DNA of 64,000 nucleotides, from IMG/VR virus record IMGVR_UViG_3300027747_001395. One strand, written 5' to 3'. The DNA comes from a virus. Taxonomy: Duplodnaviria > Heunggongvirae > Uroviricota > Caudoviricetes. The translations under genes and the position numbers were made by a program. This document shows, one piece after another, positions 1 to 64,000 of the stretch (its first letter is position 1; every line of letters starts with the position of its first letter). The notes beneath the pieces were generated by a model. The model saw only the letters and a list, made by a program, of their open reading frames with translations, did no database searches and had not been told where the DNA came from.

Positions 1-1
1 T

Positions 2-1405
2 AAGCGTATCAGAGAAAAAGGTATCCCACAGTCAAAATACACAAAAGCATACCATGCTAAGTTCGGTGAGAGCATAGAAAATCTTGATGAAGATGCTCTA
101 GCTGATAAAGCTAAAAAGTCAGGTATTTCACTTGGTACACTAAAGAAAGTTTATCGCCGTGGTGTGGCTGCTTGGAATTCAGGTCATCGCCCTGGGACAA
201 CACCTCAGCAGTGGGGTATGGCTCGCGTGAACTCTTATATTGCTCATGGTAAGGGAACATATGGCGGTGCCGATAAAGATCTTCATGAGGATGACGATAG
301 ACCTATTGCTGTATCTAGAGGTGAAACACCACGTAAAAAGACTCAGAATGTAGAACGAGATCTTACTCCACAAACCCCAAGTAATGATGCAGCGCCCCCT
401 AAAAATCCTGCTTCTGATATGTTCAAGCAGCAACAAATCAAGAAGAAAATTATTGATGAGTTTGACTTTAGTTCTGAAGAATTAGATTTCTTTCTTGAAC
501 ATGGAGTTGAGTTTGGAGAATTACTAGATGAAGCTGTAAATCCAACAAAACGCCAAACCAAAAAGTTAATTTCTAGATGGCATGATAAAGAACAAGGTCA
601 GATGTATGGTGATCTTCCGTATTCATACCACCCTAAAAAGGTAATGAATATTGGTAAAAGAGTATTTGGAACAAGAAGATTCGGACCTGCAACTAAGAAG
701 GTAGCACTTCTACATGACACTCTTGAGGATACTCCACACACGCCTGAGGATCTAAAAGCAAAAGGCTTTACACCTGAAGTAATTAATGCTGTCAAACTTC
801 TCTCGAAGGATAAGAAATTATCTTATAGAGACAATATTGAACGCATCATTAGAAGTGGTGATAAACATGCGCAAATGGTAAAATATGCTGACAATATGGC
901 AAACTATACTGGTGATAAGTCAGGATGGGATCCAGAAAAGCGTAAAGCATCACAGGCTAAGTATATGGATAGTATGAAAAGACTTGGTGCTGTTCTTGGT
1001 GTGAACCATCACGAAAAGCTTGATGAATCCGATAAACCAACATCAAGACTAATCGGTACTGACTCATTGGTAAAGACATACAAGAAGTCAACACCAGGTC
1101 AGAAACTAGATGAAGCATTTAATATTGCTTTTGCTGCTGGTATTGGTCAGACCTATACTGCTGCTGATTTAGGTATGAAAATGCAAGGTGGTTTTGCATA
1201 TCATCCATCAGTCCTTGATCAAATTGAAGAGGATGTTGTATCCGCCGAAAAGGCACCAGTAGTAGTTCCAGCACATATGGATGCTTATGGCAATGTTATT
1301 CCAGCCAAAACAGTACTTCGTAAACTAGGACGTAAAATCATCAGAAGTGGCAACGTCCATAATGGTGATACAGATCAACAAATTGGAGACCCTAATAATG
1401 GATAA
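2..1405 (+). CDS. SpoT/RelA-like HD-domain (p)ppGpp hydrolase, 5'-partial (open frame runs to window edge)
   Basis: Frame open from nt 2. Motifs ALLHDTLEDT...VKLLSK...VKYADNMANY match the SpoT HD hydrolase motifs (HDxxED; IKLADRLHNM). Confidence 0.55.
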   Translation, partial: KRIREKGIPQSKYTKAYHAKFGESIENLDEDALADKAKKSGISLGTLKKVYRRGVAAWNSGHRPGTTPQQWGMARVNSYIAHGKGTYGGADKDLHEDDDRPIAVSRGETPRKKTQNVERDLTPQTPSNDAAPPKNPASDMFKQQQIKKKIIDEFDFSSEELDFFLEHGVEFGELLDEAVNPTKRQTKKLISRWHDKEQGQMYGDLPYSYHPKKVMNIGKRVFGTRRFGPATKKVALLHDTLEDTPHTPEDLKAKGFTPEVINAVKLLSKDKKLSYRDNIERIIRSGDKHAQMVKYADNMANYTGDKSGWDPEKRKASQAKYMDSMKRLGAVLGVNHHEKLDESDKPTSRLIGTDSLVKTYKKSTPGQKLDEAFNIAFAAGIGQTYTAADLGMKMQGGFAYHPSVLDQIEEDVVSAEKAPVVVPAHMDAYGNVIPAKTVLRKLGRKIIRSGNVHNGDTDQQIGDPNNG

Positions 1406-1835
1406 ATTAATTGAAGCTATGAAAAGACTACTAGCGGATGTTTCGGCATTTCGTATTAAGTCACAGTACTATCACTGGAATGTTGAAGGACCTAATTTTC
1501 CACAATATCATAGTCTATTTGAAGAACTATACACTACTGCAGATGAAAATGTAGATGATATTGCAGAACATATTCGTGCTCTTAATGCATATGCACCCGG
1601 TTCACTTGGTAGGTTTCTTGCACTCACAAGTATTCAAGATGAGACAATTGTTCCTGAAGCTTGGGAAATGATTAATCGGATTTCACAAGATAATCTGAAA
1701 GTTCATGCTTCACTCATTCAGTGTCATATTATAGCAGATGAACTCAATCAATATGGGCTTGTTAACTTCCTAGAAGGTCTGCTTGAAGTATATGAAAAGC
1801 AACAATGGAAACTTCGCTCAACACTTAAACGTTAA
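1398..1835 (+). CDS. Dps-like ferritin (DNA-binding protein from starved cells family)
   Basis: ATG at 1398 overlaps the upstream stop. YYHWNVEGPNFPQYHSLFEELY...IAEHIRALN matches the Dps ferroxidase-site pattern (HWNVkG..F..LH..fEE). Confidence 0.6.
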   Translation: MDKLIEAMKRLLADVSAFRIKSQYYHWNVEGPNFPQYHSLFEELYTTADENVDDIAEHIRALNAYAPGSLGRFLALTSIQDETIVPEAWEMINRISQDNLKVHASLIQCHIIADELNQYGLVNFLEGLLEVYEKQQWKLRSTLKR

Positions 1836-1879
1836 ATTTAGTTTTAATAAATAACCAATAGAAATTCTAGGAGAAGAAA

Positions 1880-4066
1880 ATGAAGAATAATAGTTTTTTA
1901 ACTAGCTTAAGCAAGGATCTCGTAAGAGACGTCCGTGATCTTATGGCTGGTAATTCATCAGTTGAAGCACCACTTGAAGAACTTGGTGAAGCAGCTAAGG
2001 TACTTTCAGATAAGCAAAAGAAGCTTGACAAGAACCACAATAATAAGCTTGATGCAGATGATTTTCGTCGTCTTCGTGGTGAGGGTATTGATCGTGTAGT
2101 TATTCATTCACCATATACACCAGATATTCATGGTGGTCTTGCTGAAGTAACCCATCGTGATCTTCGTACTGGCATTGTTACAGTCATGTTTGAGAATATG
2201 TATTACAAACTCAAGAAGGGTCAGTTTACAGAACTCCCAGAAAACTTCGAGCAGCTTGATGAACTTTCAAAGAAGACTCTAGGTTCATATGTAAAGAAAG
2301 CAGCTAACTCAATGGCACAGAGCCATGCTGAGGTTGAAAAGGCTCGTGCGGATCGTAATGCAGCCCATGCTATTGATTATGCAACTACAGGTACTCCTTC
2401 TGATGTTCGCCAAAAGGTAAAAGATATTATCTCAAACGATGCTTCTAAGCGTGAGAAGACACACTTTAAAGATGTAGTAAAGCGTCACACAGGTATCAAT
2501 AAAGCTGCTGATAAACTTACCAAGGAAGAAGTAGAAGATCTTGATGAAGCAAAAAAGAAACATCAGTATATTGAAGTAGTAAATAAGTATACTGGTGGTA
2601 TTACCAAGCATAAAGTTCATCCAGATAAGGCATTTGCTGCACTAAATCACTTTAGAAGTGATATGCATACTAAGTCGGCAAGAATTGTTCATGAAGATCT
2701 TGAAGAAACATTTGAAATCTATGATCTAACTGAACTCAATGAAGGTGCTGGAACACTCAAGGGTCTACCAAAGCACATGATCAAGACAATTGTACACAGT
2801 GTACATGGTGGTGAGAATTCACCAGTTGAAGAACATGGTAGATCACCTAATCACAGTCATCTTCGTACTACACTTAGTAAGGCTATGAGTTCTGGTGATG
2901 TTTCAGTAGTTCATGTCAATGGTAAACCAGTTTCGGCAGTTCATATCTCCTCCCCAGATAGTAGACCAAAGTATGGTGTCGGTGACGAGACTAGTAACAG
3001 ATCAATTACTAGAACACAACAACAACACAATACCGGTAAATATGATAGTCGTACAAAAAAATATATTCCTGCTAAGTATCATGATTATCAGAGCCCACAT
3101 CACTCAAAGGAAGAAGCACTTCACAGAGTAATGAATGCTATTGAGAAGCACACTGGTGATCTTACTGATAAGGCTACTTACAAGAAGCACAATATTGAGA
3201 TCAAGTCATATAAGCGTGACCCAAAGCGGGCTGAAGTTTCTGCAAATCGAACCAAGAATAAGCCAAACATGCAGTCTAACTATGTTAACTATGCACCTGG
3301 TGAAGCAAGACCTGCATATTCAACTGTAAAGAAAACTTCAAGTACACCTGCTGGTGATATGAGTGGCATCAAGTCTAAAGCACTTGATAAGATGGCTGAT
3401 AAGCATGTTGTAGATAATTCATCACCAAAGACTAAAGCAGAAGAACTACATGCAGCTCTTGGTAAAGCTATTGCTTCTGGTGACACCAGACAAGCTAAAT
3501 CTCACATGGATGCGCTAGATCAACACGTTCGTCAGAAAGGTATTGGTTCAGAATCACCAACAAGATCTAGATATAAAGATGCGGTAAAAGATCTGCGTGA
3601 TCGTGGTGGCTACAGTAAGGATTATGCAAGAAGCAGTATCAAGGATATGAAAGCTGGTGGTAAGATCAAGGAAGATATCGAACTTTCACAAGATGAAATT
3701 GATATGATCGAAGCTTCACTTGCAGATCTAGATGAAGGACGTGGTCGCCCACCAAAGGAAGGTTCTGCAGCATGGAAACTTCGTCAGACACAGGCAGCAG
3801 AAGATGTTCCAGCTCTTGGTATTCAACTACGCAAAGCTGCTTCAATAAATAAGCCTGTAACCTTTGCTAATGGTGAATCAAAAGAAATTCATCGTAACCA
3901 CATTGACCGCTTTAATGATCATATGGATGCTCGCAAAACTTCACAGGAAAAAGCAAACTTCCAAAAGACCGCCAATAAATCACATGCCGACTTTGTCAAA
4001 GCAGTTACTGCCGATATTCCACATCGCACAAAGGACACTGGCGAAATAGTTAAATACGGTCGGTAA
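1880..4066 (+). CDS. Large hydrophilic Lys/Asp-rich hypothetical protein (728 aa)
   Basis: Long ORF with RBS aggagaagaaaATG. Low-complexity charged composition, no recognisable domain. Confidence 0.6.
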   Translation: MKNNSFLTSLSKDLVRDVRDLMAGNSSVEAPLEELGEAAKVLSDKQKKLDKNHNNKLDADDFRRLRGEGIDRVVIHSPYTPDIHGGLAEVTHRDLRTGIVTVMFENMYYKLKKGQFTELPENFEQLDELSKKTLGSYVKKAANSMAQSHAEVEKARADRNAAHAIDYATTGTPSDVRQKVKDIISNDASKREKTHFKDVVKRHTGINKAADKLTKEEVEDLDEAKKKHQYIEVVNKYTGGITKHKVHPDKAFAALNHFRSDMHTKSARIVHEDLEETFEIYDLTELNEGAGTLKGLPKHMIKTIVHSVHGGENSPVEEHGRSPNHSHLRTTLSKAMSSGDVSVVHVNGKPVSAVHISSPDSRPKYGVGDETSNRSITRTQQQHNTGKYDSRTKKYIPAKYHDYQSPHHSKEEALHRVMNAIEKHTGDLTDKATYKKHNIEIKSYKRDPKRAEVSANRTKNKPNMQSNYVNYAPGEARPAYSTVKKTSSTPAGDMSGIKSKALDKMADKHVVDNSSPKTKAEELHAALGKAIASGDTRQAKSHMDALDQHVRQKGIGSESPTRSRYKDAVKDLRDRGGYSKDYARSSIKDMKAGGKIKEDIELSQDEIDMIEASLADLDEGRGRPPKEGSAAWKLRQTQAAEDVPALGIQLRKAASINKPVTFANGESKEIHRNHIDRFNDHMDARKTSQEKANFQKTANKSHADFVKAVTADIPHRTKDTGEIVKYGR

Positions 4067-4092
4067 TTAAAATTTAATTTAGGAGAAAAGAA

Positions 4093-4698
4093 ATGTCACT
4101 TTGGGGCAATAAAGATCAATCTAATAATTCACCAATTTTCACGCCACTACAAGTAAATCTTAGTATAACTGCAAATAATGCTAATGCTGTTTTTGGTAAC
4201 ACTACATTTGGTGCATTTAAAAATAACAACGTAGCAATGAAAGAAGCTGTAGGTGTGTTTGGTATTAGTACTGTTGAAGCTGCAAATGCAGTCTCTGGTG
4301 GTACTAAGGCTGCACATGCCGGATGGAATATGCGCACAGCATATACCGGTCCATTAACAGGTATTACTATTGTAGCACCAGGTAAACTTTTCACCAATGG
4401 TGATATTATCACAGTAAATCCAGGTACAAGTGCTGTTTCTGCAAATGCAACTGCTACAATTGCTACTAACGGTTTGGGTAACGTAGTTTCAGTATCAATT
4501 ACATCTGTGGGTGCTGGTTTTACTGCCACAGCAATATCTAATGCTTCTGTTACATTTGCTAATTCAACTGGTGGTGCATCACTTGGAAGTCTTGCAAATA
4601 TCACTGGAACTGCTGGCGGTAGAGCAGGACGTATTCAACTTGAAACACTAGTTGCAATGGGTTCAATTACTGGTGACAGTGACGGTACAATTTTCTGA
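4093..4698 (+). CDS. Ala/Thr/Gly/Ser/Asn-rich structural-like protein
   Basis: RBS aggagaaaagaaATG. Beta-rich low-complexity composition typical of fibre or decoration proteins. Followed by a strong terminator. Confidence 0.55.
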   Translation: MSLWGNKDQSNNSPIFTPLQVNLSITANNANAVFGNTTFGAFKNNNVAMKEAVGVFGISTVEAANAVSGGTKAAHAGWNMRTAYTGPLTGITIVAPGKLFTNGDIITVNPGTSAVSANATATIATNGLGNVVSVSITSVGAGFTATAISNASVTFANSTGGASLGSLANITGTAGGRAGRIQLETLVAMGSITGDSDGTIF

Positions 4699-4705
4699 TT
4701 TGGTT

Positions 4706-4738
4706 GGGGTGGTTGTTAATTCAGCCACCCCATTTTTA
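4706..4738 (+). terminator. Rho-independent terminator
   Basis: ggggtgg-ttgttaattcag-ccacccc stem-loop followed by atttttaag. Confidence 0.7.
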
Positions 4739-4752
4739 AGTAGAACTATAAA

Positions 4753-5136
4753 ATGAATTTAGATCATGTTAATGAAAATAACTTTCTATTATTTGCTGCA
4801 AAACATTATGATAACCCACAATGCCATAATACTCAAGAATTCTATGATGATCTAAATAGATTTAAATATATAAAACGACTTTTTATTAAATATTTAGAAT
4901 ATGGTGAACTACGTGAACGATTAATTTTAAATCATATAACGATTCTATATAATGTATTTAATGATGCAACTACCGAAATGTTATTCTTTAAACTTGATGG
5001 TTATCATGAACTATTAAAGCCATTTTTGATTCTACTTAATAGAATACCAGATAAGATAATCTATAATAATATTTCAATATATAGTAGTGACATAGATATG
5101 AATGCTAATATAATTAAGATACTAAGGATGATTTAA
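4753..5136 (+). CDS. Hypothetical protein (AT-rich)
   Basis: ORF of 127 aa. Its low GC relative to neighbours suggests a morons-like insertion. Confidence 0.45.
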   Translation: MNLDHVNENNFLLFAAKHYDNPQCHNTQEFYDDLNRFKYIKRLFIKYLEYGELRERLILNHITILYNVFNDATTEMLFFKLDGYHELLKPFLILLNRIPDKIIYNNISIYSSDIDMNANIIKILRMI

Positions 5137-5498
5137 TGCTTGAAGCAAAAGATTCTAGAGAATATGGATATGAAGGTGAGATGGTTATGTCTCAACTTAA
5201 AGGTATTATCTCACATTCTAAACAACTGCATGATATGTTAGAACCTGATACTGATTTACCTGAGTGGGTTCAATCAAAGATTACATTAGCATATGACTAT
5301 ATTCAGACTGCTGCCGATTATATGGCTACTGAGTTAGATGAAGATATGGCAATGCCAACTAACAATGCCGGCAGTGGAAAGATTGCAGCAATTGGCATAG
5401 GATCTCAAGGTGAGCCAGGTGTGTCCAAGAAACGAAATCCAATTCTACAATCAACTGGCCGCCGTAAATCACTCACTGACTTTATGCGAGGTAACTGA
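5136..5498 (+). CDS. Hypothetical protein
   Basis: ORF of 120 aa with start overlapping the upstream stop (ATGA). Confidence 0.5.
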   Translation: MLEAKDSREYGYEGEMVMSQLKGIISHSKQLHDMLEPDTDLPEWVQSKITLAYDYIQTAADYMATELDEDMAMPTNNAGSGKIAAIGIGSQGEPGVSKKRNPILQSTGRRKSLTDFMRGN

Positions 5499-5914
5499 TG
5501 TTTGGTTTAGCACTTCGTTTACTTGGTATTGGTAAACTCATTAGACAGTTTATTTTCAACAATTGGAAACTTTTTGTTGGTATTACCGTTATAATAGGTG
5601 CTTATTATTATGTGAACCATATAAAGCATGTTGCTTATCAATCTGGTCGTAATGATGTAGTTGCTGAAGTTAAAGCAGAAACTGAAACAGAAAATAACCG
5701 AAATAGAATCTTTGAACAAAAGCTTCAGACTATTGTCGATACATACGGTAAGACTGCAGTTCAAGAAGCTTCAAAACGAATTGAAAAAGAAACTATCCAG
5801 ACTAACACAATTCAGACTTTAATTAAAGAGAAGTCAATTTATACCGAATGCAAAGTTGATCAAGCAGTAACAGATGCACGTAATGCAATTAGAGAACTAG
5901 GACCAACACCATGA
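5498..5914 (+). CDS. i-spanin-like protein (N-terminal TM plus coiled-coil periplasmic domain)
   Basis: N-terminal hydrophobic helix LFVGITVIIGAYYYV, then a charged coiled-coil region. Immediately followed by a lipoprotein gene with 4-nt overlap. Confidence 0.45.
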   Translation: MFGLALRLLGIGKLIRQFIFNNWKLFVGITVIIGAYYYVNHIKHVAYQSGRNDVVAEVKAETETENNRNRIFEQKLQTIVDTYGKTAVQEASKRIEKETIQTNTIQTLIKEKSIYTECKVDQAVTDARNAIRELGPTP

Positions 5915-6210
5915 AAAAGTTAATCTTGCCATTTCTTTTGTTGTTGAGTGCTTGTGGTCATGATAATGCACATGTGGTTCCAGGTGTTAAGCCAGTAGTA
6001 ATCCCAGCACTTCCTGCTAATCTTTCTATTAAAGCTAAACGACTACCTGATATTAAAGATAATACAATGGGTGGTAGAGAAGTAATTGGTGCCGCTGATG
6101 ATCAAGCTTATAATTCTGTAGCACATCAACTTAATAAAGTAATTGATCTATATGATTGTGTCCGAGACTCTATAAATAATAAGAAAAATGCAGAGGGATG
6201 CTTAAAATGA
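5911..6210 (+). CDS. o-spanin-like outer-membrane lipoprotein
   Basis: Signal peptide plus lipobox LLLSAC-G. 99 aa. Adjacent to the i-spanin candidate. Confidence 0.5.
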   Translation: MKKLILPFLLLLSACGHDNAHVVPGVKPVVIPALPANLSIKAKRLPDIKDNTMGGREVIGAADDQAYNSVAHQLNKVIDLYDCVRDSINNKKNAEGCLK

Positions 6211-6455
6211 AGCAGTTTAAAGACTTTATTAGTGAAGCGGAAGATCTAAATGATCCAACAGAAACTAAGAAGTCACTACTAGCTTTAATTTCATCAAATT
6301 TCTTCCGATTTGCAAGTACAGATAAAACAGATACACGTTCTTTATTAATGCTTATTGCAGCTTTAGGTATTCTAAATGCAGGTAATGATCTTAATTCATT
6401 AAACCTTGCAAGAAGATTAGCTACTGGCGCTTTATCTCGTGGTAATTTAAAATAA
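6198..6455 (+). CDS. Hypothetical protein
   Basis: ORF of 85 aa. Confidence 0.35.
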   Translation: MLKMKQFKDFISEAEDLNDPTETKKSLLALISSNFFRFASTDKTDTRSLLMLIAALGILNAGNDLNSLNLARRLATGALSRGNLK

Positions 6456-6473
6456 AAAATTAGCGAGGGACTT

Positions 6474-6695
6474 ATGAATAATATAAAACAAATTATGAGT
6501 GACATTAACGGAAATCTTTCATCCAAACGACTTGTTACATTTATTTCCTTAGCACTTATTGTTGCTGGTTATGTAGCCAATCTTGTTTATGGCAAAGTTG
6601 TAGACCAAAATATGTTTAATTCTGTTATGTACATTGTAGTTGCTGGATTAGGCTTTACAGGTGCTGAACAATTTGCACCAACGAGATCACAATGA
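6474..6695 (+). CDS. Holin-like small membrane protein (2 TM)
   Basis: 73 aa with two hydrophobic helices and a charged C-terminus. RBS agcgagggacttATG. Sits next to the spanins. Confidence 0.45.
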   Translation: MNNIKQIMSDINGNLSSKRLVTFISLALIVAGYVANLVYGKVVDQNMFNSVMYIVVAGLGFTGAEQFAPTRSQ

Positions 6696-7177
6696 GCAGC
6701 ACAAATTTAGAAATACGAAAAATTGAAGAAAATGTTTCTTCACTTCAACGAGACATGGCTCAGGTAGGTCAATTAGTAGATAGACTTGATGTGACAATTG
6801 AAAAGTTAACAGAAGTTTCTACTACTGTATCACAGCTTCTAGCGGTTCAAGCAAACAGACTCGAAGTTCAAGAAAAAACAGCAGATAAAATTCAAGATCT
6901 AATCGAGCAAAGAAGAATGGAAACAGATAAAACTCTTAAGGATCTTTACGATCGAATTGATGACGTAGAAGTAGACCTTCAAAAAGAAATAAAAGAAAAT
7001 CAAGCAGAAGTTCTAAAAAAGATTCAAGAATTAAAAGATTCAGGAACAACGCAACATAATCATTTAGAACAACGTCTGACTAAACTTGAAAAGTGGATAT
7101 GGATCATTATCGGTGGCGGTGTTGTTATTGGATTTTTAATGGATAAAATTAATCTGATTTCATTATTTCACAACTAA
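6692..7177 (+). CDS. Coiled-coil protein with C-terminal TM anchor
   Basis: 161 aa, heptad-rich, with C-terminal WIWIIIGGGVVIGFLM. Confidence 0.45.
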   Translation: MSSTNLEIRKIEENVSSLQRDMAQVGQLVDRLDVTIEKLTEVSTTVSQLLAVQANRLEVQEKTADKIQDLIEQRRMETDKTLKDLYDRIDDVEVDLQKEIKENQAEVLKKIQELKDSGTTQHNHLEQRLTKLEKWIWIIIGGGVVIGFLMDKINLISLFHN

Positions 7178-7181
7178 TTTG

Positions 7182-7209
7182 TTTACATAATTGCTAATAT
7201 GTATATAAT
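7182..7209 (+). promoter_or_regulatory. sigma70-like promoter (TTTACA-N16/17-TATAAT) upstream of primase
   Basis: gtTTACAtaattgctaatatgtaTATAATg. Confidence 0.5.
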
Positions 7210-7247
7210 GACTTATAAGGTCAATAGTTATATGTTAGTGAGAAGTA

Positions 7248-8273
7248 ATGAATTGGATTGATTTGAAGTATGTGAATATGTTATCAATCAGACTTGAACG
7301 ATTTAAAAAGGTTCAAGACAGGTTCAACATGCGTTGTCCTATCTGTGGTGATTCAAAAAAGAATAATTCAAAGACACGAGGTTGGATTCTACCTCATGGA
7401 AATAAAACTAGATACTATTGTCATAACTGTAATGTAAGCTTAAGTCTGTCTGATTTTATCAAGTCGGTGGATCAGAATCTTTATTTTGAATACATCAAAG
7501 ATGTAATGATTGAGAAGTCAGGTACTGCTCAACTTACACCAGTTCAAGAATTTGCTAATTGTATGAAGAAACCAGTCTTCATCAAAAGCACCGCATTATC
7601 AGCATTAAAGAAAATCTCTCAACTAGAACCTAGTCACCCTGCAAAACTATATGTATCCGACAGAATGATTCCATCTGAAACTCACTATAAACTATTTTAT
7701 GCACCAAAGTTCAAAAAGTGGGTTAATAGTATTATACCTGGCAAATTTGAAAGTACAGAACTTGATGAACCCAGGCTCATTATACCATTCCTAGATAAAA
7801 ATAAAATATTCTTTGGGTTTCAAGGTCGGTCTTTTAAAGCTAAAGATGATCTAAAATATATTACTATTCTATTAGATGAAAGTAAACCCAAGGTTTTTGG
7901 GCTGGATACTGTAGACCCTACTTCTAAAATATATGCATTTGAAGGACCTTTGGACTCATTATTTATTCCTAATTCTATTGCGTCTGCTGGCGGTAGAATT
8001 GACTCAAGTCTTTTGTTGACAAATTTACCAAAATATAATATAGTGGTTGTATATGACTATGAACCACGAAGTGTTGAAACGGTCCATAAAATGGAAGCAG
8101 CAATTGCTGACGGTTATTCAGTTTGTTTTTGGCCTGAACTTGATTATAAAGATGTAAATGATATGGTCAAGAAAGGTGGATATTCTCAAGAATATATAAA
8201 ACATATGATTGATTCCAATACTTATAGTGGACTCAAAGCGCAACTTCAATTAGCTATATGGAAGAAAGTTTAA
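7248..8273 (+). CDS. DNA primase (T4 gp61-like: Zn-ribbon plus TOPRIM)
   Basis: N-terminal CPICGD...CHNC zinc ribbon. TOPRIM residues YAFEGPLDSLF and VVVYDYEPRS...DVNDM. Length 341 aa, like gp61. Confidence 0.7.
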   Translation: MNWIDLKYVNMLSIRLERFKKVQDRFNMRCPICGDSKKNNSKTRGWILPHGNKTRYYCHNCNVSLSLSDFIKSVDQNLYFEYIKDVMIEKSGTAQLTPVQEFANCMKKPVFIKSTALSALKKISQLEPSHPAKLYVSDRMIPSETHYKLFYAPKFKKWVNSIIPGKFESTELDEPRLIIPFLDKNKIFFGFQGRSFKAKDDLKYITILLDESKPKVFGLDTVDPTSKIYAFEGPLDSLFIPNSIASAGGRIDSSLLLTNLPKYNIVVVYDYEPRSVETVHKMEAAIADGYSVCFWPELDYKDVNDMVKKGGYSQEYIKHMIDSNTYSGLKAQLQLAIWKKV

Positions 8274-8370
8274 TGTGGAAACGGATTTTGTGTAGATTTG
8301 GATGGCATTCCTGGACTCCTTGGGATACACCACGATTGCTTGAAAATGGATCTGGTCTTCAGTATCGTAA

Positions 8371-8916
8371 GTGTACAATTTGCAACCTCCAAAAGAAACA
8401 TATTATATGATGACATTTCGTGAACGCATGCTTTTCTTAGAGAAGCTAAAAGTAAACAATCATGCTGGTGGTACTTACATGTGTGTCAATATATCTACTA
8501 AAACGCAGAAAGATCTTTCTGCTTGGGTTGCAACTCATAATATTCCCAATGCCTCAGATCCTAAGCAATATCACACCACAATCATCTATAGTCGCAAGGG
8601 TGTTCCTGATGTTAAAGACTATAAACTTGATCTACCACTTACTGGTAAAATAACTAAGTGGGATATTTTCAAGAATGGTGATAAGAACTGTTTGGTAGCT
8701 TTGATTGACTGCCCAGAACTTGTAGAACACCATAAGTCTATTAGAGCACAATTTGGTGCTACTCATGATTTTCCAGACTTCAAGCCTCATATTACAATTA
8801 GTTACGATTATGGTAATACTGATATTCCGAAAGAACTACCGTCGGTTCCTATTGTCTTTACAAAGATACATATTGAGCCACTAGATTCTGACTTCACACC
8901 AGCAAAGGCCGACTGA
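8371..8916 (+). CDS. 2H phosphoesterase superfamily protein (LigT / 2'-5' RNA ligase-like)
   Basis: Two H-x-T/S-x motifs (YHTTIIYS and KPHITISYD) with the spacing typical of 2H enzymes. Confidence 0.55.
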   Translation: MYNLQPPKETYYMMTFRERMLFLEKLKVNNHAGGTYMCVNISTKTQKDLSAWVATHNIPNASDPKQYHTTIIYSRKGVPDVKDYKLDLPLTGKITKWDIFKNGDKNCLVALIDCPELVEHHKSIRAQFGATHDFPDFKPHITISYDYGNTDIPKELPSVPIVFTKIHIEPLDSDFTPAKAD

Positions 8917-8917
8917 T

Positions 8918-9310
8918 ATGAAAGTTATTGTTGCTGGTAATCGGTATAAAGATTCACAAAATAAGATTGTCTTTGATGATTACGACTTAGTTTTAAGTGC
9001 AATCAACTCTTGCGGCTTCTTCATAGATGAACTTGTAAGTGGTACTGCAATCGGGGTTGATCAACTTGGTGAGCAATGGGCACAAACAAGAAGTATTCCT
9101 ATCACAAGAATGCCTGCTGATTGGAACAAATATAATAAAGGTGCTGGTCCAATTCGAAATAGAGCAATGGCTGTTTATGCTGATGCTGCAGTTATTGTCT
9201 GGGATGGTACTTCTGAGGGCACCAGAAGTATGATTAATGAGATGATCCGCATTAAAAAGCCTTATCATCTTCAACTGTCACTATCAACATTGGAGTCTTT
9301 TTATGAGTAA
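8918..9310 (+). CDS. DUF2493 / SLOG-family (YspA-like) protein
   Basis: KVIVAGNR...GVDQLGEQWA...IVWDG pattern typical of the phage SLOG/DprA-like Rossmann family. Confidence 0.5.
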   Translation: MKVIVAGNRYKDSQNKIVFDDYDLVLSAINSCGFFIDELVSGTAIGVDQLGEQWAQTRSIPITRMPADWNKYNKGAGPIRNRAMAVYADAAVIVWDGTSEGTRSMINEMIRIKKPYHLQLSLSTLESFYE

Positions 9311-9980
9311 AGCGAATCTAGTAGGTATTACTATACCAAATTATAAGTACACAAATTGCGACACACCAGAAGAATTAGTAGCTTGGTGTGCTCGTGTAAG
9401 CAATCCTTCTAATCAGAATAATACTGCAACTGCAGGTAAGTTGCTTAAATATCTAATTTCACATCAGCATTGGAGCCCACTTGAAATGCTCCATGTTGCA
9501 ATCGAAGTTAGAACTACCAGAGATATTGCTCGCCAGATGTTACGTCATCGGTCATTTTCCTTTCAAGAATTCAGTCAGCGATATGCAGATCCAACTAAGG
9601 ATCTTGGTTTTGTCACTCGTGAAGCAAGACTTCAGGATACTAAGAATCGCCAAGCTTCTATTGAAGTAGATGATGACACACTTGCAAATGCCTGGTACCA
9701 CTATCAGAAGCGGGTGATTGCTGTCAGCCTTGATGCTTTCAAATGGGCAATTGACAATGGTATTGCAAAGGAACAAGCTCGTGCTGTTTTACCAGAAGGT
9801 CTCACAGAATCGGTGGTAATCGTGTCTGGAACTCTTCGTTCATGGGTTCACTATTGTCAACTTCGTATGGATCAAGCTACTCAGAAAGAACATCGGATTG
9901 TAGCTGAGCAGTGTTGGGCTATTATTGCTAAGGAATTTCCTTCTATTCTTGAGGCATTAAGCAATGATGATTCATTATAA
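9303..9980 (+). CDS. thyX: Flavin-dependent thymidylate synthase ThyX
   Basis: ThyX motif RHRSFSFQEFSQRY (RHRxxSxxxxSxRY). Confidence 0.8.
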   Translation: MSKANLVGITIPNYKYTNCDTPEELVAWCARVSNPSNQNNTATAGKLLKYLISHQHWSPLEMLHVAIEVRTTRDIARQMLRHRSFSFQEFSQRYADPTKDLGFVTREARLQDTKNRQASIEVDDDTLANAWYHYQKRVIAVSLDAFKWAIDNGIAKEQARAVLPEGLTESVVIVSGTLRSWVHYCQLRMDQATQKEHRIVAEQCWAIIAKEFPSILEALSNDDSL

Positions 9981-10124
9981 TATAAATTCAACAACATGTA
10001 ATTGTATGGTTTGTGATGAGACTTTAATTCCAGAACAAGTAACATCACATTCTTGTGCTTCATATCTTAAGAAAAGAATAGAAGTATTAGAAGCAAAAGT
10101 GAATAAGTTATTAAGTGAGTCAGA

Positions 10125-10312
10125 CTATGCCTCTTGAATTAGATGGACTTGTATATAAAAATCTTACTCACAGATTAAATAATTTAGCTAAAAATGTTGA
10201 ACTAGATGGTCATTGTAATGCTGCGCGACTCATGCGAAATGCAGCAGACACTCTTGATCATTTAGAAAAACTAGGTCTTATTAAGCTGGACAAGTCAAAG
10301 GATTTTGATTAA
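10125..10312 (+). CDS. Hypothetical small protein
   Basis: ORF, start uncertain (GTG 10112 or ATG 10125). Confidence 0.4.
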
Positions 10313-10351
10313 AATAAATAACGTTGTCATCCACTTAATAAAGGATTCAGC

Positions 10352-10684
10352 ATGACACCTACTCAATTAGCCGAGCAATATATAGAACTCAGCAAGAACC
10401 CAGGAAAAACAACTGCTTTAATTAATGCACTGCCAAACGAAAAATGTGCAGTAATGAGTTCTAGTCATGCAGCAAATGATAATATTAAAGATAAACTAAA
10501 ACAACTTCGTCCAGACTACAACTCAGATAATGTAGAATGGTTAGTCTATTCTCCAAATTCTGGTTGGAGAGATAAGACACTATTGAGAGATATGCATGTG
10601 TATTTAGATGATTCATTAATCGGTGATATGAGCATCAATCAAATTAAGGCAATCAACGATGTCTATGGCAAAGAAAAGAGTTGA
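10352..10684 (+). CDS. Hypothetical protein
   Basis: ORF of 110 aa with RBS aaaggattcagcATG. Confidence 0.5.
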   Translation: MTPTQLAEQYIELSKNPGKTTALINALPNEKCAVMSSSHAANDNIKDKLKQLRPDYNSDNVEWLVYSPNSGWRDKTLLRDMHVYLDDSLIGDMSINQIKAINDVYGKEKS

Positions 10685-10716
10685 CATTTTTATTTCAGTG
10701 ATATAAGATGGACTTA
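10681..10716 (+). promoter_or_regulatory. Promoter-family repeat (variant) upstream of nrdA leader
   Basis: TTGACAttttt...ATAAGA. Confidence 0.4.
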
Positions 10717-10866
10717 ATTGAAAGGATATATAATGAACCTTGCCGCTAAGTTTTACCACAAGCTGTACAAATCAAATTTCTTTCTAAAGCCGACTCAATA
10801 TCAAAGAGATTTTGAGTCGGCAGTGAAAGAATTTTTAGAAGAATATGAGAAGGATAAAAATAAGAC

Positions 10867-13137
10867 ATGATTCAGGTAGTTAAGCGAAATGGTAGTAAAG
10901 AACCACTAAATATTGATAAGATCCACAGAGTAATTGAATGGGCATGTGAAGGTCTTACTGGTGTTTCGGTTAGTGAAGTTGAACTTGCATCTCATATTCA
11001 ATTCTATAATAATATCAAGTCTTCTGATATTCATGAAACCTTGATTAAAGCGGCTTCAGAATTAATTACCGCTGATAATCCTAACTATCAATACGTAGCT
11101 GGACGTCTAGTCAACTATCAGCTACGTAAAGAAGTTTATGGTACATATACACCAGTTAGTCTTCAGTTACACTGGTGTAAAGTTGTAGACTATGGTTATT
11201 ATGATGAACAATTAAGTACTGCTTATAGTCCCGAAGAGTGGTTTGAACTTGCGGAATATATAGACCATGAACGAGATAACAAGCTTGCTTATGCAGCTAT
11301 GGAACAATTTCGTGGTAAGTATCTAGTAAAGAATAGAGTCACCGGTCAGATTTATGAGACTCCTCAAATGGCTTTTATGTTAATTGCCATGACTCTTTTT
11401 CAGAATTATAAAACCGATCGACTAAAATGGGTAAAGGATCTTTATGACGCAATCAGTACTTTTGACATTAGTTTACCTACTCCGATTATGGCTGGAGTTA
11501 GGACACCTCGTAGGCAGTTCAGCTCTTGCGTACTCATCGAAACAGATGACTCACTCGATTCGATCAATGCTACATCTTCGGCAATCATAAAATATGTCTC
11601 GAACAAAGCTGGCATCGGAATTGGCGGTGGTGCTATCCGTGCTCTCGGGTCTGGTATTCGCGGTGGTGACACTGTGCATACTGGTGTTATTCCTTTTTGG
11701 AAGCATTTTCAGACGGCTGTTAAGAGCTGTAGTCAAGGTGCTATAAGAAACGGCGCAGCAACTATGTATTATCCTTTTTGGCATTTGGAAGTAGAAGATC
11801 TACTTGTACTAAAGAACAACAAGGGTACAGAGGATAATCGTATTCGTCATTTGGACTATTCCGTCCAGTTTAATAAGGTAATGTATGAACGACTTCTTTC
11901 TGGAGGTAACATCACTCTCTTCTCACCTCATGATGTACCAGATCTTTATGCTTGTTTTTTTACAGATGTAGATAAATTTAGAATTCTATATGAGAAATAT
12001 GAGAAAAATTCCAAAATAAGAAAGAAAAGTATTCCTGCAATAGAACTTTTCAGTTCCTTTATGACGGAACGTAAAGATACAGGCAGGATCTATTTTATGA
12101 ATGTAGATCACTGTAATACCCATGGTTCTTTTATTCCTGAAGTTGCACCTATTCGTATGAGTAATCTGTGTGCCGAAATTACGCTGCCCGTTAAACCGCT
12201 TAATGATATTAATGACGAAACCGGACGTATTGCACTGTGTACTTTAAGTGCAATAAACTGGGGTAAGATTAAAAATACTTCAGATTTTGAACGACCATGT
12301 ACACTTGCAGTTAGAGCATTAGATGCACTTTTAGATTATCAAGATTATCCTGTAAAAGCAGCTGAACTTCACAGCAAGGAATATCGTCCGCTTGGTGTTG
12401 GCATTATCAACTTTGCATATTGGTTAGCTAAGAATGGTAGTACCTATTCTAATCCTAATCTTGATCTGATTCATGAGTATGCCGAAGCTTGGTCATATTA
12501 TCTTATTAAGGCATCAGTAGATCTTGCTGAGGAATATGAAGCTTGTACACTTCATCAGAATACTAAGTATTCTGCAGGTGTTTTACCTATTGATACATAT
12601 AAGAAAGAAGTTGATGAATTGGTTGCTCCAGTCTATAAGATGGACTGGGATCAACTGGCACTTCGAGCTAATCAAGTTGGTATTCGTAATTCTACTTTAA
12701 TGGCACTTATGCCTGCCGAAACATCTGCACAGATTAGTAATTCAACAAATGGTATTGAACCTCCTCGTGCTCTTGTTTCGATTAAGCAGTCCAAGGATGG
12801 AGTCCTTAAGCAAGTAGTTCCAGGTATTAACAATCGAAGTGTCAAGTACGAATTACTCTGGGATCAACCAAGCCCAGAAGGTTATTTAAAGATTATGGCT
12901 GTACTTCAAAAGTTTATTGACCAGTCTATTTCCACTAACACTTCATATAATCCAAAGTTTTATGAAGATGGAAAGATTCCAATGTCAGTTATGCTACAAC
13001 ATCTTCTGATGATGTATAAATACGGCATCAAGACTGGGTATTATTTCAACACAAATGATGGCGCTGGTGAAATTGAATTGGAAGATCTGGCACCAGGTGA
13101 AACTGATGACGAGGATTGTTTATCATGCAAGATCTGA
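10867..13137 (+). CDS. nrdA: Ribonucleoside-diphosphate reductase class Ia alpha subunit (NrdA) with ATP-cone
   Basis: N-terminal ATP cone (VKRNGSKEPLNIDKI). Catalytic motifs NLCAEI and PAETSAQISN, C-terminal CxxC. 756 aa. Confidence 0.9.
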   Translation: MIQVVKRNGSKEPLNIDKIHRVIEWACEGLTGVSVSEVELASHIQFYNNIKSSDIHETLIKAASELITADNPNYQYVAGRLVNYQLRKEVYGTYTPVSLQLHWCKVVDYGYYDEQLSTAYSPEEWFELAEYIDHERDNKLAYAAMEQFRGKYLVKNRVTGQIYETPQMAFMLIAMTLFQNYKTDRLKWVKDLYDAISTFDISLPTPIMAGVRTPRRQFSSCVLIETDDSLDSINATSSAIIKYVSNKAGIGIGGGAIRALGSGIRGGDTVHTGVIPFWKHFQTAVKSCSQGAIRNGAATMYYPFWHLEVEDLLVLKNNKGTEDNRIRHLDYSVQFNKVMYERLLSGGNITLFSPHDVPDLYACFFTDVDKFRILYEKYEKNSKIRKKSIPAIELFSSFMTERKDTGRIYFMNVDHCNTHGSFIPEVAPIRMSNLCAEITLPVKPLNDINDETGRIALCTLSAINWGKIKNTSDFERPCTLAVRALDALLDYQDYPVKAAELHSKEYRPLGVGIINFAYWLAKNGSTYSNPNLDLIHEYAEAWSYYLIKASVDLAEEYEACTLHQNTKYSAGVLPIDTYKKEVDELVAPVYKMDWDQLALRANQVGIRNSTLMALMPAETSAQISNSTNGIEPPRALVSIKQSKDGVLKQVVPGINNRSVKYELLWDQPSPEGYLKIMAVLQKFIDQSISTNTSYNPKFYEDGKIPMSVMLQHLLMMYKYGIKTGYYFNTNDGAGEIELEDLAPGETDDEDCLSCKI

Positions 13138-13394
13138 CTGAAGAAAAACGTGGTAAACGCCGCCGACTTACTACTAATGCAATTAAACGACAGAAGCAAT
13201 TAGCAAAGATTAATAAACTAGGTGCTGTTCATAAGCATAACGAACAAGATCATCGGTTTGCAAAGATGCATGCACTTAATTGTGGAATTCCCAAATGTAT
13301 TATGTGTGGTAATCCCAGAAAGATTTGGAAAGAACGTACACTTCAAGAAAAGAGATTTATGCAAGATGACTGGATATATGAGACTAAACAATGA
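13125..13394 (+). CDS. Small basic CxxC protein between nrdA and nrdB
   Basis: ATG overlaps the nrdA end. CIMCGNPRK motif. Start and reality uncertain. Confidence 0.35.
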   Translation: MQDLTEEKRGKRRRLTTNAIKRQKQLAKINKLGAVHKHNEQDHRFAKMHALNCGIPKCIMCGNPRKIWKERTLQEKRFMQDDWIYETKQ

Positions 13395-13566
13395 CAAGTG
13401 GGATGACCTTGGAGTAGTTTATAAAGTTTTGAGCTATTTTAAAGATGTAACTTCAACAAGTGTTAAACTTGAACTTCAAACAATAGATGGTGCAATTCAT
13501 ACTCGTGTCGAACCAGAAGCATATATAGAATGGCTTCAAGACGGAGATACTAATGTCAGTTTTTAA
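13366..13566 (+). CDS. Small hypothetical protein
   Basis: ORF ending in overlap with the nrdB start. Alternative to the previous call in another frame. Confidence 0.3.
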   Translation: MTGYMRLNNDKWDDLGVVYKVLSYFKDVTSTSVKLELQTIDGAIHTRVEPEAYIEWLQDGDTNVSF

Positions 13567-14665
13567 TACTAGTACAAATAAGAATCATCTAGAACGAACA
13601 ATCTTTTTTGACGAGCCGGTTGATATTGCTCGTTATGATAAAGTAAAGTATCCAGCATTTGAAAAACTAACAGATAAACAACTTAGTTTCTTTTGGCGCC
13701 CTTCTGAAATAGAATTGTCCAAAGACTCTAAAGATTTTAAGGGTCTTACTGATAATGAGAAGCATATTTTTACTTCCAATCTTAAAAGGCAGATTCTACT
13801 TGACTCTGTTCAGGGTAGAGCTCCATCTCTGGCTTTTCTCCCTATTTGTTCACTACCTGAGGTGGAAACCTGGATCCAGACTTGGGCGTTTAGTGAAACG
13901 ATCCACTCCCGTTCTTACACTCATATCATTCGCAACGTTTATTCTGACCCTTCCCGAGTCTTTGATGAGATGTTGGAGATCCAGGAAATAGCCGACTGTG
14001 CTGCTGATATCAGTAAGTATTATGATGAACTGATTGATATGAATATTTGGAAGTCTGATTGGAGAGCTGACAGGTCTTATAGTGGTTCTGGTAGAATTGA
14101 AAATGAATACCAACACAAGAAAGCTCTATGGCTTTGTTTAAATGCTGTCAATGCTCTAGAAGGTGTCCGATTCTATGTTTCTTTCGCGTGCTCTTGGGCG
14201 TTTGCCGAAGTCAAAAAGATGGAAGGTAACGCAAAAATCATTAAGCTCATCGCACGTGATGAAAATGTTCATCTTGCCTCAACTCAACAGCTTCTCAAGC
14301 TTCTACCAAAAGAAGATCCTGACTTTGCTAGAATTGCAGAGGAAAGCAAACAAGAATGTATTGATATGTTCAATGCCGTTATTGCACAAGAAAAGCATTG
14401 GGCACGTTATCTTTTCAGAGACGGATCTATTCTGGGTCTAAATGAAGCATTGCTTAATGAGTACACTGATCATATCGGTGCAAAGCGAATGAATGCAATT
14501 GGACTGCCAAGCAAGACTATTCCAAATCCACTACCCTGGACCCAACGCTGGATAGCAGGAAGTGATGTACAAGTCGCGCCTCAAGAGACGGAAATAGTAT
14601 CGTACCAGATTGGTGAAGTGAAACAAGATATTGATGAAAATTCATTTAAAGGTTTCTCTCTATGA
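13553..14665 (+). CDS. nrdB: Ribonucleoside-diphosphate reductase beta subunit (NrdB)
   Basis: Di-iron ferritin-like motifs (ETIHSRSYTHI, EGVRFYVSFA, ARDENVHL) and the tyrosyl-radical region. Confidence 0.9.
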   Translation: MSVFNTSTNKNHLERTIFFDEPVDIARYDKVKYPAFEKLTDKQLSFFWRPSEIELSKDSKDFKGLTDNEKHIFTSNLKRQILLDSVQGRAPSLAFLPICSLPEVETWIQTWAFSETIHSRSYTHIIRNVYSDPSRVFDEMLEIQEIADCAADISKYYDELIDMNIWKSDWRADRSYSGSGRIENEYQHKKALWLCLNAVNALEGVRFYVSFACSWAFAEVKKMEGNAKIIKLIARDENVHLASTQQLLKLLPKEDPDFARIAEESKQECIDMFNAVIAQEKHWARYLFRDGSILGLNEALLNEYTDHIGAKRMNAIGLPSKTIPNPLPWTQRWIAGSDVQVAPQETEIVSYQIGEVKQDIDENSFKGFSL

Positions 14666-14853
14666 TGCTTCAACTAGACCCAGCAATACCAGTTGTAACA
14701 CCAAAAGGTAATGCTATGGCTCATATTCTACTTGATTATGGAATTGAAGCCGATTTGGTTTGGGTTTGTTTTGAAGCTAATGGTGAGTGTTGGTCATGGG
14801 GAAATAAAGATATAAGAGCCCAAACAAATATAACTATAGGAAGAACTAAATGA
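14662..14853 (+). CDS. Hypothetical small protein
   Basis: ORF of 63 aa overlapping the nrdB stop. Confidence 0.4.
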   Translation: MMLQLDPAIPVVTPKGNAMAHILLDYGIEADLVWVCFEANGECWSWGNKDIRAQTNITIGRTK

Positions 14854-14993
14854 ATTGGATTACGTGTACTGAATGCGAAGAAGAGTTTAGAGTAATTACA
14901 GACGGTATTGAGCCTATTTTATTCTGCCCTTTCTGTTCAGCTGATATTGTCGAACAAGACGAAGATGAAGAAACAGAAGAACCGGATGAATAA
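14850..14993 (+). CDS. Zinc-ribbon small protein (47 aa, acidic tail)
   Basis: CTEC...CPFC pairs. ATGA overlap with the upstream ORF. Below the ORF-track size cutoff. Confidence 0.4.
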   Translation: MNWITCTECEEEFRVITDGIEPILFCPFCSADIVEQDEDEETEEPDE

Positions 14994-15024
14994 ATAAATC
15001 TTTTAATTGATGAAAGATTTATAG

Positions 15025-15438
15025 ATGTGGCTTTATGAAAATAAACAATTTGAGAACTCAGATGAGTGGTATGGTTTTATATACTTAATTGAGAACTTAA
15101 AGAATGGTCGAAAGTATATCGGCCGTAAATATCTAACTAAAGCTGCATATAAAACAACAAAAGGTAAACGGAAGAAAATCCGTAAAGAGTCTGATTGGGC
15201 TGATTATTACGGATCATCTCCTTCACTACAAGCCGATGTTGAACTATATGGTAAAGAAAACTTTAAACGTACTATTTTAAGATTATGTAAATCTCGCGGA
15301 GAATGCAACTATTTCGAGGCTAAAGAGATTTTTGATACTGACGCAGTATTGGATGGTAATTACTACAACTCTTGGGTTTCATGTAAGGTCCATGCTGCAC
15401 ACGTCAAAGCATTGCATTTTAACCAGGAGATTTCATGA
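15025..15438 (+). CDS. GIY-YIG homing endonuclease (short form)
   Basis: GFIYLIENLKNGRKYIGRK motif (GIY...YIG). Confidence 0.6.
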   Translation: MWLYENKQFENSDEWYGFIYLIENLKNGRKYIGRKYLTKAAYKTTKGKRKKIRKESDWADYYGSSPSLQADVELYGKENFKRTILRLCKSRGECNYFEAKEIFDTDAVLDGNYYNSWVSCKVHAAHVKALHFNQEIS

Positions 15439-15439
15439 A

Positions 15440-15832
15440 GTGGGTAGCGTACTAGAACATAAGCATCTAATCATTAGAGCAGAGATAACAGATCCTCCAT
15501 ACGATGCTGTTGACATTAAACGTTGGATGAAGAATCTGGTGGAAGATATCGGCATGAATGTACTCATGGGACCATATGCGATCTATTCAGACATGGAAGG
15601 TAATCAAGGTCTTACTGCGGTTACTATTATAGAGACGAGCCACATTGCAATCCATGTGTGGGACGAATGTGAACCAGCAATGCTCCAGATGGACGTGTAC
15701 ACTTGTAGTACTCTAAATATTGATGATGTATTTAAAGCCATAGAAGAATTTAAACCAACTAAGATCGAATATAAGTATATAGATCGAGAAAACGGATTAG
15801 AACTTCTTGATGTTGGTACATTAAAGAGTTGA
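15440..15832 (+). CDS. S-adenosylmethionine decarboxylase-like proenzyme (class 1, SpeH-type)
   Basis: ETSHIAIHVWDE matches the AdoMetDC core (ESHISIHTWPE). Proposed GTG start 10 nt after aggag. The ORF-track start at 15332 overlaps the upstream gene. Confidence 0.6.
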   Translation: MGSVLEHKHLIIRAEITDPPYDAVDIKRWMKNLVEDIGMNVLMGPYAIYSDMEGNQGLTAVTIIETSHIAIHVWDECEPAMLQMDVYTCSTLNIDDVFKAIEEFKPTKIEYKYIDRENGLELLDVGTLKS

Positions 15833-15870
15833 CATTAATTTAGAATGGTATATAGTAATATTATGCAACT
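15829..15870 (+). promoter_or_regulatory. Promoter-family repeat
   Basis: TTGACAttaatttagaatggTATAGT variant. Confidence 0.5.
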
Positions 15871-15887
15871 ATACAATGGAGTGAATA

Positions 15888-16160
15888 ATGGGCAAGAAAA
15901 CAATTCGTAAAACAAAGACTTCAAAGGGTCTTCATAGCAATGTTGCTGCAGCTACACTAAAACTTGCTGCTGCTGCTGTAAGTCCTCTTGAAAAGGCAAT
16001 GAACAAGGTAAAGGCTTGGCGAAAGGGTCAAAATCCTTGGATTACTGTAAAGAACAATGATGGTTCTACAAATAAACCTTTTATTAAAGTTAGAGCTAAT
16101 TCTCTTTATGGAAACCCAAAGTTTTCCACTAGCGGCCTCTTTAAGGGTAAAGAAGAATGA
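15888..16160 (+). CDS. Hypothetical basic protein
   Basis: ORF of 90 aa after the promoter repeat. RBS ggagtgaataATG. Confidence 0.5.
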   Translation: MGKKTIRKTKTSKGLHSNVAAATLKLAAAAVSPLEKAMNKVKAWRKGQNPWITVKNNDGSTNKPFIKVRANSLYGNPKFSTSGLFKGKEE

Positions 16161-16402
16161 ATGTACTAATCTATACTAAACCAGGTTGTGGTCCCTGTGT
16201 AAAAGCTAAAGCCCTTTTAAAGATGAAAGGCATTGATTTTACAGAAATGACCATTGGTATGGATCTTCTTAGTGAAGATTTTATTGCTACATTTCCGGAA
16301 CAAAAATCAGTTCCATTTGTTTTAATTAATAATGAAAAGATTGGTGGATATAATGAACTCGTTGAATACTTTGACAGCCGACCACAATTCCTCGCAGAGT
16401 GA
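16157..16402 (+). CDS. Glutaredoxin (NrdH/NrdC-like)
   Basis: CGPC active site in KPGCGPCVKAKALL. 81 aa thioredoxin fold. Confidence 0.75.
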   Translation: MNVLIYTKPGCGPCVKAKALLKMKGIDFTEMTIGMDLLSEDFIATFPEQKSVPFVLINNEKIGGYNELVEYFDSRPQFLAE

Positions 16403-16634
16403 ACTTCTTACTACTCTACTAAAAGAGAATATTCTTAGTGTAGTTTTTGTAAAGAATGATGGAACCGAACGTGTACTTAAATGTACATTACGTCCTGATT
16501 TACTCCCAGAACAAACTGAATCAACTGGAACTCGTAAGCCAAATCCAGCCATTCTTTCAGCTTGGGATCTTGAAAATGATGGATGGCGCTCGTTTAGACT
16601 TGATTCAGTAATTACTACAACGGTAGTAAACTGA
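16353..16634 (+). CDS. Hypothetical protein (overlaps glutaredoxin 3' end)
   Basis: ORF in an alternative frame. The start choice is uncertain. Confidence 0.4.
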   Translation: MNSLNTLTADHNSSQSELLTTLLKENILSVVFVKNDGTERVLKCTLRPDLLPEQTESTGTRKPNPAILSAWDLENDGWRSFRLDSVITTTVVN

Positions 16635-17617
16635 TGGGCTTTGCTAAAGATAAACTATCCACTAATGCCATGGGTGGTACTGAGCTCATGAAGTATGAAC
16701 TCATGAAACGAATTGATCCTAATTTACTAGATCAATTCCAGATCTTTATGTCAAGGGTGCATGAAGAACTTGATGAAACAAAGCTTCGTATTTATTGGAT
16801 GCAAGATCTTCCTGGTGATCCAGAAGCAGAACATCTAAAGAATGATGGTTGGTCAAAGTTTCATAAGCTCGTCTTCGTATCTAATTGGCAAATGCAAGCA
16901 TTCATTAATCACTATGGTATTCCTTGGTCGAAGTGTATTGTACTTCATAATGCTATTAATCCAATTGTACCACATGTAAAGCCAATGGATGGAACTATTA
17001 GACTTGCATATTGGTCAACACCACATCGTGGTCTAAGTATTCTAGTTCCTGTTTTTACTGAACTTTGTAAGAAGTATGATAATATTGAACTTGATGTCTA
17101 TTCATCATTTAAGCTTTATGGCTGGGGTGAACGTGATGCTCAATTTGAACAACTCTTTGATGCTTGTAGAGCTCACCCAAAGATTAATTATCATGGCTCA
17201 GTCTCTAATGAAGTACTTCGTGAAAATCTATTGAGTACTCATATTCTTGCATATCCAAACATTTGGCCCGAAACTTCTTGTATTACACTTATGGAAGCAA
17301 TGTCTGCTCGTATTCTAGCAGTACATCCCAATTTTGCTGTACTACCAGAAACTGCTGCAAATTGGACTTATATGTATCAGTGGGCCGATGATCAAAATGA
17401 GCATGCTAAGATCTTCTATAATGTTCTTGATGGTGCTATTCAAAATCTCAATGACGACCGAGGGCAGCTTCAGCTTCAAGCTCAAAAATCCTATGCTGAT
17501 GGATTCTATGGTTGGGAAGGACGTGAACAGCAATGGAAGATGCTTCTTACATCTTTGCTGAATCAGCCTAGAGAAATTTCAAAGCCACAAAAATTCTTCC
17601 AGTATAAAGTTGGTTGA
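16634..17617 (+). CDS. Glycosyltransferase, GT-B fold (group-1-like)
   Basis: N-terminal GGTE and a C-terminal E..ITLMEAMSA..L motif resembling the GT1/GT4 nucleotide-sugar binding site (E...lEAma.G). Confidence 0.5.
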   Translation: MGFAKDKLSTNAMGGTELMKYELMKRIDPNLLDQFQIFMSRVHEELDETKLRIYWMQDLPGDPEAEHLKNDGWSKFHKLVFVSNWQMQAFINHYGIPWSKCIVLHNAINPIVPHVKPMDGTIRLAYWSTPHRGLSILVPVFTELCKKYDNIELDVYSSFKLYGWGERDAQFEQLFDACRAHPKINYHGSVSNEVLRENLLSTHILAYPNIWPETSCITLMEAMSARILAVHPNFAVLPETAANWTYMYQWADDQNEHAKIFYNVLDGAIQNLNDDRGQLQLQAQKSYADGFYGWEGREQQWKMLLTSLLNQPREISKPQKFFQYKVG

Positions 17618-17660
17618 CATTTTTCTTGGCATGGTTTATTTTATAAAAATAAATCATAGG
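17614..17660 (+). promoter_or_regulatory. Promoter-family repeat
   Basis: TTGACAtttttcttggcatggTTTATT. Confidence 0.45.
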
Positions 17661-17670
17661 AAGGTTCAAA

Positions 17671-18750
17671 ATGGCCGTTAAGAAATCAGCCGTAAATAAG
17701 TCGTTGGATAAAAAATTTGCTGGTGCTGAACCGATTGTCGAGGAAATTATCGGTCGGCAAGATCCTCAGCTTACAAGAATTTTCAACTGGTATAATTATG
17801 TCTATGGGGTTTCCGATGGAAAGGTCTGGCTTCTCCAGTGGATGAAGCTTGAAAAGTTTGAAAAATCTGCCATCGAAACTATCAAAAAGTCAAACGACGC
17901 TTATATTCCGACTACAATCTGTTGGGTTGCTAAGATGGCACTGAATGGGACTAAATTTGCTCCAGAGAATCTTGATTATGTGCGACGCCGCATTGCTGAT
18001 ATTATAGCTAAATATGGTGAACCAACTGAAGAGGAATCTACCGAGGAAAAAACCAATGTGATCTCAATTCAAGACCGTACTAAGGCTAAACTTGAGCAAA
18101 TCCTCACTATGGCTGAGGAGGAAGTAATTGATAGGCAGTTGCCTATGTATCAATTCCTCCAGAAACATTCTTGTACTCCTGCTGCTGCAAATTATCTGCG
18201 AGCATATTACATCAAGAGCCGTGATGAACTTTTCTCTGATGAATCTCAGGTCAAAGAAGCTTATGGCAAGAACCTAAAGAAGTGGCAAGCATTTTGGCAG
18301 GGTGTAATTGATGATCTTGATCGGTATGTTGGCAACAAGAAAGCCGTTAAAGTCAGGAAAGAACGTGTCCCTAAAGCCAAACCAATCTCTAAGTTGGTTG
18401 AAAAGCTCAACTATCAAAAAGAAGATCCTACACTCAAGATTGTATCGGTCCTCCCACAAGAGCTTATTGGTTCAAAAGAGCTTTGGGTTTATAATACTAA
18501 AGAAAAGAAGTTGACCGTCTTCTATGCAACTGGACCGGCAGGTCTAGGTATTAAAGGTTCAACTCTTATTAACTTTGATGTTGATCAATCGGAGTCAAAG
18601 AGACTCCGTAAACCTGAAGTTACACTTTCAGAACTACTTAAGGCTGGTAAAGTGGCTATTCGAAAGATTATGCCTGCACTTACCACCACATCTGTGAAAC
18701 CTACCGGAAGGATAAATAACATGACAATCCTTCTGAAGGTGATAAAATAA
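17671..18750 (+). CDS. Hypothetical protein (359 aa)
   Basis: ORF with RBS aggaaggttcaaaATG. No recognisable domain. Confidence 0.55.
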   Translation: MAVKKSAVNKSLDKKFAGAEPIVEEIIGRQDPQLTRIFNWYNYVYGVSDGKVWLLQWMKLEKFEKSAIETIKKSNDAYIPTTICWVAKMALNGTKFAPENLDYVRRRIADIIAKYGEPTEEESTEEKTNVISIQDRTKAKLEQILTMAEEEVIDRQLPMYQFLQKHSCTPAAANYLRAYYIKSRDELFSDESQVKEAYGKNLKKWQAFWQGVIDDLDRYVGNKKAVKVRKERVPKAKPISKLVEKLNYQKEDPTLKIVSVLPQELIGSKELWVYNTKEKKLTVFYATGPAGLGIKGSTLINFDVDQSESKRLRKPEVTLSELLKAGKVAIRKIMPALTTTSVKPTGRINNMTILLKVIK

Positions 18751-19095
18751 ATGACAAGTAATGTAATTCGCTTCCCTAAAGAAAAAAAGAATAGCCCTCC
18801 TCAGACAATGGAAGAACTTTTGGTTGGTGTAGAAGAAACACGCAAAGAACAAGTGGAATATTTGCTTGATGAAATTTTATCTAACTCATTTAGAATCTTA
18901 TATGAAGAAGGTTTTGATATGAGTAAAGATGATTGTGTTAATTCAACTGCATTCTTGATTGAAGCATTTAAAGCTGCAATTTACCGATCTGTTGGGTTTG
19001 AACACACTTTACAAGAAATAGCAGATCAAGTAATGAATGTTGTAGATGAAGAAGATATTTTGAATTTGGTTGACATTATTCCCGATACCGAATAA
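18751..19095 (+). CDS. Hypothetical acidic protein
   Basis: ORF of 114 aa, start adjacent to the upstream stop. Confidence 0.5.
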   Translation: MTSNVIRFPKEKKNSPPQTMEELLVGVEETRKEQVEYLLDEILSNSFRILYEEGFDMSKDDCVNSTAFLIEAFKAAIYRSVGFEHTLQEIADQVMNVVDEEDILNLVDIIPDTE

Positions 19096-19111
19096 ATTGT
19101 ATTATGTTTAA

Positions 19112-20005
19112 ATGGTTAGGACATTTTTTGTGCTTATAGTAGATCTCAATCAAGTTATGATCTCAAATCTTATGACGACACTTGGCAACCATGCCGATGG
19201 TGTTACCGTTGAAGAAGATCTTCTTCGTCACTTTATTCTCAACTCACTTCGTAGTTATAATGCCAAGTTCCGTGCGGAATATGGTGAGATGATTATTGCA
19301 TGCGATGACAAGAACTACTGGCGCAAGCAGATCTATCCTTATTACAAGGCAAATCGTAAGAAAACTCGTGATGCATCCAAGCTTGATTGGAATGCAATCT
19401 TTACAGTACTTAATAAGATTCGTGAAGAACTCAAGGATTATTTTCCATATCGTGTTATTCAAATTGATGCAGCAGAAGCCGATGATGTTATCGGTACTTT
19501 ATGCATGAAGTTTGGTAATGATATGCCAATTGGCGGCTTCGGTGATCCTATTCTAATCATCTCTGGTGATAAGGACTTCCGTCAACTTCAGTGTTATAGT
19601 AATGTAAAGCAATATGATCCGGTACGTAAGAAATGGCTTGTTGAAAAGAACCCTGCTGCATATCTCAAAGAGCATATTATCCGTGGCGATACCGGTGACG
19701 GTGTTCCTAACTTTCTAAGCAAAGACGATTGCTTTGTTTCACCTGAAGGTAGACAAAAGCCAATTGCTCAGAAAAAGTTGGATGTATGGCTAACACAAGA
19801 ACCAGAGATCTTTTGCACGGATGATATGCTTCGTGGGTGGAAACGCAATGAGCAGATGGTGGATCTCACAAAGATTCCAGCTGACATTCAAACTAAAATT
19901 CTCGACAGTTATACTGCTCAAGCAGGTAAAGGTCGTGATAAACTATTCAACTACTTTGTTGAAAATCGGTTACGCAACCTGCTAACTGATATTGATCAAT
20001 TCTAG
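19112..20005 (+). CDS. rnh: T4-type RNase H / 5'-3' flap endonuclease
   Basis: Strong similarity pattern to T4 RNase H: LIVDLNQV (cf. ICLIDFSQI), IISGDKDFRQL...NVKQYDP (cf. IISSDGDFTQLHKYPNVKQW). Confidence 0.8.
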   Translation: MVRTFFVLIVDLNQVMISNLMTTLGNHADGVTVEEDLLRHFILNSLRSYNAKFRAEYGEMIIACDDKNYWRKQIYPYYKANRKKTRDASKLDWNAIFTVLNKIREELKDYFPYRVIQIDAAEADDVIGTLCMKFGNDMPIGGFGDPILIISGDKDFRQLQCYSNVKQYDPVRKKWLVEKNPAAYLKEHIIRGDTGDGVPNFLSKDDCFVSPEGRQKPIAQKKLDVWLTQEPEIFCTDDMLRGWKRNEQMVDLTKIPADIQTKILDSYTAQAGKGRDKLFNYFVENRLRNLLTDIDQF

Positions 20006-20013
20006 GAATTATT

Positions 20014-20427
20014 ATGTCACGAAAATCAGTATCTTGGATCTTGGATTTTACTTCCAAGCTTCCTAATGAAGAAGAAAAAATCAAATGTCTTAGAGCAAAT
20101 GATGACCCAGTTATTCTATCTGTCTTTAAGTTGGCATATGATCCAAATTTAAAGTGGGCTCTCCCCGAAGGACCGGCGCCATATGTTCCATGTCAGTATC
20201 CAAATCAGGACAATATGCTGTATATGGAAGCACGTAGGTTATATCTCTTTCTAGAAGGTATAAATCCACAGATGCCCGATTCAAAGAGACAGTCACTCTT
20301 TCTTGAACTTCTAAATGTAATTGACCCTAAGGATGCAGAACTTATCATTTCAATTAAAGATAAGAAACTTCCATATCCAGGTCTTTCTTCCGAACTAATT
20401 CTAAAAGCATTTCCAGGTCTGTATTAA
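20014..20427 (+). CDS. Hypothetical protein
   Basis: ORF of 137 aa. Confidence 0.5.
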   Translation: MSRKSVSWILDFTSKLPNEEEKIKCLRANDDPVILSVFKLAYDPNLKWALPEGPAPYVPCQYPNQDNMLYMEARRLYLFLEGINPQMPDSKRQSLFLELLNVIDPKDAELIISIKDKKLPYPGLSSELILKAFPGLY

Positions 20428-20442
20428 GGATATAATGAACAA

Positions 20443-20610
20443 ATGAGTAAGAAGTTTCCGCGCAATGATCAATATGATGATTATGATAATGACCACTACG
20501 AAAATGGTTATCGTGACCAATTGGTAGAGCGTAGAAAAAATAAAAGAATCCGCAACGCATTAAGATCAAAGGACATCTATGATCTAATGCACATTGATGA
20601 AGATTATTAA
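20443..20610 (+). CDS. Small hypothetical protein (55 aa)
   Basis: Plus-strand ORF below the track cutoff, preferred over an antisense 71-aa ORF. Confidence 0.35.
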   Translation: MSKKFPRNDQYDDYDNDHYENGYRDQLVERRKNKRIRNALRSKDIYDLMHIDEDY

Positions 20611-20930
20611 TGCCATTATATGATTTAATTGATTCAGAGACTAATAAAATACAAGAAGTGTTTATGACTTATTCTAAGTTGCAAGAATACTTAGAAGAGA
20701 ATCCTACACTTAGTCAAATGCCTGCAGCACCAGCACTTGTTTCTGGAGTTAGAGGTATTACACATAAGAATGATTCTGGTTTTAATGATATGTTATCTAG
20801 GATTGCTGAAGCTAATCCTACTTCACCATTGGCGGAAACACGAGGTTCAAAGGGAATTAAGGAATCAAAAACTCGAGATGCTGTTAGAAAACAAAGAGTA
20901 CGACAAGCATCATCTCGGTTTATGATCTAA
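20610..20930 (+). CDS. Hypothetical protein
   Basis: ORF of 106 aa with ATG overlapping TAA. Confidence 0.45.
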   Translation: MPLYDLIDSETNKIQEVFMTYSKLQEYLEENPTLSQMPAAPALVSGVRGITHKNDSGFNDMLSRIAEANPTSPLAETRGSKGIKESKTRDAVRKQRVRQASSRFMI

Positions 20931-20973
20931 GTTTATTATGCTTCTGTGATAACAATCAACATCAGGAGCTTTC

Positions 20974-21741
20974 ATGGCAGAAAGAACTCAGCGCTTAACT
21001 AAAAGACAACAAAGACTAGCTGAAAAAGGTAATCCTAGAAAAGAATGCACACCAAAAGTTCCATCTCTGCAACAACAACATTTTGAACTGAAATCTGTTG
21101 TACCAATTACGGATAATCAGATTAAAACATTTAATGCGTTTGATGATGGTGATCACATATTCTTACACGGCTGTGCAGGCACCGGTAAGACTTTCATCTC
21201 ATTTTATCTGGCACTTAAGGAAATTATGTCAGGTAAGACTAAACGAACAAAACTCATCATTATCCGTAATGCTCAATCATCAAAAGACATTGGTTTCCTA
21301 CCAGGAACTGAAAAGGAAAAACTAGCGGTTTATGAAGCTGCTTATAAAGCCATTTGTTCTGAGCTATTTAATCGCGGTGATGCATATGATGTTCTTAAGA
21401 CTAAGGGTATCATCGAGTTTCACAGTACATCATTCCTTCGTGGTACTACAATTGAAAATGCCGTTATTCTTGTAGATGAAGTGCAGAATCAGCGCTATAG
21501 TGAAATGCGTACTGTATTAACCAGAACTGGTGATAATTCTAGAATCATTCTATGTGGTGATACCAAACAGGACGATCTTACTAGTGAACGATTTAAAGAA
21601 ACTAGTGGTCTTAGAGATATGATGCGAGTTTTTGATAACATGGACTCTATGAGTACTATACATTTTGAAATTGACGACATTGTCAGATCCGGATTTGTGA
21701 AGGCTTTCATTATTGCGGAGTATAACTTAGGACTATATTAA
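20974..21741 (+). CDS. phoH: PhoH-like ATPase
   Basis: Walker A GCAGTGKTF, Walker B ILVDEVQN. The size and motifs are typical of phage PhoH. Confidence 0.8.
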   Translation: MAERTQRLTKRQQRLAEKGNPRKECTPKVPSLQQQHFELKSVVPITDNQIKTFNAFDDGDHIFLHGCAGTGKTFISFYLALKEIMSGKTKRTKLIIIRNAQSSKDIGFLPGTEKEKLAVYEAAYKAICSELFNRGDAYDVLKTKGIIEFHSTSFLRGTTIENAVILVDEVQNQRYSEMRTVLTRTGDNSRIILCGDTKQDDLTSERFKETSGLRDMMRVFDNMDSMSTIHFEIDDIVRSGFVKAFIIAEYNLGLY

Positions 21742-21752
21742 TGGAGAATATT

Positions 21753-21923
21753 ATGGATAAGAAAGAATTTGTTCAACGTTACATACTTGAAAGTTTGGAT
21801 ATTTTAGGTAACACGGAAAATAAAATTCAACGTGCAATTGTTGTTTATGATAAGATTGAAAAAGCATTTGCAGTCACACCGACTACTAATCTTTGGGACT
21901 ACAATGACATGCAGCGTTAATGT
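21753..21923 (+). CDS. Small hypothetical protein (56 aa)
   Basis: RBS ggagaatattATG. Below the track cutoff. Confidence 0.45.
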
Positions 21924-22579
21924 TTGAACATAATTTAATTGAACTGCCTCGGTTGGAACGTATTGATGGAGCAATCCGTCTATATAAAACTCCAACCGGG
22001 GCTTTATATCCTTCAGTCACTACAGTAATCGGAGCAGCAGCTGACAAGTCTGGTCTTGATGATTGGCGCCGAGCTGTAGGTGAAGAGGAAGCAAATCGAG
22101 TTTCAGCTAGAGCGGCTCGACGAGGCACGGAAGTTCACAGGCTCTGTGAGGATTTAGTTCTTAACAGACCTATTGATCTACGTAGAGAAATGCCTTTCAA
22201 TATCCAGATGTTTAAGCAATTGGAACGAAAGTTAACTGCAAATGTAACCAATGTTCGAGGTTCTGAACTATTCCTCTACTCTGATAAACTTAAGGTTGCT
22301 GGAGCTTGTGATCTTATATCTGACTATGCTGGCAAAAAGTCAATTATCGACTTTAAGACATCTGGTAAGAATAAACGGAAAGAATGGATTGAAGGCTATT
22401 TTATTCAGGCAACTCTTTATTCGATGATGTTCTATGAGCGGACTGGCCTTAAGCATTCTCAGCTTGTTATTATGATAGCAGTTGAGGAAGAAGATCAACC
22501 TCAGATCTTTATCGAGCAAGCATCCAACTATATGGCCAAAGCCAAGCAGATCTGTGATCAGTTTCACCTAACACATTAA
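21920..22579 (+). CDS. PD-(D/E)XK nuclease (RecB/Cas4/YqaJ-like)
   Basis: CDLISDY...IIDFKTSGK (D...(D/E)xK) and a downstream QATLY motif. Confidence 0.55.
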   Translation: MFEHNLIELPRLERIDGAIRLYKTPTGALYPSVTTVIGAAADKSGLDDWRRAVGEEEANRVSARAARRGTEVHRLCEDLVLNRPIDLRREMPFNIQMFKQLERKLTANVTNVRGSELFLYSDKLKVAGACDLISDYAGKKSIIDFKTSGKNKRKEWIEGYFIQATLYSMMFYERTGLKHSQLVIMIAVEEEDQPQIFIEQASNYMAKAKQICDQFHLTH

Positions 22580-22599
22580 TCTACTTTAAAACTTAAAAG

Positions 22600-22632
22600 T
22601 GCAGTAGGAATCGTTCTTGCTGCACTTTTTTG
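22600..22632 (+). terminator. Rho-independent terminator
   Basis: aagtgcag-...-ctgcactt followed by a T-run. Confidence 0.65.
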
Positions 22633-22675
22633 TTTACTTTTTTATCAGAATATGGTAGTTTAAGAATATGAGGAA
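22633..22675 (+). promoter_or_regulatory. Promoter-family repeat (variant TTTACT)
   Basis: tgTTTACTtttttatcagaatatggTAGTTTaag. Confidence 0.4.
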
Positions 22676-22692
22676 TGAGGAAGGAATTCAAA

Positions 22693-23025
22693 ATGATTAA
22701 GGTTTATCAAATCCGTCTCACCGACAATGAAGTTAATATGATCAATGGTGACTGTGGTTATACTCCCCGCATCAAGGCCTACTTTGATCGTGGGATCGAA
22801 TCAAGGTTCAAGGCTGAAAATTTCCAGTATTACGATCATGTTGCCAACGTTGATGTTGATGGCTTTGAACAGGCTTTCCGTGTTATGAACCTCTGGGAAG
22901 ATGATGAAAACTTTGATCGTGTCGAACGACTCGGTCGTTGCTCGTCTATGTCGGTTGGTGATATTGTTGCCGATCATGATGGTACTTTGTACCGTTGTGC
23001 TTCGTTTGGCTTTACTGCTCTTTAA
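22693..23025 (+). CDS. Hypothetical protein
   Basis: ATG after gaggaaggaattcaaa. The ORF-track start at 22675 is probably too long. Confidence 0.5.
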   Translation: MIKVYQIRLTDNEVNMINGDCGYTPRIKAYFDRGIESRFKAENFQYYDHVANVDVDGFEQAFRVMNLWEDDENFDRVERLGRCSSMSVGDIVADHDGTLYRCASFGFTAL

Positions 23026-23031
23026 GGATAT

Positions 23032-23457
23032 TTGATTATGACTAAGATTGTTTATAATGCTTGCTATGGAGGCTTCAGCCTTTCCCACGAGGCGATTATG
23101 CGCTATGCCGAGATCAAGGGTATTACTTTGTATCCTCACAAAGGTCAGTTTGGATTGACCAGTTATTATCTCTGTTCTATTGAAGAATATGATAGAATCC
23201 AGGCAGAAGAAAATGCTGCGCCAGTTGGACTAGGTCGTTACGCGCGATCAAATGCAATGTATTTTAGCGATAGAGATATTGAGCGCAATGATCCTATTCT
23301 AGTTCAGGTCGTAGAAGAACTTGGTGATAAAGCTAATGGTTCGCATGCCAAGTTGCGGATTGAAGAGATTTCTCCGGGCACTATGTATCGTATTGATGAG
23401 TATGATGGATATGAGTCTGTGGAAACCAAAGATAGCTATGATTGGAAAGTTGCGTAA
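23032..23457 (+). CDS. Hypothetical protein
   Basis: ORF of 141 aa. Confidence 0.5.
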   Translation: MIMTKIVYNACYGGFSLSHEAIMRYAEIKGITLYPHKGQFGLTSYYLCSIEEYDRIQAEENAAPVGLGRYARSNAMYFSDRDIERNDPILVQVVEELGDKANGSHAKLRIEEISPGTMYRIDEYDGYESVETKDSYDWKVA

Positions 23458-23467
23458 ACTTTATTGG

Positions 23468-23516
23468 TTGACATTTTTTCAAAACAATGGTAGACTAAAC
23501 TATAAGGAATGAGGAA
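23468..23516 (+). promoter_or_regulatory. Promoter-family repeat followed by leader hairpin
   Basis: TTGACAttttttcaaaacaatgGTAGACTaaactataaggaatga. Confidence 0.55.
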
Positions 23517-23579
23517 GTCGTTCGGAAATTGACGGCAGGTCTAGGTTGACTTCCTCTTCCTTTCTTTTTTGGAGACACT

Positions 23580-23783
23580 GTGATGGAATATTTTCTTGTC
23601 ATTGGTACCGTCTATCGTACTTACTACATGGACGAACAAACCAAGTTTGATGATATGAGGTTGGTTAAGGCTATCTCCGTGAGTGAAGCCGAACGCAAAT
23701 ATCATGAATATTGGTCTGGTCAGACCAACGAATACAGTGTGTATTATAGTGCCACTGGTCATGCCTTTCCCACCATTGTTTAA
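23580..23783 (+). CDS. Hypothetical protein
   Basis: ORF of 67 aa after the leader hairpin. Confidence 0.45.
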   Translation: MMEYFLVIGTVYRTYYMDEQTKFDDMRLVKAISVSEAERKYHEYWSGQTNEYSVYYSATGHAFPTIV

Positions 23784-23794
23784 GGACTTTCAAT

Positions 23795-23974
23795 ATGTTT
23801 GTAGTTTGTGCAGAACGTCCCAGTGGTCGACCTTTCATGCCACAATCTTTTTCAACGCTTGAGGAAGCTATGGACTTTCTTGATCTTCCCGGTGTTGCCA
23901 TGGGAACAATTCATTCCAAATATGCTGGTGGTCAAATTGTTTTCACTAATGATCCTGATGATATGGAGTCTTAA
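23795..23974 (+). CDS. Small hypothetical protein (59 aa)
   Basis: RBS aaggactttcaatATG. Preferred over the junk-like 97-aa ORF 23808-24101 in another frame. Confidence 0.4.
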   Translation: MFVVCAERPSGRPFMPQSFSTLEEAMDFLDLPGVAMGTIHSKYAGGQIVFTNDPDDMES

Positions 23975-23976
23975 AA

Positions 23977-24111
23977 ATGACTGGCATGGATTATTTTCTG
24001 GCAATCGTTGGTATCGTTCTCATGGCAGCACCAGAGTCGATCATCCTTCCACTCATTGGTCTAATCATCTTTCTGGTGAGCGTTCTCCCAGAGCTTGGTA
24101 GAGGTAACTAG
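23977..24111 (+). CDS. Small membrane protein (44 aa, 1-2 TM)
   Basis: RBS ggagtcttaaaaATG. Hydrophobic. Confidence 0.4.
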   Translation: MTGMDYFLAIVGIVLMAAPESIILPLIGLIIFLVSVLPELGRGN

Positions 24112-24314
24112 TGCGTATTCAAACGTTTGATGATGTAAACTTCCGAGGGCATCATCTAGTTGATGTAGTCTGGAATGTAGTCTCATCTCGGACTGGTGAA
24201 GCATATAAGATTAAAATGACTGACTATGGACTCTCCTGCAATTGTACTGCAGGTGCAATGCGTGGTAAGTGTAAGCATGCACAATTTGTTCACGATCAAC
24301 TGGTGGCAGACTAA
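24111..24314 (+). CDS. SWIM zinc-finger small protein
   Basis: CNCTAGAMRGKCKH (CxC...CxH). Confidence 0.45.
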   Translation: MRIQTFDDVNFRGHHLVDVVWNVVSSRTGEAYKIKMTDYGLSCNCTAGAMRGKCKHAQFVHDQLVAD

Positions 24315-24661
24315 TGAAAAAGAAATCTGATGTTACGATTACCGCTAAGTTTGCTCAGGAGTTTCGAGAATACAATTCTCAGATGAAACGCCTTGGTAGT
24401 AAAACTAAGACTATGGATGAATATATTACGTATCGTCTGGGTAAGTTCAGTCCAAAGCTTCGAGGTATTAAGACTGACAAGCTACAAGTCAGTGATCATC
24501 GAGACAAGTATCCTTCCGGTGAAGGTATTGGTATTTCCTTTGCTAAACAAGCCAATACGTATACTGGTACGCTGATAAAGGGCGTTTCTACTATGCATAA
24601 GTCTAATGCTGTTCCAGTCATTTCCGAAGAGGAAATGAAAGAACATTCAAAGATGCGTTGA
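24314..24661 (+). CDS. Hypothetical protein
   Basis: ORF of 115 aa. Confidence 0.5.
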   Translation: MKKKSDVTITAKFAQEFREYNSQMKRLGSKTKTMDEYITYRLGKFSPKLRGIKTDKLQVSDHRDKYPSGEGIGISFAKQANTYTGTLIKGVSTMHKSNAVPVISEEEMKEHSKMR

Positions 24662-24670
24662 GTATTAGTT

Positions 24671-25093
24671 ATGATTAAAAGAATTATTCCAATTGAAGAA
24701 CGACCTATGTGTATCGTTCAAGGTTGTTCTAATAAGGGACAGCATACGGGAAATTATAAAAAGAATGGTTATCCAAGTTTTAGAAAAACTTGCACAAAAC
24801 ATCATTCTATTAAGTATGGATTACATGATTGGCATTATAAAATTCACAGAAAAGAATTTTGTGAAAATATTGATGGTAGACTTGAATTTAAATGTACTAC
24901 AATAATTGATTACGAATGGCAACTTGATATTGATCACATTGATGGTGATCCATCAAATAATAAATTAGAAAATCTTCAGACTCTATGTAAATGTTGTCAT
25001 GCTATTAAGACTAAGACAGAACGTGACTATATGTCACCAGGAAGAAAAACTTTAAAAGAAAATGAAAGTACAATTTTTAAGTTTTTTGGTTGA
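24671..25093 (+). CDS. HNH endonuclease
   Basis: DIDHIDGDPSNN...CKCCHAIKT HNH core with Zn-binding cysteines. Confidence 0.6.
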   Translation: MIKRIIPIEERPMCIVQGCSNKGQHTGNYKKNGYPSFRKTCTKHHSIKYGLHDWHYKIHRKEFCENIDGRLEFKCTTIIDYEWQLDIDHIDGDPSNNKLENLQTLCKCCHAIKTKTERDYMSPGRKTLKENESTIFKFFG

Positions 25094-25138
25094 CATTTTT
25101 TCAAAACTATGGTAGACTAAACTATCAACTGAGGAGAT
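25090..25138 (+). promoter_or_regulatory. Promoter-family repeat
   Basis: TTGACAttttttcaaaactatgGTAGACTaaactat. Confidence 0.55.
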
Positions 25139-25142
25139 AAAC

Positions 25143-25871
25143 ATGACTTCTGATCTTACGAAAATCAAGGCTCGTATTCTGGCCCTCTCTGCCAAGACTG
25201 TTAAGAATGGTTGTACCGAAGAAGAAGCTATGACGGCTATTTCGATGGTCGGTAAACTCCTCCAGCAATACAATCTGTCGATGGATGAAGTAGAACTTCG
25301 GGCAGAGGAATGCAACACTCTGGTAATTAATACAGGAAGTAAAGTTCGGGGTGGTGTGTACTTTGCAGTTGCAGCTATTGGTTCTTTCACGGGCTGTAAG
25401 GTCTGGATTAATCGTTCACGCTTTGAATTGAATTATTCGTTCTTCGGTCAGGAGAGTGATTTGCTCATGGCAAAATATCTTTATGATCTTATTGTTGAAG
25501 CAATCAAGACCGAATCTGTAAAGTTTAAAAAGACAAGTCCTTATATTATGGCTAAGTCAAAGAAGGCAGCAACCAGTTCATTTACTGTTGGTATGGGTAG
25601 TCGCGTTGCTACTCGTCTTAACAACACCAGGAAAGAGAATGAAAAGGAACTCATTACTGCTCGAGGTGGTAATACAGCACTTGTCGTTCTAAAATCCAAG
25701 ATTGTTGATGAAGCATATCGTGATCTTGGTCTTAAGCTCAGTAAAAATAACAATAAGACCAAAATCTATGATGGGTCTGCATATCGCAGCGGTCAGGCTG
25801 CTGGTGATCGTGTAAACCTCAATCGGCCTGTGAATGGTCCCGGTGAGAAAACTCTCCAAATTTGCGGTTGA
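25143..25871 (+). CDS. DUF2786 domain protein
   Basis: N-terminal LTKIKARILALSAKT...EEEAMTAISMVGKLLQQYNL matches the DUF2786 N-terminal signature. Confidence 0.5.
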   Translation: MTSDLTKIKARILALSAKTVKNGCTEEEAMTAISMVGKLLQQYNLSMDEVELRAEECNTLVINTGSKVRGGVYFAVAAIGSFTGCKVWINRSRFELNYSFFGQESDLLMAKYLYDLIVEAIKTESVKFKKTSPYIMAKSKKAATSSFTVGMGSRVATRLNNTRKENEKELITARGGNTALVVLKSKIVDEAYRDLGLKLSKNNNKTKIYDGSAYRSGQAAGDRVNLNRPVNGPGEKTLQICG

Positions 25872-25918
25872 CATTTTTTCAAAACTATGGTAGACTAAAC
25901 CATAAGGAATGGAGATCA
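25868..25918 (+). promoter_or_regulatory. Promoter-family repeat
   Basis: Consensus copy. Confidence 0.55.
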
Positions 25919-25922
25919 ACCA

Positions 25923-26075
25923 ATGATTGAATATTATGAATATCAAGGTCTGTTGCTCAACTCCTACGAATGGGCAGGTGGTCTCGGTAAGGGACACAAG
26001 GAAGTCACCAAGAACCAGGCTGCTCGTCGGAAACAGGTAAAGTCCGGCGAAGCAATCATTGTGAAGGATAAGTAA
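25923..26075 (+). CDS. Small hypothetical protein (50 aa)
   Basis: ATG directly after the conserved leader. Below the track cutoff. Confidence 0.4.
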   Translation: MIEYYEYQGLLLNSYEWAGGLGKGHKEVTKNQAARRKQVKSGEAIIVKDK

Positions 26076-26077
26076 AG

Positions 26078-26446
26078 ATGGGTTACGAAACACGCTATTC
26101 GCTTGAGATTAAGGCTAATGTTATTCAGAAGGAAGTCAAGGGTGTAGATGCCAATGGCAAGCCTGCTTCGGTCTTTGTTTGTGAGTCTGTCGACGTTGAT
26201 GATCTGAAGAAAAAAATTGCCAATATGATTGGTTATACCTATTTGTGGTCTGATCCCTGCAAGTGGTATAATCATGAGAAGGATATGCGAGAGTTTTCTC
26301 GGATGTATCCTGATATTCTCTTCATCCTTTCTGGTGAAGGCGAAGAGTCTGGCGATCTGTGGCGTGCTTACTTCAAGAATGGTAAGATGCAAATGACCAT
26401 GGCCAAAATTGTCTACGATAAATTTGATGCTGGACAACTAAAATAA
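26078..26446 (+). CDS. Hypothetical protein
   Basis: ORF of 122 aa. Confidence 0.5.
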   Translation: MGYETRYSLEIKANVIQKEVKGVDANGKPASVFVCESVDVDDLKKKIANMIGYTYLWSDPCKWYNHEKDMREFSRMYPDILFILSGEGEESGDLWRAYFKNGKMQMTMAKIVYDKFDAGQLK

Positions 26447-26459
26447 TTTTAAAAATTGT

Positions 26460-26510
26460 TTGACATTTTTGTCGGTCCGTGGTAGACTAAACTATAAGGA
26501 ATGGAGATTG
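26460..26510 (+). promoter_or_regulatory. Promoter-family repeat
   Basis: Consensus copy. Confidence 0.55.
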
Positions 26511-26514
26511 AAAC

Positions 26515-27384
26515 ATGCCACGTGGTGTCCCTACTTCAGGTTTTCGTAAGCCCCGCGACAAGAAGGTCGTTAAGACTAAGACGGTAGCATCGGTTAAGAC
26601 AGTTCAGGTTCCTGAGGTTGTCGAGACTGATGCTGAAATCTTTAATCGGATCGTTGAGCGCTTTGAAGTTCTTGAACTGATGACTGAGGCTTCGATCACT
26701 GGTGATGCTACCTCGCTCATCGTCTCAGGTCCTGCTGGGCTCGGTAAGTCGTTTACCGTTGAAAAGGCTCTCCATGAGTGGGACCCAGAGGAATATAAAC
26801 ACACGATTGTGAAGGGCTACATTCGTCCTCCCTCACTCTATCGTCTTCTCTATCAGCATCGGGATGCTGGTCAAGTCTTGGTCTTTGATGATGCTGACTC
26901 GATCTTCTTTGATGATGTATCGCTCTCTCTTCTTAAGGCTGCATGTGACAGCAATAAGAACCGTCGCATCAGTTATCTGACGGAAGGTACCTTGCTTGAC
27001 GGTGATGCTGATATTCTGCCACGCGGTTTCGACTTCCATGGTACCGTCATCTTCATCACCAATCTTGACTTTGATGCGATGATTAACAAGGGTCACAAGC
27101 TTGCTCCTCATCTTTCAGCTATGATCTCTCGGTCGCACTACATTGATCTTGCAATGAAGACCAAGCGTGATTATCTCATTCGGATCAAGCATGTTGTTGC
27201 TAACGGAATGCTCAAGGATGACGGTCTGTCTCCTACTGCCCAGGAAGATATCATTGCTTTTATCTTCAACAACCAGGACAAGATGCGCGAACTCTCGCTT
27301 CGCATGGTCCGCAAGGTTGCTGATATTCGCCGCAAGGGTAACCCCAACTGGGAAAAGATTGCAAGAATTACCTGCTGCCGTTAA
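26515..27384 (+). CDS. AAA+/P-loop ATPase
   Basis: Walker A SGPAGLGKSF and Walker B VLVFDDAD. Confidence 0.6.
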   Translation: MPRGVPTSGFRKPRDKKVVKTKTVASVKTVQVPEVVETDAEIFNRIVERFEVLELMTEASITGDATSLIVSGPAGLGKSFTVEKALHEWDPEEYKHTIVKGYIRPPSLYRLLYQHRDAGQVLVFDDADSIFFDDVSLSLLKAACDSNKNRRISYLTEGTLLDGDADILPRGFDFHGTVIFITNLDFDAMINKGHKLAPHLSAMISRSHYIDLAMKTKRDYLIRIKHVVANGMLKDDGLSPTAQEDIIAFIFNNQDKMRELSLRMVRKVADIRRKGNPNWEKIARITCCR

Positions 27385-27390
27385 AATCGT

Positions 27391-27440
27391 TTGACATTTT
27401 TATCAAAGAAATGGTAGACTAAACTATAGGGAATGGAGAT
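27391..27440 (+). promoter_or_regulatory. Promoter-family repeat
   Basis: Consensus copy. Confidence 0.55.
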
Positions 27441-27444
27441 TGTT

Positions 27445-27684
27445 ATGACTGATCGTACCAAGCTTATCAATGACTTTCAGGAGTATGCCAATTCGCTTAG
27501 TTCCGGGTATCTCAAGACCTGGAAGGCAAACGGCATTATCTGTACTCTGACTGATAAGCGTCTTCCGATCATGGAAGATAATGTGCGACTTCTGGCATAC
27601 CTCACCAATTGCCTTGCAATGGAAGGCTTTCGTAACACTGACATTGAAAAGATTCAGCGTTGGGTTATCGGGAAGGTGGGTTAA
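27445..27684 (+). CDS. Hypothetical protein
   Basis: ATG after the leader. The ATG inside the GGAATGGAG motif at 27433 is unlikely to be the start. Confidence 0.5.
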   Translation: MTDRTKLINDFQEYANSLSSGYLKTWKANGIICTLTDKRLPIMEDNVRLLAYLTNCLAMEGFRNTDIEKIQRWVIGKVG

Positions 27685-27740
27685 TTATCCTGACTGCGAT
27701 TGAAGTTATTCGCAACGGTGAGAAAATCTTTTAAAGCAGT

Positions 27741-27790
27741 TTGACATATTTCTTGGTGTAGGTTATACATAATCTATAGGGAATGGAGAT
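27741..27790 (+). promoter_or_regulatory. Promoter-family repeat (variant)
   Basis: TTGACAtatttcttggtgtaggTTATACAtaatctataggg. Confidence 0.5.
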
Positions 27791-27794
27791 TGAC

Positions 27795-27962
27795 ATGTCA
27801 GAAGCTCGCTTTAATCCTGAAGGTAAGGAATTCCTTGGGGTCTATAGGATGCCCAACAAGCCTAATCTGAACCTTCCGGTTTTCTACGATGATAATGGCA
27901 ATACTGTCAATATCATTGGTGTGAAGGTCAACCTCAATCGAATGATTCTTGTTGAAGATTAA
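27795..27962 (+). CDS. Small hypothetical protein (55 aa)
   Basis: ATG after the leader. Its 3' end converges on the minus-strand HNH gene. Confidence 0.4.
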   Translation: MSEARFNPEGKEFLGVYRMPNKPNLNLPVFYDDNGNTVNIIGVKVNLNRMILVED

Positions 27963-28458
27963 ACTTACATCTATCAAAATGCCATCTTTTCATGGCACGA
28001 TATTGTCCTTCTTTATTACAATGTGGGCATATACTCATTGAATTGTTTTGGTTGGCTTTTAATTTACCATATTCACTTGAAAAATAAGAAGAATTTTTAG
28101 TTGGTTCTAAATTAAAAGCTTTTTGAACACATTTAATGTGTGGTGAAGAAGGTTTAATTTTCTTTCTACAACCAACACAATAACAATCTAATTTGTTCCA
28201 AGCAGGAACTTTATTAGGTTTCTTGGCGTAACCACCTTTATAAGAACCTATTATATGTGCAAGTTTTGATGCATCAGATGGGTTAATTTGTTTGGAAAGA
28301 GATTTCCAAGCTATATAATCTTCCCACTTATTATATTTCTCATATAGAATTCTATGCTCTTCTGCATGTTGTTCTATAGTGATGGTTATTAAATTTTTTG
28401 AATCATCGGTTCCTCCCATATGTCGTGGGATTATATGATGTTTATGATAAATACTCAT
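27934..28458 (-). CDS. HNH homing endonuclease (minus strand, AT-rich)
   Basis: HHIIPRHMGGTDD...N HNH signature. Own RBS ggagtatcagctATG on the minus strand. GC lower than its flanks. Confidence 0.6.
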   Translation of the reverse strand: MSIYHKHHIIPRHMGGTDDSKNLITITIEQHAEEHRILYEKYNKWEDYIAWKSLSKQINPSDASKLAHIIGSYKGGYAKKPNKVPAWNKLDCYCVGCRKKIKPSSPHIKCVQKAFNLEPTKNSSYFSSEYGKLKANQNNSMSICPHCNKEGQYRAMKRWHFDRCKFNLQQESFD

Positions 28459-28545
28459 AGCTGATACTCCATCTAGTATTAGAGCCTATGGGTACGCTAA
28501 TACCGCGATAGGCAAAAATTTATTTATAAAAATTCCTGTAGCGGG

Positions 28546-28600
28546 TTGACATTTTATCAAAACAATGTTAAACTTAATTTATCAACAACGAAGGAAGGAA
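28546..28600 (+). promoter_or_regulatory. Promoter-family repeat (variant)
   Basis: TTGACAttttatcaaaacaatgtTAAACTtaat. Confidence 0.45.
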
Positions 28601-28606
28601 TTTATT

Positions 28607-29590
28607 ATGAGTCATGAATTGGAGTTTCTTGAGAACGGCGAAGCCTCAATGGCATATGCTTATAACGGCACTGCCGGAGATGTGCCATGGCATGGTCTTG
28701 GTGTTAAGGTCGATGGTGATCTTACACCAGTTCAGATGCTTGAAGCCGCAGGTCTTGATTGGACTGTTTCTACCCAGCCTTGCTTTACTATGCTCGACGA
28801 CAAGCGCGTCCGGATTGGTAAGCAGGCGCTCGTGCGGTCCAGTGATAATGCAATCCTTGACATCATCTCTGATGACTGGGTTCCTATGCAGAACCAGGAT
28901 GCTTTCGAGTTCTTCAATGACTTTGTTGCTGCTGGTGATATGTCGATGGAAACAGCTGGTAGCCTCAAGGGCGGTAAGATCGTCTGGGCTCTTGCGGCTG
29001 TAAAGGAATCGTTCGAACTCTTCGGTGGTAAGGATAAGATTGACGCCTATCTGCACTTCACCAATCCTCACTCCTACGGTCAGTCAATCGACGTTCGGTT
29101 TACTCCAATCCGTGTGGTGTGCAATAACACTCTGACTTTGTCACTTCGGACTCAGTCCAAAAATATGGTCAAGGTTAGCCATCGCCGTGAATTTGATCCT
29201 GAACTCGTGAAGGAAACTCTTGGTGTTGCCAAGAACAAGCTTCAGGACTACAAGGCAATGGCCGAATTCCTCACAACCAAGCGCTATACCAACGAGACCA
29301 TTGTGGATTATTTCACTCGTATCTTCCCAGTGATGTCCTCGAAGGCTAATCCTCGGAAGGAACTCTCTAAGTCGGCCAGTTCTGCTCTTTCTGAGGTTCT
29401 TCACTCGCAGCCTGGAGCTGAACTCGGTGAAGGTAGCTTCTGGCAGGCATTCAATACTGTCACCTATATGACTGATCACTTGATCGGTCGCTCGGCTGAT
29501 ACCCGCCTCCAGTCGGCTTGGTATGGTACTAATCAGGGTCTCAAGACCAAGGCTCTTGAACTTGCTATGGAGATGGCTGAACATGCGTAA
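28607..29590 (+). CDS. DUF932 (phage/plasmid-like protein TIGR03299 family)
   Basis: N-terminal VPWHGLGVKV...LEAAGLDWTV motif characteristic of DUF932. Confidence 0.55.
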   Translation: MSHELEFLENGEASMAYAYNGTAGDVPWHGLGVKVDGDLTPVQMLEAAGLDWTVSTQPCFTMLDDKRVRIGKQALVRSSDNAILDIISDDWVPMQNQDAFEFFNDFVAAGDMSMETAGSLKGGKIVWALAAVKESFELFGGKDKIDAYLHFTNPHSYGQSIDVRFTPIRVVCNNTLTLSLRTQSKNMVKVSHRREFDPELVKETLGVAKNKLQDYKAMAEFLTTKRYTNETIVDYFTRIFPVMSSKANPRKELSKSASSALSEVLHSQPGAELGEGSFWQAFNTVTYMTDHLIGRSADTRLQSAWYGTNQGLKTKALELAMEMAEHA

Positions 29591-29741
29591 GCCTATTACT
29601 GCGGCGGACTTCCGAGAATGGGTGAAGTCCGCCGATGCTGAAAGTCTTGAGGTGTTTATTGATGAAACACTAAATGTTATTCTTGATCTCGAGTCTGACG
29701 ATTTCTTTGGTACTGAAGGTCTCAATAAGCGATTTGCTTGA
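29583..29741 (+). CDS. Small hypothetical protein (52 aa)
   Basis: ATG overlapping the upstream stop. Confidence 0.4.
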   Translation: MRKPITAADFREWVKSADAESLEVFIDETLNVILDLESDDFFGTEGLNKRFA

Positions 29742-29755
29742 AAAGGAATTTTAAA

Positions 29756-30403
29756 ATGGATTATGTGACAAATCTTAATAGCGGTATTGTTGTAGAGCGT
29801 ACTGCATTTGAAAATCTCAAGAACGAAGATCTTGGTGCAGGTCTTGCAAAGATCTACTCCGAAAATAAGCCTGTTGTTATTGTTCGTAGTGCTCAAGCTT
29901 TCTTTAATCGTGAAAATCTTATCAAGGTAATTGACTCAAACGATCAGACTGCTCTTCCTATTATTCTTGAAAAGCTTGGGATTGAGTTTACGGACGAGTT
30001 CAAGGTAGTTATTACCTCCTTTGCTCGAGTCAAGGCTCAGATTCTTGAATCGTTTCAACTATCTCCTACATCTAATGTTTATACTTTTGCAGATGTGCCC
30101 AAGAATTGGTCTATTGATCAGTTGAAGATTACTGACCGTAATATCTACCGAAAGAATAATACCAATTATTCCATTGGACATAAGACACTTGAACGAATCT
30201 GGAAGTATGCGTCCAATATTTGGATTGGAAATACTGGAGGCCCTGAATTTACAGTTTCTGCTGCTGGGTATAGCTCGCGAAATGTATCAGTTCAGGGTGA
30301 TACAGTAAACGTAGGTTGTCAGTCTATCCAGCGCTTCGAACTTGAAGCTGTTGCCCAAAAGCTTGATTGGGAATTTCCAGTCAAGGTCTACCCTTATGCC
30401 TAA
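29756..30403 (+). CDS. Hypothetical protein
   Basis: RBS aaaaggaattttaaaATG. 215 aa. Confidence 0.5.
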   Translation: MDYVTNLNSGIVVERTAFENLKNEDLGAGLAKIYSENKPVVIVRSAQAFFNRENLIKVIDSNDQTALPIILEKLGIEFTDEFKVVITSFARVKAQILESFQLSPTSNVYTFADVPKNWSIDQLKITDRNIYRKNNTNYSIGHKTLERIWKYASNIWIGNTGGPEFTVSAAGYSSRNVSVQGDTVNVGCQSIQRFELEAVAQKLDWEFPVKVYPYA

Positions 30404-30572
30404 TGATGAGATTGATACAATCATTGAGAATGGTGTTGCAGAGATCTATCGTGGTTTCTATCGACTTCGTGTCTCAGAACAGTACCAGCGTGAATATGAC
30501 GAGATGGGTGCTTTGCTGAATATGCTCATGAAAGATCGAGACTATCTCCGTAAGAATAAAGGAGTTGTTTAA
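30396..30572 (+). CDS. Small hypothetical protein
   Basis: ATG overlapping the upstream end. 58 aa. Confidence 0.4.
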   Translation: MPNDEIDTIIENGVAEIYRGFYRLRVSEQYQREYDEMGALLNMLMKDRDYLRKNKGVV

Positions 30573-30835
30573 TGCTTGATTTTATTTGGACTATAGGTTT
30601 TATTGGTATTATCGGATACCGTATTTTTAATGCAGGTATGAATACCAAGGCTCTATTCTATGTAACTCGTGAACCTTATGGTAGGAAACCATACACCGAG
30701 ATGGTAGTTGATAAGGTTCTTGCTTATATTGCATGGACTTGTGCTGCTGCTCTTTTCTGGATGCTTGCAATTCCTGTCTATGGGCTTTTTCTTCTCGGCA
30801 AGAAGTACGGCAAGAAGTACAGCAAGGAAGCCTAA
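30572..30835 (+). CDS. Membrane protein (2-3 TM)
   Basis: Hydrophobic segments. 87 aa. Confidence 0.45.
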   Translation: MLDFIWTIGFIGIIGYRIFNAGMNTKALFYVTREPYGRKPYTEMVVDKVLAYIAWTCAAALFWMLAIPVYGLFLLGKKYGKKYSKEA

Positions 30836-30843
30836 GTTTTCCG

Positions 30844-30888
30844 TTGACATTTTTCTCATAGTATGTTAGATATAATCTATAAGGAGAT
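30844..30888 (+). promoter_or_regulatory. Promoter-family repeat (variant)
   Basis: TTGACAtttttctcatagtatgTTAGATAtaatctataaggag. Confidence 0.5.
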
Positions 30889-30892
30889 TAAT

Positions 30893-31372
30893 ATGATTGA
30901 ATATACTGTTAATGTTTATGCCAATGGCAACAAGTTCTGGTACTTGAACGACAAATTTCATCGTGAAGATGGACCTGCTATTGAATTTGCTAATGGTACC
31001 AAGTACTGGTACTTGAACGACGAACTCCACCGTGAAGATGGACCTGCTATTGAATTTGCTAATGGTACCAAGTGCTGGTACTTGAATGCTAAGTTACTGT
31101 CTGAAGAAGAGTTTAATCGCCGCATGAATTCTCCTACATCCAAATTTAAGATTGGTGATAAGGTAACCGCACCAGCTTATCTTGGCGAGTGGACTAATTG
31201 TACCGTGATTGATATTAACTTTTGTGACGAATGGCCTATACAGTGTGTGCGCCCAGATGGCATGACTGGCGTCTTTCGTGAAAATGAACTTGAGTTTATG
31301 CCTGAACCGAAGGAACTTACTGTCAAGGAAATTTCTGAACTTCTTGGTTATGAAGTAAAGGTGGTTCAATGA
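30893..31372 (+). CDS. MORN-repeat-variant protein
   Basis: Tandem repeats KFWYLNDKFHREDGPAIEFANGTKYWYLNDELHREDGPAIEFANGTKCWYLN (MORN_2-like). Confidence 0.55.
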   Translation: MIEYTVNVYANGNKFWYLNDKFHREDGPAIEFANGTKYWYLNDELHREDGPAIEFANGTKCWYLNAKLLSEEEFNRRMNSPTSKFKIGDKVTAPAYLGEWTNCTVIDINFCDEWPIQCVRPDGMTGVFRENELEFMPEPKELTVKEISELLGYEVKVVQ

Positions 31373-31566
31373 GATTGATTTTCTTTAGTTGTGCTGTATT
31401 TCTACTTATTACAATTCCTGTTCTAGGTAGAAATGTAATTGCTTTTCTTATAAACTCACATACAGATATAGGTCTTTTTGCTCTACTTCTTGTTATCTGT
31501 TTGTTTATTGGTTCAATTATTACTGTCGTTACTACTATTATAGATGTTCTAAGTGAAAAGAACTAA
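31369..31566 (+). CDS. Small membrane protein
   Basis: Two hydrophobic helices. Confidence 0.4.
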   Translation: MRLIFFSCAVFLLITIPVLGRNVIAFLINSHTDIGLFALLLVICLFIGSIITVVTTIIDVLSEKN

Positions 31567-31597
31567 GTGTGTTAACTTTTAAAATGAAGGACTTAAA

Positions 31598-32422
31598 ATG
31601 AAGATTAAACTATTTGCTCTTATTGCTACTTCTGCTCTTGCTCTTGGCGCTTGTTCACAGGTTGAACCAGGTCATGTTGGTATTCGTGTTGATCAATATG
31701 GATCTGGTGCTGGAGTCTCCAAGGACTCACTACCTGTCGGTACTTACTTTACTGGCGTTGGTACTACAATCTATGAATATCCTGTCTTTACTAAGACTTA
31801 TACCTGGACAATTAACAAGACTGAAGATTCTGTTGTTAATGAAGAATTCTCATTTGCTGATAAGAGCGGTTTAACTCTTACTGGTGACGTATCTGTAAGC
31901 TATCACGTGGATGCTACCAAGGCTCCAATTCTGTTTCAAAAGTATCGTATGGACATGGATGCAATTGTCTCGGGACCACTTCGAGTAGCCATCCGCGGTG
32001 CAATTAACAACGAAGCTTCCAAGATGACTGTTGAGGAAATCTACGGTTCACGTAAGGCCGAATTGATTGCTCTAGCTCAGGCTGATGTTCGGAAGTTCTT
32101 CAGTCCATTTGGTCTTGAGGTAGAACGAGTTGAATGGGCTTCACCAGTTCGAGTTCCAGAAACAGTTATGCGTCAGATCAATGCCAAGATTGCTAACGAG
32201 CAACAAGCTCTAGCAGCTCAGGCTAACGTAGCTACCGCTGAAGCTGATGCCCGCGCAAAGGTTGCTAAGGCTGAAGGTGATGCTAAGGCAACTCAGATTG
32301 AAGCTGAGGCTCTAAGATCTAACCCTAAGATTCTTGAGCAGAAGGCAATTGATAAGTGGGATGGACACTTTCCAACTTATATGGGTGGTAATGCACCACT
32401 TCCTTTTCTTAAAGTCGATTAA
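31598..32422 (+). CDS. SPFH/band-7 (prohibitin/HflK-like) lipoprotein
   Basis: Signal peptide plus lipobox LALGAC. SPFH-like core and a C-terminal Ala/Glu-rich coiled coil. Confidence 0.6.
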   Translation: MKIKLFALIATSALALGACSQVEPGHVGIRVDQYGSGAGVSKDSLPVGTYFTGVGTTIYEYPVFTKTYTWTINKTEDSVVNEEFSFADKSGLTLTGDVSVSYHVDATKAPILFQKYRMDMDAIVSGPLRVAIRGAINNEASKMTVEEIYGSRKAELIALAQADVRKFFSPFGLEVERVEWASPVRVPETVMRQINAKIANEQQALAAQANVATAEADARAKVAKAEGDAKATQIEAEALRSNPKILEQKAIDKWDGHFPTYMGGNAPLPFLKVD

Positions 32423-32619
32423 AGCTTAAAGATTGAACCATCTTCTCCGAGGATGACTAATGCGCCCTTGCCTTTGTTTCCGTAAATACAGGATGCTAAG
32501 GCAAGGGCTTCTTTTTCACTTCTGGTATCAAATGTTGTAAAAAAGACACTTTGATTCTGATGCAAGCATGGGATTGCATAAAGGGATTTGGTCTCACTTG
32601 GTTCAATTTTCTTAGACAT
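32419..32619 (-). CDS. Hypothetical protein (lone minus-strand gene)
   Basis: Strong minus-strand RBS aggagatttttATG. Convergent 4-nt overlap with the SPFH gene. Confidence 0.5.
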   Translation of the reverse strand: MSKKIEPSETKSLYAIPCLHQNQSVFFTTFDTRSEKEALALASCIYGNKGKGALVILGEDGSIFKL

Positions 32620-32657
32620 AAAAATCTCCTATTTTGTTTTATTTATGCAAAATTCAG

Positions 32658-32735
32658 TTGACATTTTATCAAAAGTGGAATATATATAAACTATGAAGGG
32701 ATAGACCCTTCAATTTTTACTCAAAGGAGTTTTGA
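32658..32735 (+). promoter_or_regulatory. Promoter-family repeat plus leader with GGGATAGACCC hairpin
   Basis: TTGACAttttatcaaaagtggaaTATATAtaaactatgaaGGGATAGACCCttc. Confidence 0.5.
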
Positions 32736-32738
32736 GAA

Positions 32739-33833
32739 ATGACTGACACTAAAGAATTTGATCTACTAGTTTTCATTGGAAGATTCCAACCTTTCCATCT
32801 TGAACATCAGCGTGTCATTGCCACTGCTCTTGAAAAGGCCAAGAATGTTCTTGTGCTTGTGGGCAGTGCCGGCAAGGCTCGAACTGTTCGCAATCCTTTC
32901 ACCTTTGAAGAACGGAAGGATATGATCAATGGCTCATTCGACTGTAACGGTGGGCGGCAATGTCGTATTATCATCAAACCAATCTACGATAAGACCTATA
33001 ACGATGCTGCCTGGATTAAACAGGTTCAAGACGTCGTTAAAGATGCTGCGCTTGATATTCTCAATGATGGTGGTTTCCGGTCTGTCGGTCTAAGCGATGC
33101 TAAGGTGGGTCTGATTGGTGCCTCGAAGGATAATACATCCTACTACTTGAAGTTGTTCCCTCAGTGGTCCTCGGTTAATGTTCCAATCGAACGTGAAATG
33201 CATGCTACGGTTATTCGCGAGCACTTCATTGATGGCACATTTGAGCGACATCTGATGGATAACGTTCTAGTTCCACGAAGTGTGGCTAAGTTTCTCTTCG
33301 AAGACTTTATCCATACTGATTCTTATGCTCAACTTCGCCGAGAGTTAGAACATGTCCGCAAGTACAAGAAGGCCTGGGAAGCGGCACCATATCCTGTTAA
33401 ACATGTCACAGTTGATGCTGTGGTTGAACAGAGTGGACACATTCTACTTGTAAAGCGAAAAGCAGAACCAGGCAAGGGTCTCTGGGCAATTCCTGGCGGG
33501 CATCTTGAGATGGATGAAACCGTCTTGAATGGCATCATCCGTGAACTAAAGGAAGAAACTGGAATCAAGGTTCCTACAGCTGTCTTGCTTGGCTCGATTG
33601 TAGCTCAAAACGTCTTTGATGATCCACATCGTTCGACTATCGGCCGTGTGATTACGCATGCTGCTCACATTCATCTGTCAAGTGAAACAAAGCTACCCAA
33701 GCTAAAAATTCCCAAAGGTGAGCACGGCGAAGACGAAGTTGACAAGGTCAAATGGGTTCCTATTAGTGACCTCCGTGAAGATCAAATGTTTGATGATCAC
33801 TTTCACATCATCAACTATTTTCTGGGAGTTTAA
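32739..33833 (+). CDS. natV: Bifunctional NMN adenylyltransferase / Nudix ADP-ribose pyrophosphatase (KVP40 NatV-like)
   Basis: NMNAT motif LVFIGRFQPFHLEHQ. Nudix box GGHLEMDETVLNGIIRELKEETGI. Confidence 0.8.
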   Translation: MTDTKEFDLLVFIGRFQPFHLEHQRVIATALEKAKNVLVLVGSAGKARTVRNPFTFEERKDMINGSFDCNGGRQCRIIIKPIYDKTYNDAAWIKQVQDVVKDAALDILNDGGFRSVGLSDAKVGLIGASKDNTSYYLKLFPQWSSVNVPIEREMHATVIREHFIDGTFERHLMDNVLVPRSVAKFLFEDFIHTDSYAQLRRELEHVRKYKKAWEAAPYPVKHVTVDAVVEQSGHILLVKRKAEPGKGLWAIPGGHLEMDETVLNGIIRELKEETGIKVPTAVLLGSIVAQNVFDDPHRSTIGRVITHAAHIHLSSETKLPKLKIPKGEHGEDEVDKVKWVPISDLREDQMFDDHFHIINYFLGV

Positions 33834-33835
33834 TC

Positions 33836-34099
33836 ATGGCTACTATTATTGAATACTTTGAGGTTTTAGATGATGATGGATATAACCGTGATGGTCCATC
33901 ATCATCTGCTAGATTTCTGTCACTTATTGCTGCTGAGAAATATGCAGCACTTAATCGAAATAGATATGTGAATAAAACAAAGAAGAAGATTATCATTTAT
34001 GATAGTGCTGAGGAAGTAGATCTACATAAGAGAGAAGATCTTAAACAATCTGCAATTAGTAAACTCACTACAGATGAACGCGTAGCTCTAGGAGTCTAA
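33836..34099 (+). CDS. Hypothetical protein
   Basis: ORF of 87 aa. Confidence 0.45.
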   Translation: MATIIEYFEVLDDDGYNRDGPSSSARFLSLIAAEKYAALNRNRYVNKTKKKIIIYDSAEEVDLHKREDLKQSAISKLTTDERVALGV

Positions 34100-34401
34100 T
34101 GATGAAACCTATTAAACCAAGTGATATAGCCACAGCTAAACAAACTGCAATTCCTGAAGTTGTTATCGAAGTAATTAATAATTTGCTTGCTCTTAAGTTT
34201 TCAAATGGTAGAGCAACAATTTATCAAAAGGATATCGTAAATTCGCTTCTTAAAAATGGCGATATATCAAAAGATGAAATCTTTAATTTAGGTTATCTCA
34301 ATTTTGAAGAGATCTATCGAGAACAAGGTTGGAAAGTAACTTACGATAAGCCTGGCTATGGAGAAAGTTATGATGCATTCTTCGAATTTAAGGTGAAATA
34401 A
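34099..34401 (+). CDS. Hypothetical protein
   Basis: ORF of 100 aa. Confidence 0.45.
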   Translation: MMKPIKPSDIATAKQTAIPEVVIEVINNLLALKFSNGRATIYQKDIVNSLLKNGDISKDEIFNLGYLNFEEIYREQGWKVTYDKPGYGESYDAFFEFKVK

Positions 34402-34403
34402 GA

Positions 34404-34574
34404 TGCGATATGAACTACGAAGATGGACTGATAGTTCAAAGACTGATTATGTAATCAGACAGCTATCAGACGATAGAAATGCTATTGAAGCTCAACTCGA
34501 ACGAGTGCTTAATGCAAGCACAGAACCAAATCTTAACTATATTGTAGATACAGTAGGTGAATATGATGACTGAG
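34404..34574 (+). CDS. Small hypothetical protein (56 aa)
   Basis: RBS aaggtgaaataagATG. Confidence 0.4.
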
Positions 34575-34731
34575 ACTAAACCAAAACGAAATACTTGTTA
34601 TACTATTACTGCTCAAACTCCATTACTTCGACCAGGCCTGAGTATTCAAGTAAATACAAGTGAACGATATGCTGCTGAAGCAGTAGATCTTCTTATGGAA
34701 GTCGTCAGACAAGTTAATAATAAGGACTGAG
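34564..34731 (+). CDS. Small hypothetical protein (55 aa)
   Basis: RBS gtaggtgaatATG. Confidence 0.4.
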
Positions 34732-34734
34732 AAT

Positions 34735-35037
34735 ATGACGATTAAACCTTACTCCATCGGCTCTTCTGAGTGGAATGGTCTTTCAAAAGTAATTGAAGAG
34801 CTAGGTGAGCTTCAGCAAGTCTGCGGTAAGACTATTGGTTCTGGTGGTGATCAAAATCATTGGTCTGGTAATCTTGTTGAGAAGTTTATTGAAGAGATTG
34901 GTGATAGCTATGCAGCACTTGATTTCTTTGTTGACCAGAACTTTAGTAGAGAAGATCAAGCTAGGATCTATAAACAAGCTCATATGAAGTACGAACGATT
35001 CAGACAATGGGATAAAGAAACTAAACAAAACGATTGA
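34735..35037 (+). CDS. MazG-like nucleotide pyrophosphohydrolase
   Basis: EELGELQQVCGK and FIEEIGDSYAAL (EExGE/D metal-binding pairs). Confidence 0.55.
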   Translation: MTIKPYSIGSSEWNGLSKVIEELGELQQVCGKTIGSGGDQNHWSGNLVEKFIEEIGDSYAALDFFVDQNFSREDQARIYKQAHMKYERFRQWDKETKQND

Positions 35038-35060
35038 CATTATCTAGAATTGGTGTATAA
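35024..35060 (+). promoter_or_regulatory. sigma70 promoter (canonical TTGACA-N16-TATAAT)
   Basis: TTGACAttatctagaattggtgTATAATag. Confidence 0.6.
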
Positions 35061-35096
35061 TAGTTATATAGAGATAATGTATTAGGGGTTTGATTT

Positions 35097-35579
35097 ATGT
35101 TACTACATGCTAAAGGTAATCTTATTGATATGGCCGAACAAGGTCTATTCGATGTAATCGTCCACGGATGCAACTGTCAGAATACTATGGGATCTGGTAT
35201 TGCTAAAGAGATTCGTGCTCGATATCCTCAAGCTTATGAAGCCGACTCTGCAATGATCTATACCTATCAGAAGCCCGTATTGAAGCTCGGCAACTTTAGT
35301 GTGGCTGCAGACAATCAAATCGATCCCAAGTTTGAGATCGTAAATGCCTACACTCAGCTTCATTATCTGCCTCGCAGTATAGATCACTTTGACTATGAAT
35401 CGTTCAAATTGATTCTCAGAAAGCTTGAAGTTATTGCACCAGATGCTCGTTTTGGTTTCCCATACATCGGGATGGGCCTTGCTGGTGGCAATTCCAAGCG
35501 TATCTTAGCATTACTAGAAAAATTTGCAGTGGATATTACCGCAACTGGTGGTTCTGCTACACTTGTGGAATTTGGATAA
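35097..35579 (+). CDS. Macro domain protein (ADP-ribose / O-acetyl-ADP-ribose processing)
   Basis: DVIVHGCNCQNTMGSGIAKEI matches the macro-domain ADP-ribose binding loop. Confidence 0.7.
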   Translation: MLLHAKGNLIDMAEQGLFDVIVHGCNCQNTMGSGIAKEIRARYPQAYEADSAMIYTYQKPVLKLGNFSVAADNQIDPKFEIVNAYTQLHYLPRSIDHFDYESFKLILRKLEVIAPDARFGFPYIGMGLAGGNSKRILALLEKFAVDITATGGSATLVEFG

Positions 35580-35584
35580 AAAGG

Positions 35585-35779
35585 ATGCCTTACATGAAAA
35601 TTGTTGTAAATGAAGAAGATATGAAGCCAGACGTTAAAAATAGATGGTTTGATGCCAGGATAAGTGGTGACAATCTTAAAGTTGAAGATTTTTATCTTGG
35701 TGCACATATGCTTAATACAGCTCAAGTTATTGTCTTTGAATCTGCTTATATTTCAGTTAAAAAGATTCTAAAAAAGTAA
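35585..35779 (+). CDS. Hypothetical small protein
   Basis: ORF of 64 aa. Confidence 0.4.
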   Translation: MPYMKIVVNEEDMKPDVKNRWFDARISGDNLKVEDFYLGAHMLNTAQVIVFESAYISVKKILKK

Positions 35780-35788
35780 AAATACCAG

Positions 35789-35870
35789 TTGACATTTTTA
35801 TGAGAATGGTATAGACTAAACATAATGGCAACGGGATAGACCCAAAGCCCAAACGATAGAGGAGTTCTAT
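35789..35870 (+). promoter_or_regulatory. Promoter-family repeat plus leader with GGGATAGACCC
   Basis: TTGACAtttttatgagaatggTATAGACTaaacataatggcaacGGGATAGACCCaaagcc. Confidence 0.5.
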
Positions 35871-35871
35871 T

Positions 35872-37242
35872 ATGAAAAACATTATTTTAAACGCAGACTC
35901 GTACAAGTACAGTCAGTTCAATCAATACCCCGAAGGTACAGAGTACATCTACTCTTACATCGAAAGCCGTGGCGGCAAGTATGATGAAACAGTCTTCTTT
36001 GGTCTTCAGGCTTTCATCAAGGAATACTTGACTGATCCAATTACCATGGACATGATTGATGAAGCTGAGGCTATTATCACAGCTCATGGTGAACCTTTCA
36101 ACCGTGCGGGATGGGAACATATTCTCAATGCACATGACGGCTACCTGCCTGTTACTATCAAGGCAGTTCCTGAAGGTACGGTTGTTCCTGTCAAGAACAT
36201 TCTTGCTTCGATTGTCAACATGGACCCAGAATGCTACTGGTTGACTTCGTTTCTTGAGACTGCATTGCTTCGAGCAATTTGGTATCCTACAACTGTGGCT
36301 ACTAACAGCCGTGAAATTAAGAAGGTGATCCTTGATGCACTTGAACGAACAGGCACTCCAGCTGACATTAATTTTAAGCTTCATGACTTCGGTGCTCGTG
36401 GGGTCAGTAGTCTTGAGTCTGCCGGGATCGGCGGCGCAGCACATCTTGTCAACTTCATGGGTACGGATACTGTTGAAGCTTTACTTTTTGCTCGCAGGTA
36501 TTACAGTGCTGACATGGCTGGTTTTAGCGTTCCTGCAATGGAGCACTCAACTGTAACAAGCTGGGGTCGAGAAGGTGAGGTTGCTTCTTACCGGAACATG
36601 GTTAAGAAGAATGGTAAGCCTGGTGGTATTGTTTCGGCCGTCTCTGACAGCTATGATATCTACGAAGCTTGCCGTCTCTGGGGTACAGAACTCAAGCAGG
36701 ACATTATCGACTCGGGTGCTAAGCTTGTAGTTCGTCCTGACTCGGGTGATCCAGCTGAGGTTGTAACTAAGTGTCTTCGAATTCTTGATCAGTACTTTGG
36801 TAGTACAATTAATGAGAAGGGCTACAAGGTTCTTAACAACGTTGGTGTTCTTCAGGGTGATGGTATTACGATTGATTCGATTAAAGACATCTTGCGATGG
36901 TCTGAAGCTGCTGGTTTCAGTGCTGACAATCTTGTCTTTGGTCAGGGTGGTGCTCTTCTTCAGATCGTAAACCGAGATGACCAGAAGTTTGCCATGAAGA
37001 CTAGCGCTGCTTTCATCAAGGATAAGGGCTGGGTTGACGTGTTCAAAGATCCAATTACCGATCCTGGTAAGAAGTCTAAGAAGGGTATGCTGAAGCTTAT
37101 CCGTACTGAAAGTGGTGAATACAATACTACTCGAGATACGGCAGCAATGTCTTATCCTGATGTTCTTGAAGTTGTATTCTCGATGGGCAAGCTTATTCGT
37201 GATCAAAACTTTGCAGATATCCGTGCTAGGGCAGAAATTTAA
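35872..37242 (+). CDS. nadV: Nicotinamide phosphoribosyltransferase (NAMPT / NadV)
   Basis: 456 aa. N-terminal ILNADSYKYSQF and overall NAMPT-family architecture. Confidence 0.85.
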   Translation: MKNIILNADSYKYSQFNQYPEGTEYIYSYIESRGGKYDETVFFGLQAFIKEYLTDPITMDMIDEAEAIITAHGEPFNRAGWEHILNAHDGYLPVTIKAVPEGTVVPVKNILASIVNMDPECYWLTSFLETALLRAIWYPTTVATNSREIKKVILDALERTGTPADINFKLHDFGARGVSSLESAGIGGAAHLVNFMGTDTVEALLFARRYYSADMAGFSVPAMEHSTVTSWGREGEVASYRNMVKKNGKPGGIVSAVSDSYDIYEACRLWGTELKQDIIDSGAKLVVRPDSGDPAEVVTKCLRILDQYFGSTINEKGYKVLNNVGVLQGDGITIDSIKDILRWSEAAGFSADNLVFGQGGALLQIVNRDDQKFAMKTSAAFIKDKGWVDVFKDPITDPGKKSKKGMLKLIRTESGEYNTTRDTAAMSYPDVLEVVFSMGKLIRDQNFADIRARAEI

Positions 37243-37309
37243 AAATAATTTTGTGAAACTTTGTTACGGCACGGATTTCTTGTATATATAATTTACTTGA
37301 AGAAATCGT

Positions 37310-37350
37310 TTGACATTTTATGCGAAATGGTTTAGTCTAAGAATATACGG
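37310..37350 (+). promoter_or_regulatory. Promoter-family repeat (no downstream CDS, first of tandem pair)
   Basis: TTGACAttttatgcgaaatgGTTTAGTCTaag. Confidence 0.5.
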
Positions 37351-37394
37351 AATGCAGATTCTCCTCCGGGACGAAAAACTTTCCAAATTTAGTC

Positions 37395-37440
37395 GTTGAC
37401 ATTTTATATGAAATGGTATAGACTAAGAATATAGGGAATG
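37395..37440 (+). promoter_or_regulatory. Promoter-family repeat (second of tandem pair, leads into tRNA island)
   Basis: TTGACAttttatatgaaatgGTATAGACTaagaatataggg. Confidence 0.5.
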
Positions 37441-37731
37441 GAAACAAACCCTGTCTTTGACATTGTTGGGAAAAGAAAAATAACTTGGAGGTTATTAAGT
37501 GAGCCGGAGACGGCAAGACCGCAAGTCTAAAGCTTAATAACCTCTCAGTTAAGACTTATTAGATGAGTTCAGATAGGATGGGAAATGTGTCCCGATCTGC
37601 TGTAATTAGTTCTCTCACAAGGGATCTGAATTCTTCTAATAAGTTTTATCTGGTAGAGATAGCAAGGGCTAAACGTGGCTTTGGAAGCTTCGGATCGCAG
37701 GGGCGGTACCTGCCTACCAGACCAGTTTCAT

Positions 37732-37806
37732 GGCCCAGAACGCTAACGGCGGGCGGACTGATTTTCAATCAGTTGTAAGCGGGTTCAACTCCCGTCTGGG
37801 CTACCA
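37732..37806 (+). tRNA. tRNA-Glu (anticodon TTC)
   Basis: Acceptor ggcccag/ctgggct with CCA encoded. Anticodon stem actga/tcagt, loop ttTTCaa. T-arm gcggg-ttcaact-cccgt. Confidence 0.5.
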
Positions 37807-37811
37807 GTTAT

Positions 37812-37891
37812 GTATAGTAAAATCCTCTGTTGTGGGTTGACGCACTGTTCAAAGTCGTTTTAGGTTGGTTCAATTCCAGTACTATACACCA
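37812..37891 (+). tRNA. tRNA-like element (anticodon arm not resolvable)
   Basis: Acceptor gtatagt/actatac plus CCA and T-arm ttcaatt. The body is irregular. Confidence 0.3.
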
Positions 37892-37897
37892 ATTCAT

Positions 37898-37971
37898 GTG
37901 CGTGTCGTCTAACGGTAAGGCGCTCCCCTGATTAGGGAGTTATCGGAGTTCAAATCTTCGCATGCACACCA
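37898..37971 (+). tRNA. tRNA (anticodon GAT, Ile-like, unusual U37)
   Basis: Acceptor gtgcgtg/catgcac plus CCA. D-stem gtct/aggc. Anticodon stem ctccc/gggag, loop ctGATta. T-loop ttcaaat. Confidence 0.45.
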
Positions 37972-38078
37972 GAAATTCGTAGTAGACGGTCAGTACTGTG
38001 GAATATGCCAAAGAATGCAATGATCGGCATCACACAGTCAACATGGCTTGCATTTCATCTACTACGAACATAATATGC

Positions 38079-38160
38079 CCCGTTAGTCGGTTCGGTCTTC
38101 TAAGCCGCTATCCGTAACTGGATCTGAAAATACTGGTTCGAGTCCAGTACGGGGTACCAA
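38079..38160 (+). tRNA. Long tRNA-like element (type-II-like length, arms unresolved)
   Basis: Acceptor gccccgt/acggggt plus CCA. T-arm actgg-ttcgagt-ccagt. Confidence 0.3.
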
Positions 38161-38169
38161 AATTTAGTT

Positions 38170-38205
38170 GTTTACATTTATTCGGTTTTGGTATAGAGTT
38201 GAAAA
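38170..38205 (+). promoter_or_regulatory. Promoter-family repeat (variant TTTACA)
   Basis: TTTACAtttattcggttttgGTATAGAGTtg. Confidence 0.45.
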
Positions 38206-38730
38206 ATGGAAACACAACTTGAACATTTGATCGGTCGAGGTATGGACCCAACTAGGTATCCAATCTCGTATGATCCAGAGGAAGGTATCATCACCTTTCT
38301 TCTGTTTAACTATAATGGTGGTCTTGTTGGTTACCAGCAGTATAGACCAGATCAGGCTTCTAAACAAAAGAAGAATGATCCTAAGACTGGCAGGTATTAT
38401 ACATATCTCCCTAAAGATACTGACGGCGTGTTTGGACTTGATGTTCTTAATCATGCTGACAGGACTATTTATGTGGTTGAAGGTGTGTTTAAAGCAGCGG
38501 TTCTACATCGTCTAGGTTTTAATGCTCTTGCGGTTCTTACTTCGACACCTAAGAGGCTCAAGCCTTGGTTTCGAATTTTGCGACCGACATGGAATCTGGT
38601 TGCTATTGGTGATAATGATGATGCCGGTCAAAAACTGGTTAACATTGTCGGCCGAGGCTTTCAGTCTCCAGAAGATCTTGACGAAATGTCAGATGAGGAA
38701 ATTTTGGAACTTCTGAAACATAATGGTTGA
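38206..38730 (+). CDS. TOPRIM-domain protein
   Basis: TIYVVEGVFKAAVL (Toprim Glu) and WNLVAIGDNDDAGQK (DxD). Confidence 0.5.
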   Translation: METQLEHLIGRGMDPTRYPISYDPEEGIITFLLFNYNGGLVGYQQYRPDQASKQKKNDPKTGRYYTYLPKDTDGVFGLDVLNHADRTIYVVEGVFKAAVLHRLGFNALAVLTSTPKRLKPWFRILRPTWNLVAIGDNDDAGQKLVNIVGRGFQSPEDLDEMSDEEILELLKHNG

Positions 38731-38775
38731 CATTTATTCGGTTTCGTTGTAGACTAAACTATAAGGAATGGAGAT
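38727..38775 (+). promoter_or_regulatory. Promoter-family repeat
   Basis: Consensus copy. Confidence 0.55.
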
Positions 38776-38779
38776 CAAC

Positions 38780-38943
38780 ATGAATGTTTTTGTAGTCACT
38801 TATACCTCGGTAAATGGCGACACCGGTGACGAAAATGTCCGTGTATCTAAAGTCTTTGCATCAGAAGATGCAGCCAATATCTATTGCGAGGCTATTAAGT
38901 CTCGCTGGGGTTGGTATGAATATCAAGAATTTGAAGTAGAATA
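38780..38943 (+). CDS. Small hypothetical protein (54 aa)
   Basis: ATG after the conserved leader. Below the track cutoff. Confidence 0.4.
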
Positions 38944-39043
38944 AGTTTACTCCGCGGGTGTAGTGCACCGTAAGACGGCAGAATTAATGGCCTGGAGTTT
39001 AAAGACCTTACGGTGGTGTTACCAGGATAAACCGTCAGATTAT

Positions 39044-39117
39044 CTCCACGTTGCCGTCAGGGAAGGCTACCGGCTGTCTACCGGTAAAGGCGGGTTCGAG
39101 TCCCGTCGTGGGGGCCA
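39044..39117 (+). tRNA. tRNA-Asp (anticodon GTC)
   Basis: T-arm ggcgggttcgagtcccgtc identical to E. coli tRNA-Asp. Acceptor ctccacg/cgtgggg plus CCA. Anticodon stem accgg/ccggt, loop ctGTCta. Confidence 0.55.
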
Positions 39118-39377
39118 GTTTTCCGTTGGGTTCGATTCCCAGGGTATATAGATGGTCTTAGTTGAGGTTCGATTCCTCAATATATGCAACAAGCATGGTG
39201 GTGGACATTAGTTCTAGAGTTGTTACAGCAAACCAAAACGCTTAAACAATGGATGTCTTAGCGGACAAAAACAACTCTGTAGAAATTTAGTTTAAGGTTC
39301 CTTACCGCAACTCAAACAACTTTTATTGCAAAAGCCAAAGCGGAACCTGTAGAATTTGGAATGGTACAGCAACAAAC

Positions 39378-39450
39378 CTTATGGTAGCTCATCGGTAGAG
39401 CATCTGACTTCAACTCAGACGGAACGGGTTCAATTCCCGTACAACAAACC
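39378..39450 (+). tRNA. tRNA-like element with anticodon loop cuUCAac (would read UGA); acceptor stem not evident
   Basis: D-arm gctc-atcggtag-agc. Anticodon stem tctga/tcaga. T-arm acggg-ttcaatt-cccgt. No paired acceptor, no CCA. Confidence 0.3.
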
Positions 39451-40072
39451 CATTCCAGTTGTTTTTGGTCCTATGGAGTAATTAACCAGAGAAACCAGTC
39501 TCAAGGAACTGTCCCTCTAAGGAGTAATTAACCTTATGTTCAGCCCTTGCTTCGTTCATCTAGCTAGGCAGGATGCTCCCCCTCGCAGGAGTCACATGGG
39601 TTCGATTCCCATACGAAGGTTACGACTTTTAAGATGAGTTCTGTTTCGGTAGAATATAAAGCTGGGTGTGTGGTATCGCCGCTGAAATGACCTGCCCAGG
39701 AAGGTTCGAGTCCTCAAGGCGGCTTGGTATTCTTACAGAACTCTTCTTAACAGTTATGCCTCTATAGTTAAATAGTATAACAAGGACCTTGTAAGTCTTA
39801 GTCCAGGGAGCGTTACCTTGTAGGGGCACCAGAATTACCCATCAATGATAGTATGATGTAAAACCTATCGGTTTTTGTGTTGGTTTTTGACTTAATATAA
39901 TCAACCGGTCATGTTACCGACCTGATAGGGACAGCGCTCATTATGCTACAATAATGGGAAATCCTTAACAGGGTGTCTGGGCCGGACACTGTTGGTATAT
40001 TGTTGGTAAGCAATGTATCAGGTCGAAGTTTCCGTTATAAATAGGAGTGAACACAAACTAAGGAGGTTGTTC

Positions 40073-40231
40073 ATGACTAATTTTCTAGACGGTAAGAAAA
40101 CATACATCGTAGCTCTTGTTGCTGCAGGTTTTGCATTTGCACAGGCTATGGGTTATGTAGTTCCAGAATATGTTTATACTCTACTAGCGGCATCAGGTCT
40201 TGGTGCACTTAGAGTTGCAGTAACTAAGTAA
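40073..40231 (+). CDS. Small membrane protein (52 aa, 2 TM)
   Basis: Strong RBS aaggaggttgttcATG. Hydrophobic. Confidence 0.45.
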   Translation: MTNFLDGKKTYIVALVAAGFAFAQAMGYVVPEYVYTLLAASGLGALRVAVTK

Positions 40232-40240
40232 TAAATTAGA

Positions 40241-40316
40241 GGGCCCTTAGCTCATCTGGGAGAGCACTTGATTTGCATTCAAGAGGTGATCGGTTCGAGT
40301 CCGATAGGGTCCACCA
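40241..40316 (+). tRNA. tRNA-Ala (anticodon TGC)
   Basis: Clean cloverleaf. Acceptor gggccct/agggtcc plus CCA. D gctc/gagc. Anticodon stem cttga/tcaag, loop ttTGCat. T-loop ttcgagt. Confidence 0.8.
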
Positions 40317-40594
40317 ATAAAACAGCCAGTCACTCGACGATACTGGTACCTGACGGGGCATGGGACGGTATAACGTTGCGAAAGTAAAAAGCCGCTCCAC
40401 CAATTTGACCTGCTCGTGGGAGCTAGTGCACTAAGGCGGATTCGACTTCCGCAGGTCATCTTTCAATTAGGAAAAGTTTATGATCGAAGTAATTGTGCTC
40501 GTTCTAGCGGTATTGGCAATAGTAATTGCTAGTATCAACGGTATTCTCGATAGAGATGACAATACCGCAGGATGGATCTAAACATAACGTATTT

Positions 40595-40666
40595 GGGGAA
40601 GCTGTATGGGACAGCGTCTTGACTTGCAATCAGGAACGTGTGGGCTCGGTACCCATCTTCTCCACC
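40595..40666 (+). tRNA. tRNA-like (anticodon loop cuUGCaa; non-canonical T-loop)
   Basis: Acceptor ggggaag/cttctcc plus CCA. Anticodon stem cttga/tcagg. T-loop ctcggta. Confidence 0.35.
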
Positions 40667-40754
40667 AAGTTTAAATGTACATTCTTAGTAGTTAGTTGGT
40701 GAGGTAGCGGCTACACCAAGGCAATGATGAGAAAGAATATTGCGTGCATTTAAT

Positions 40755-40830
40755 GGATCTCTGGCGTAGCTGGTGTGCGCGTGCCCCTGAAGAGGGTGAG
40801 GTCGGGGTTCGATTCCTCGGGGATCCACCA
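40755..40830 (+). tRNA. tRNA-Phe (anticodon GAA)
   Basis: Acceptor ggatctc/gggatcc plus CCA. D gcgt/gcgc. Anticodon stem tgccc/gggtg, loop ctGAAga. T-arm cgggg-ttcgatt-cctcg. Confidence 0.55.
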
Positions 40831-40839
40831 TTTTATCCG

Positions 40840-40890
40840 TTGACATTTTTCCTTAGATGGTTTAGATTAAATCTATAAGGAAAGGAATCA
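40840..40890 (+). promoter_or_regulatory. Promoter-family repeat
   Basis: TTGACAtttttccttagatgGTTTAGATTaaatctataagg. Confidence 0.5.
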
Positions 40891-40892
40891 AC

Positions 40893-41081
40893 ATGCGAAA
40901 GACCTTCAATCAACCCATCAGCCCCAAATGGCCTGACTATGGTTGCAATGTCTATAAGAACGGCGACTTTATTGTTGCTCATCTGTATGAAAACTACAGT
41001 GGTTATGCAATGGCTGACGAGGTCATGTATCTTCGTCGCTTTGAATATCCTAGTTCTGAAGGATACACAATTGAATGGTAA
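40893..41081 (+). CDS. Hypothetical small protein
   Basis: ORF of 62 aa after the promoter repeat. Confidence 0.45.
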   Translation: MRKTFNQPISPKWPDYGCNVYKNGDFIVAHLYENYSGYAMADEVMYLRRFEYPSSEGYTIEW

Positions 41082-41091
41082 AGTTAAATAT

Positions 41092-41167
41092 GCCTGCGTA
41101 GCCCAATGGCAGAGGCAATGCGCTTAGAACGCATCCAGTGCGAGTTCGAGTCTCGCTGCAGGTACCA
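41092..41167 (+). tRNA. tRNA with anticodon TAG (Leu-like anticodon but type-I body)
   Basis: Acceptor gcctgcg/tgcaggt plus CCA. Anticodon stem atgcg/cgcat, loop cuUAGaa. T-arm gcgag-ttcgagt-ctcgc. Confidence 0.5.
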
Positions 41168-41174
41168 AGTTTAA

Positions 41175-41257
41175 GGGTCCCTAAAGCCGGTAGTTTCGGC
41201 AGTCGGTCTGTAAAACCGATCTCTTGGGGAGTGGAGCGTAACCACAGGGGCCCACCA
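41175..41257 (+). tRNA. tRNA-Tyr (anticodon GTA), type II
   Basis: Acceptor gggtccc/ggggccc plus CCA. D gccg/cggc. Anticodon stem tcggt/accga, loop ctGTAaa. Long variable arm. T-loop agcgtaa. Confidence 0.55.
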
Positions 41258-41266
41258 AATTTTAAT

Positions 41267-41340
41267 GCGGATATCGTATAATGGTATTATTACAGCCTTC
41301 CAAGCTGAAGACGCGGGTTCGATTCCCGCTATCCGCTCCA
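41267..41340 (+). tRNA. tRNA-Gly (anticodon TCC)
   Basis: Acceptor gcggata/tatccgc plus CCA. Anticodon loop cuUCCaa. T-arm gcggg-ttcgatt-cccgc. Confidence 0.65.
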
Positions 41341-41366
41341 AAGATTGAGACGAAAGTCTCTACGTT

Positions 41367-41445
41367 TTGCGCGGTAGAGGAGTCCGGCCGTCCTCGTCTG
41401 TCTCATAAGCAGAAAATCGTGGGTTCAAATCCCATCTGCGCTTCC
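41367..41445 (+). tRNA. tRNA-Met/Ile2 (anticodon CAT)
   Basis: D gagg/cctc. Anticodon stem tctgt/gcaga, loop ctCATaa. T-arm gtggg-ttcaaat-cccat. Acceptor 6/7 paired plus CCA. Confidence 0.5.
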
Positions 41446-41548
41446 AATCTGATATGGATACACTGCGCCTAGTCGCTGTCGCAATTCCATACCTTTATTG
41501 CCGATACGTGAGGTGATAGCCATATAAATATGTTTACTTAATATCTCA

Positions 41549-42115
41549 ATGTGGTATAAGAAAATTATGAAGAGTACAATTGTTTATATCCATGGTTTTG
41601 GTAGTGGTCCTAATGGTACCACGGCTCAAGATGTCAAAAAGGCCTTTCCTAGTGAAAAGTTCCTTTGCCCTCAGCTTGACCACTCTGCCGATCCAGATAC
41701 TATCAAGGCACAACTTGATAAGCTGGCAAAAACACTAGGTAAGCACGACGATGTGATTATTGTCGGTTCCAGTGCTGGTGGTTTCTGGGCTGATTATCTC
41801 GGTGCGGTTTATGGTTTCAAGACTGTTCTTGTAAATCCTTCGTTGCGACCTGCCACTAATTATAAGAAATACAATTTGCCTTCAGCATATTATGATAAAT
41901 ATGCGGATATGCAAGAATGGATCAAACATCATGCTCGTCATCACATGGTTGCATTTGCTGGTGATAAAGATGATGTGGTTCCACTCGATCATGTAAAGAC
42001 TCATTATTCAAATCCTATTATGCTAAAAGGTGAAGGTCATAGACTTAATGATATGACTCCGGTTATTAAAATGGTACGTAGTATGATTGGCAACTTCCCG
42101 GAGCACAATCAATGA
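41549..42115 (+). CDS. Alpha/beta-hydrolase esterase (YqiA-like)
   Basis: VYIHGFGSG...IIVGSSAGG (GxSxG nucleophile elbow). ATG 41567 is an alternative start. Confidence 0.5.
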   Translation: MWYKKIMKSTIVYIHGFGSGPNGTTAQDVKKAFPSEKFLCPQLDHSADPDTIKAQLDKLAKTLGKHDDVIIVGSSAGGFWADYLGAVYGFKTVLVNPSLRPATNYKKYNLPSAYYDKYADMQEWIKHHARHHMVAFAGDKDDVVPLDHVKTHYSNPIMLKGEGHRLNDMTPVIKMVRSMIGNFPEHNQ

Positions 42116-42687
42116 TTAACTTTAAAGACTTTTTAGCTGAAGGTTTTTCAATCCTTCATCCAGAACATGAAGAAGAAAAAAAGAAACATGCTGAACATGT
42201 CTACAATATGGTTCAACATGCTTATAAATCGATTGGTGGTATTCACGGCTCCGGCTTTAAAGACCATCACGATATGGTTAAGAATATTCCAATCTGGAAG
42301 CTTCACAAAGATCATGAAGGCAAGGTAAGAGCTGTTGGTCTTTATAAAGTCAAGAATGGTAAGACAAAACGTGTTGCCGTTGCAACTGATAACACTGGTC
42401 AGGGTAAGAAAGGTCTAAAGCATATCGTCAAGAATGATCTGTCGTCTAGACGTGCTTTTGTTGAAACCTCTGGTCCGTCACTTTCTTTTCATAAGAAAGT
42501 TCATGGTGATCTTACACAGCATGCTTTGACTCATGATCAAGTACGTAAACATTTGCCAGATGATGAAATTCGTCCGGCACCACATGATGATCCAGAAGTT
42601 AAGCGCCACCCAGAGTTGAAGAAACATTTCTATCAACGAAAGATTGGTGGTGAATGGCACACCAAGGTCGCGCTGGGCCATCACTAA
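42112..42687 (+). CDS. His-rich hypothetical protein
   Basis: ORF of 191 aa overlapping the upstream stop (ATGA). Confidence 0.5.
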   Translation: MINFKDFLAEGFSILHPEHEEEKKKHAEHVYNMVQHAYKSIGGIHGSGFKDHHDMVKNIPIWKLHKDHEGKVRAVGLYKVKNGKTKRVAVATDNTGQGKKGLKHIVKNDLSSRRAFVETSGPSLSFHKKVHGDLTQHALTHDQVRKHLPDDEIRPAPHDDPEVKRHPELKKHFYQRKIGGEWHTKVALGHH

Positions 42688-42761
42688 GAATTAGGTCCTG
42701 TATCTCAATTGGTTAGAGCGGTGAGGATTTATAAATATATACAACTAATTTAGGAGTATAT

Positions 42762-43226
42762 ATGTATATCACAATGGAAGAATATCTTTCTAAGACTAGA
42801 GAAGAAAGAAGATCACATCTGAAACTTAATGAGTCTTGTATTGAAATTGGCCATAAACATAATGCAGAATTAAGAGTTCTGTTGGCACATAAATTTAAAG
42901 TACTTTTTCCTACAAAAAAGTATATGGCTGCAGTTTGTCATGCTTGTAACAACACCAAGTGCTCAAATTCAGACCATTTATATTGGGGAAGTCCTTTTGA
43001 TAATATACAAGATCAAAAAGAGGCGGGGACTCTCACTTCTATAAATGAAAGAACCATAAATAAATATGGGTCAGAAATTTACAAAGAGTTACATAAAAAT
43101 TCTTCTAAGAAAGGCGGCTTATCTAATAAAGGTAAACCTAAAACAGAAGAACATAAAAGAAAAATTAAAGAGTCATTATTACGGAGGGCAGCACCAGCAG
43201 TGCGGGAGGGACTTATATCCCCTTAA
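42762..43226 (+). CDS. HNH homing endonuclease (HNH_3-type)
   Basis: CHACNNTKCSNSDHLYWGSPFDN motif. Preceded by a TATAAATA (T4-late-like) element and RBS aggagtatatATG. Confidence 0.6.
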   Translation: MYITMEEYLSKTREERRSHLKLNESCIEIGHKHNAELRVLLAHKFKVLFPTKKYMAAVCHACNNTKCSNSDHLYWGSPFDNIQDQKEAGTLTSINERTINKYGSEIYKELHKNSSKKGGLSNKGKPKTEEHKRKIKESLLRRAAPAVREGLISP

Positions 43227-43290
43227 GGCGCCAGATTAGCGTTCACGGGCCGGGGCAGCACCGGCGTTCTCTACCATTATCAAGTTTAAT

Positions 43291-43366
43291 GCCGCTGAAG
43301 CTCAACTGGAGGAGCAACTCCCTACGAAGGAGAAGGATGCAGGTTCGAACCCTGTCAGCGGCTCCA
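43291..43366 (+). tRNA. tRNA-Arg (anticodon ACG)
   Basis: Acceptor gccgctg/cagcggc plus CCA. D gctc/gagc. Anticodon loop ctACGaa. T-arm gcagg-ttcgaac-cctgt. Confidence 0.75.
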
Positions 43367-43384
43367 GTTTAAGGATCATATTAT

Positions 43385-43575
43385 GAATGAAGAATCTGAG
43401 CGTCAAGCTAAAATCTTATATACGTACTATACAGATAATGATCCAATTATACAGATAATGATCCAATTATACAGATAATGATCCAATTATTCATTCAAAT
43501 CGCTTTCCATCTTGGTCAGAACTTAGTGAAGAAACTAAAGATAAATGGCGAAGAAGAGTAGAACGAGACATTTAA
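43385..43575 (+). pseudogene. Small ORF disrupted by 3x20-nt tandem repeat (frameshift)
   Basis: With one copy of tatacagataatgatccaat the ORF reads through to ...KDKWRRRVERDI*. Three copies add 40 nt and create a premature stop. Confidence 0.35.
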
Positions 43576-43702
43576 AGTTAATGGCCTAGTAACCGAGCAA
43601 CGCTTCGAACGTTTCTCCAAACGGTAAAAATGGAGTGGTGGATGCAGTATCTTAGATACGGCCCTTATGCAGTGTAACTGAAGACCGGTGCAAGATACGG
43701 GC

Positions 43703-43735
43703 AGTGAATGGGAGCTTCACATCTTTTTTAAAAAT
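43703..43735 (+). terminator. Rho-independent terminator
   Basis: gtgaa-tgggagc-ttcac followed by atctttttt. Confidence 0.55.
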
Positions 43736-43738
43736 CGT

Positions 43739-43790
43739 TTGACATTTTTCCAGAACCGTGGTAGTCTAAACTATAAGGAATGGAGATCAA
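43739..43790 (+). promoter_or_regulatory. Promoter-family repeat
   Basis: Consensus copy. Confidence 0.55.
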
Positions 43791-43791
43791 C

Positions 43792-44094
43792 ATGTCAAAG
43801 ATGAAATTTATCCCCGAGCTCAGCACCAAGCAGTTCACTTATAATCCTGCTACAAAGACCTTTGTATGTGAGGCTAGTGATCTTCGGGGCTTTGAGCCAA
43901 GGCGCATCTATGATGATGCTTGTGATATTGGCTTCTATCTGGTCTCTGAAAAGACCGGTAAGAAGATCCTCTTTTGTGAGGTTGGACCTACTCGTGATGA
44001 AGATGATGATCTTGTCTCGTTTAACTTCTCGGCTCACTGTTATGAAAATCCAGAACATTGCATGGATTTAAAGTTGATTGTTTTTAATGACTAA
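43792..44094 (+). CDS. Hypothetical protein
   Basis: ATG after the leader. 100 aa. Confidence 0.5.
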   Translation: MSKMKFIPELSTKQFTYNPATKTFVCEASDLRGFEPRRIYDDACDIGFYLVSEKTGKKILFCEVGPTRDEDDDLVSFNFSAHCYENPEHCMDLKLIVFND

Positions 44095-44214
44095 ACAAGA
44101 TCGAAATGTCGGCTCACCGGACAATAGATAGCTAGCATCCAAGCTGCTTGGGTATAATGCAGGTGACAAGTAACGCGGGGCTCTGCTTGTAAAATCTAGA
44201 ATACCCCAGCTTAT

Positions 44215-44289
44215 ATCGGTGAGGGAAACTGGTAATCCGCGGGCCTCCAAAACCTTGAGAAGTCGGTTCGATTCCGACCACCGATGCCA
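44215..44289 (+). tRNA. tRNA-like (anticodon loop cuCCAaa, Trp-like; anticodon stem unpaired)
   Basis: Acceptor atcggtg/caccgat plus CCA. T-arm gtcgg-ttcgatt-ccgac. The anticodon stem cgggc/acctt does not pair. Confidence 0.4.
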
Positions 44290-44306
44290 TTTTAAAGGAA
44301 AGTAAC

Positions 44307-44750
44307 ATGTTTGATGAAGCAAAGAAGGCGATTCTAGAATCAAGTCCACAGTCTTCAGTATACGTGGGTTGTGATTCCATTCGCTATAAGAAGAAGGGTG
44401 AGTGGTGGGCTAAGTATTCGACTTGTATCATCGTTCATAAGGATTCTAGACACGGTTGCAAAATCTATCACGAATCAATTGATATGCGTGACTACGGCAA
44501 CCTAAAGCAGAGACTTCTAACTGAAGTTCAGCTTGCAGTTGATGCAGCTACTGAAATTGTTGAAGTTATCGGTGATCGCCATCTTGAACTTCATATTGAT
44601 ATCAATCCTGATCCACGACACAAATCAAACGTTGCTGTTAAGGAAGCATTGGGTTGGGTTCGAGGTTCGCTCGGCTTTGAAGCTAAGATCAAACCAGACT
44701 CTTGGGCAGCTACACATTGTGCTGACCATGCTGTAAGACATCTACATTAA
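44307..44750 (+). CDS. Hypothetical protein
   Basis: RBS aaaggaaagtaacATG. 147 aa. Confidence 0.5.
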   Translation: MFDEAKKAILESSPQSSVYVGCDSIRYKKKGEWWAKYSTCIIVHKDSRHGCKIYHESIDMRDYGNLKQRLLTEVQLAVDAATEIVEVIGDRHLELHIDINPDPRHKSNVAVKEALGWVRGSLGFEAKIKPDSWAATHCADHAVRHLH

Positions 44751-44773
44751 AAAGCAATCTCCATTCTTTTTAG

Positions 44774-44825
44774 TTGACATTTTTCCACAACCGTGGTAGA
44801 CTAAACTATAAGGAATGGAGATTGA
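44774..44825 (+). promoter_or_regulatory. Promoter-family repeat
   Basis: Consensus copy. Confidence 0.55.
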
Positions 44826-44826
44826 T

Positions 44827-45153
44827 ATGATTAATCTTACCGGAACTGACATTGTAAACCTTCTTAAGACTAATGATAAAGCAGTAGCTCGGGCGTTGGT
44901 TCTTCTTAAGAATCGTCAGACATATGATGAACAACAAGCCGAAGATGTTAAGTATCGGAATGGTCGTGGCTTTCGTCCTTGTCATGCAGCACGTGGTACT
45001 TCCATGGCTAAGTTTTATGAACGGAATGGATATCTCTCTCCAAAGCAGATTGCATATTGGAGACAACAGGGTAAACAAGGTATGAGGATTGCCATTTATT
45101 GGCGCCAGATACTTGAGGAAGCTCATCTTAAAGCTGAGAGAAAGGCTGCTTGA
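44827..45153 (+). CDS. Hypothetical protein
   Basis: ATG after the leader. Confidence 0.5.
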   Translation: MINLTGTDIVNLLKTNDKAVARALVLLKNRQTYDEQQAEDVKYRNGRGFRPCHAARGTSMAKFYERNGYLSPKQIAYWRQQGKQGMRIAIYWRQILEEAHLKAERKAA

Positions 45154-45154
45154 C

Positions 45155-45331
45155 ATGATCAAGACAATTTCAAAAGGCCGTTATGTTGCAACCATCCGTA
45201 CAAACTCGGATGGTTTTCTTGTCCTCGTGACTCGTGATGGTGATTGCCTACACGGTCTTCCTTCTCGCTCTTATGCTACCCAAATTGCAGCAGAACGCGG
45301 TGCAGCTAAGATGCTTGCAAAAGTTGCATAA
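45155..45331 (+). CDS. Small hypothetical protein
   Basis: 58 aa. Confidence 0.4.
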   Translation: MIKTISKGRYVATIRTNSDGFLVLVTRDGDCLHGLPSRSYATQIAAERGAAKMLAKVA

Positions 45332-45336
45332 GTTGG

Positions 45337-45388
45337 TTGACATTTTACCACAACCGTGGTAGACTAAACTATAAGGAATGGAGATTGA
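45337..45388 (+). promoter_or_regulatory. Promoter-family repeat
   Basis: Consensus copy. Confidence 0.55.
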
Positions 45389-45390
45389 CC

Positions 45391-45594
45391 ATGCAATTTT
45401 GGTTTAACACACTCAATGATGCTCTTGAAGCTGAGGGTTTGGTTGACTTTTGGCCCATGGGTCTTAATATTTCCTACGATCAGACTGTCCAATTTGCATC
45501 GAATGGTAAGTGGATTAGTGTCTTCCGCGACGAAACTGGTCGCTATGAACGACCGATTCATTATGCTACCAAGATGGAAAACACTTTTGGTTGA
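45391..45594 (+). CDS. Hypothetical protein
   Basis: ATG after the leader. 67 aa. Confidence 0.45.
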   Translation: MQFWFNTLNDALEAEGLVDFWPMGLNISYDQTVQFASNGKWISVFRDETGRYERPIHYATKMENTFG

Positions 45595-45604
45595 GGATGT
45601 TTCA

Positions 45605-45778
45605 ATGCCTAAGATCTATCAGACAATTTTGACCAACTTTGGTACTACGGTGTATACCGGTCATGCCTCACATGAAGCGGCGCAGGCTGCTGAAAAGAGC
45701 GGCTTTGAATGTACCATTCTACTTGATGGTTCGTTTGTTGGGTCTTACTCTCCCATCTCTGGTTGGAAGTTTTTCTGA
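45605..45778 (+). CDS. Small hypothetical protein
   Basis: RBS gaggatgtttcaATG. 57 aa. Confidence 0.4.
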   Translation: MPKIYQTILTNFGTTVYTGHASHEAAQAAEKSGFECTILLDGSFVGSYSPISGWKFF

Positions 45779-45933
45779 TGGTAAAGATTGGTAATCGAGT
45801 CATTACTCCTGGTGGTCACATAGGTACAGTAATTAGTATCTTAGATGATACAACAGTTGAAGTAGAACTTGATTTTGGTGGATTGATGCATTATAATGTA
45901 CATTCACTTAAAGTAATTTTAATGCCGGCGTAG
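45778..45933 (+). CDS. Small hypothetical protein
   Basis: 51 aa. Its 3' end overlaps the next tRNA. Confidence 0.3.
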   Translation: MVKIGNRVITPGGHIGTVISILDDTTVEVELDFGGLMHYNVHSLKVILMPA

Positions 45934-46000
45934 GCTTCTGGTGAATCCGCCCTCCTTACAAGTGGGTTTTAGGTGAGTTCAATTCTCACCGCCGGTACCA
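45924..46000 (+). tRNA. tRNA (anticodon TAC, Val-like; anticodon stem with mismatch)
   Basis: Acceptor gccggcg/cgccggt plus CCA. Anticodon loop cuUACaa. T-arm gtgag-ttcaatt-ctcac. Confidence 0.45.
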
Positions 46001-46158
46001 TTTACTAAGAACGATCCGACTGTACGATCTAGTATTAGTTTTTAAATCCAAGTCCTGCGGCCACAGATTCATCTGTGTTGACCGTTCAGGATAAGTTGAT
46101 GATCGGATGACATGCCAGTGGAATCCGTAGACCAAGAGAGAGGGCTGGCACCTTTTCT

Positions 46159-46392
46159 GTGCTTGGATTTAAGATGAAATATTTTACTGATGGTAAACGG
46201 CATCTTGTTTGTGTTCCATATTCAATTGAGAACCTCCACGAGATGGCTAAGCAATTAGGGTTAAAGAGGTGCTGGTTTCATAAGAATCATTACGATCTAC
46301 CTAAGAGGCGCCAGAAGGAACTTGAAGCTCTATGTGAGATCGTTTCTTCTAAAACAATTATTGACATTATTAAGAAAAATGAGTATATATAA
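46159..46392 (+). CDS. Hypothetical protein
   Basis: ORF of 77 aa (alternative start 46174). Confidence 0.45.
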   Translation: MLGFKMKYFTDGKRHLVCVPYSIENLHEMAKQLGLKRCWFHKNHYDLPKRRQKELEALCEIVSSKTIIDIIKKNEYI

Positions 46393-46407
46393 GACTATAG
46401 AGATCAT

Positions 46408-46484
46408 TCCCTAGGGGCCGGATGGGTACTGGCACCTGCCTGTTAAGCAGGACGTTACAGGTTCGAGTCCTGTCTAGGGAGCCA
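46408..46484 (+). tRNA. tRNA-Asn (anticodon GTT)
   Basis: Acceptor tccctag/ctaggga plus CCA. Anticodon stem cctgc/gcagg, loop ctGTTaa. T-arm acagg-ttcgagt-cctgt. Confidence 0.8.
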
Positions 46485-46539
46485 CTGATAAAATCCTTGA
46501 TCATAAGTCAAGGTTGCAGCCGATATTGAGAGTCTTTAT

Positions 46540-46616
46540 GGACCCGTAACTCAATAGGTCAGAGTAACCGCCTTTTAAGCGGTAAGTTCTCGGTTCAAGT
46601 CCGAGCGGGTCCACCA
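46540..46616 (+). tRNA. tRNA-Lys (anticodon TTT)
   Basis: Acceptor ggacccg/cgggtcc plus CCA. D actc/gagt. Anticodon stem accgc/gcggt, loop ctTTTaa. T-arm ctcgg-ttcaagt-ccgag. Confidence 0.8.
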
Positions 46617-46678
46617 GTTAAGGGTTGCTACTTAATAGGCACGCGTAGACTCACGGTTAGGTCTACAACCAGTTTATG

Positions 46679-46754
46679 GTGGACATGGTGTAGTCGGAAG
46701 TCATACGGGCCTGTGAAGCCTGAGGAACGAGTTCGAACCTCGTTGTTCACCCCA
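46679..46754 (+). tRNA. tRNA-like element (anticodon arm unpaired) followed by duplicated minihelix
   Basis: Acceptor gtggaca/tgttcac plus CCA. T-arm acgag-ttcgaac-ctcgt. A second T-arm plus acceptor-3' plus CCA copy follows at about 46760-46800. Confidence 0.3.
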
Positions 46755-46802
46755 TTATTGAAAAGTGAGGGGATCGTTACCCCTACGTCACCCCAAATTA
46801 AT

Positions 46803-46877
46803 GCCCGTTTAGCTCAGTGGGAGAGCAACGAGCTGATAACTCGTAGGTCGGAAGTTCAATTCTTCCAGTGGGCACCA
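46803..46877 (+). tRNA. tRNA-Ile (anticodon GAT)
   Basis: Acceptor gcccgtt/agtgggc plus CCA. D gctc/gagc. Anticodon stem acgag/ctcgt, loop ctGATaa. T-arm ggaag-ttcaatt-cttcc. Confidence 0.75.
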
Positions 46878-46886
46878 AGAATTAAT

Positions 46887-46962
46887 GTCTCGTTGACAGA
46901 ATGGCAATTGTCGTGGTCTGCAAAACCATCGTACTCGGGTTCAATTCCCGAACGGGACTCCA
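46887..46962 (+). tRNA. tRNA-Cys (anticodon GCA)
   Basis: Acceptor gtctcgt/acgggac plus CCA. D gaca/tgtc. Anticodon stem gtggt/accat, loop ctGCAaa. T-arm tcggg-ttcaatt-cccga. Confidence 0.7.
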
Positions 46963-46975
46963 GTTTAGGATATAT

Positions 46976-47150
46976 GATGAAAGAAGAATGCTTTGGGAAT
47001 GCTTATGAAGACTGTGATAAGAAAGCAGAATATATAAGACATACTCAATTTGCAGGTTCACATTATCTTTGTGAACCTCATGCTCAAGAAGATGAGAACT
47101 TTATGAAAAATGATTCTTATACTTGTTGGGTTAAACTTAAAGAAATATGA
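46976..47150 (+). CDS. Small Cys/His-containing hypothetical protein
   Basis: C-terminal part of a track ORF whose 5' part overlaps three tRNAs. Confidence 0.3.
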
Positions 47151-47223
47151 GGGTGTCGTAGTTTGGGAACTGCGCTAGATTGCCAGTCTAGAGATGAGGG
47201 TTCGATTCCCTTCATCCTCTCCA
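47149..47223 (+). tRNA. tRNA-Gly (anticodon GCC)
   Basis: Acceptor gagggtg/catcctc plus CCA. Anticodon stem ctaga/tctag, loop ttGCCag. T-arm gaggg-ttcgatt-ccctt. Confidence 0.7.
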
Positions 47224-47304
47224 CCTTATGGGCATGTTAGGCAACCACCAACCATACGGCGCCCGGTATTTGGGTTCGAGTCCCATTATGTCCACCAGTT
47301 ATAT

Positions 47305-47378
47305 TGCCCTTTCCTCTAATGGTAAGAGAGCGGACTCTGAATCCGTCAATCAAGGTTCGAGTCCTTGAGGGGCAGCCA
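47305..47378 (+). tRNA. tRNA-Gln (anticodon CTG)
   Basis: Acceptor tgccctt/aggggca plus CCA. Anticodon stem gcgga/tccgt, loop ctCTGaa. T-arm caagg-ttcgagt-ccttg. Confidence 0.7.
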
Positions 47379-47394
47379 ATCAAGTGAGATTAAC

Positions 47395-47556
47395 ATGGAA
47401 GATCTTTTTGACTCACCTGAGTTTAAGAAAGCTTTTTGGGACTGGTTTGATAATCTCCCTAAAGCTGAACGTGCAAAGTTTCTAACTTACAAACACAATA
47501 TTGCAGAATTAAACTTCTATAATACAGTTTGGTCTAAGCGAGTACATAATGCTTAA
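47395..47556 (+). CDS. Small hypothetical protein
   Basis: 53 aa. The track start at 47365 overlaps the tRNA. Confidence 0.4.
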   Translation: MEDLFDSPEFKKAFWDWFDNLPKAERAKFLTYKHNIAELNFYNTVWSKRVHNA

Positions 47557-48829
47557 AAATATCTATATTCTATACATTGACAATAAAGACTCAATTTCTT
47601 ATAAAGATGATTGCGTTGGGACTTGTTTAAAGTTCAATTTTAATCCTATTCCAGTACTTGGTTATAATGGTGCTACATATCAAGAACTATGTAAGGAACT
47701 AGATGTTCCAATCATTCCCTTCTATGTAAATCAGATAAGTACTAAGTCTAAAGAAATTAACGGTGCATTCTCTTGTTCCGCAGGTCATTATCGTATTTGG
47801 CAAAAAATTGTCGAGTCTGGTGAGCCTGGCGTTGTTTTAGAGCATGATGCAATTGTTAAGTATGACTTTAGTTCAGTTGAACCTGTGGATAATGAAATTT
47901 TATGGCTTGGTCCTAGAATCGACTTAGAATACGACTACAATGTTCCATCTGATGTGTCGTATGATTATGTTGAGGTGGATAGATTCGAAGGTACTCACGC
48001 TTATGCTATCACACCAGCCACAGCAAGATATCTAATTTTTTGCTTTGAAAAGTATGGCTTTAATGATTCGCTTGATGGTCAACTTGGTATGCGAAACATG
48101 TTCGATCTTAAGATGCGGACACTTGATCCACCCCCAGTAGTAGCTGTAGTAGGTAACAGATCATCTTGTATTGAAACAAGTGGCAATCCTGGCTTTTGGA
48201 ATGCTTATAATACACAAAAGTTCTTAAAGTATGTTCGACCTGGGGCTAAGATTGCACCAGAACGAAAGCTTCATTACTCAAATAAGATATTTGATCTTCA
48301 GATTCCAGCACTTAATGTTGTTTTTGATAACTACTTTAATGCAGATCGAAAGCTTAATGTTCTGGTTCTTGGTGGTTATGAAGGTAGATCTACAGTCTGG
48401 CTATCTAATAAGCTATTAAGTCATAATGATAGTCAGATGCATGTTATAGGTTCATTTAGAGGAACTTATGAACAGAAGGAAGCTTATTGGCCTTCACAAG
48501 ATCTTGAACAATTGTTCAGATATCATACTTACTTTTCAAAGTATTACTACAAGCTTAATACAATTCCAGTAGAATCTACTAGTGTAATGCTTGAAGCTTT
48601 GACTGATCCTGATATTAAGTTTGATGTCATTTATGTTGATGGTGAACATGATCTTAAAAGTGTTCTTACTGATGCTATTCTAAGCTATAATCTATTAGCA
48701 GATAATGCATTACTCATTTTTGATGATATAAACATTGACAGTGTAAAACTTTCAGTTGACTTATTTGCTCAAACTGTTAATGTAAAGAATATACATAGAG
48801 ACAATTTAATTTCTGTGTATCGCAAATAA
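47549..48829 (+). CDS. Bifunctional glycosyltransferase family 25 / class I SAM-dependent methyltransferase
   Basis: N-terminal half has GAFSCSAGHYRIWQKI...VVLEHDAIV (GT25 LPS glycosyltransferase pattern). C-terminal half has VLVLGGYEGRST...IYVDGEHD...LLIFDDI (TylF/FkbM-like MTase fold). Confidence 0.55.
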   Translation: MLKNIYILYIDNKDSISYKDDCVGTCLKFNFNPIPVLGYNGATYQELCKELDVPIIPFYVNQISTKSKEINGAFSCSAGHYRIWQKIVESGEPGVVLEHDAIVKYDFSSVEPVDNEILWLGPRIDLEYDYNVPSDVSYDYVEVDRFEGTHAYAITPATARYLIFCFEKYGFNDSLDGQLGMRNMFDLKMRTLDPPPVVAVVGNRSSCIETSGNPGFWNAYNTQKFLKYVRPGAKIAPERKLHYSNKIFDLQIPALNVVFDNYFNADRKLNVLVLGGYEGRSTVWLSNKLLSHNDSQMHVIGSFRGTYEQKEAYWPSQDLEQLFRYHTYFSKYYYKLNTIPVESTSVMLEALTDPDIKFDVIYVDGEHDLKSVLTDAILSYNLLADNALLIFDDINIDSVKLSVDLFAQTVNVKNIHRDNLISVYRK

Positions 48830-48832
48830 CAT

Positions 48833-48903
48833 TCCCCGTTCGTTTAACGGCAGGACCGGTGGTTTTGAGCCATCAGATTGGGGTTCGAATCCCTGACGGG
48901 GAT
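48833..48903 (+). tRNA. tRNA-Gln-like (anticodon TTG), no encoded CCA
   Basis: Acceptor tccccgt/acgggga perfect. Anticodon stem ggtgg/ccatc, loop ttTTGag. T-arm tgggg-ttcgaat-ccctg. Confidence 0.5.
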
Positions 48904-48968
48904 CATAGAGTTCAGGATTTTATAAATAGAGCATATAAGACTCTTTTATAAAATCCTGGACTATAAAC

Positions 48969-49649
48969 ATGCAAAAGTATTATACAATTTATCAGATAAC
49001 AGACTTACTTAATAATAAAATTTATATCGGTAAACACGAAACATATGATCTTAATGATAATTACATGGGTTCTGGTAAATTATTAACTAGATCTCAAAAG
49101 AAACACGGTTTAGAAAATTTTAAGAAAGAACTTCTTTTCATATTTAGTTCAGAAGAAGAAATGAACTCTAAAGAAGCTGAACTTGTAACCGAGGACTTCT
49201 GCCTTCGTGAGGACACTTACAATATCTGTCCCGGAGGAAAAGGCGGTTGGGGTTATATTAATAAGAATGGAAAAAGAAATGGTTTGGAAGTAACCATGTT
49301 TGTTCTTGAATATAGAAAAATATTTTTTGATGGATTAAATAAGGGAAGAGTTACTCAAAAGATATTATGGAAACAAAATGGTTTATGGGCAGAAGAAAGA
49401 AGAAAAAAGGTTTCAGAAAGCAATAAAAATTATTATAATAATGGCGGTGTTAATGGATTTAGTGGTAAAATTCACACCGAAGAAACTAAGAAAAAAATGG
49501 GAATTGCAAATTCTCTTTCACAATCTGGTTCAAAAAATTCTCAATTTGGGTCAATATGGATTACAAATGGTACTGAGAATAAAAAAATAAAAAAGACAGA
49601 TATAATTCCTGAGAATTGGTATTCTGGAAGAAAATTAAACAACAAGTGA
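48969..49649 (+). CDS. GIY-YIG homing endonuclease with NUMOD-like C-terminal repeats
   Basis: IYQITDLLNNKIYIGKHET (GIY-YIG). Lys-rich repetitive DNA-binding tail. Preceded by TATAAATA and a 14-bp hairpin. Confidence 0.65.
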   Translation: MQKYYTIYQITDLLNNKIYIGKHETYDLNDNYMGSGKLLTRSQKKHGLENFKKELLFIFSSEEEMNSKEAELVTEDFCLREDTYNICPGGKGGWGYINKNGKRNGLEVTMFVLEYRKIFFDGLNKGRVTQKILWKQNGLWAEERRKKVSESNKNYYNNGGVNGFSGKIHTEETKKKMGIANSLSQSGSKNSQFGSIWITNGTENKKIKKTDIIPENWYSGRKLNNK

Positions 49650-49660
49650 AGGACTATATT

Positions 49661-49909
49661 ATGATTGATACTGATGCAACTACCACTGATGATCGGCTAC
49701 GCCTACTTATTGAACGTGTCGAGCGCCTACAAGATGAAAAGAAGGGCATTAGTGACGACATCAAGGATGTTTTTGGTGAAGCTAAAGCCACTGGGTATGA
49801 TACCAAGGCTATGAAGGAAATCATCAAGATCCGTAAGAAGTCACGTGATGATCGAATGGCTGAGGAAGCTATTCTTGAGACTTACAAATGCAGTCTTGGA
49901 ATAGATTGA
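49661..49909 (+). CDS. GapR-like DNA-binding protein (DUF2312)
   Basis: RLRLLIERVERLQDEKKGISDDIKDVFGEAKATGYDTKAMKEIIKIRKK...AILETY closely parallels Caulobacter GapR ([48 protein letters not shown]). Confidence 0.6.
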   Translation: MIDTDATTTDDRLRLLIERVERLQDEKKGISDDIKDVFGEAKATGYDTKAMKEIIKIRKKSRDDRMAEEAILETYKCSLGID

Positions 49910-50160
49910 CAAACGAAGAATTCTACAAACATGTGGCTGGGATACTTGATACTACCTACGACTGTAAACCATTCCCATGGACGTCTTCCAGACGCACCAG
50001 GTGGAACAACAGAGCTCCAGGTAGTGGTAGGTATCCCGGCTACGGGTTGATTAGGTGCTTTGGTGAGACTGTCCATGTCGCACTTCAAGATCCTCTAATC
50101 TCAAAAACTTTTAAAACAAAAGAAGAAGCAATGCTCTTTTTGGTTGACATTTTTCCATAG
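49888..50160 (+). CDS. Hypothetical protein
   Basis: 90 aa. The 3' end runs into the next promoter repeat, so its reality is uncertain. Confidence 0.35.
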   Translation: MQSWNRLTNEEFYKHVAGILDTTYDCKPFPWTSSRRTRWNNRAPGSGRYPGYGLIRCFGETVHVALQDPLISKTFKTKEEAMLFLVDIFP

Positions 50161-50195
50161 CCGTGGTAGACTAAATTATAAGGAATGGAGATCAA
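50144..50195 (+). promoter_or_regulatory. Promoter-family repeat
   Basis: Consensus copy. Confidence 0.55.
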
Positions 50196-50196
50196 T

Positions 50197-50394
50197 ATGA
50201 TTGCTTGTGATCTTATCAAAAAGCTCAAGAAGTTTCAAGGTCCGGTTTTTGTCGAACTTTCTAACTTTAATGACACTATGTATATACAGGCAGTTAAGAA
50301 AGATTTGATCAATTTGATCGAGACCAAGTTCGAATTGAATTCGGAGACTGGCTTTGAGATGGATGACTCAGGTTTTATGAGTAAGGATTACTGA
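50197..50394 (+). CDS. Hypothetical protein
   Basis: ATG after the leader. 65 aa. Confidence 0.45.
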   Translation: MIACDLIKKLKKFQGPVFVELSNFNDTMYIQAVKKDLINLIETKFELNSETGFEMDDSGFMSKDY

Positions 50395-50395
50395 T

Positions 50396-50518
50396 ATGCT
50401 TTGCGATTTTTGTGAAGAATACTTGGAAGTACATGGAACAGAACGGTCTGGTCACTGTTATGGTTGTGATTTTGTGAATGAAGATAAGACTTCTGAAGCT
50501 GATGAAGGTGAATTTTAA
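50396..50518 (+). CDS. Zinc-ribbon mini-protein (40 aa)
   Basis: CDFC...CYGC pairs. TGATATG overlap. Confidence 0.35.
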   Translation: MLCDFCEEYLEVHGTERSGHCYGCDFVNEDKTSEADEGEF

Positions 50519-50524
50519 GTTAAT

Positions 50525-50601
50525 GGACCTGTCTTAATAATAGGCTAATAGCGGGACTCTTAATCCTTGCGATCCGGGTTCGAGACCCGGCAGGTCCTCC
50601 A
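50525..50601 (+). tRNA. tRNA (anticodon CTT, Lys-like)
   Basis: Acceptor ggacctg/caggtcc perfect plus CCA. Anticodon loop cuCTTaa on a 4-bp stem. T-arm ccggg-ttcgaga-cccgg. Confidence 0.45.
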
Positions 50602-50738
50602 GTTAAACCGAGTTAGGCGGATATTAGAGCTCGTACTAGTCAACAATAGGATACGTATCCATTCCGTTTTGTTGTGTTCATAGTACTGCCGTGTGGGACA
50701 AAACTCGACCCACAGGGAATACGATAATTCCCATCTTT

Positions 50739-50815
50739 GTGACGGCGTGGTGTAAACGGTGAACACGCGGGTTTGTGGTACCCGAGTTAGGAGTTCGAAT
50801 CTCCTCGTCGCGACC
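50739..50815 (+). tRNA. tRNA-His-like (anticodon GTG), imperfect acceptor
   Basis: D gtgt/acac. Anticodon stem cgggt/acccg, loop ttGTGgt. T-arm aggag-ttcgaat-ctcct. CCA present. Confidence 0.45.
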
Positions 50816-50832
50816 AATTAGAAGGATTTAAA

Positions 50833-51249
50833 ATGCAATATAAAATGTACTGCATCTTTGCACTTGAATCTGTAAAGAAGATGAATGGAATTCGAGGTAA
50901 GATGTGTACTCAAGCAGGACACGCTTACCTCCATGCGTTTTGGGACGCTAACTATGCTGCTAATGTAGAACCGTTTACTACGGAAGAAGTATTAATTGCA
51001 AAACGCAAAGTAGATCAAGCACAGGCGTACTATAATAGTGACCGTGCATACAAGATTACGTTGATCGTAGATACTGTGGATGAACTCAAGACTCTACAAG
51101 AAAAGTACAAGAACATCTGCGGTACTAGTCTTGTAACTGATGCTGGGTTCACAGTATTCGATGAACCTACGACTACTTGCTTGGGTCTAGGTCCAATTGC
51201 AGAAGATAAAGTTGGTCCGGATCTTAGATCCCTTAAGACATTCACATAA
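50833..51249 (+). CDS. Peptidyl-tRNA hydrolase, PTH2 family
   Basis: GKMCTQAGHAYL (cf. GKxxAQCxHA) and LIVDT...DAGFTVFDEPTTTCLGLGP (cf. DAGxT.....T.laiGP). Confidence 0.6.
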   Translation: MQYKMYCIFALESVKKMNGIRGKMCTQAGHAYLHAFWDANYAANVEPFTTEEVLIAKRKVDQAQAYYNSDRAYKITLIVDTVDELKTLQEKYKNICGTSLVTDAGFTVFDEPTTTCLGLGPIAEDKVGPDLRSLKTFT

Positions 51250-51308
51250 ATAGAATTGGCGTTGATCCAGAGACTTAATGCGGGAAACGGACCGCGCCGA
51301 CAAATTTT

Positions 51309-51401
51309 GGAGTAGATAAGCGAGGCGGCCCTCGTCTTGGTTTTGAAAACCAAAGGTACCACTAAGACTGGTATTCGGATCGACACCGAACTGCTCCTCC
51401 A
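51309..51401 (+). tRNA. tRNA-Ser (anticodon TGA), type II
   Basis: Acceptor ggagtag/ctgctcc plus CCA. Anticodon stem ttggt/accaa, loop ttTGAaa. Long variable arm. T-stem ttcgg/ccgaa. Confidence 0.6.
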
Positions 51402-51409
51402 CTTTTTGG

Positions 51410-51462
51410 TTGACATATTTCTCGGTATGGATTATACATAATCTATAGGGAATGGAGTTTAA
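51410..51462 (+). promoter_or_regulatory. Promoter-family repeat (variant)
   Basis: TTGACAtatttctcggtatgGATTATACAtaatctataggg. Confidence 0.5.
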
Positions 51463-51463
51463 C

Positions 51464-51625
51464 ATGGTTTTGGTTGTTTACCGTTGCTATGACAACAAGG
51501 AAGAAGAGTCCATGTTTCTTATGGACTCTGAAGATGATGCAAAGGACTGGCTTGATACTAAGCCTGCTCGCCCTCTTGGTTTTGAGGACCGTGACGGTTA
51601 TTACTTCTTTGAAGCTTATCCGTAA
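51464..51625 (+). CDS. Small acidic hypothetical protein (53 aa)
   Basis: ATG directly after the conserved leader. Preferred over the TTG-initiated 102-aa track ORF in another frame. Confidence 0.4.
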   Translation: MVLVVYRCYDNKEEESMFLMDSEDDAKDWLDTKPARPLGFEDRDGYYFFEAYP

Positions 51626-51650
51626 GTTTAAGAAAAGTTTGGAGATCGAC

Positions 51651-51782
51651 ATGAAGCCGCGTAATCCAGTTGCAGGTAATGCTTGGAAATACAATGTTCC
51701 GAAGGTTGTGCCTGATAAGAAAACCACTTATCAGCGGCGCCGTCTTCGCAAGTTTGAATATGATCGCGTTTATGACGAATAA
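51651..51782 (+). CDS. Small basic hypothetical protein (43 aa)
   Basis: RBS ttggagatcgacATG. Confidence 0.4.
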   Translation: MKPRNPVAGNAWKYNVPKVVPDKKTTYQRRRLRKFEYDRVYDE

Positions 51783-51785
51783 TGC

Positions 51786-51863
51786 CAGTGGGTCAGGGAC
51801 CGGTCGGCTCTCATAAGGCTGACTAGGTGGGATCGTTACCCACTTCTGGCACCAAAAGGATTT
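51786..51863 (+). tRNA. tRNA-like element (loop cuCATaa flanked by direct not inverted repeat; T-loop atcgtta)
   Basis: Acceptor gccagtg/ttctggc (6/7) plus CCA. T-arm gtggg-atcgtta-cccac. The anticodon stem does not pair. Confidence 0.3.
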
Positions 51864-51867
51864 TGTT

Positions 51868-52077
51868 ATGACTGATTTGATTGCTGCAGTTCGTGAACAT
51901 GCACTTGCTAACTATGAGAAAGATGGTTGGGACTATTTGGTTGAGTGTTGGAGTGATGAGGATATTGCAAAAGAGATTGGAAGATCTAGAACAACTCAGG
52001 GTGCTATCTCAAAATGTCGCAGAGTTGTAAAACTTCTAGATGAACGTAGACAAGAAGTTCGAGCAGAAATTTGGTAA
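51868..52077 (+). CDS. Hypothetical protein
   Basis: RBS aaaaggattttgttATG. 69 aa. Confidence 0.45.
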   Translation: MTDLIAAVREHALANYEKDGWDYLVECWSDEDIAKEIGRSRTTQGAISKCRRVVKLLDERRQEVRAEIW

Positions 52078-52086
52078 TTAAGAATA

Positions 52087-52163
52087 TGGACGATTAGCAC
52101 AGTTGGTAGTTGCACGGGTCTTTTAAACCTGAGGTCCTGGGTTCGAACCCCAGATTGTCCACC
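52087..52163 (+). tRNA. tRNA-Lys (anticodon TTT), second copy
   Basis: Acceptor ggacgat/attgtcc plus CCA. Anticodon stem cgggt/acctg, loop ctTTTaa. T-arm ctggg-ttcgaac-cccag. Confidence 0.6.
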
Positions 52164-52184
52164 ACTTTACTTTTGGAGAATATT

Positions 52185-52394
52185 ATGGATTCTGATGCTT
52201 TTGCAAAGTTTGTCGGCTCAATTATAGCTAATATCATTCTAGGTTGTATTATGTCATTCCCTATAATGTGGCTATGGAATGATTCACTTGTTCCTGCTGT
52301 GACATGGGCTAAGGCTATTGACTGGTCATCAGCATTTGGTCTATGGATACTTGTTGGTATTTTCACCGGTGCTGTGCATACTACGTCTAAATAA
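52185..52394 (+). CDS. Small membrane protein (70 aa)
   Basis: RBS ttggagaatattATG. Three hydrophobic segments. The track start at 52110 overlaps the tRNA. Confidence 0.45.
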   Translation: MDSDAFAKFVGSIIANIILGCIMSFPIMWLWNDSLVPAVTWAKAIDWSSAFGLWILVGIFTGAVHTTSK

Positions 52395-52398
52395 GTCT

Positions 52399-52490
52399 GG
52401 AGTGTGAACCAGCCGAGGTGCTGGCACCGCTTGGAAAGCGGTTGGGACCTCTAAAACAGGTCTGGATGGCGGGAATCCCGCGCTCCTCCA
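52399..52490 (+). tRNA. tRNA-Ser (anticodon GGA), type II, non-canonical T-loop GGCGGGA
   Basis: Acceptor ggagtgt/gcgctcc plus CCA. Anticodon stem accgc/gcggt, loop ttGGAaa. Variable-arm hairpin gacct/aggtc. Confidence 0.55.
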
Positions 52491-52516
52491 TTATGAAAGA
52501 AAATTGACATGTGGAT

Positions 52517-52662
52517 TGTATTACAAATTTTACTTCTTATTCTTAATCTTGGTCTAGGATTTAATAACATTGCTAATAATATAAATCCATATATAATTGC
52601 TACATATTTCTTTGCCGCTGGATTTGCAGGAATGGGTGCTATTGCAATGGCACCAAAATAAT
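52517..52662 (+). CDS. Small membrane protein (48 aa)
   Basis: Hydrophobic ORF with a weak RBS. Competes with an antisense 71-aa ORF. Confidence 0.3.
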
Positions 52663-52772
52663 ACACGGAAGGTCAAGCAGTCGGGTGATTGTCACGGTTT
52701 GCTAAACCAGTGGGGCTATAGTGATATAGTCTGAGGATCGGGACCTCGGCCTTCCTCCACTGAAAGAATTTT

Positions 52773-52910
52773 ATGTCTAAGAAGAAAAAAGAAGAAACAA
52801 CAACACTTATGAAGTGTGCTGTTTGTACTTCTTGCTATAGATATAAAAACAGTAGAAGTGATAGATGCCATTTTGGTGGACCTTATTATGGATATGTTCA
52901 AGTAGAATAA
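52773..52910 (+). CDS. Small Cys-rich (Zn-finger-like) protein (45 aa)
   Basis: CAVCTSC...C.H pattern. Weak RBS. Confidence 0.3.
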   Translation: MSKKKKEETTTLMKCAVCTSCYRYKNSRSDRCHFGGPYYGYVQVE

Positions 52911-52912
52911 TT

Positions 52913-52987
52913 GCCCACATAGTTGTAACGGCAGAACGGGTCCTTGGTAAGGATCAAGTCGGAGTTCGATTCTCCGTGAGGGCACCA
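52913..52987 (+). tRNA. tRNA-Thr (anticodon GGT)
   Basis: Acceptor gcccaca/tgagggc (6/7) plus CCA. Anticodon stem ggtcc/ggatc, loop ttGGTaa. T-arm cggag-ttcgatt-ctccg. Confidence 0.65.
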
Positions 52988-53003
52988 GATATAAATAGAT
53001 TAT

Positions 53004-53082
53004 GCCTGTGTAGCCCAAATGGAAGAAGGCGAGGGGTTCAAAACCGCTTACAGTGTGAGTTCGAGTCTCACTACAGGCACCA
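53004..53082 (+). tRNA. tRNA (anticodon uncertain: CAA or TCA), long D region
   Basis: Acceptor gcctgtg/tacaggc plus CCA. T-arm gtgag-ttcgagt-ctcac. Candidate anticodon loop ttCAAaa. Confidence 0.4.
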
Positions 53083-53089
53083 AGTTAAT

Positions 53090-53166
53090 GCCCGGATACG
53101 CAAATTGGCAAAGCGATTAGGTCGAGAGCCTAATGTCTGAGGGTTCAAGTCCCTCTCCTGGCACCA
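53090..53166 (+). tRNA. tRNA (anticodon loop tcGAGag, C33; identity uncertain)
   Basis: Acceptor gcccgga/tcctggc (6/7) plus CCA. Anticodon stem ttagg/cctaa. T-arm gaggg-ttcaagt-ccctc. Confidence 0.45.
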
Positions 53167-53175
53167 GAATTATAT

Positions 53176-53250
53176 GTCTCTCTAGTTCACTAGTTAGAAT
53201 CCCAGATCGACATTCTGGAGAAGTAGGAGCGTAACCTACGAGAGATACCA
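53176..53250 (+). tRNA. tRNA-like (anticodon loop tcGACat; T-loop agcgtaa)
   Basis: Acceptor gtctctc/gagagat plus CCA. Anticodon stem ccaga/tctgg. T-arm gtagg-agcgtaa-cctac. Confidence 0.4.
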
Positions 53251-53334
53251 CTGATGACTAAAGTTTGGAGATTAAAAATGAACTACATGGAAAGCGATAT
53301 CTTCTAAGCTAACTTACTAGCTAGGAGATAAAAC

Positions 53335-53802
53335 ATGAACTACCTCTATCCTCTCATTGCTATCCACATCGATGGCAAACCTATTCTTCTTTATTCCAAC
53401 GATGCACTTGCTTCCTTCATTGGTAAGTACGGTCAGTTCACTGAACATCACGTTGATTACTACTATGATATTAGTTCTTTTATGTATCGTAGAAAGACCA
53501 ACGGCTGGATTGTTCGTGATGATCGTGGCAAAATTGTTAAGTACGACGATGTAGTTTCCTTTGGAACTAACTGGAAGTACTACAACAAACGGCAGGCTGA
53601 AATCCGAGGAATTGCTGCAAAGGGACTTCCTATTCCTCGTACTGGCACTAGCAAGGCTGGTTGGAAGATGAACCACGTTGCTAAGAAGAACAGCGGTTCT
53701 GGTCACCGCAATCGGAACCGTGCTCTTGCCATCTATGATGCTAAGGAATATGATGTTAAGAACAACGTCGGTAACAGAGTAATTCCCTACGAACATTGGT
53801 GA
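53335..53802 (+). CDS. Hypothetical protein
   Basis: RBS gctaggagataaaacATG. 155 aa. Confidence 0.5.
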   Translation: MNYLYPLIAIHIDGKPILLYSNDALASFIGKYGQFTEHHVDYYYDISSFMYRRKTNGWIVRDDRGKIVKYDDVVSFGTNWKYYNKRQAEIRGIAAKGLPIPRTGTSKAGWKMNHVAKKNSGSGHRNRNRALAIYDAKEYDVKNNVGNRVIPYEHW

Positions 53803-53806
53803 TAAG

Positions 53807-53975
53807 ATGAGTGACGAACATAGAATTAAACAATATGAATTTTGGTCTAAAGAGTCTAAAAAGTATCTGAATCTCTATGTTCAGAAATCCGTACTTGAAA
53901 AACTTCCACAATCTGAACTTGATGTGTATAGATATGCAATGTGGTATTGTCAAGAACAGACTAGAAAATGCTATT
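53807..53975 (+). CDS. Small hypothetical protein (55 aa)
   Basis: RBS ggtgataagATG. Confidence 0.4.
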
Positions 53976-53979
53976 AATC

Positions 53980-54071
53980 GGAGAGTAAACTAGCCGAGGT
54001 GCTAGTGCCGTTTCGAAAACGGCTGGGACCCCTAAGACGGGTCTGGGTGGCGGGAACCCTGCTCTCCTCCA
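53980..54071 (+). tRNA. tRNA-Ser (anticodon CGA), type II, T-loop GGCGGGA
   Basis: Paralog of the 52399 tRNA. Acceptor ggagagt/gctctcc plus CCA. Anticodon stem gccgt/acggc, loop ttCGAaa. Variable-arm hairpin gaccc/gggtc. Confidence 0.6.
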
Positions 54072-54089
54072 ACTTTTGGAGTTTATATT

Positions 54090-54584
54090 ATGAATGATAT
54101 TCTACCAGGTTATCTAGTCAAGATTAAGTCTTGGGAAAATGATTTAGGCAATTATAATACAACTGAGTTTAGTGGACTTACTGAGTCTGCCGCTCGTGTT
54201 TTGATTTCTATTGCTAAACTTTTCTATAGTGAAAATGATGGTAGCTTTATAAATGGTAAGTGGAAAAAGCTAAGAGAAAACGCATTCGGTAATTCTGATA
54301 TTGACCGGACGAGAGATGCTCTTACACAAGCTATCACTCAAATTGTTGATAGCGCTCGTAGACTCAACTATGATATTCCTAAAGAATGGGATTTTATGAA
54401 TCCTGACTATGCAGACTTTGTAAATGATATTCGAAATAGTCTCAGTGATTTTTATCAAAAATCTATTTATGATCTCATTGGTATCTGGTGCGAAGGAGAA
54501 CTATATAGAGTGTTTGATAGCTTTGAAGTCTATCTAGTACCAGAAAGTTCAATTAAGAATGTTACCGCTGATTTTGGCGGATAA
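54090..54584 (+). CDS. Hypothetical protein
   Basis: RBS ttggagtttatattATG. 164 aa. Confidence 0.5.
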   Translation: MNDILPGYLVKIKSWENDLGNYNTTEFSGLTESAARVLISIAKLFYSENDGSFINGKWKKLRENAFGNSDIDRTRDALTQAITQIVDSARRLNYDIPKEWDFMNPDYADFVNDIRNSLSDFYQKSIYDLIGIWCEGELYRVFDSFEVYLVPESSIKNVTADFGG

Positions 54585-54595
54585 ATAGAATTCTT

Positions 54596-54681
54596 GGGGG
54601 CGTGACCAGATGGCAAATTGGTACAGTCGGCTGGTTTAAACCCAGTGGTTTTTGAGGGTTCGAGTCCCTTCGCCCCTACCA
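54596..54681 (+). tRNA. tRNA-Leu-like (anticodon TAA), extra nucleotides between D and anticodon arms
   Basis: Acceptor gggggcg/cgcccct plus CCA. D acca/tggt. Anticodon stem gctgg/ccagt, loop ttTAAac. T-arm gaggg-ttcgagt-ccctt. Confidence 0.45.
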
Positions 54682-54690
54682 ACTTAGTTG

Positions 54691-54736
54691 TTTACATAAT
54701 TCACGTTTTATGGTAGACTAAACCATAAGGAGTGTT
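54691..54736 (+). promoter_or_regulatory. Promoter-family repeat (variant TTTACA)
   Basis: TTTACAtaattcacgttttatgGTAGACTaaaccataaggag. Confidence 0.5.
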
Positions 54737-54737
54737 T

Positions 54738-55835
54738 ATGATCTTTTCCGAAAATCTTAAAATCCTGGGGACTGCGTTCCGCCAATATGGCTTCGAAATT
54801 CGAGTCGTTGGTGGTGCAGTCCGCGATAGCATTCTCAAGATGGAACCTAAGGACATTGATCTGTGTGTCAATGCTACACCTCAGGAGATGATTGAGATTG
54901 TAGAGGATATGGATTTCTCTTACATTCCTACTGGTCTGCAACACGGCACGATTACGATCGTTGTGAATGGTGAGCAGTTCGAGGTTACGACTCTGCGGAT
55001 TGATACCGAGACTGATGGTCGGCATGCAGTCATTGCATATACGCGTGACTTTGAGGCTGATGCAGCACGCCGTGATTTGACTATCAATGCTATGTCGATG
55101 GACTTTGATGGTAAGATCTATGACTACTTCGGCGGTCAGGAAGATCTTCTGAACTATCAAGTTCGGTTCGTTGGTGATGCTGATGCTCGTGTCAAAGAAG
55201 ACTATCTGCGCATTCTGCGGTACTTCCGGTTCATGGCTCGGTTCGGCAACATCAATCAGTGTCTGGATGAGGTCAAAGATATCTGCACCAAGGAAAATCT
55301 GGACGGTCTTAAGACTGTGTCGGTTGAGCGCTACTGGTTGGAAATGCAAAAGCTTGTCACCAGTCTTTATGCAAATGAAGTTCTGGATTGCATGTACTAT
55401 CATGGAGTTCTGAAAGCTCTGGGTCTCGGCAAACGGCGCCACTGCACTATCAAACAGTCTGCCGTTGGTGCTCTGGGTACTATGCTGAGTGTTGGTACTC
55501 TGGATTCTTTTCTCTTTAAGTGGAAACTCTCTGCTGATGAAGCTAAGCATCTTCGCTGGATTGTAGAAAATTGCTACAAGCGGTGGGATTGGAGGGAACA
55601 GTTGGTTGATGGAGTTCCACGTCAGTGGGTTCTGGATCTTTCTTGGATTGAGCGTGATCAGTTCATGCCAGTTCGAGTTGCTAATTGGGAAATCCCTGTG
55701 TTCCCTGTGACGGGTCAAGATCTACTGGATCGTGGTATGAAGCAAGGTCGGGAACTAGGTGACGCTCTGAAGAACCTGCGAGACGAATGGAAGAAGTCTG
55801 ACTTCACACTGACTAAGAATGATCTGCTGGCTTAA
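54738..55835 (+). CDS. cca: tRNA nucleotidyltransferase (CCA-adding enzyme)
   Basis: Class II NTase head motif VVGGAVRDSIL...KDIDL plus C-terminal HD-less tail-domain features. 365 aa. Confidence 0.8.
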   Translation: MIFSENLKILGTAFRQYGFEIRVVGGAVRDSILKMEPKDIDLCVNATPQEMIEIVEDMDFSYIPTGLQHGTITIVVNGEQFEVTTLRIDTETDGRHAVIAYTRDFEADAARRDLTINAMSMDFDGKIYDYFGGQEDLLNYQVRFVGDADARVKEDYLRILRYFRFMARFGNINQCLDEVKDICTKENLDGLKTVSVERYWLEMQKLVTSLYANEVLDCMYYHGVLKALGLGKRRHCTIKQSAVGALGTMLSVGTLDSFLFKWKLSADEAKHLRWIVENCYKRWDWREQLVDGVPRQWVLDLSWIERDQFMPVRVANWEIPVFPVTGQDLLDRGMKQGRELGDALKNLRDEWKKSDFTLTKNDLLA

Positions 55836-55860
55836 GTTGGCAGATCATTTTTATTTTAAA
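55814..55860 (+). terminator. Rho-independent terminator
   Basis: gatctgc-tggcttaagttg-gcagatc followed by atttttatttt. Confidence 0.65.
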
Positions 55861-55864
55861 AACA

Positions 55865-55918
55865 GTTGACATTTTTCCTTAGATGGGTTATACATAATCT
55901 ATAGGGAATGGAGATCAA
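55865..55918 (+). promoter_or_regulatory. Promoter-family repeat (variant)
   Basis: TTGACAtttttccttagatggGTTATACAtaatctataggg. Confidence 0.5.
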
Positions 55919-55919
55919 C

Positions 55920-56321
55920 ATGCTTACTCTCTCTGACATCAATGCTCTCACTGACAGCCATGACGGTGACATCTACTCGGACCTCTATAAGGACGTTTAT
56001 GGTATGCGTCCTCGTGGTTCAACCTTCGCTTCGTTGGACGAGTTTCAAGAAGACTTCGATCAACTCTCTGAACAGCTCTCACGCCAGATTGATCAGGAAG
56101 CACTTGATCAAGCCGCTTGGTTTGAGGAGTTCAAGGTTCGTGTTGCAGATACCATGCAGATGGTAGTTAATTGCACCAGCCGTGAAGCTGCAGTTAAGAT
56201 TATTGCTGATGCTGAAGGCATCCGAGCCGATGAGATTGAGTTCTATGGTTGGGAAGTTCTTGAATATCGTCTTTGTCTCCGCTTTAATTCCATTAAGAAC
56301 TGGTTGAAGGAAGAAGCATAA
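55920..56321 (+). CDS. Hypothetical acidic protein
   Basis: ATG after the leader. 133 aa. Confidence 0.5.
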   Translation: MLTLSDINALTDSHDGDIYSDLYKDVYGMRPRGSTFASLDEFQEDFDQLSEQLSRQIDQEALDQAAWFEEFKVRVADTMQMVVNCTSREAAVKIIADAEGIRADEIEFYGWEVLEYRLCLRFNSIKNWLKEEA

Positions 56322-56493
56322 TGTACGTAGTCGTTGAGAATTCTTCATATAGTCTTGCAGTCTATGGTCCATATGCATCAGCAGATGAGGCTGAAGCGGT
56401 AAAGAATGAAATGTGGTGCAGACATGCGGAAAATAATTTTTCAGAACTTATTTCGTATCATGTCCGGCAAGTTAGAGAAGTGGGTTTTATGTA
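56321..56493 (+). CDS. Small hypothetical protein (57 aa)
   Basis: TAATG overlap. Confidence 0.4.
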
Positions 56494-56659
56494 ATGATTA
56501 CTCCTAGTAGTCGATTGATGATCTTTGTAACACTTATAGAATTTGCGGTCTCAATCGAGAAAGCATATAATCACGATATTGCTTGGCTGATTATGAGTGT
56601 GACATTTACTTTACTTGGTGGTTTTTTGTCTATTCTATTTACAAAAGAAGGTTTGTAAT
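56493..56659 (+). CDS. Small membrane protein (55 aa)
   Basis: Two hydrophobic segments. Confidence 0.35.
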
Positions 56660-56812
56660 ATGACGTTTGATGAATGGTTTGATTCGCGACTTCCTGAATC
56701 TGATTTTGCAGATCACATGAAGATAATTAGATTATCTTTCAAGGAAATTGCCAAAGAAGCTTGGGATGTTTCTGCCGAACAGTCATTCCATTCTTGTCAA
56801 CCTTTTGCTTAG
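56660..56812 (+). CDS. Small hypothetical protein (50 aa)
   Basis: RBS aaagaaggtttgtaatATG. Confidence 0.4.
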   Translation: MTFDEWFDSRLPESDFADHMKIIRLSFKEIAKEAWDVSAEQSFHSCQPFA

Positions 56813-56824
56813 GAGCTTTAACTT

Positions 56825-57205
56825 TTGTACCATTTGTTTCTTGATGACGAGCGAAACCCAGGTCAAGTTACTTGGGTTGGTATTCCTTATGCTAACTATC
56901 ACATTGTCCGCAGCTATAATCAGTTTGTGAATCATATTGAAGCATTCGGGGTTCCTAAATTTGTGACATTTGATCACGACCTTGCCGAGCAGCATTATGC
57001 TGCAATGCTCGATGAAGTTAACGACAAAAACAATGTCGACTATGGACCTGAAAAGACTGGTTATGAGTGCGCCAAGTGGCTTGTGGATTACTGCGAGCGG
57101 AAAAGGTGTAGCTTTCCTGATTATACCATCCATTCGATGAATCCTATTGACTCCAAGCGAATCAGAGACTACATTGAAAGTGCTAAAAAGAATCTGCCAA
57201 TCTGA
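56825..57205 (+). CDS. Hypothetical protein (TTG start candidate)
   Basis: ORF of 126 aa. Start codon uncertain. Confidence 0.45.
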   Translation: MYHLFLDDERNPGQVTWVGIPYANYHIVRSYNQFVNHIEAFGVPKFVTFDHDLAEQHYAAMLDEVNDKNNVDYGPEKTGYECAKWLVDYCERKRCSFPDYTIHSMNPIDSKRIRDYIESAKKNLPI

Positions 57206-57214
57206 ATAAATTGG

Positions 57215-57250
57215 TTGACATTATTCTTAGTGTGGTTATAATGATACTAT
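57215..57250 (+). promoter_or_regulatory. sigma70 promoter (canonical TTGACA-N17-TATAAT)
   Basis: TTGACAttattcttagtgtggtTATAATga. Confidence 0.6.
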
Positions 57251-57278
57251 CGGTTCAACATATAATTAGGATTTGAAT

Positions 57279-58484
57279 ATGGCTATAATGTATGATATGT
57301 GCTACAAGGTTGATTCCAAGTCTAAGGTACGGATTTGGTATATTGAACAACAGGACGATAAGTATCGTACATGGGATGGAACACAAGGTGGAAAGATTAA
57401 GTGTTCTGAATGGCGGATAGCTTTTCCTACTAATCTTGGTCGGTCTAATGAACGTGATGGTTCTGCTCAAGCCGCATTTGAAATTGAAGCTCTCTATAAG
57501 AAGAAGTGTGAAAAGGATTATCATACTTCCATTGAGTCTGCTAAGACTGGTGGATCGCATATCTTTGAAGCTATGCTGGCTGAGAAGTATGATGCCAAGA
57601 ACTTTCAATCTGGTTTTGCTCAACCTAAGCTAGATGGCTTCCGTTGTATCGCAAATAAGGACGGATTATGGAGTCGTTCTGGAAAGCCATTTGTTTCCAG
57701 TCCTCATATTATGGAAGCTCTTGCTCCTCTCTTTGCCGAAGATCCTGATCTGATTTTTGATGGTGAACTTTACAACCATGAGCTTCGGGATAACTTCAAT
57801 GAGATTGCAAGCCTGATTGGTGTGAAGTCTGACAAGAAGCTGACGCCTGAGCACTATACCAAGACACGTGCGATGGTTCAATACCATATCTACGATGTGC
57901 CCTCTCATAGCGGTAACTTTGCCGAACGGGATGCGTATCTGGAGAGTCTTTTCTTGGATGAGGAAGATCCATGCCCTAAGTGTCTTCGTCTGGTTTCTAC
58001 TCAGGCTGTTTTCACTGCTGATAGTTTTGACCAGTGTCATGGCGAATGGCTTGAGGCTGGTTACGAAGGTTCCATGTGGCGTAACAATACAAAGTATGAG
58101 AATCGCCGGACTAAGAACCTTCTGAAGCGCAAGGATTTTCTTGACGAAGAGTTTGAGATGATCAAGACTGAGGAAGGTCAAGGTAACTGGGCTGGAGCGG
58201 CAAAATCTGTTTTCTTCAAGGTTCCAGGTGCCGCAATCAACTTTGGTGATTTGTTCTATAATCCTGGTAGTGATGAGATGCTACAGTACTCCTCAACTGT
58301 AGTTCCTTCTGAAGGCTCTGTCCGTGTCGCTAAGGCTGGAATCAAGGGATCTTATGAGCGAGGTGTAGAACTTCTTACTGAGACTCATAAGATTGTGACT
58401 ATCAAGTTCTTTGAACGAACTCCTGATGGTGTCCCTCGGTTTGGTGTAGCTACTATGTTCCACGGTTTGAAGCGAGAAATTTAA
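57279..58484 (+). CDS. ATP-dependent DNA ligase
   Basis: Motif I KLDGFR (KxDG). Motif IV EGSMWR. Motif V LLKRK. Confidence 0.7.
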   Translation: MAIMYDMCYKVDSKSKVRIWYIEQQDDKYRTWDGTQGGKIKCSEWRIAFPTNLGRSNERDGSAQAAFEIEALYKKKCEKDYHTSIESAKTGGSHIFEAMLAEKYDAKNFQSGFAQPKLDGFRCIANKDGLWSRSGKPFVSSPHIMEALAPLFAEDPDLIFDGELYNHELRDNFNEIASLIGVKSDKKLTPEHYTKTRAMVQYHIYDVPSHSGNFAERDAYLESLFLDEEDPCPKCLRLVSTQAVFTADSFDQCHGEWLEAGYEGSMWRNNTKYENRRTKNLLKRKDFLDEEFEMIKTEEGQGNWAGAAKSVFFKVPGAAINFGDLFYNPGSDEMLQYSSTVVPSEGSVRVAKAGIKGSYERGVELLTETHKIVTIKFFERTPDGVPRFGVATMFHGLKREI

Positions 58485-58870
58485 TGTATTTGACTTATAT
58501 TAAAACATTTAAAGAATGGCTAAGTGAGCGCTCATTTGGTTACTGGGTTGGTGTTTATGGTATCGTTGCTCTACTAACCTTTGGCTTTGCTTCAGTAGAA
58601 CATCATAATGAAAAGGCTAGACTTCAAGCTTTTAAAGATGCTCAATGTTCAACATTAGAAGATCGAGTTGCAACTGGTAAAGATTGCTATAGTTTAGATT
58701 TTGATAATGATCCTGATGGAATGGTCGGTCTTTTTTCTGGTGTGTTTTGGCCTCTTTACTGGACTAATAAGACATTTTCAGTTCTTATGCCAGGTCCACA
58801 AATGCCGACTGTCGTGACTAAAATAGTCATTCAGAAAGAATATATTTCAGAAGATGCAGAAACCGATTGA
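58484..58870 (+). CDS. Hypothetical membrane protein
   Basis: TAATG overlap with the ligase. N-terminal TM. Confidence 0.45.
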   Translation: MYLTYIKTFKEWLSERSFGYWVGVYGIVALLTFGFASVEHHNEKARLQAFKDAQCSTLEDRVATGKDCYSLDFDNDPDGMVGLFSGVFWPLYWTNKTFSVLMPGPQMPTVVTKIVIQKEYISEDAETD

Positions 58871-58918
58871 CATTTTTCTTATGGTATGGTAGACTAAACT
58901 ATAAGGAATGGAGATTGA
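58866..58918 (+). promoter_or_regulatory. Promoter-family repeat
   Basis: Consensus copy. Confidence 0.55.
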
Positions 58919-58920
58919 CA

Positions 58921-59067
58921 ATGTTTTCCGCCATCTCCACCAGTAGTTATGAGGCGCCGAAAGAGGCTAGATGTTGCTTACTCATAACTACTGATGGGGA
59001 TGAAACAGGCTCGATTTTCGTGAACTTCTTCATAAAAGACAATATAAATAAGATATTGGTTGCTTGA
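58921..59067 (+). CDS. Small ORF (48 aa) overlapping a duplicated structured element
   Basis: ATG after the leader. The body is the first copy of a 98-nt element repeated at 59106-59203, so it may be non-coding RNA instead. Confidence 0.3.
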   Translation: MFSAISTSSYEAPKEARCCLLITTDGDETGSIFVNFFIKDNINKILVA

Positions 59068-59105
59068 AAGCTGACAATAAAGACGGAAAGACGCGGGGGC
59101 AGTAC

Positions 59106-59203
59106 CCGCCATCTCCACCAGTAGTTATGAGGCGCCGAAAGAGGCTAGATGTTGCTTACTCATAACTACTGATGGGGATGAAACAGGCTCGATTTTCGTG
59201 GAA
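59106..59203 (+). repeat. Second copy of 98-nt direct repeat (first copy 58927-59024)
   Basis: Near-identical ccgccatctccaccagtagttatgaggcgccgaaagaggctagatgttgcttactcataactactgatggggatgaaacaggctcgattttcgtg. Contains a 13-bp inverted repeat cagtagttatgag/ctcataactactg. Confidence 0.7.
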
Positions 59204-59709
59204 TAGGGATATTGCTTAGACTGATTCGGTGGCTGAGCGGCCAAAACAAACTAAATGTCGCATCTAATGATAACGATATTGTTGATTACGCACTAGCTGC
59301 CTAATTTAACATGGGTTTGGTGGGTACCTTGAAACAGAAACCCACCACTTAGATGAGTGCTGGTCTTGATCGGCAAATAAGCAGGAAGAGGAGAGCGCAC
59401 CTCTCCGATGGATATCCGACATTAGATCGGCAAACTCGACCCAACCAGCATTCTTCTAAGTTCTATTTTGTCTATCTACTAAGTAAGCCCTTCTCTTAGG
59501 GGGAGCCGAAAGGTCCTAGACAACGGGTTCGGTGGTACCTTTGAACAGAAATCCACCACTTAGATGAATCCATTGGTTACCATGGTCGGAGCTGAACATG
59601 GTGTAATTTAGTTCTCCGAAATTCCAGTGGGTTCATCTAAGTTTGTGTATAAATAGTCTGTCCACTGTCTCAGGACTAAGGACTGATACACATACACAAA
59701 GGAATTACT

Positions 59710-59925
59710 ATGTCACTAGATACCCCATATCTCCTACGCATGGAGATGATCAAACTAGCTCAACAGAGAGCTTCAGAAAAGTTTCACGTAGAGTGGCAAA
59801 CTGCTACCGAAAAGGCAAGAATCAATGAAAGTGCTCAGTTTTTGGTTGAGGTCCCACCTTATCCTACTGGTGATAGCATTATTGAAGAGGCAAAAAAGTT
59901 TAAATCTTTTGTAGATAAAGGTTGA
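59710..59925 (+). CDS. Hypothetical protein
   Basis: RBS acaaaggaattactATG. TATAAATA element upstream. 71 aa. Confidence 0.45.
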   Translation: MSLDTPYLLRMEMIKLAQQRASEKFHVEWQTATEKARINESAQFLVEVPPYPTGDSIIEEAKKFKSFVDKG

Positions 59926-59960
59926 CATTTTAAAGTAAATGATTATATTAAACTAATAAG
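59922..59960 (+). promoter_or_regulatory. Promoter-family repeat driving a non-coding transcript
   Basis: TTGACAttttaaagtaaatgATTATAT. No ORF follows. Confidence 0.45.
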
Positions 59961-60286
59961 GGATGGTTACTGCAAACCGACTCAAGCCTTCGGGCGCATA
60001 TGTACCTTCGGGTACTCTCGATGTTAAATCCGGTCACTGAGCGCTTCGGCGACTCATGCTATTAACAACGGCCTGGCGGACCAGGAGTAGGTGTCCTACC
60101 CGAATGTAGGAATAGGGCTTCTCCGAATAGAAGAAGAGGTAAAAATCCGAATTCAAATAACATCCCGTTGAAATTTAGGTAAGTTACAGCCACTCGCAAA
60201 ACTTTTAAAAAGGCTTCGGCCAGGACGATTTTCGATTTTGTACGTCTGGAAATAATACAAAGTAGGCAACTTACCTGTTATCTTAT
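59960..60286 (+). ncRNA. Candidate structured ncRNA / long tRNA leader with four C(UUCG)G hairpins
   Basis: gccTTCGggc, gtaccTTCGggtac, gagcgcTTCGgcgactc, ggcTTCGgcc. No ORF above 30 codons. Confidence 0.4.
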
Positions 60287-60364
60287 GCTTTGTTAGCTCA
60301 GTGGTCAAGAGCGGTGATCTCTAAAATCATGCCGTCGGGGGTTCAAATCCCCCACAAAGCACCA
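60287..60364 (+). tRNA. Suppressor tRNA (anticodon CTA, reads amber UAG), Gln-like
   Basis: Perfect acceptor gctttgt/acaaagc plus CCA. D gctc/gagc. Anticodon stem gtgat/atcat, loop ctCTAaa (cf. tRNA-Gln loop ctCTGaa). T-arm ggggg-ttcaaat-ccccc. Confidence 0.65.
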
Positions 60365-60485
60365 CTTTACTTAAATAAAGGAAATAGTATGAGTACCGAA
60401 ACTATGTAGCCGTATGACGCAGTAGGACCTCCCGAAGGTTTAATAAGATCAAACAAACTCTTATTAAACAAAAAGGAATCCTATT

Positions 60486-60869
60486 ATGTCTACTTTTATT
60501 ACTACATTCAAAACTAAAGCAAAGAACAAGACACTCACAGCAGCAGATATTATTGCACTATGTGTCTATAAAACTATGAAGGCTAAGTCAGAAGACAAGG
60601 TCACAATCCTCAAGCATTTTCTCACCAAATCATTTACACCAGGTAAGGTATGTGCTCACCGTCAGTATCCTTACCAGTCTATTACCAATAATATGTACGG
60701 GTTTAAACATAAACTTCGTGGTGGTAGAGTTTGGATAAATGATAGTTGGAAACAAACTAATGGTTGGATTCTTAACACTGAAATTACTGAACTTCTTACA
60801 GAAGAAGAAATAGTTAAGTTTAGAGAACTTGCTGCTATGATTACGTCTGACTTTGTGAAAGGACTTTGA
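60486..60869 (+). CDS. Hypothetical protein
   Basis: RBS aaaaggaatcctattATG. 127 aa. Confidence 0.5.
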   Translation: MSTFITTFKTKAKNKTLTAADIIALCVYKTMKAKSEDKVTILKHFLTKSFTPGKVCAHRQYPYQSITNNMYGFKHKLRGGRVWINDSWKQTNGWILNTEITELLTEEEIVKFRELAAMITSDFVKGL

Positions 60870-60870
60870 T

Positions 60871-61260
60871 ATGAGATACTACAGTTATTTTTTCACCCGA
60901 CAAGATATGTCGCCTGAGCAACAAGTAGTTCAGACTGCACATGCTGCTTTTCAACTTGGTGTTCATTCTCAACGAGCTATTGTTGAAAAGACTGCTTCTG
61001 GTGATGGTTACGTCTCTTGTCAGTTTAATGATAAGGTAGTTCCTGAACAGACTCACTTTACACTAATTGGTGTTCGTGATGCTGGTGCTCTTAATGCAGT
61101 TGAGCGAATACTTAAGAAGTTTGGTTATCGGTATGAGAAGTTCTTCGAGCCTGATCTAAAAGATGGTGAGTTTACTTCAATTGCCGTTTATCCAATCTCT
61201 GAGTATGACCGAGATGTTTTAATGGCATTTAATTTGCTTAAGATCGCAAAAATTGGTTGA
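60871..61260 (+). CDS. Hypothetical protein (weak PTH2-like pattern)
   Basis: VQTAHAAFQLG and TLIGVRDAGALN loosely resemble PTH2 motifs. Confidence 0.4.
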   Translation: MRYYSYFFTRQDMSPEQQVVQTAHAAFQLGVHSQRAIVEKTASGDGYVSCQFNDKVVPEQTHFTLIGVRDAGALNAVERILKKFGYRYEKFFEPDLKDGEFTSIAVYPISEYDRDVLMAFNLLKIAKIG

Positions 61261-61300
61261 CATTAAATGTAAACTATGATAGATTGAATAATATTGAATT
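61257..61300 (+). promoter_or_regulatory. Promoter plus conserved leader type B (paralog of 62543)
   Basis: TTGACAttaaatgtaaactatgaTAGATTgAATAATATTGAATTTgGG. Confidence 0.5.
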
Positions 61301-61690
61301 TGGGTTGTCTACAGCATTATTTTTATGGAATCGGTAAAGCGTGGTGTTCGAATCCCACCGCCCACACCATCATTCATTACCTCTTTGGCGGACGCAGGTC
61401 GGAAGTGGCATTCTCGGTTACACGTAAGTGATCATAACGGTGACTGTGGTCTGTGATAAGGTCTCCTAGATCAGGGAGATACCTCACGTAATGAATGTTG
61501 ATGTGGGTGTAGCCCAGTGGTAGAGGCAACCGACAAAATGTACAACCCGTTGAAATATGAGATTAGAATGTATTATTTTTGGTTAGGTTTTGATACTGAA
61601 TTCTTTCACGAGATTGAAGCTCAGTGGAAACGTGAAGAGAAATGGGAAGGCGACTTTACTCGCCTTTGGTAAGAGATAAAAAGGTTTTTA
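61300..61690 (+). ncRNA. Candidate ncRNA containing tRNA 3'-half, 10-bp inverted repeat, and tRNA 5'-half (permuted order)
   Basis: T-arm plus acceptor-3' plus CCA at about 61337-61370. cattcattac/gtaatgaatg stems at 61372 and 61479. tRNA-like 5' half gtgggtg-ta-gccc-agtggtaga-ggc at about 61505-61545. Confidence 0.35.
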
Positions 61691-61691
61691 T

Positions 61692-62525
61692 ATGATTAAA
61701 CGAATTACTGTTAATCATTTAGCAGTATTAGCCGCATTATTTTTATCTTGTGTGTCAGCATACTTCTCCATTACTGGAATGGCTATGCTGTTCTCTGGTG
61801 CTACAGTTGCTGTTATGATTATGGCTACAGCATTAGAGTTCAGCAAGATAATTTCTGCTGCATGGCTCCAGCGCAACTGGAAGACTAGTCCAAAGCTTAT
61901 TAGAATTTATCTGATTCTAGCTACGGTTATTCTAGTACTTCTTACATCAATGGGCACATTTGGTTACTTATCTCGAGCACATTTAGCAACAGCCGATAGT
62001 TTGCAGTTATCACATCTGCAAATCCAACCTCTTCAGGAACAATTTGATCTTGAACAGAGTAAACTTAAAAATGCTCAGACGTCACTTGATACACTAGATC
62101 GCTTTGCTAATACTTCCAATCCAAAAGATGCACCTTTTGTTCGTTATCTTCAAAAGGCTGAGAGGCAGCGGATTGACAATCAAATAAGCGATTCAACTGG
62201 AAAACTTGAAGTTCTCAATTCTAAGTTATTACCTCTTAAAACTAAAGAAGCGGTAACTACATCAGACATCGGACCACTCAAATACATTGCAGAGATGATT
62301 TATGGGAAGGATGCTTCTAATCACTTTGATGAAACGGTTCGTTTTGTCATTATCTTCATAGTAATGGTGTTTGATCCTTTAGCCATCATTCTTCTATTAG
62401 CTGGAAATTCTAGTATTAGTAATGAAGTGATATTACCACCTAAACGTAGACCGGGAAGACCACGAAAAGTCCCAGATAATATGGTATCCATCCCTAAATC
62501 TTCAATTATGGATTTTATGATGTAA
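61692..62525 (+). CDS. Multi-pass membrane protein with central coiled coil and C-terminal AT-hook-like KRRPGRPRK
   Basis: RBS aaaaggtttttatATG. 277 aa. Hydrophobic N and C segments. Confidence 0.5.
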   Translation: MIKRITVNHLAVLAALFLSCVSAYFSITGMAMLFSGATVAVMIMATALEFSKIISAAWLQRNWKTSPKLIRIYLILATVILVLLTSMGTFGYLSRAHLATADSLQLSHLQIQPLQEQFDLEQSKLKNAQTSLDTLDRFANTSNPKDAPFVRYLQKAERQRIDNQISDSTGKLEVLNSKLLPLKTKEAVTTSDIGPLKYIAEMIYGKDASNHFDETVRFVIIFIVMVFDPLAIILLLAGNSSISNEVILPPKRRPGRPRKVPDNMVSIPKSSIMDFMM

Positions 62526-62542
62526 GCCGTTGAATTTTTTGG

Positions 62543-62590
62543 TTGACATTTATTGTCAATTGTGTTAGATTAAATAATATTGAATTTAGG
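62543..62590 (+). promoter_or_regulatory. Promoter plus conserved leader type B
   Basis: TTGACAtttattgtcaattgtgtTAGATTaAATAATATTGAATTTaGG. Confidence 0.5.
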
Positions 62591-62723
62591 ATAGTTTCAG
62601 CAACCAATTGCACTGCACTGATAAAGCAACCAGCAAAAAGCTATCCTGTTGCTCTAGGTTAACTTCCGCAACATATCTTGCATCAAACGCAAAACTTTAA
62701 CCTGTATAATATGGAGAATAAAT

Positions 62724-64000
62724 ATGTCTTTTAAAAATGCTGTACTAAATACAACCGTTGCAACTCGTACCTGGAACGGTATGAAAGCTATCAAGTCTAC
62801 TCTTTCCAACACTACAGATCTTTTCTTCAAGATAGGCGCATCAAGAGGAAAGGATATTACCGCTCAGTTCGAAAAGGCTTTCCAAGAGAATCCTGATATT
62901 GCACTTCGTATTGCACAGTGGGCACGTGATGCTCGTGGTGGTGCAGGTGAACGCGAGCTTTATCGTCAGGTTCTAAAGTATCTTGAAAAGACTCGGCCAG
63001 AAGTTCTTCTTGAAACTAACCTTCTAAAGAATACAGTTGAGCTTGGTCGTTGGGATGATCTTCTTGTCTTTACAAATGCTGCCGTCAAGGATAAAGCATA
63101 TGGAATGATCAAGGAAGCACTTGATGCTGGAAATGGTCTCTGCAGCAAGTGGCTTCCAAGAAAGGGCCCTCTTGCAGTTGAGCTTCGTCAGACCTTTGGT
63201 TGGTCTCCAAAGTACTACCGTAAGCGACTAGTTGAGCTTACAAAGGTAGTTGAGACCCAGATGTGTTCAAAGCAGTGGGATGAGATTAACTTCTCACACG
63301 TTCCATCACTTGCTATGAGCCGCTACTCAAAGGCATTCGGTAAGAATGCTTCTGATTCGTTCACCGAGTTCAAGACAAAGCTCAAGAGTGGTGACAAGTC
63401 AGTCAAGGTAAATGCAGGTGCCGTATATCCATATGACATCACTAAGAACATAAAGTATGGTGATTCTGATCTTGCTGATGAGCAGTGGAAAGCTCTTCCA
63501 AACTTTATCGGCGATGCAATGGTCATGCCAGTTGTAGACGTATCTGGTTCAATGAGCACTCCAGCTGGTGGTTACGGTTCTAAGTCGACTGTAACTTGTC
63601 TTGATGTTGCAATATCCCTTGGTCTTTATTGCTCTGATAAGAACACTGGTCCTTTTAAGGATCTGTTTCTTACCTTCTCGACAAACTCTGAGTTCGTTCA
63701 CCTAACTGGTACTCTATCCCAGAAGATTGCTCAAATGAGTCAGACTGAATGGAATATGTCAACTGACCTTAACAAGGCGTTTGAAGAAATTCTACGTGTC
63801 GCTAGAGAAAATGATGTGCCTGCAAAAGATATGCCACAGGTTCTTCTAATCATGTCAGACATGCAGTTTAACAGCTGCACTCGTTATGATGATTCTGCAA
63901 TGCAGATGATCCGTCGTAAGTACACAGAGGCTGGATATGAAGTGCCACAGATTGTGTTCTGGAACCTAAATGCTGCGGACAATGTCCCAGTTAAGTTTGA
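62724..64000 (+). CDS. vWA (MIDAS) domain protein with TROVE/Ro60-like N-terminal region (DUF2828-like), 3'-partial
   Basis: MIDAS DVSGSMS. N-terminal T..WNG.KAIKS...DLFFKIGASRG parallels the Ro60 TROVE start (T.eGG.AfKL...RL.RFLiLGSEGG). ORF continues past the window end. Confidence 0.55.
   Translation, partial: MSFKNAVLNTTVATRTWNGMKAIKSTLSNTTDLFFKIGASRGKDITAQFEKAFQENPDIALRIAQWARDARGGAGERELYRQVLKYLEKTRPEVLLETNLLKNTVELGRWDDLLVFTNAAVKDKAYGMIKEALDAGNGLCSKWLPRKGPLAVELRQTFGWSPKYYRKRLVELTKVVETQMCSKQWDEINFSHVPSLAMSRYSKAFGKNASDSFTEFKTKLKSGDKSVKVNAGAVYPYDITKNIKYGDSDLADEQWKALPNFIGDAMVMPVVDVSGSMSTPAGGYGSKSTVTCLDVAISLGLYCSDKNTGPFKDLFLTFSTNSEFVHLTGTLSQKIAQMSQTEWNMSTDLNKAFEEILRVARENDVPAKDMPQVLLIMSDMQFNSCTRYDDSAMQMIRRKYTEAGYEVPQIVFWNLNAADNVPVKF

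Follow-up and report, generated by a model that had tools for sequence, protein, structure and literature searches.

Analyses of a 64-kb stretch of DNA (64,000 nt; hereafter the window) from an uncultivated T4-like phage revealed about 40 tRNA genes within 17 kb. With a probability of roughly 0.7, we regard this region as an early-expressed translation-support island that would combine tRNA supply, CCA-end repair, peptidyl-tRNA hydrolysis and ribosome rescue.

Identification of tRNA genes

The tRNA genes of the island span 37650-54681 and lie on the + strand only. With default settings, ARAGORN called 26 + strand tRNAs and no - strand ones in 37732-53250, and one further tRNA at 60287; Thr(TGT) (39758) and Lys(CTT) (50525) were added by Rfam matches above the gathering score, giving 28 standard calls in the island. 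Relaxed ARAGORN, folding, repeat analysis, a cloverleaf scan and R1, a covariance model trained on the island's own tRNAs, yielded 13 atypical tRNA-like genes, for an island total of 41. When both strands of the whole 64 kb were searched at E<0.01, R1 matched the + strand within 37650-54681 and the tRNA at 60287 and nothing else, and the latter was likewise the only call outside the island by ARAGORN -ps90 across the window. The sequence-only reading had proposed about 30 canonical tRNAs and about 10 degenerate tRNA-like elements, with ARAGORN as the check, and both estimates agree well with these counts. Its boundaries were also accurate, 37310 being the first promoter-like repeat and the CCA enzyme gene starting at 54732. 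The 3' CCA is encoded in 38 of the 41 genes, as it is in all or nearly all tRNA genes of the relatives L084 (17/17), L093 (27/28) and L090 (29/31).

The standard tRNA genes were as follows (called by both ARAGORN and Rfam unless other evidence is given):

37732-37806, +: Glu(TTC); ARAGORN, Rfam 50.9 bits
37898-37971, +: Ile(GAT), copy 1
39044-39117, +: Asp(GTC)
39379-39450, +: tRNA body, anticodon TCA (opal-suppressor type); ARAGORN "SeC", Rfam 48.7 bits
39758-39831, +: Thr(TGT), non-canonical T-loop AGCGTTA; Rfam 49 bits, ARAGORN -ps90
40241-40316, +: Ala(TGC)
40755-40830, +: Phe(GAA)
41092-41167, +: Leu(TAG), 76 nt, without long extra arm (class-I-like)
41267-41340, +: Gly(TCC)
41368-41446, +: Met(CAT)
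43291-43366, +: Arg(ACG)
44215-44289, +: Trp(CCA)
45924-46000, +: Val(TAC); ARAGORN, R1 64.4 bits (R1 training-set member)
46408-46484, +: Asn(GTT)
46540-46616, +: Lys(TTT), copy 1
46679-46754, +: His(GTG), copy 1
46803-46877, +: Ile(GAT), copy 2
46887-46962, +: Cys(GCA)
47149-47223, +: Gly(GCC)
47305-47378, +: Gln(CTG)
48833-48904, +: Gln(TTG), without encoded CCA; also R1 43.2 bits
50525-50601, +: Lys(CTT); Rfam 31.5 bits, ARAGORN -ps90
50741-50816, +: His(GTG), copy 2
52088-52164, +: Lys(TTT), copy 2
52913-52987, +: Thr(GGT)
53004-53082, +: Leu(CAA), 79 nt, class-I-like
53090-53166, +: Leu(GAG), 77 nt, class-I-like
53176-53250, +: Val(GAC), T-loop AGCGTAA

The T-loop of Val(GAC) is identical in the L092 orthologue, and Gly(TCC) shares 92% identity with tRNA-Gly of Sinorhizobium phage Phosso. 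The TCA tRNA has a broken acceptor stem (3/7 paired) and no encoded CCA, and its R1 match is confined to model positions 8-65.

Atypical and degenerate tRNA-like genes

37650-37724, +: Pro(TGG), T-loop GGCGGTA, 3' end ACCA, acceptor 7/7, T stem 5/5; MFE cloverleaf, R1 training-set member, called by ARAGORN only at -ps80
37812-37891, +: degenerate, 7-bp acceptor stem, canonical T arm, ACCA end, anticodon arm not clear; R1 23.6 bits (E=6.7e-5), Rfam tRNA-Sec model 28.7 bits
38077-38159, +: degenerate, 83 nt, acceptor 7/7, canonical T arm, ACCA end, anticodon not clear; R1 36.7 bits (E=6e-9), folding z-score -3.45
39549-39620, +: 8-nt anticodon loop, without encoded CCA; ARAGORN -ps90, R1 18.8 bits (E=0.002)
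40595-40667, +: second Ala(TGC), G3:U70 pair, T-loop CTCGGTA, ACCA end; R1 32.5 bits (E=1.2e-7), ARAGORN -ps90, Rfam 23.7 bits
41175-41257, +: Tyr(GTA), extra arm, T-loop AGCGTAA; MFE cloverleaf, R1 20.8 bits (E=5e-4)
43183-43276, +: tRNA(TAT), long extra arm, 94 nt, A73, CCA; cloverleaf scan (acceptor 7/7, T stem 5/5)
47230-47297, +: degenerate, short (68 nt), canonical T-loop, ACCA end, anticodon arm not clear; R1 26.3 bits (E=1e-5), repeat family D7
51309-51401, +: Ser(TGA), long extra arm, T-loop ATCGACA, every stem fully paired; ARAGORN -ps90, MFE cloverleaf, folding z-score -2.9
51784-51854, +: CTCATAA loop (anticodon CAT), shortened D arm, T-loop ATCGTTA, ACCA end; R1 31.8 bits (E=2e-7)
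52399-52490, +: Ser(GGA), long extra arm, T-loop GGCGGGA; repeat family D11, cloverleaf scan (acceptor 7/7), called by neither ARAGORN nor Rfam
53980-54071, +: Ser(CGA); repeat family D11, cloverleaf scan
54596-54681, +: Leu(TAA) candidate, extra bases between D and anticodon arms, ACCA end; R1 39.9 bits (E=6e-10), ARAGORN -ps90

The element at 47230 pairs 7/7 in its acceptor by manual pairing, the automatic parse mis-registering this stem. The elements at 37812, 38077, 39549 and 47230 and the TCA tRNA may be pseudogenes, since they have no clear anticodon or a broken acceptor stem. The best match of 39549-39620 among relatives is an odd-looped tRNA-like call (L090:1665-1737, 75% identity). 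Among the relatives' tRNAs, the best matches of Ser(GGA) were Ser tRNAs, and Ser(CGA) is its paralogue (82% identity). L084 has a tRNA-Tyr between Lys(CTT) and Gly(TCC), in the same Leu(TAG)-to-Gly(TCC) stretch that holds Tyr(GTA) here. The last element, with an anticodon arm that we read as GCTGG-TTTAAAC-CCAGT and 72% identity to Leu(TAA) of L087, is probably Leu(TAA).

The tRNA(TAT) gene overlaps the 3' end of an HNH ORF (42762-43226), and its alignment with four phage orthologues revealed compensatory changes in 19 of 24 pairs. A family survey found its extra-arm loop to be the invariant CCAGATTAG; tRNA(UAU) with the long extra arm and this loop is widespread among phages.

Codon coverage and promoter-like cassettes

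The genes of the window have a third-position GC of 31%. Standard tRNAs read approximately 78% of the window's codons, and approximately 90% or more are read when the atypical tRNAs are included, which bears out the earlier claim that the phage supplies tRNAs and supports a near-complete phage-provided set.

37310-37424, +: two tandem sigma-70-like promoter cassettes (TTGACA-N17-TAGTCT/TAGACT) at the island start; repeat families D1, D2, D4 and D6, promoter scan

Further + strand cassettes start at 38171, 38727, 40840, 43739, 44774, 45337, 50144, 51410, 54691, 55866, 57215, 58867 and 59922. Across the window, a regex scan counted 31 + strand and 4 - strand copies; 14 copies lie in or at the island. 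We infer that these repeats act as promoters.

Protein genes embedded in the island

Profile matches confirmed all of the proteins named in the sequence-only reading, i.e. TOPRIM, YqiA-like, HNH, GIY-YIG, GT25-methyltransferase, GapR, PTH2 and the CCA-adding enzyme. The last two are described in the next section, and the remaining protein genes were as follows:

38206-38730, +: stand-alone TOPRIM/primase-core protein, 174 aa, EG and DxD motifs; phrog_849 DNA primase, E=1.7e-48
41549-42115, +: UPF0227/YqiA-like alpha/beta hydrolase; Pfam E=1e-19, NCBIfam YqiA and YcfP both under the curated cut-off
42112-42687, +: uncharacterized protein, 191 aa, start overlapping the stop of the YqiA-like gene; no match in Pfam, PHROG or PDB
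42762-43226, +: HNH (His-Me finger) homing-endonuclease-like protein; PHROG HNH families (E about 1e-7 to 4e-5), Pfam weak
44307-44750, +: PF04308 (DUF458/YkuK) RNase-H-like protein; Pfam E=2.5e-24, phrog_11311
44815-45153, +: phrog_21015 protein, uncharacterized; PHROG
46159-46392, +: DUF4031 protein; Pfam E=1.4e-10
47549-48829, +: Glycosyltransferase-25 and Methyltransf_24 fusion; Pfam
48969-49649, +: GIY-YIG/NUMOD3 homing endonuclease; profile match
49661-49909, +: GapR-like DNA-binding protein; PF10073, E=2.6e-30
51474-51782, +: DUF7230 small protein, real start probably internal (the L095 counterpart is called as a 43-aa gene); Pfam
53335-53802, +: uncharacterized protein, 155 aa, with a 41%-identical relative inside the L087 tRNA island
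54090-54584, +: phrog_2290 protein, uncharacterized; PHROG

The TOPRIM protein is not a recent duplicate of the full primase encoded at 7248-8273 (BLASTP E=0.059). No relative of the HNH protein was found in the related loci searched.

Genes for probable tRNA upkeep and ribosome rescue

50833-51249, +: PTH2-type peptidyl-tRNA hydrolase; Pfam 51.5 bits (cut-off 23), E=1.4e-13
54732-55835, +: class II tRNA nucleotidyltransferase, CCA-adding type, without HD domain; Pfam PolyA_pol head, E=7e-32
56825-57205, +: cREC protein, divergent receiver-like domain; PF20274, E=1.6e-19
59025-59349, +: two-piece (permuted) alphaproteobacterial-type tmRNA, tag read by us as ASNDNDIVDYALAA; Rfam RF01849, 89.8 bits (cut-off 50)
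60287-60364, +: canonical tRNA, anticodon CTA (amber-suppressor type), ACCA end; ARAGORN, Rfam 63.1 bits

The cREC gene, the tmRNA and the amber-suppressor tRNA had all been missed by the sequence-only reading. L091 and L092 also have a tRNA(CTA); the part of L004 that aligns here lacks it. L087 (66% identity), L089, L093 and L006 have PTH2 genes within their tRNA islands, too.

The cREC gene lies directly upstream of a ligase gene. Its AF2 model (pLDDT 90.5) gave REC domains as top PDB fold matches, all weak (E>=0.014), and D7/D8 and D50/D52 are conserved. The cREC family is predicted to be a cyclic-phosphate phosphoesterase (PMC7824862), this activity being a prediction only (PMC9503650). 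Relatives of cREC are encoded within tRNA islands in eight related metagenomic phages. All eight loci, fetched with up to 10 kb on either side, carry 3-30 tRNAs, and three have PTH2 close by; these loci represent one related phage lineage rather than independent observations. Among 80 ligase-centred loci, by comparison, only 10 contain at least 3 tRNAs. We treat cREC as belonging to the tRNA maintenance set.

Assessment of the proposed repair set

The sequence-only reading had combined the CCA enzyme and PTH2 with a 2H phosphoesterase and an ATP-dependent ligase into a set for RNA end healing, sealing and CCA repair. The last two genes exist as named:

8371-8916: 2H-superfamily protein, Acb1 (anti-CBASS); PF23474, E=2.9e-33
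57273-58484: ATP-dependent ligase; DNA_ligase_A_M

The CCA-adding enzyme and PTH2 do lie in the island, and this part of the proposal stands, but the healing-and-sealing part does not. The ligase matches DNA-ligase families and DNA-ligase structures only, and its nearest cultured relatives are annotated as DNA ligases. Its relative in Caulobacter phage Cr30 is located among sliding clamp, clamp loader, RegA, exonuclease and PhoH genes, a replication module with no tRNA annotated in the surrounding 41 kb. A role as RNA sealing enzyme is not supported; the protein is a T4 gp30-type ATP-dependent DNA ligase, in our reading the phage's replicative ligase and no part of the tRNA toolkit. Nor is the 2H protein supported as a tRNA-repair enzyme: it is, by its profile, the anti-CBASS nuclease Acb1, encoded 29 kb from the island and immediately followed by a YAcAr/SLOG protein gene, with which it would form a counter-signalling pair, also outside the toolkit. 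No RNA ligase (Rnl1, Rnl2 or RtcB domain) was found among the scanned ORFs of the window, and searches of the window gave no polynucleotide kinase (Walker-A kinases being limited to PhoH and one AAA protein) and no HAD motif I or HAD phosphatase. RNA ligase or Pnkp genes occur at the tRNA-island edges of L090, L091 and L093, and such genes could lie beyond the visible 64 kb of this genome. The presence of cREC, the sole candidate end-healing enzyme, of predicted activity, keeps alive a narrower idea of end healing that does not need the ligase.

The nucleotidyltransferase carries GGAVRD...DID and EDYLR motifs (GGxVRD/DxD and EDxxR), and its top NCBIfam match is CCA tRNA nucleotidyltransferase. 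This match scored 186 bits against an equivalog cut-off of 290, so the protein may instead have A-adding or poly(A) activity. As a CCA-adding enzyme it is most likely concerned with end repair rather than maturation, because 38 of the 41 tRNA genes already encode CCA.

Proposed mechanism and comparison with related phages

In the translation-support island that we favour, sigma-70-type promoters (TTGACA-N17-TAGACT, then a conserved leader and ribosome-binding site) would drive co-oriented transcripts of tRNAs and small ORFs, from which host RNases would free the approximately 40 tRNAs. These would cover approximately 80-90% or more of the AT-rich codons of the phage, making phage translation much less dependent on the host tRNA supply. 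The class II CCA-adding enzyme would most likely rebuild damaged 3' ends rather than mature new tRNAs, PTH2 would recycle peptidyl-tRNA dropped off ribosomes, the two-piece tmRNA would rescue stalled ribosomes and cREC is predicted to open 2',3'-cyclic phosphate ends. The HNH and GIY-YIG homing endonucleases and other small genes would be mobile or unrelated passengers of a mosaic island.

The alpha-type tmRNA and the GapR gene link the phage to alphaproteobacteria, one of which is probably the host; hosts of the closest cultured relatives are Caulobacter, Agrobacterium, Sinorhizobium, Brevundimonas and Rhodobacter. L084 contains a syntenic 16-tRNA island that shares the DUF458 and GT25-methyltransferase genes. 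The former follows tRNA-Trp in both islands (73% identity), and in L092 a PF04308 gene also comes after tRNA-Trp, with one ORF intervening; the latter keeps the same island position (61% identity). The GIY-YIG gene differs, L084 having no copy at the corresponding site and a 42%-identical copy elsewhere. In tblastn searches, relatives of the DUF4031 protein were located no more than 12 bp from a tRNA in L011 and approximately 1.3 kb from one in L053. tRNA islands of this kind are already known from large phages, and the present one is a further example.

Identification of tRNA genes in the island

ARAGORN with default settings identified 26 tRNA genes at 37732-53250 of the window, all on the + strand, plus one at 60287. 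These calls were confirmed by Rfam, which added Thr(TGT) at 39758 and, in a more permissive mode, placed Lys(CTT) at 50525 above the gathering score; the standard set came to a total of 28 tRNA genes. A further 13 atypical elements came from ARAGORN at relaxed settings, folding of single sequences, repeat analysis, a search for cloverleaves and a covariance model, R1, trained on the tRNAs of the island; nine of them carry a readable anticodon:

37650, + strand, atypical Pro(TGG)
40595, + strand, atypical second Ala(TGC) with a G3:U70 pair
41175, + strand, atypical Tyr(GTA)
43183, + strand, tRNA(TAT) with a long extra arm
51309, + strand, atypical Ser(TGA)
51784, + strand, atypical Met-like CAT element
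52399, + strand, atypical Ser(GGA)
53980, + strand, atypical Ser(CGA)
54596, + strand, atypical Leu(TAA)-like element

A clear anticodon arm is absent from the other four (37812, 38077, 39549 and 47230); the anticodons assigned to 38077 and 54596 and the 7/7 acceptor stem of 47230 are our own reading of the sequence. Matches to R1 at E<0.01 were found only at 37650-54681 of the + strand and at 60287, with none in the other 46 kb or on the - strand; the E-values are rough, and the training members match R1 by construction. Within 17 kb of the + strand, the 28 standard and 13 atypical genes form a dense, co-oriented phage tRNA array, and 38 of the 41 encode the 3' CCA. The sequence-only reading, which had estimated about 30 canonical and about 10 degenerate tRNAs, was accurate in this respect, and its island bounds were right as well: the first of the promoter-like repeats lies at 37310, and the gene for the CCA enzyme starts at 54732.

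The anticodon set matches the phage's own codon usage. About 78% of the codons in the window are read by the standard tRNAs and about 90% or more once the atypical elements are included, the third-position GC of the window genes being 31%. In most atypical elements the acceptor stem pairs perfectly over 7 bp, the T and anticodon stems are paired as well and the CCA end is kept; together these elements supply exactly what is absent from the standard set, namely Pro, Tyr, Ser and Ile-AUA. The related locus L084, which carries 16 tRNAs in matching order (DUF458 protein 73% and GT25-methyltransferase 61% identical), encodes canonical Tyr, Ser(TGA), Pro and Lys(CTT) tRNAs, and its Tyr and Ser(TGA), not its Pro, stand at positions comparable to the atypical copies of the window, which supports reading those copies as real genes. 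When the atypical tRNAs were compared with the tRNAs of relatives, the top three matches for every query showed 62-75% identity, values too uniform to prove orthology alone, so that the argument rests on synteny and on the tRNA(UAU) alignment.

Bacterial tRNA-Leu normally has a long extra arm; the three standard Leu tRNAs of the island (41092-41167, 53004-53082 and 53090-53166) are 76-79 nt and lack it. Short Leu tRNAs also occur in the related loci L092 and L012, and Leu tRNAs of 84-88 nt in L087, L089, L090 and L093. The tRNA order of L092 is similar to that of the window, and this locus shares the long tRNA(TAT) and a tRNA(CTA) with it. The usual TTCRA T-loop is missing in the tRNAs at 39758, 41175, 53176, 37650, 52399, 53980, 51309, 51784 and 40595, and the variants among island tRNAs include AGCGTAA, AGCGTTA, GGCGGGA, GGCGGTA, ATCGACA, ATCGTTA and CTCGGTA, of which AGCGTAA is common to the window and the Val(GAC) of L092, while ATCG-type loops recur in L084, L092 and L012. 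Standard finders miss about a third of the tRNA genes of the island, and tRNA counts of phages from metagenomes are therefore probably too low.

The tRNA copies in the stretch 39118-39760 appear to be decaying or unconventional. The stretch contains isolated T-arm-like fragments at 39127, 39162 and 39702, a TCA-anticodon tRNA with a broken acceptor stem at 39379, and the tRNA-like element at 39549, which has an 8-nt anticodon loop and is 75% identical to L090:1665-1737.

A family of long-arm tRNA(UAU)

In the tRNA(TAT) at 43183-43276 the loop of the extra arm, CCAGATTAG (CAGAUUA), is invariant and its stem covaries, and compensatory changes were observed at 19 of 24 base pairs. The loop contains GAU, the ordinary Ile anticodon. 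It was present in all six long tRNA(TAT) genes that had been found for unrelated reasons and in none of three short ones. Of 120 pattern matches in IMG/VR, 90 lie inside ARAGORN Ile(TAT) calls of 88-96 nt, and at least 80 distinct sequences occur in that database; the survey of the family covered the window, L002, L012, L090, L092, L093 and L097-L216. Elsewhere, a UAU anticodon has been described on extra-arm tRNAs in nematodes and among allo-tRNAs (PMC3333845, PMC7609411), and a description of the long-arm phage family was not found in the searchable literature. Non-standard tRNA identity in viruses could be tested on this family.

tmRNA, amber tRNA and stop codons

Two further RNA genes lie downstream of the island, neither of which was listed by the sequence-only reading:

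59025-59349, + strand, two-piece (permuted) alpha-type tmRNA
60287-60364, + strand, canonical tRNA with the amber-suppressor anticodon CTA

The tmRNA matched RF01849 with 89.8 bits (vs 50) and RF04321 with 75.3 bits (vs 47), and its tag, read from the sequence, is ASNDNDIVDYALAA, the tag frame ending in ALAA and a stop. It was not called by ARAGORN, which did call the counterpart in L004, a related locus whose ligase is 71% identical and is followed by a different permuted tmRNA, with the tag ANDNNAYGAFALAA. A perfect 95-nt direct repeat (58928-59022 = 59106-59200) reaches from the end of the acceptor piece across the intervening segment into the start of the coding piece, and the duplication places a GGGGATG...CATCTCC-ACCA unit, unpermuted in its order, at 58994-59120. 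A second copy also exists of the 3' hairpin (59309-59356 and 59520-59567, 81% identity). L095, an identical 7.5-kb contig from the Logan run SRR5754830, stops just before the 95-nt repeat.

The tRNA(CTA) also occurs in the related loci L091 and L092 and is absent from the otherwise collinear L004. Since suppressor-type tRNAs are present, recoding of stop codons was tested. The 62 curated + strand genes end in TAA (36), TGA (25) or TAG (1); no window gene was sensibly joined or extended by taking TAG or TGA as sense, TGA being a normal stop, used by 25 of the 62, and L091 and L092 show no depletion of TAG stops.

Genome setting and relatives

The window is an early, replication and nucleotide-metabolism arm of a T4-like phage, encoding a primase, ThyX, RNR subunits, a T4-type RNase H, PhoH, a PD-(D/E)XK nuclease, NMNAT-Nudix and NAMPT proteins and the ligase. 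This phage setting is seen both in PHROG and Pfam matches to phage replication and nucleotide-metabolism genes and in the nearest relatives, which are phage genes and IMG/VR contigs. A megablast search of the island against 50,697 phage records returned one tRNA-Gly match only, and there is accordingly no close cultured relative. Protein comparisons gave their best matches in phages of Caulobacter, Agrobacterium, Sinorhizobium, Brevundimonas and Rhodobacter; these matches, GapR and the alpha-type tmRNA jointly point to a probable alphaproteobacterial host.

Several other genes of this arm were recorded. The NMN adenylyltransferase-Nudix fusion (32739-33833) and the nicotinamide phosphoribosyltransferase (35872-37242) form a NAD-salvage pair just upstream of the island, and such a pair is also found near the ligase relative in five IMG/VR loci (L041, L047, L048, L051 and L057). 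A weak macro-domain ORF lies at 35097-35579, a Band_7/SPFH protein at 31598-32422 and an S-adenosylmethionine decarboxylase-like protein (PF02675) at 15332-15832, the last family occurring also near cREC genes in L090 and L094. The long + strand ORF at 62655-64000, in a region 80% identical in DNA to L004:3738-5213, is omitted by ORF tools because it runs past the window end.

Proteins and promoter-like cassettes of the island

All island proteins named by the sequence-only reading were recovered (TOPRIM, YqiA-like, HNH, GIY-YIG, GT25-methyltransferase, GapR, PTH2 and CCA enzyme), and three more were added to its list. Those beyond PTH2 and the CCA enzyme are as follows:

38206-38730, + strand, TOPRIM/primase-core protein of 174 aa (phrog_849)
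44307, DUF458/YkuK RNase-H-like protein (added)
46159, DUF4031 protein (added)
49661-49909, + strand, GapR
51474, DUF7230 protein (added)
within the island, UPF0227/YqiA-like hydrolase
within the island, HNH endonuclease
within the island, GIY-YIG endonuclease with NUMOD3
within the island, GT25 and Methyltransf_24 fusion

A full gp61-like primase is encoded separately at 7248-8273; it has only the catalytic motif in common with the TOPRIM-only protein, and a recent origin of the latter by copying of the phage primase was rejected on this ground. PDB sequence searches with the island proteins of unknown function gave nothing useful.

The CCA enzyme (367 aa) has a class II nucleotidyltransferase head (PF01743, E=7e-32) with GGAVRD at residue 27, DID at 41 and EDYLR at 156. 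Only this head region was matched, and no C-terminal HD phosphohydrolase domain was found in the protein. Its best NCBIfam match, NF009814 (CCA tRNA nucleotidyltransferase), scored 186 bits against a cut-off of 290, the equivalog threshold that would separate CCA-adding from A-adding enzymes or poly(A) polymerase, and PcnB scored 106 bits. A single-sequence search of IMG/VR with the CCA enzyme gave no match. PTH2 matched PF01981 with 51.5 bits (gathering score 23) over profile positions 15-114 of 115, and its NCBIfam matches fall under the equivalog cut-off.

A promoter-like cassette, TTGACA-N17-TAGACT followed by a conserved leader and a ribosome-binding site, occurs 31 times on the + strand and four times on the - strand, 14 of these in or at the island. 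It takes the form (G)TTGACATTTTT-N-TGGTAGACTAAACTATAAGGAATGGAGAT..ATG, the + strand sites running from 7182 to 62543, and its shared leader produces false 'MEINM' and 'GRLNYKEWRLTM' N-termini in naive ORF calls. At 43428-43493, in the 413-nt gap between a tRNA-Arg and the next cassette, three tandem copies of the 20-nt unit TATACAGATAATGATCCAAT were noted.

The cREC protein and its neighbourhood

One gene missing from the sequence-only list lies directly upstream of the ligase:

56825-57205, + strand, cREC

Its product matched PF20274 (E=1.6e-19). Across 31 relatives, three acidic residues at receiver active-site positions (D7, D50 and D52) never vary, and D8 shows at least 90% conservation. 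The AF2 model has a pLDDT of 90.5, and its top PDB folds are almost all response-regulator REC domains, the matches being weak (E at least 0.014, TM about 0.45-0.5). Iyer et al., who defined cREC, regard it as a divergent receiver domain predicted to open RNA 2',3'-cyclic phosphates or ADP-ribose cyclic phosphates (PMC7824862, PMC9503650), and describe it as experimentally uncharacterised (PMC9503650).

Relatives of cREC (35-58% identity) were found in eight metagenomic loci, all eight of which bear 3-30 tRNAs on the fetched locus (up to 10 kb each side); these loci belong to one broad lineage, so that the figure describes a conserved neighbourhood and not independent recurrence. No more than about 45 bp separate the end of tRNA-Ser(TGA) from the cREC gene start in L087 and L090, in L089 the ARAGORN Ser(TGA) call overlaps the called cREC start, and PTH2 is near cREC in three of the eight. 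Among 80 ligase-centred loci, by comparison, at least three tRNAs were present in only 10 and cREC in none. Aeromonas phage CC2 has a tRNA nucleotidyltransferase gene followed in turn by those for an HD phosphohydrolase, one further protein and cREC. Taken together, the eight tRNA-bearing loci, the 80 ligase loci and the CC2 order indicate that cREC travels with tRNA genes and tRNA-end enzymes and not with this ligase. A functional tie between the two was rejected, cREC never being adjacent in the 80 loci, and their adjacency in the window and 2.2-kb proximity in phage DLP_6 are read as shared T4-like gene order, not coupling. The position of cREC inside tRNA arrays provides a concrete candidate substrate for this enzyme family, namely tRNAs with damaged 3' ends. 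As further features of these loci, a DUF2828/DUF7788 protein of 474-476 aa lies 7-9 kb downstream of cREC at the downstream island edge in L089, L092 and L093, and NADAR-domain genes follow cREC in L092 and L093.

Ligase and Acb1

The gene at 8371, which the sequence-only reading took for a 2H phosphoesterase acting in RNA repair, encodes specifically Acb1, an anti-CBASS 2H phosphodiesterase. It matched PF23474 with 115 bits (vs 27) over profile positions 2-142 of 144, the generic 2_5_RNA_ligase2 family reaching 24 bits, under its cut-off. It is followed directly by a YAcAr/SLOG-family gene, and the two (8371-9310) are probably a two-gene unit against nucleotide signals, 29 kb from the island.

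For the ligase, to which an RNA-sealing role had been given, only DNA-ligase families and structures were matched. The protein matched PF01068 (DNA_ligase_A_M, E=1.8e-11), with motif I KLDG at K119 and a weak OB_2 match (E=0.004); ten of ten PDB sequence matches and the best NCBIfam match are DNA ligases. Of the 1095 phage records with a match, the best 25 listed are mostly 'DNA ligase', the rest being hypothetical proteins or without annotation, and the closest cultured relative among these 25 is the 'DNA ligase (ATP)' of the T4-like Caulobacter phage Cr30 (42.5% identity). In Cr30 it occupies a gp30-like position, in the order sliding clamp, clamp loader, RegA, exonuclease, PhoH and ligase, and no tRNA is listed in the annotated 41-kb region around it. 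By every test run, the window ligase classifies as a putative ATP-dependent DNA ligase, T4 gp30 / Lig E-like.

The other members of a healing and sealing set were also absent from the scanned ORFs of the 64-kb window. Pfam, PHROGs and NCBIfam scans detected no Rnl1 (PF09511), Rnl2 (PF09414) or RtcB (PF01139), and no polynucleotide 5'-kinase or 3'-phosphatase was found in the 64 kb, where only two Walker-A proteins (PhoH and the AAA protein at 26515) and no HAD motif I are present. Two proteins without Pfam matches were considered as hidden RNA ligases and rejected: that of 341 aa is the DNA primase of the phage itself, and that of 359 aa is a member of a PHROG of unknown function. With a DNA-type ligase, the identity of Acb1 and the absence of RNA ligase, kinase and HAD phosphatase in the window, healing and sealing as proposed is not supported. 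In the relatives L090, L091 and L093, RtcB, Rnl2 with PNKP, or Rnl1 was found at or near tRNA-island edges.

Proposed function and alternative explanations

We propose that host RNA polymerase would transcribe the island early and that host RNases would process its tRNAs. As CCA is already encoded in the tRNAs of the window and its relatives, the CCA enzyme would repair 3' ends rather than mature tRNAs, and cREC could possibly open cyclic-phosphate 3' ends before CCA re-addition. PTH2 would recycle peptidyl-tRNA and the tmRNA would rescue ribosomes. The phage may benefit by matching codons in a GC-rich host, by not depending on host tRNAs when these are lost or by evading defences that target tRNAs.

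The last of these may even be the chief function, with altered phage tRNAs substituting for host tRNAs destroyed by PARIS, retron PtuAB, PrrC or Schlafen-like enzymes and codon matching being secondary, a reading that we regard as possible but would hold only tentatively. This mechanism has been demonstrated experimentally for T5-like phages (PMC10264068, PMC11555353, PMC11464382); in the island, same-anticodon duplicates differ structurally (Ile-GAT, His-GTG, Lys-TTT and Ala-TGC, each present twice), many tRNAs have non-canonical elbows or arm lengths that could escape recognition, and the neighbourhood holds counter-defence genes (Acb1 and the NAD-salvage pair). However, the standard CUUUUAA loop is retained in both tRNA-Lys(UUU) copies, so that escape through loop mutation is not apparent for PrrC's classic target, and the tRNA set, instead of addressing a few targets, is nearly complete and tracks the phage's own AT-rich codon use. 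Rather doubtful, in our judgement, is a reading in which the so-called degenerate elements are a deliberate set of structurally unorthodox working tRNAs, including the widespread and apparently undescribed tRNA(UAU), whose CAGAUUA loop could be a second synthetase recognition site or redirect charging, and in which cREC and the CCA enzyme then keep 3' ends intact without an RNA ligase.

The island could also be largely a hyper-plastic accretion zone, in which tRNA genes, decayed copies and selfish homing endonucleases were gathered by recombination at the repeated promoter cassettes and the 'toolkit' genes are there by chance. The mosaic content would agree with this, L084 lacking a 2.4-kb block (GIY-YIG, GapR, Lys(CTT), His and PTH2) between Gln(TTG) and Ser(TGA), as would the 14 near-identical cassettes, the T-arm fragments and broken-acceptor tRNA clustered at 39118-39760, and the CCA enzymes of the phages Atu_ph07, Phosso and CcrBL9, for which linkage to a tRNA array was sought and none was found. 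It is nonetheless unlikely, given the intact stems and CCA ends of most atypical elements, their filling of the missing Pro, Tyr, Ser and Ile-AUA, the compensatory changes in tRNA(UAU), and the recurrence of PTH2, cREC and DUF458 inside islands of phages with only about 40-70% protein identity. Least probable, and in our view very unlikely, is full tRNA break repair, in which the island, the 2H protein and the ligase would heal the cyclic phosphate, seal the nick and rebuild CCA, reversing PrrC, RloC and VapC cuts as T4 Pnkp/Rnl1 does. A CCA-adding enzyme, PTH2 and a predicted cyclic-phosphate enzyme directly upstream of a ligase are indeed present, relatives carry RNA-ligase genes near their tRNA islands, and cREC and 2H domains have been tied to RNA ligases in phages (PMC7824862). 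Against this, the ligase is of DNA type by its matches and by its place in Cr30, cREC is never adjacent to it in the 80 loci and, in relatives, occupies tRNA islands at a distance from any such ligase, the 2H protein is identified as Acb1 and stands 29 kb off beside its SLOG partner, and RNA-ligase and 3'-phosphatase domains were not found in the 64 kb. From T4 Pnkp/Rnl1 biochemistry, an ATP-dependent ligase cannot seal the 5'-OH ends left by PrrC-type nucleases without a 5'-kinase, and since none was found in the 64 kb, sealing of such breaks is also counted against. The preferred reading remains a nearly complete decoding set with tRNA-end maintenance and ribosome rescue.

Comparison with known systems

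In T4, co-oriented tRNA genes lie in the early region among small ORFs and a GIY-YIG (Seg-type) homing endonuclease, and the window resembles T4 in this arrangement and in the shared genome arm that contains a gp30-type DNA ligase, RNase H, RNR and PhoH. T4 has 8 tRNAs, compared with about 40 in the window phage, and repairs PrrC-cleaved tRNA-Lys with Pnkp and the RNA ligase Rnl1, neither of which was found in the window; T4 is not known to have a CCA-adding enzyme, PTH2 or tmRNA. The Alphaproteobacteria phages Cr30, phiCbK-like phages, Atu_ph07 and Phosso share the host theme (GapR, alpha-type tmRNA) and include the closest cultured relatives of the ligase (Cr30, 42.5%) and the CCA enzyme (Atu_ph07, 39%; CcrBL9, 37%), but nucleotide-level similarity does not extend beyond one tRNA-Gly and their CCA enzyme is not beside a tRNA array.

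In the multifunctional CCA enzyme of E. coli, a C-terminal HD phosphohydrolase domain couples 3'-end clean-up (cyclic phosphodiesterase, phosphatase) with CCA re-addition, and NCBIfam NF008137 is named 'multifunctional CCA addition/repair protein'. The phage enzyme lacks the HD domain, but the phage could reach the same result in trans through cREC, with its predicted activity, and the CCA enzyme. T5-type phages share with the window a large tRNA repertoire that could replace host tRNAs destroyed by defence nucleases; anticodon-loop escape mutations are not evident in the Lys(UUU) copies of the window.

A close parallel in gene content is with large and jumbo phages, for which many tRNAs, a CCA-adding enzyme, PTH2, cREC and 2H domains and NAD salvage have been described and read as a counter to host attack on translation (Iyer, Anantharaman, Krishnan, Burroughs, Aravind 2021, PMC7824862; 2022, PMC9503650). 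The RNA-repair and ribosome-rescue sets of those phages have the same parts list as the window, but the window shows neither an RNA ligase nor PNK nor a HAD phosphatase, has Acb1 as its 2H member, and carries cREC in or next to the tRNA array, not beside an RNA ligase. Because large phages with the same parts have been described and interpreted in the same way (PMC7824862), the island is of an already known kind. Less ordinary are the third of its tRNAs that escape standard finders, the short Leu tRNAs, the odd T-loops and the long-arm tRNA(TAT). Among such systems it represents a clean and unusually complete case of a phage with a nearly full decoding set of its own plus tRNA-end and ribosome-rescue functions, in the little-known lineage of T4-like phages of Alphaproteobacteria.

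What the first reader, a model, noticed from the sequence alone, without database searches (positions are those of the whole stretch)
58921..59700. 98-nt element duplicated (58927-59024 and 59106-59203) followed by a repeat-rich structured non-coding region
The first copy sits right after a family promoter and was called as a 48-aa ORF. The same 98 nt recur 80 nt downstream without a start codon. Each copy contains a 13-bp perfect inverted repeat. That favours an RNA element, such as a ribozyme, riboregulator or processing site, over a protein. Beyond it, 59230-59700 is ORF-poor. It carries a second pair of about 60-nt direct repeats (59313-59372 and 59525-59585: ggtgg(g)tacctttgaacagaaa(c/t)ccaccacttagatga, each a ggtggg/cccacc hairpin). 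It also has a ggagag-cgcac-ctctcc hairpin and a CGAAAG loop. A TATAAATA box at 59648 precedes the next gene.
Basis: seen in the sequence. Interest (0 to 1): 0.6.

Follow-up and report, generated by a model that had tools for sequence, protein, structure and literature searches.

The report
Phage two-piece tmRNA gene with duplications
The "structured non-coding region" is a phage copy of the ribosome-rescue RNA tmRNA in its split, circularly permuted gene form. The 98-nt "element" is the part of that gene holding the acceptor stem and the spacer that is cut out, copied once more upstream in this phage lineage only.

Summary
A 95-nt exact direct repeat lies at 58928-59022 and 59106-59200, and a second, about 45-nt diverged repeat lies at 59313-59356 and 59525-59567.

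The region is a known kind of gene, an alphaproteobacterial-type circularly permuted (two-piece) tmRNA (ssrA). It scores 89.8 bits on Rfam RF01849 (cut-off 50) and 75.3 bits on RF04321 (cut-off 47). Repeat copy 2 runs from inside the T stem to helix P2a. It holds the 3' acceptor strand with ACCA, the 53-nt intervening hairpin that is excised, and the 5' acceptor strand. The tag reads ASNDNDIVDYALAA*.

Eleven related T4-like phage loci carry one such gene at the same place. The stems covary, and G3:U is invariant. None of the eleven has copy 1, and neither do any of 240 other tmRNA loci.

Copy 1 sits with a promoter/SD/ATG cassette inside the old tmRNA promoter. Its 48-aa ORF has no homologue. 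The second repeat pair comes from two alleles of the tmRNA 3' end and its following long hairpin, joined in tandem.

My verdict is an ordinary phage tmRNA with lineage-specific recombination scars. One open oddity remains: copy 1 plus the acceptor piece recreates a standard-order, tag-less tRNA-like domain.

The parts
58867..58923 (+). Family promoter and leader cassette. It holds -35 TTGACA (58867-72), -10 TAGACT (58890-95), SD GGAG (58910-13) and ATG (58921-23). The stop codon of upstream ORF128 (58868-70) lies inside the -35.
   Evidence: At least 15 near-identical cassettes in the window each end in the ATG of a protein gene. The promoter scan matches 10 of 12 positions. Relatives L332 and L338 have the tmRNA promoter directly at this place instead.
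58928..59022 (+). R1, a partial extra copy of the tmRNA module. It holds 4 nt of the T-stem 3' strand, acceptor 3' strand CAUCUCC (58932-38), ACCA (58939-42), the intervening hairpin (58943-95), acceptor 5' strand GGGGAUG (58996-59002), the D-loop region and the P2a 5' strand. It lacks the T-arm 5' half and the P2 3' strand.
   Evidence: It is 100% identical to 59106-59200. It is absent from 11 related loci and from 240 other tmRNA loci.
58921..59067 (+). 48-aa ORF that reads through R1. It is most likely an accidental ORF created by fusing the cassette ATG to RNA-gene sequence.
   Evidence: ORF list. No homologue in the protein database. No Pfam or PHROG hit.
59020..59050 (+). Remnant of the original tmRNA promoter. 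The -35 is now GTGAAC. The -10 region is a perfect TATAAATA (59043-59050), the T4-type late-promoter consensus.
   Evidence: It aligns with TTGACA-N17-TATATAT of L082, L087 and L332. TATAAATA match.
59052..59120 (+). tmRNA acceptor piece. It holds a 5' hairpin, P2 3' strands (CAAUA 59075-79; ACGGAAA 59083-89), the T arm (59093-59109, loop GGCAGUA), acceptor 3' strand CAUCUCC (59110-16) and ACCA (59117-20).
   Evidence: Rfam alignments. Covariation counts: T stem and acceptor stem are 100% paired in 7 sequences.
59121..59173 (+). Intervening segment of the permuted gene. It is a hairpin that extends the acceptor stem and is removed on maturation. It lies inside R2, the second repeat copy (59106-59200).
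   Evidence: It is an insert between the acceptor strands in both Rfam alignments. Relatives have hairpins of 11 to about 150 nt at the same place with unrelated interiors.
59174..59349 (+). tmRNA coding piece. It holds acceptor 5' strand GGGGAUG (G3 pairs with U), the D-loop region, P2, the PK1 region, the tag ORF and the 3'-terminal hairpin E_A (59319-59346) followed by ACU.
   Evidence: RF01849 89.8 bits and RF04321 75.3 bits. Alignment with 6 relatives. Covariation.
59260..59304 (+). Tag reading frame. The resume codon GCA is preceded by GUC. It reads ASNDNDIVDYALAA and ends in the stop UAA.
   Evidence: Read from the sequence. It is aligned to the tag region of both Rfam models. ARAGORN tags of relatives are ANDNNAYGAFALAA and ANDNDAYGAFALAA.
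59347..59461 (+). H2, a long hairpin (17 pairs in the outer stem) that starts at the last bases of the tmRNA. It includes the GGAGAG/CUCUCC inner hairpin.
   Evidence: About 90% identical to L087 2310-2425, with 3 compensatory pairs.
59462..59530 (+). Junction relic. It holds a decayed late promoter (TCTATCTA 59472-79, against TATAAATA in L087), a relic of the 5'-UTR hairpin (GCCCUUCUCUUAGGGGG) and then sequence like the post-tag part of a tmRNA (CCUAGACAACGGGUUCGG).
   Evidence: Alignments with L087, L082 and L001. The same junction is 100% identical in an independent contig, L083.
59531..59557 (+). E_B, a second copy of the tmRNA 3'-terminal hairpin. It sits at the position syntenic with E of L001, L082 and L332.
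59558..59642 (+). H1, a long hairpin (19-bp outer stem plus a 7-bp inner stem). It is the allele found in L001, L082, L332 and L338.
   Evidence: Inverted repeat I5. Consensus fold of 5 sequences, -32.4 kcal/mol.
59648..59655 (+). TATAAATA, a T4-type late promoter for the conserved 71-aa gene (59710-59925).
   Evidence: A box with at most one mismatch precedes the same gene in L001, L082, L085, L087, L088 and L332 and in one of the L338/L339 pair, while L338 itself reads TATACATA.

Best explanation
Window 59052-59349 is a functional phage-borne ssrA gene of the alphaproteobacterial, circularly permuted kind.

How it works. The steps in this paragraph are inferred from what is established for two-piece tmRNA in Caulobacter; none was tested here. 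One precursor is transcribed. The acceptor piece ends in ...CAUCUCC-ACCA at 59120. The 53-nt intervening hairpin (59121-59173) is cut out by tRNA-end processing enzymes, with RNase P cutting 5' of G59174. The coding piece starts with GGGGAUG and pairs back to the acceptor piece to form an alanine-accepting tRNA-like domain (G3:U70, A73, CCA). With the host's SmpB it enters stalled ribosomes and adds (A)ASNDNDIVDYALAA, a degradation tag.

The first repeat. The '98-nt element' is the contiguous module holding the T-stem end, the 3' acceptor strand, the intervening hairpin, the 5' acceptor strand and P2a. In a permuted gene this module carries both strands of the acceptor stem. Copy 2 is the working one.

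Copy 1 is a recent, lineage-specific duplicate. Together with the 3' part of a promoter/SD/ATG cassette, it was inserted between the -35 and the spacer of the original tmRNA promoter. It lacks half of the T arm and cannot make an acceptor piece. I regard it as a recombination scar that now forms a hairpin in a long 5' leader, and its 48-aa ORF as accidental.

The second repeat. The second repeat pair and the 'repeat-rich' tail arose when an L087-like allele (tmRNA end E, hairpin H2, late promoter) was joined out of register to an L082-like allele (post-tag, E, hairpin H1, late promoter). The upstream late promoter has since decayed. By inference, H1 and H2 are 17-19-bp stems that mark or process the 3' end of the tmRNA and insulate it from the late transcript of the 71-aa gene.
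For: Identity of the gene.
- Two Rfam models score above their curated cut-offs, with full-length alignments.
- Eleven related loci (L001, L037, L082, L085, L087, L088, L090, L332, L338, L340, L342) carry a single tmRNA in this neighbourhood, upstream of the 71-aa gene in all but the distant L037; a DnaJ-like gene intervenes in L088.
- 15 of 25 stem pairs change on both sides and 93.7% of cells are paired, against 42-57% when the partners are slid. The G3:U pair is invariant in 7 of 7 sequences.
- The tag frame ends in ALAA-UAA.

Copy 1 is lineage-specific.
- No internal repeat was found in any relative.
- 0 of 240 loci with the same T arm (120 genomes, 120 viral contigs) duplicate this module.
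- In L332 and L338 the ORF128 homologue runs straight into TTGACA-N17-TATATA and then the tmRNA.
- In the window the same -35 is followed by the family cassette, then R1, then the homologous promoter spacer and -10.
- The ORF has no homologue.

The tail.
- H2 matches L087 and H1 matches L001, L082 and L332.
- The junction is reproduced 100% in L083, a contig from another sample that is only 88% identical further downstream.

Published background. Phage two-piece tmRNAs are documented (PMC9004378), and 79 phage tmRNAs are in the 2025 database (PMC11915505).
Against: - No expression or processing data exist for this locus.
- The 100% identity of R1 and R2 contrasts with about 85% for E_A and E_B. 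It needs either a very recent event or gene conversion, and it also fits selection on R1.
- A 95-nt direct repeat 178 nt apart should be lost quickly in a recombination-proficient T4-like phage. Its presence could mean it is maintained. Against that, the deletion product would lose the acceptor piece, so selection on the tmRNA would remove such deletions.
- The cassette gives R1 a canonical translation start, so translation of the ORF cannot be excluded.
- The order and number of recombination events cannot be reconstructed from one genome.
- No other contig covering R1-S-R2 was found, so the duplication rests on a single assembly.
Confidence: 0.75

Rival explanations
1. The locus has two outputs. 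On the long transcript from the cassette promoter, the 3' arm of R1 (GGGGAUG at 58996) pairs with the 5' arm of R2 (CAUCUCC-ACCA at 59110-59120) instead of with its own partner. RNase P and 3' trimming would then release a 125-nt one-piece, tag-less tRNA-like domain (58996-59120). This 'mini-tmRNA' could compete for SmpB, AlaRS or stalled ribosomes and so tune or inhibit trans-translation. The short transcript from TATAAATA at 59043 would make the normal two-piece tmRNA.
For: - 58996-59120 folds on its own into a textbook tRNA-like domain: a 7-bp acceptor stem with G3:U, a 12-nt D-like loop, a 7-bp P2a, a T arm and ACCA, at -28.9 kcal/mol.
- In the full precursor the crossed pairing is as stable as the local one, -149.0 against -147.7 kcal/mol. 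The centroid structure shows the crossed form.
- Tag-less tRNA-like-domain tmRNAs exist: mycobacteriophage DS6A, whose form inhibits tmRNA in E. coli (PMC4131195, PMC11915505), and jakobid mitochondria, including a reverted non-permuted gene in Jakoba libera (PMC3590771).
- R1 and R2 are 100% identical.
Against: - R1 is seen in one genome only. 0 of 11 relatives and 0 of 240 other loci have it.
- Co-transcriptional folding should favour the local R1 hairpin, because it is complete before R2 is made.
- Rfam gives only truncated permuted-model hits on 58990-59122 and no one-piece model is reported. ARAGORN calls nothing there.
- Making an inhibitor and the full tmRNA from one locus has no evident logic.
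Confidence: 0.1
2. R1 is kept as a processing and stability element. It is an exact copy of the hairpin that the cell's enzymes already cut in R2. Placed in the leader, it lets the same enzymes sever the mRNA-like cassette leader from the tmRNA precursor, or it protects the 5' end.
For: - The hairpin is very stable, -37 kcal/mol with z = -4.1.
- In relatives the acceptor piece starts at the primary 5' end a few bases after the -10. In the window, a transcript from the cassette promoter would need an extra cut.
- The predicted leader fold pairs the SD region with the R1 D/P2a segment.
Against: - RNase P needs the T arm stacked on the acceptor stem, and R1 lacks it.
- There is no conservation in relatives.
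- The TATAAATA at 59043 could supply the normal 5' end without any such device.
Confidence: 0.08
3. The 48-aa ORF (58921-59067) is a real small protein gene, and copy 2 is its untranslated duplicate.
For: It has the same promoter, SD and ATG cassette as at least 15 protein genes of the window, and it is an open frame of 48 codons.
Against: - It has no homologue in 5.8 billion clusters and no Pfam or PHROG family.
- 95 of its 144 coding bases are verbatim tmRNA sequence, whose counterpart in relatives is constrained as RNA.
- Relatives have no ORF there.
Confidence: 0.03
4. The duplication is an assembly artefact of a metagenomic contig that mixes strains.
For: - No second contig spanning R1-S-R2 was found.
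- The identical-ORF128 Logan contig L331 stops inside the cassette.
- The locus is a mosaic of alleles.
Against: - Both R1 junctions (cassette to R1, and R1 to the old promoter) are unique sequences that need real reads.
- Assemblers collapse repeats, they do not create them.
- The other duplication (H2, relic, E_B, H1) is reproduced exactly in an independent sample (L083).
- L331 ends where a 32-nt exact cassette repeat ends, as expected for a k=31 assembly.
Confidence: 0.04

Closest known systems
Alphaproteobacterial two-piece (circularly permuted) tmRNA, Rfam RF01849 and RF04321. The Caulobacter crescentus ssrA is the studied example.
   Same: - Gene order: acceptor piece, then intervening segment, then coding piece.
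- T loop GGCAGUA, close to the alpha consensus GGCgGUA.
- G3:U70, A73 and an encoded CCA.
- Tag ...YALAA.
- 3'-terminal hairpin GGUGGG...CCCACC-ACU, like the model's end.
   Different: - It is carried by a large T4-like phage, not a bacterium.
- The region between the stop codon and the 3' hairpin is shorter than in the model.
- It is followed by a long 17-19-bp hairpin.
- It carries an extra upstream partial copy.
Two-piece tmRNA genes of marine T4-like phages (Melnitz, pelagimyophages; Buchholz et al. 2022, PMC9004378)
   Same: A T4-like myophage carries an alpha-type permuted ssrA behind an early-type promoter, close to tRNA genes. The proposed roles there are keeping the hijacked translation apparatus running or tagging proteins.
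   Different: No glutamine riboswitch was detected here (Rfam). There is no detectable DNA similarity to any deposited phage. ARAGORN, the tool used in that survey, misses this gene and four of its relatives.
Tag-less tRNA-like-domain tmRNAs: mycobacteriophage DS6A, jakobid mitochondrial tmRNA, and the reverted non-permuted Jakoba libera gene (PMC4131195, PMC11915505, PMC3590771)
   Same: The stretch 58996-59120 has standard gene order, folds as a tRNA-like domain without a tag frame, and lies in a phage.
   Different: Here it overlaps a complete permuted gene and shares the gene's acceptor piece. It exists through a partial duplication in one genome. There is no evidence that it is made.
Displaced tmRNA or tRNA gene fragments next to a regenerated gene after integration of genomic islands (Islander, PMC4383910)
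   Same: An intact gene is flanked by partial copies of itself.
   Different: There is no integrase and no island. The copies lie 83 and about 165 nt from their partners. The fragments are at both ends and come from different alleles. This fits unequal or homologous recombination between co-infecting phages and not site-specific integration.
Mobile promoter cassettes of T4-type phages (promoter-early stem-loop elements, PeSLs). This comparison is from my own knowledge of Arbiol et al. 2010; the paper was not read here.
   Same: Many near-identical promoter-leader cassettes flank small genes in a plastic region, and one of them sits at a rearrangement junction.
   Different: The cassette here is promoter plus SD plus ATG, without the stem-loop that defines PeSLs. 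Its role in the insertion is an inference.

Membership tests
Permuted (two-piece) tmRNA, alpha type (RF01849 / RF04321) | Covariance-model score above the curated gathering cut-off over the full model | tested here: met
   RF01849 scores 89.8 bits (cut-off 50) over model positions 1-355. RF04321 scores 75.3 bits (cut-off 47) over positions 1-213.
Permuted (two-piece) tmRNA, alpha type (RF01849 / RF04321) | Permuted order: the T arm, 3' acceptor strand and CCA lie upstream of the 5' acceptor strand, D-loop region and tag frame, separated by an intervening segment | tested here: met
   T arm 59093-59109, CAUCUCC-ACCA 59110-59120, intervening segment 59121-59173, GGGGAUG 59174-59180, tag 59260-59304.
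Permuted (two-piece) tmRNA, alpha type (RF01849 / RF04321) | tRNA-Ala identity set: G3:U70 pair, discriminator A73 and 3' CCA | tested here: met
   G59176 pairs with U59114. The A of ACCA follows the stem. The G:U pair is invariant in 7 of 7 related sequences.
Permuted (two-piece) tmRNA, alpha type (RF01849 / RF04321) | Short tag reading frame without SD or AUG, ending in a hydrophobic ...LAA followed by a stop | tested here: met
   GCA UCU AAU GAU AAC GAU AUU GUU GAU UAC GCA CUA GCU GCC UAA gives ASNDNDIVDYALAA*. Relatives have ANDN...ALAA tags.
Permuted (two-piece) tmRNA, alpha type (RF01849 / RF04321) | Stems supported by compensatory change in homologues | tested here: met
   15 of 25 pairs change on both sides. 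0 of 500 shuffles reach any of the five measures. Slid controls give 42-57% of cells paired, against 93.7% observed.
Permuted (two-piece) tmRNA, alpha type (RF01849 / RF04321) | Precursor cleaved into two RNAs that stay paired, charged with alanine, and acting with SmpB | not testable with these tools
   This needs a northern blot or RNA-seq and biochemistry. Whether the phage encodes SmpB was not examined.
Tag-less one-piece tmRNA (tRNA-like domain only, as in phage DS6A) | Standard-order tRNA-like domain (5' acceptor strand, P2, T arm, 3' acceptor strand, CCA) without a tag frame | tested here: inconclusive
   58996-59120 folds this way at -28.9 kcal/mol, and the pairing is isoenergetic with the local one in the precursor. 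However, no one-piece Rfam model is reported on it and ARAGORN calls nothing there.
Tag-less one-piece tmRNA (tRNA-like domain only, as in phage DS6A) | Exists as a separate expressed RNA, conserved in relatives | tested here: not met
   Conservation fails: R1 is absent from 11 related loci and from 240 other loci. Expression is not testable here.
Small protein gene (the 48-aa ORF) | Homologues conserved at protein level | tested here: not met
   No candidate in 5.8 billion clusters. No Pfam or PHROG hit.
Genomic-island att duplication at a tmRNA gene | Integrase-bearing island between the regenerated gene and its displaced fragment | tested here: not met
   Only 83 nt and about 165 nt lie between the repeat copies, and there is no ORF above 48 aa in between.

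The most novel reading that the evidence does not exclude
The R1-S-R2 arrangement is a live intermediate of tmRNA gene (re)permutation. A partial tandem duplication of a permuted gene has recreated, inside the same transcript, a standard-order tag-less tRNA-like domain (58996-59120) that shares its acceptor piece with the two-piece tmRNA. Alternative pairing of two identical hairpin arms would then decide whether a transcript yields a rescue-and-tag tmRNA or a tag-less mini-tmRNA that competes for SmpB. Translation of the 48-aa leader ORF through R1 might set the choice. That would give the phage a switch on host trans-translation.
Probability: 0.07. Interest if true: 0.65.

Novelty: new member of a known kind. 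Interest (0 to 1): 0.3.

Why it matters
The finding turns an 'unknown structured RNA region' into an annotated gene, a phage tmRNA that the standard tool (ARAGORN) misses here and in four of seven relatives tested. Surveys of phage tmRNAs based on that tool therefore undercount this group.

The comparison also shows that in permuted tmRNA genes both acceptor strands and the spacer form one contiguous module. That module is swapped as a unit between phage alleles, and the locus is a mosaic.

The extra copy is a rare natural example of the partial tandem duplication that is assumed to underlie circular permutation of RNA genes and its reversal. If the duplicate were expressed, it would give a tag-less mini-tmRNA. 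There is no evidence for that yet.

Tried and rejected
- Deposited phages. Megablast and blastn of the region against 50,697 phage records gave no match.
- IMG/VR scans. Exact scans for the R allele (GGGGATGAAACAGGCTCGA, and CAGTACCCGCCATCTCCACCAGTAG) gave nothing. The H1 hairpin pattern found only L001's own contig.
- Protein search with the 48-aa ORF gave nothing. My first attempt used wrong coordinates.
- Origin of the R allele or the host. None was close outside the T arm, so no host call is made.
- Independent contigs spanning R1-S-R2. L331 (identical ORF128) ends inside the cassette, and L083 starts at 59434.
- One-piece tmRNA models on 58990-59122 gave only truncated permuted hits.
- GIY-YIG reading of the L001 gene upstream of its tmRNA. 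Pfam gave nothing and PHROGs only a weak 'homing endonuclease' match at E 9e-6, so I make no claim.
- A single tandem duplication of the whole gene cannot explain the layout. It would need three copies, so at least two separate events are required.
- Island integration is rejected because there is no room for an island.
- Two classic papers (Keiler 2000; Sharkady and Williams 2004) are not held in the library. What I say about them is from my own knowledge.
Full report
**1. The observation**

- The window holds an exact 95-nt direct repeat, 58928-59022 and 59106-59200 (blastn E 6e-45).
- Each copy contains a 22-nt inverted repeat, including the 13-bp perfect one. As RNA it folds at -37.2 kcal/mol, z = -4.1.
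- A second, diverged repeat lies at about 59313-59356 and 59525-59567 (81-89% identity).
- The small hairpins and the TATAAATA at 59648 are present.
- No ORF longer than 48 aa lies in 59230-59700.

**2. What it is**

Rfam finds a full-length alphaproteobacterial tmRNA at 59025-59349 (RF01849, 89.8 bits, cut-off 50). It also finds a permuted tmRNA at 59069-59304 (RF04321, 75.3 bits, cut-off 47). The alignments give this anatomy:

| Part | Coordinates |
|---|---|
| Acceptor piece | about 59052-59120 |
| T arm | 59093-59109 |
| CAUCUCC-ACCA | 59110-59120 |
| Intervening hairpin | 59121-59173 |
| Coding piece, starting GGGGAUG | from 59174 |
| Tag frame | 59260-59304 |
| Terminal hairpin GGUGGG...CCCACC-ACU | ends at 59349 |

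G59176 pairs with U59114, which is the G3:U70 alanine identity pair. The tag frame reads GCA UCU AAU GAU AAC GAU AUU GUU GAU UAC GCA CUA GCU GCC UAA, that is ASNDNDIVDYALAA*.

It contains both acceptor strands and the spacer that is removed on maturation. ARAGORN does not call this gene, which explains why the region looked empty.

**3. Relatives**

- The neighbouring ATP-dependent ligase (57273-58484) is closest to ligases of phages of Alphaproteobacteria: Caulobacter Cr30 at 42%, then Rhodobacter and Ruegeria phages.
- Through the ligase, the conserved 71-aa gene downstream (59710-59925) and ORF128 upstream (58484-58870), I fetched 11 distinct related loci.
- One relative (L088) carries T4 gp59 and gp33 homologues nearby. 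The window itself encodes RNR and NAD-salvage genes. Together these point to a large T4-like phage.
- Every relative has one permuted tmRNA in this neighbourhood, directly upstream of the 71-aa gene in most. In L088 a DnaJ-like gene lies between them, and the more distant ligase-linked L037 has no 71-aa gene nearby.
- In an alignment of seven of these genes, the P2a, T, acceptor and terminal stems are 93.7% paired. 15 of 25 pairs change on both sides, and no shuffle or slid control comes close. The G:U pair never varies. The gene is real and under RNA-level constraint.
- The intervening segments range from 11 nt (L001) to about 150 nt (L037). Their interiors are unrelated, but each has a stem that extends the acceptor stem.
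- L087 has the same acceptor stem as the window. L082 shares the flanks almost exactly but has a different acceptor stem and spacer.
- The PK1 region of the window matches L082 and its tag end matches L090. The alleles are therefore mosaics, and the acceptor/spacer module moves as one block.

**4. Copy 1**

- No relative has an internal repeat (by eye).
- Among 240 further loci with the same T-arm pattern (120 bacterial genomes, 120 viral contigs), none duplicates this module.
- In L332 and L338 the ORF128 homologue ends inside TTGACA of the tmRNA promoter, and the tmRNA follows at once.
- In the window the same TTGACA (58867) is followed by the 3' part of a promoter/5'-UTR/SD/ATG cassette. 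That cassette occurs at least 15 times in the window in front of protein genes.
- After the cassette come four T's, then R1, then sequence homologous to the spacer and -10 of the relatives' tmRNA promoter (GTGAAC-N17-TATAAATA, 59020-59050).
- About 150 nt (cassette tail plus R1) were therefore inserted into the old promoter.
- R1 has only 4 nt of the T stem and no P2 3' strand, so it cannot supply an acceptor piece.
- The 48-aa ORF is the cassette's ATG reading into RNA-gene sequence. It has no homologue in 5.8 billion protein clusters and no Pfam or PHROG family.
- The remaining TATAAATA equals the T4 late-promoter consensus and sits where relatives have their -10. A short transcript with the normal 5' end is therefore still possible. 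This is an inference.

**5. The tail**

- In L001, L082, L332 and L338 the tmRNA terminal hairpin (E) is followed directly by a long hairpin H1 (19-bp stem ACUUAGAUGAAUCCAUUGG / CCAGUGGGUUCAUCUAAGU). A TATAAATA and the 71-aa gene come next.
- L087 has another allele, H2, with the same outer stem and a different interior. L085 has a third allele.
- The window has both alleles in tandem, in this order:
  - E_A and H2 (59319-59461).
  - A decayed late promoter (TCTATCTA), a relic of the 5'-UTR hairpin, and post-tag-like sequence.
  - E_B and H1 (59531-59642).
  - The working TATAAATA.
- This is what an out-of-register crossover between an H2-type and an H1-type genome would give.
- The junction is 100% identical in L083, a contig from another sample that is only 88% identical 300 nt further on. 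The arrangement is therefore real and shared by more than one genotype.
- What H does is inferred. It is a 17-19-bp stem that starts at the last bases of the tmRNA. It would suit 3'-end definition or double-strand-specific cleavage, and insulation from the late transcript.
- In L088 the E hairpin is followed by a U run and looks like a plain terminator.

**6. Mechanism and rivals**

The best reading is an ordinary two-piece tmRNA working with host SmpB, plus two lineage-specific recombination scars (confidence 0.75).

The main open point is that R1 and R2 are identical while E_A and E_B are not. In addition, R1's 3' arm can pair with R2's 5' arm. That pairing is as stable as the local one (-149.0 against -147.7 kcal/mol). 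It encloses a 125-nt RNA (58996-59120) that folds by itself into a complete tag-less tRNA-like domain.

Such molecules exist. The form in phage DS6A inhibits tmRNA in E. coli, and the Jakoba libera mitochondrial tmRNA gene reverted to a non-permuted order (PMC4131195, PMC11915505, PMC3590771).

Against this reading:
- R1 occurs in one genome only.
- Co-transcriptional folding favours the local hairpin.
- No model or tool recognises the one-piece form.

I give the dual-output reading about 0.1, a leader-processing role 0.08, a real protein 0.03 and an assembly artefact 0.04.

**7. Comparison with what is known, and novelty**

Phage two-piece tmRNAs are documented. Buchholz et al. counted 53 among 18,146 phage genomes, mostly aquatic and including T4-like phages of SAR11 and OM43 (PMC9004378). 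The 2025 tmRNA database lists 79 phage sequences and 11,946 permuted ones (PMC11915505).

The gene is therefore a new member of a known kind. It has no detectable DNA similarity to any deposited phage. The partial duplication is unusual but, on present evidence, incidental.

Interest is 0.3. The result is a useful annotation and a neat evolutionary snapshot, and a specialist would not find it surprising.

Noticed in passing
window 59922-60286 (+): A second promoter (TTGACA-16-TATATT, 59922-59949) drives a conserved structured RNA of about 240-330 nt just upstream of tRNA(CUA). It has a closing helix GGGAUG/CAUCCC and about seven hairpins, four of them with cUUCGg loops. It has no Rfam match at E<=1. 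It is conserved in L338/L084 (93%), L083 (88%), L296 (73%) and L085 (75%). 12 of 40 predicted pairs show compensatory change. It may be an undescribed phage ncRNA.
   Followed up: partly
window 60287-60364 and 39379-39450 (+): Suppressor-type tRNAs with anticodon CUA (amber) and UCA (opal) lie among 27 tRNA genes. The CUA tRNA is also present in relatives L085 and L087, and L083 has a tRNA hit at the matching position (anticodon not checked). This may hint at stop-codon reassignment or suppression in this phage group.
   Followed up: no
window, at least 15 sites, e.g. 25861, 26453, 27384, 38720, 43732, 44767, 45330, 50137, 55859, 58860: There is a family of near-identical cassettes, TTGACATTTTT-N-TGGTAGACTAAACTATAAGGAATGGAGATTGACATG (promoter, leader, SD and start codon). 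The stop codon of the upstream gene often lies inside the -35. These cassettes are likely substrates for the recombination that shuffles this region.
   Followed up: partly
L003:253-712 and L008:11509-11932: GOLLD RNA (RF02032, 156-159 bits, cut-off 150) is present in two large viral contigs that share the ligase family.
   Followed up: no
L001:1422-2051: In relative L001, the slot that holds ORF128 in the window is occupied by a 209-aa ORF. It has a weak PHROG match to homing endonucleases (phrog_314, E 9e-6) and no Pfam hit. This is consistent with the locus being a recombination hot spot.
   Followed up: partly
L001:3931-5346 and window about 61340-61430: The 471-aa ORF in L001 looks like a Ro60/TROVE-vWA protein by eye. 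It is preceded by a non-coding stretch that is conserved with the window (similar spurious ORF translations). This could be a Y-RNA-like partner. It was not tested.
   Followed up: no
window, L082, L087, L088, L090: ARAGORN fails to call the permuted tmRNA in the window and in four of seven relatives, all of which pass both Rfam models (against 4, 26, 38). Surveys of phage tmRNAs that use ARAGORN alone undercount this group.
   Followed up: yes
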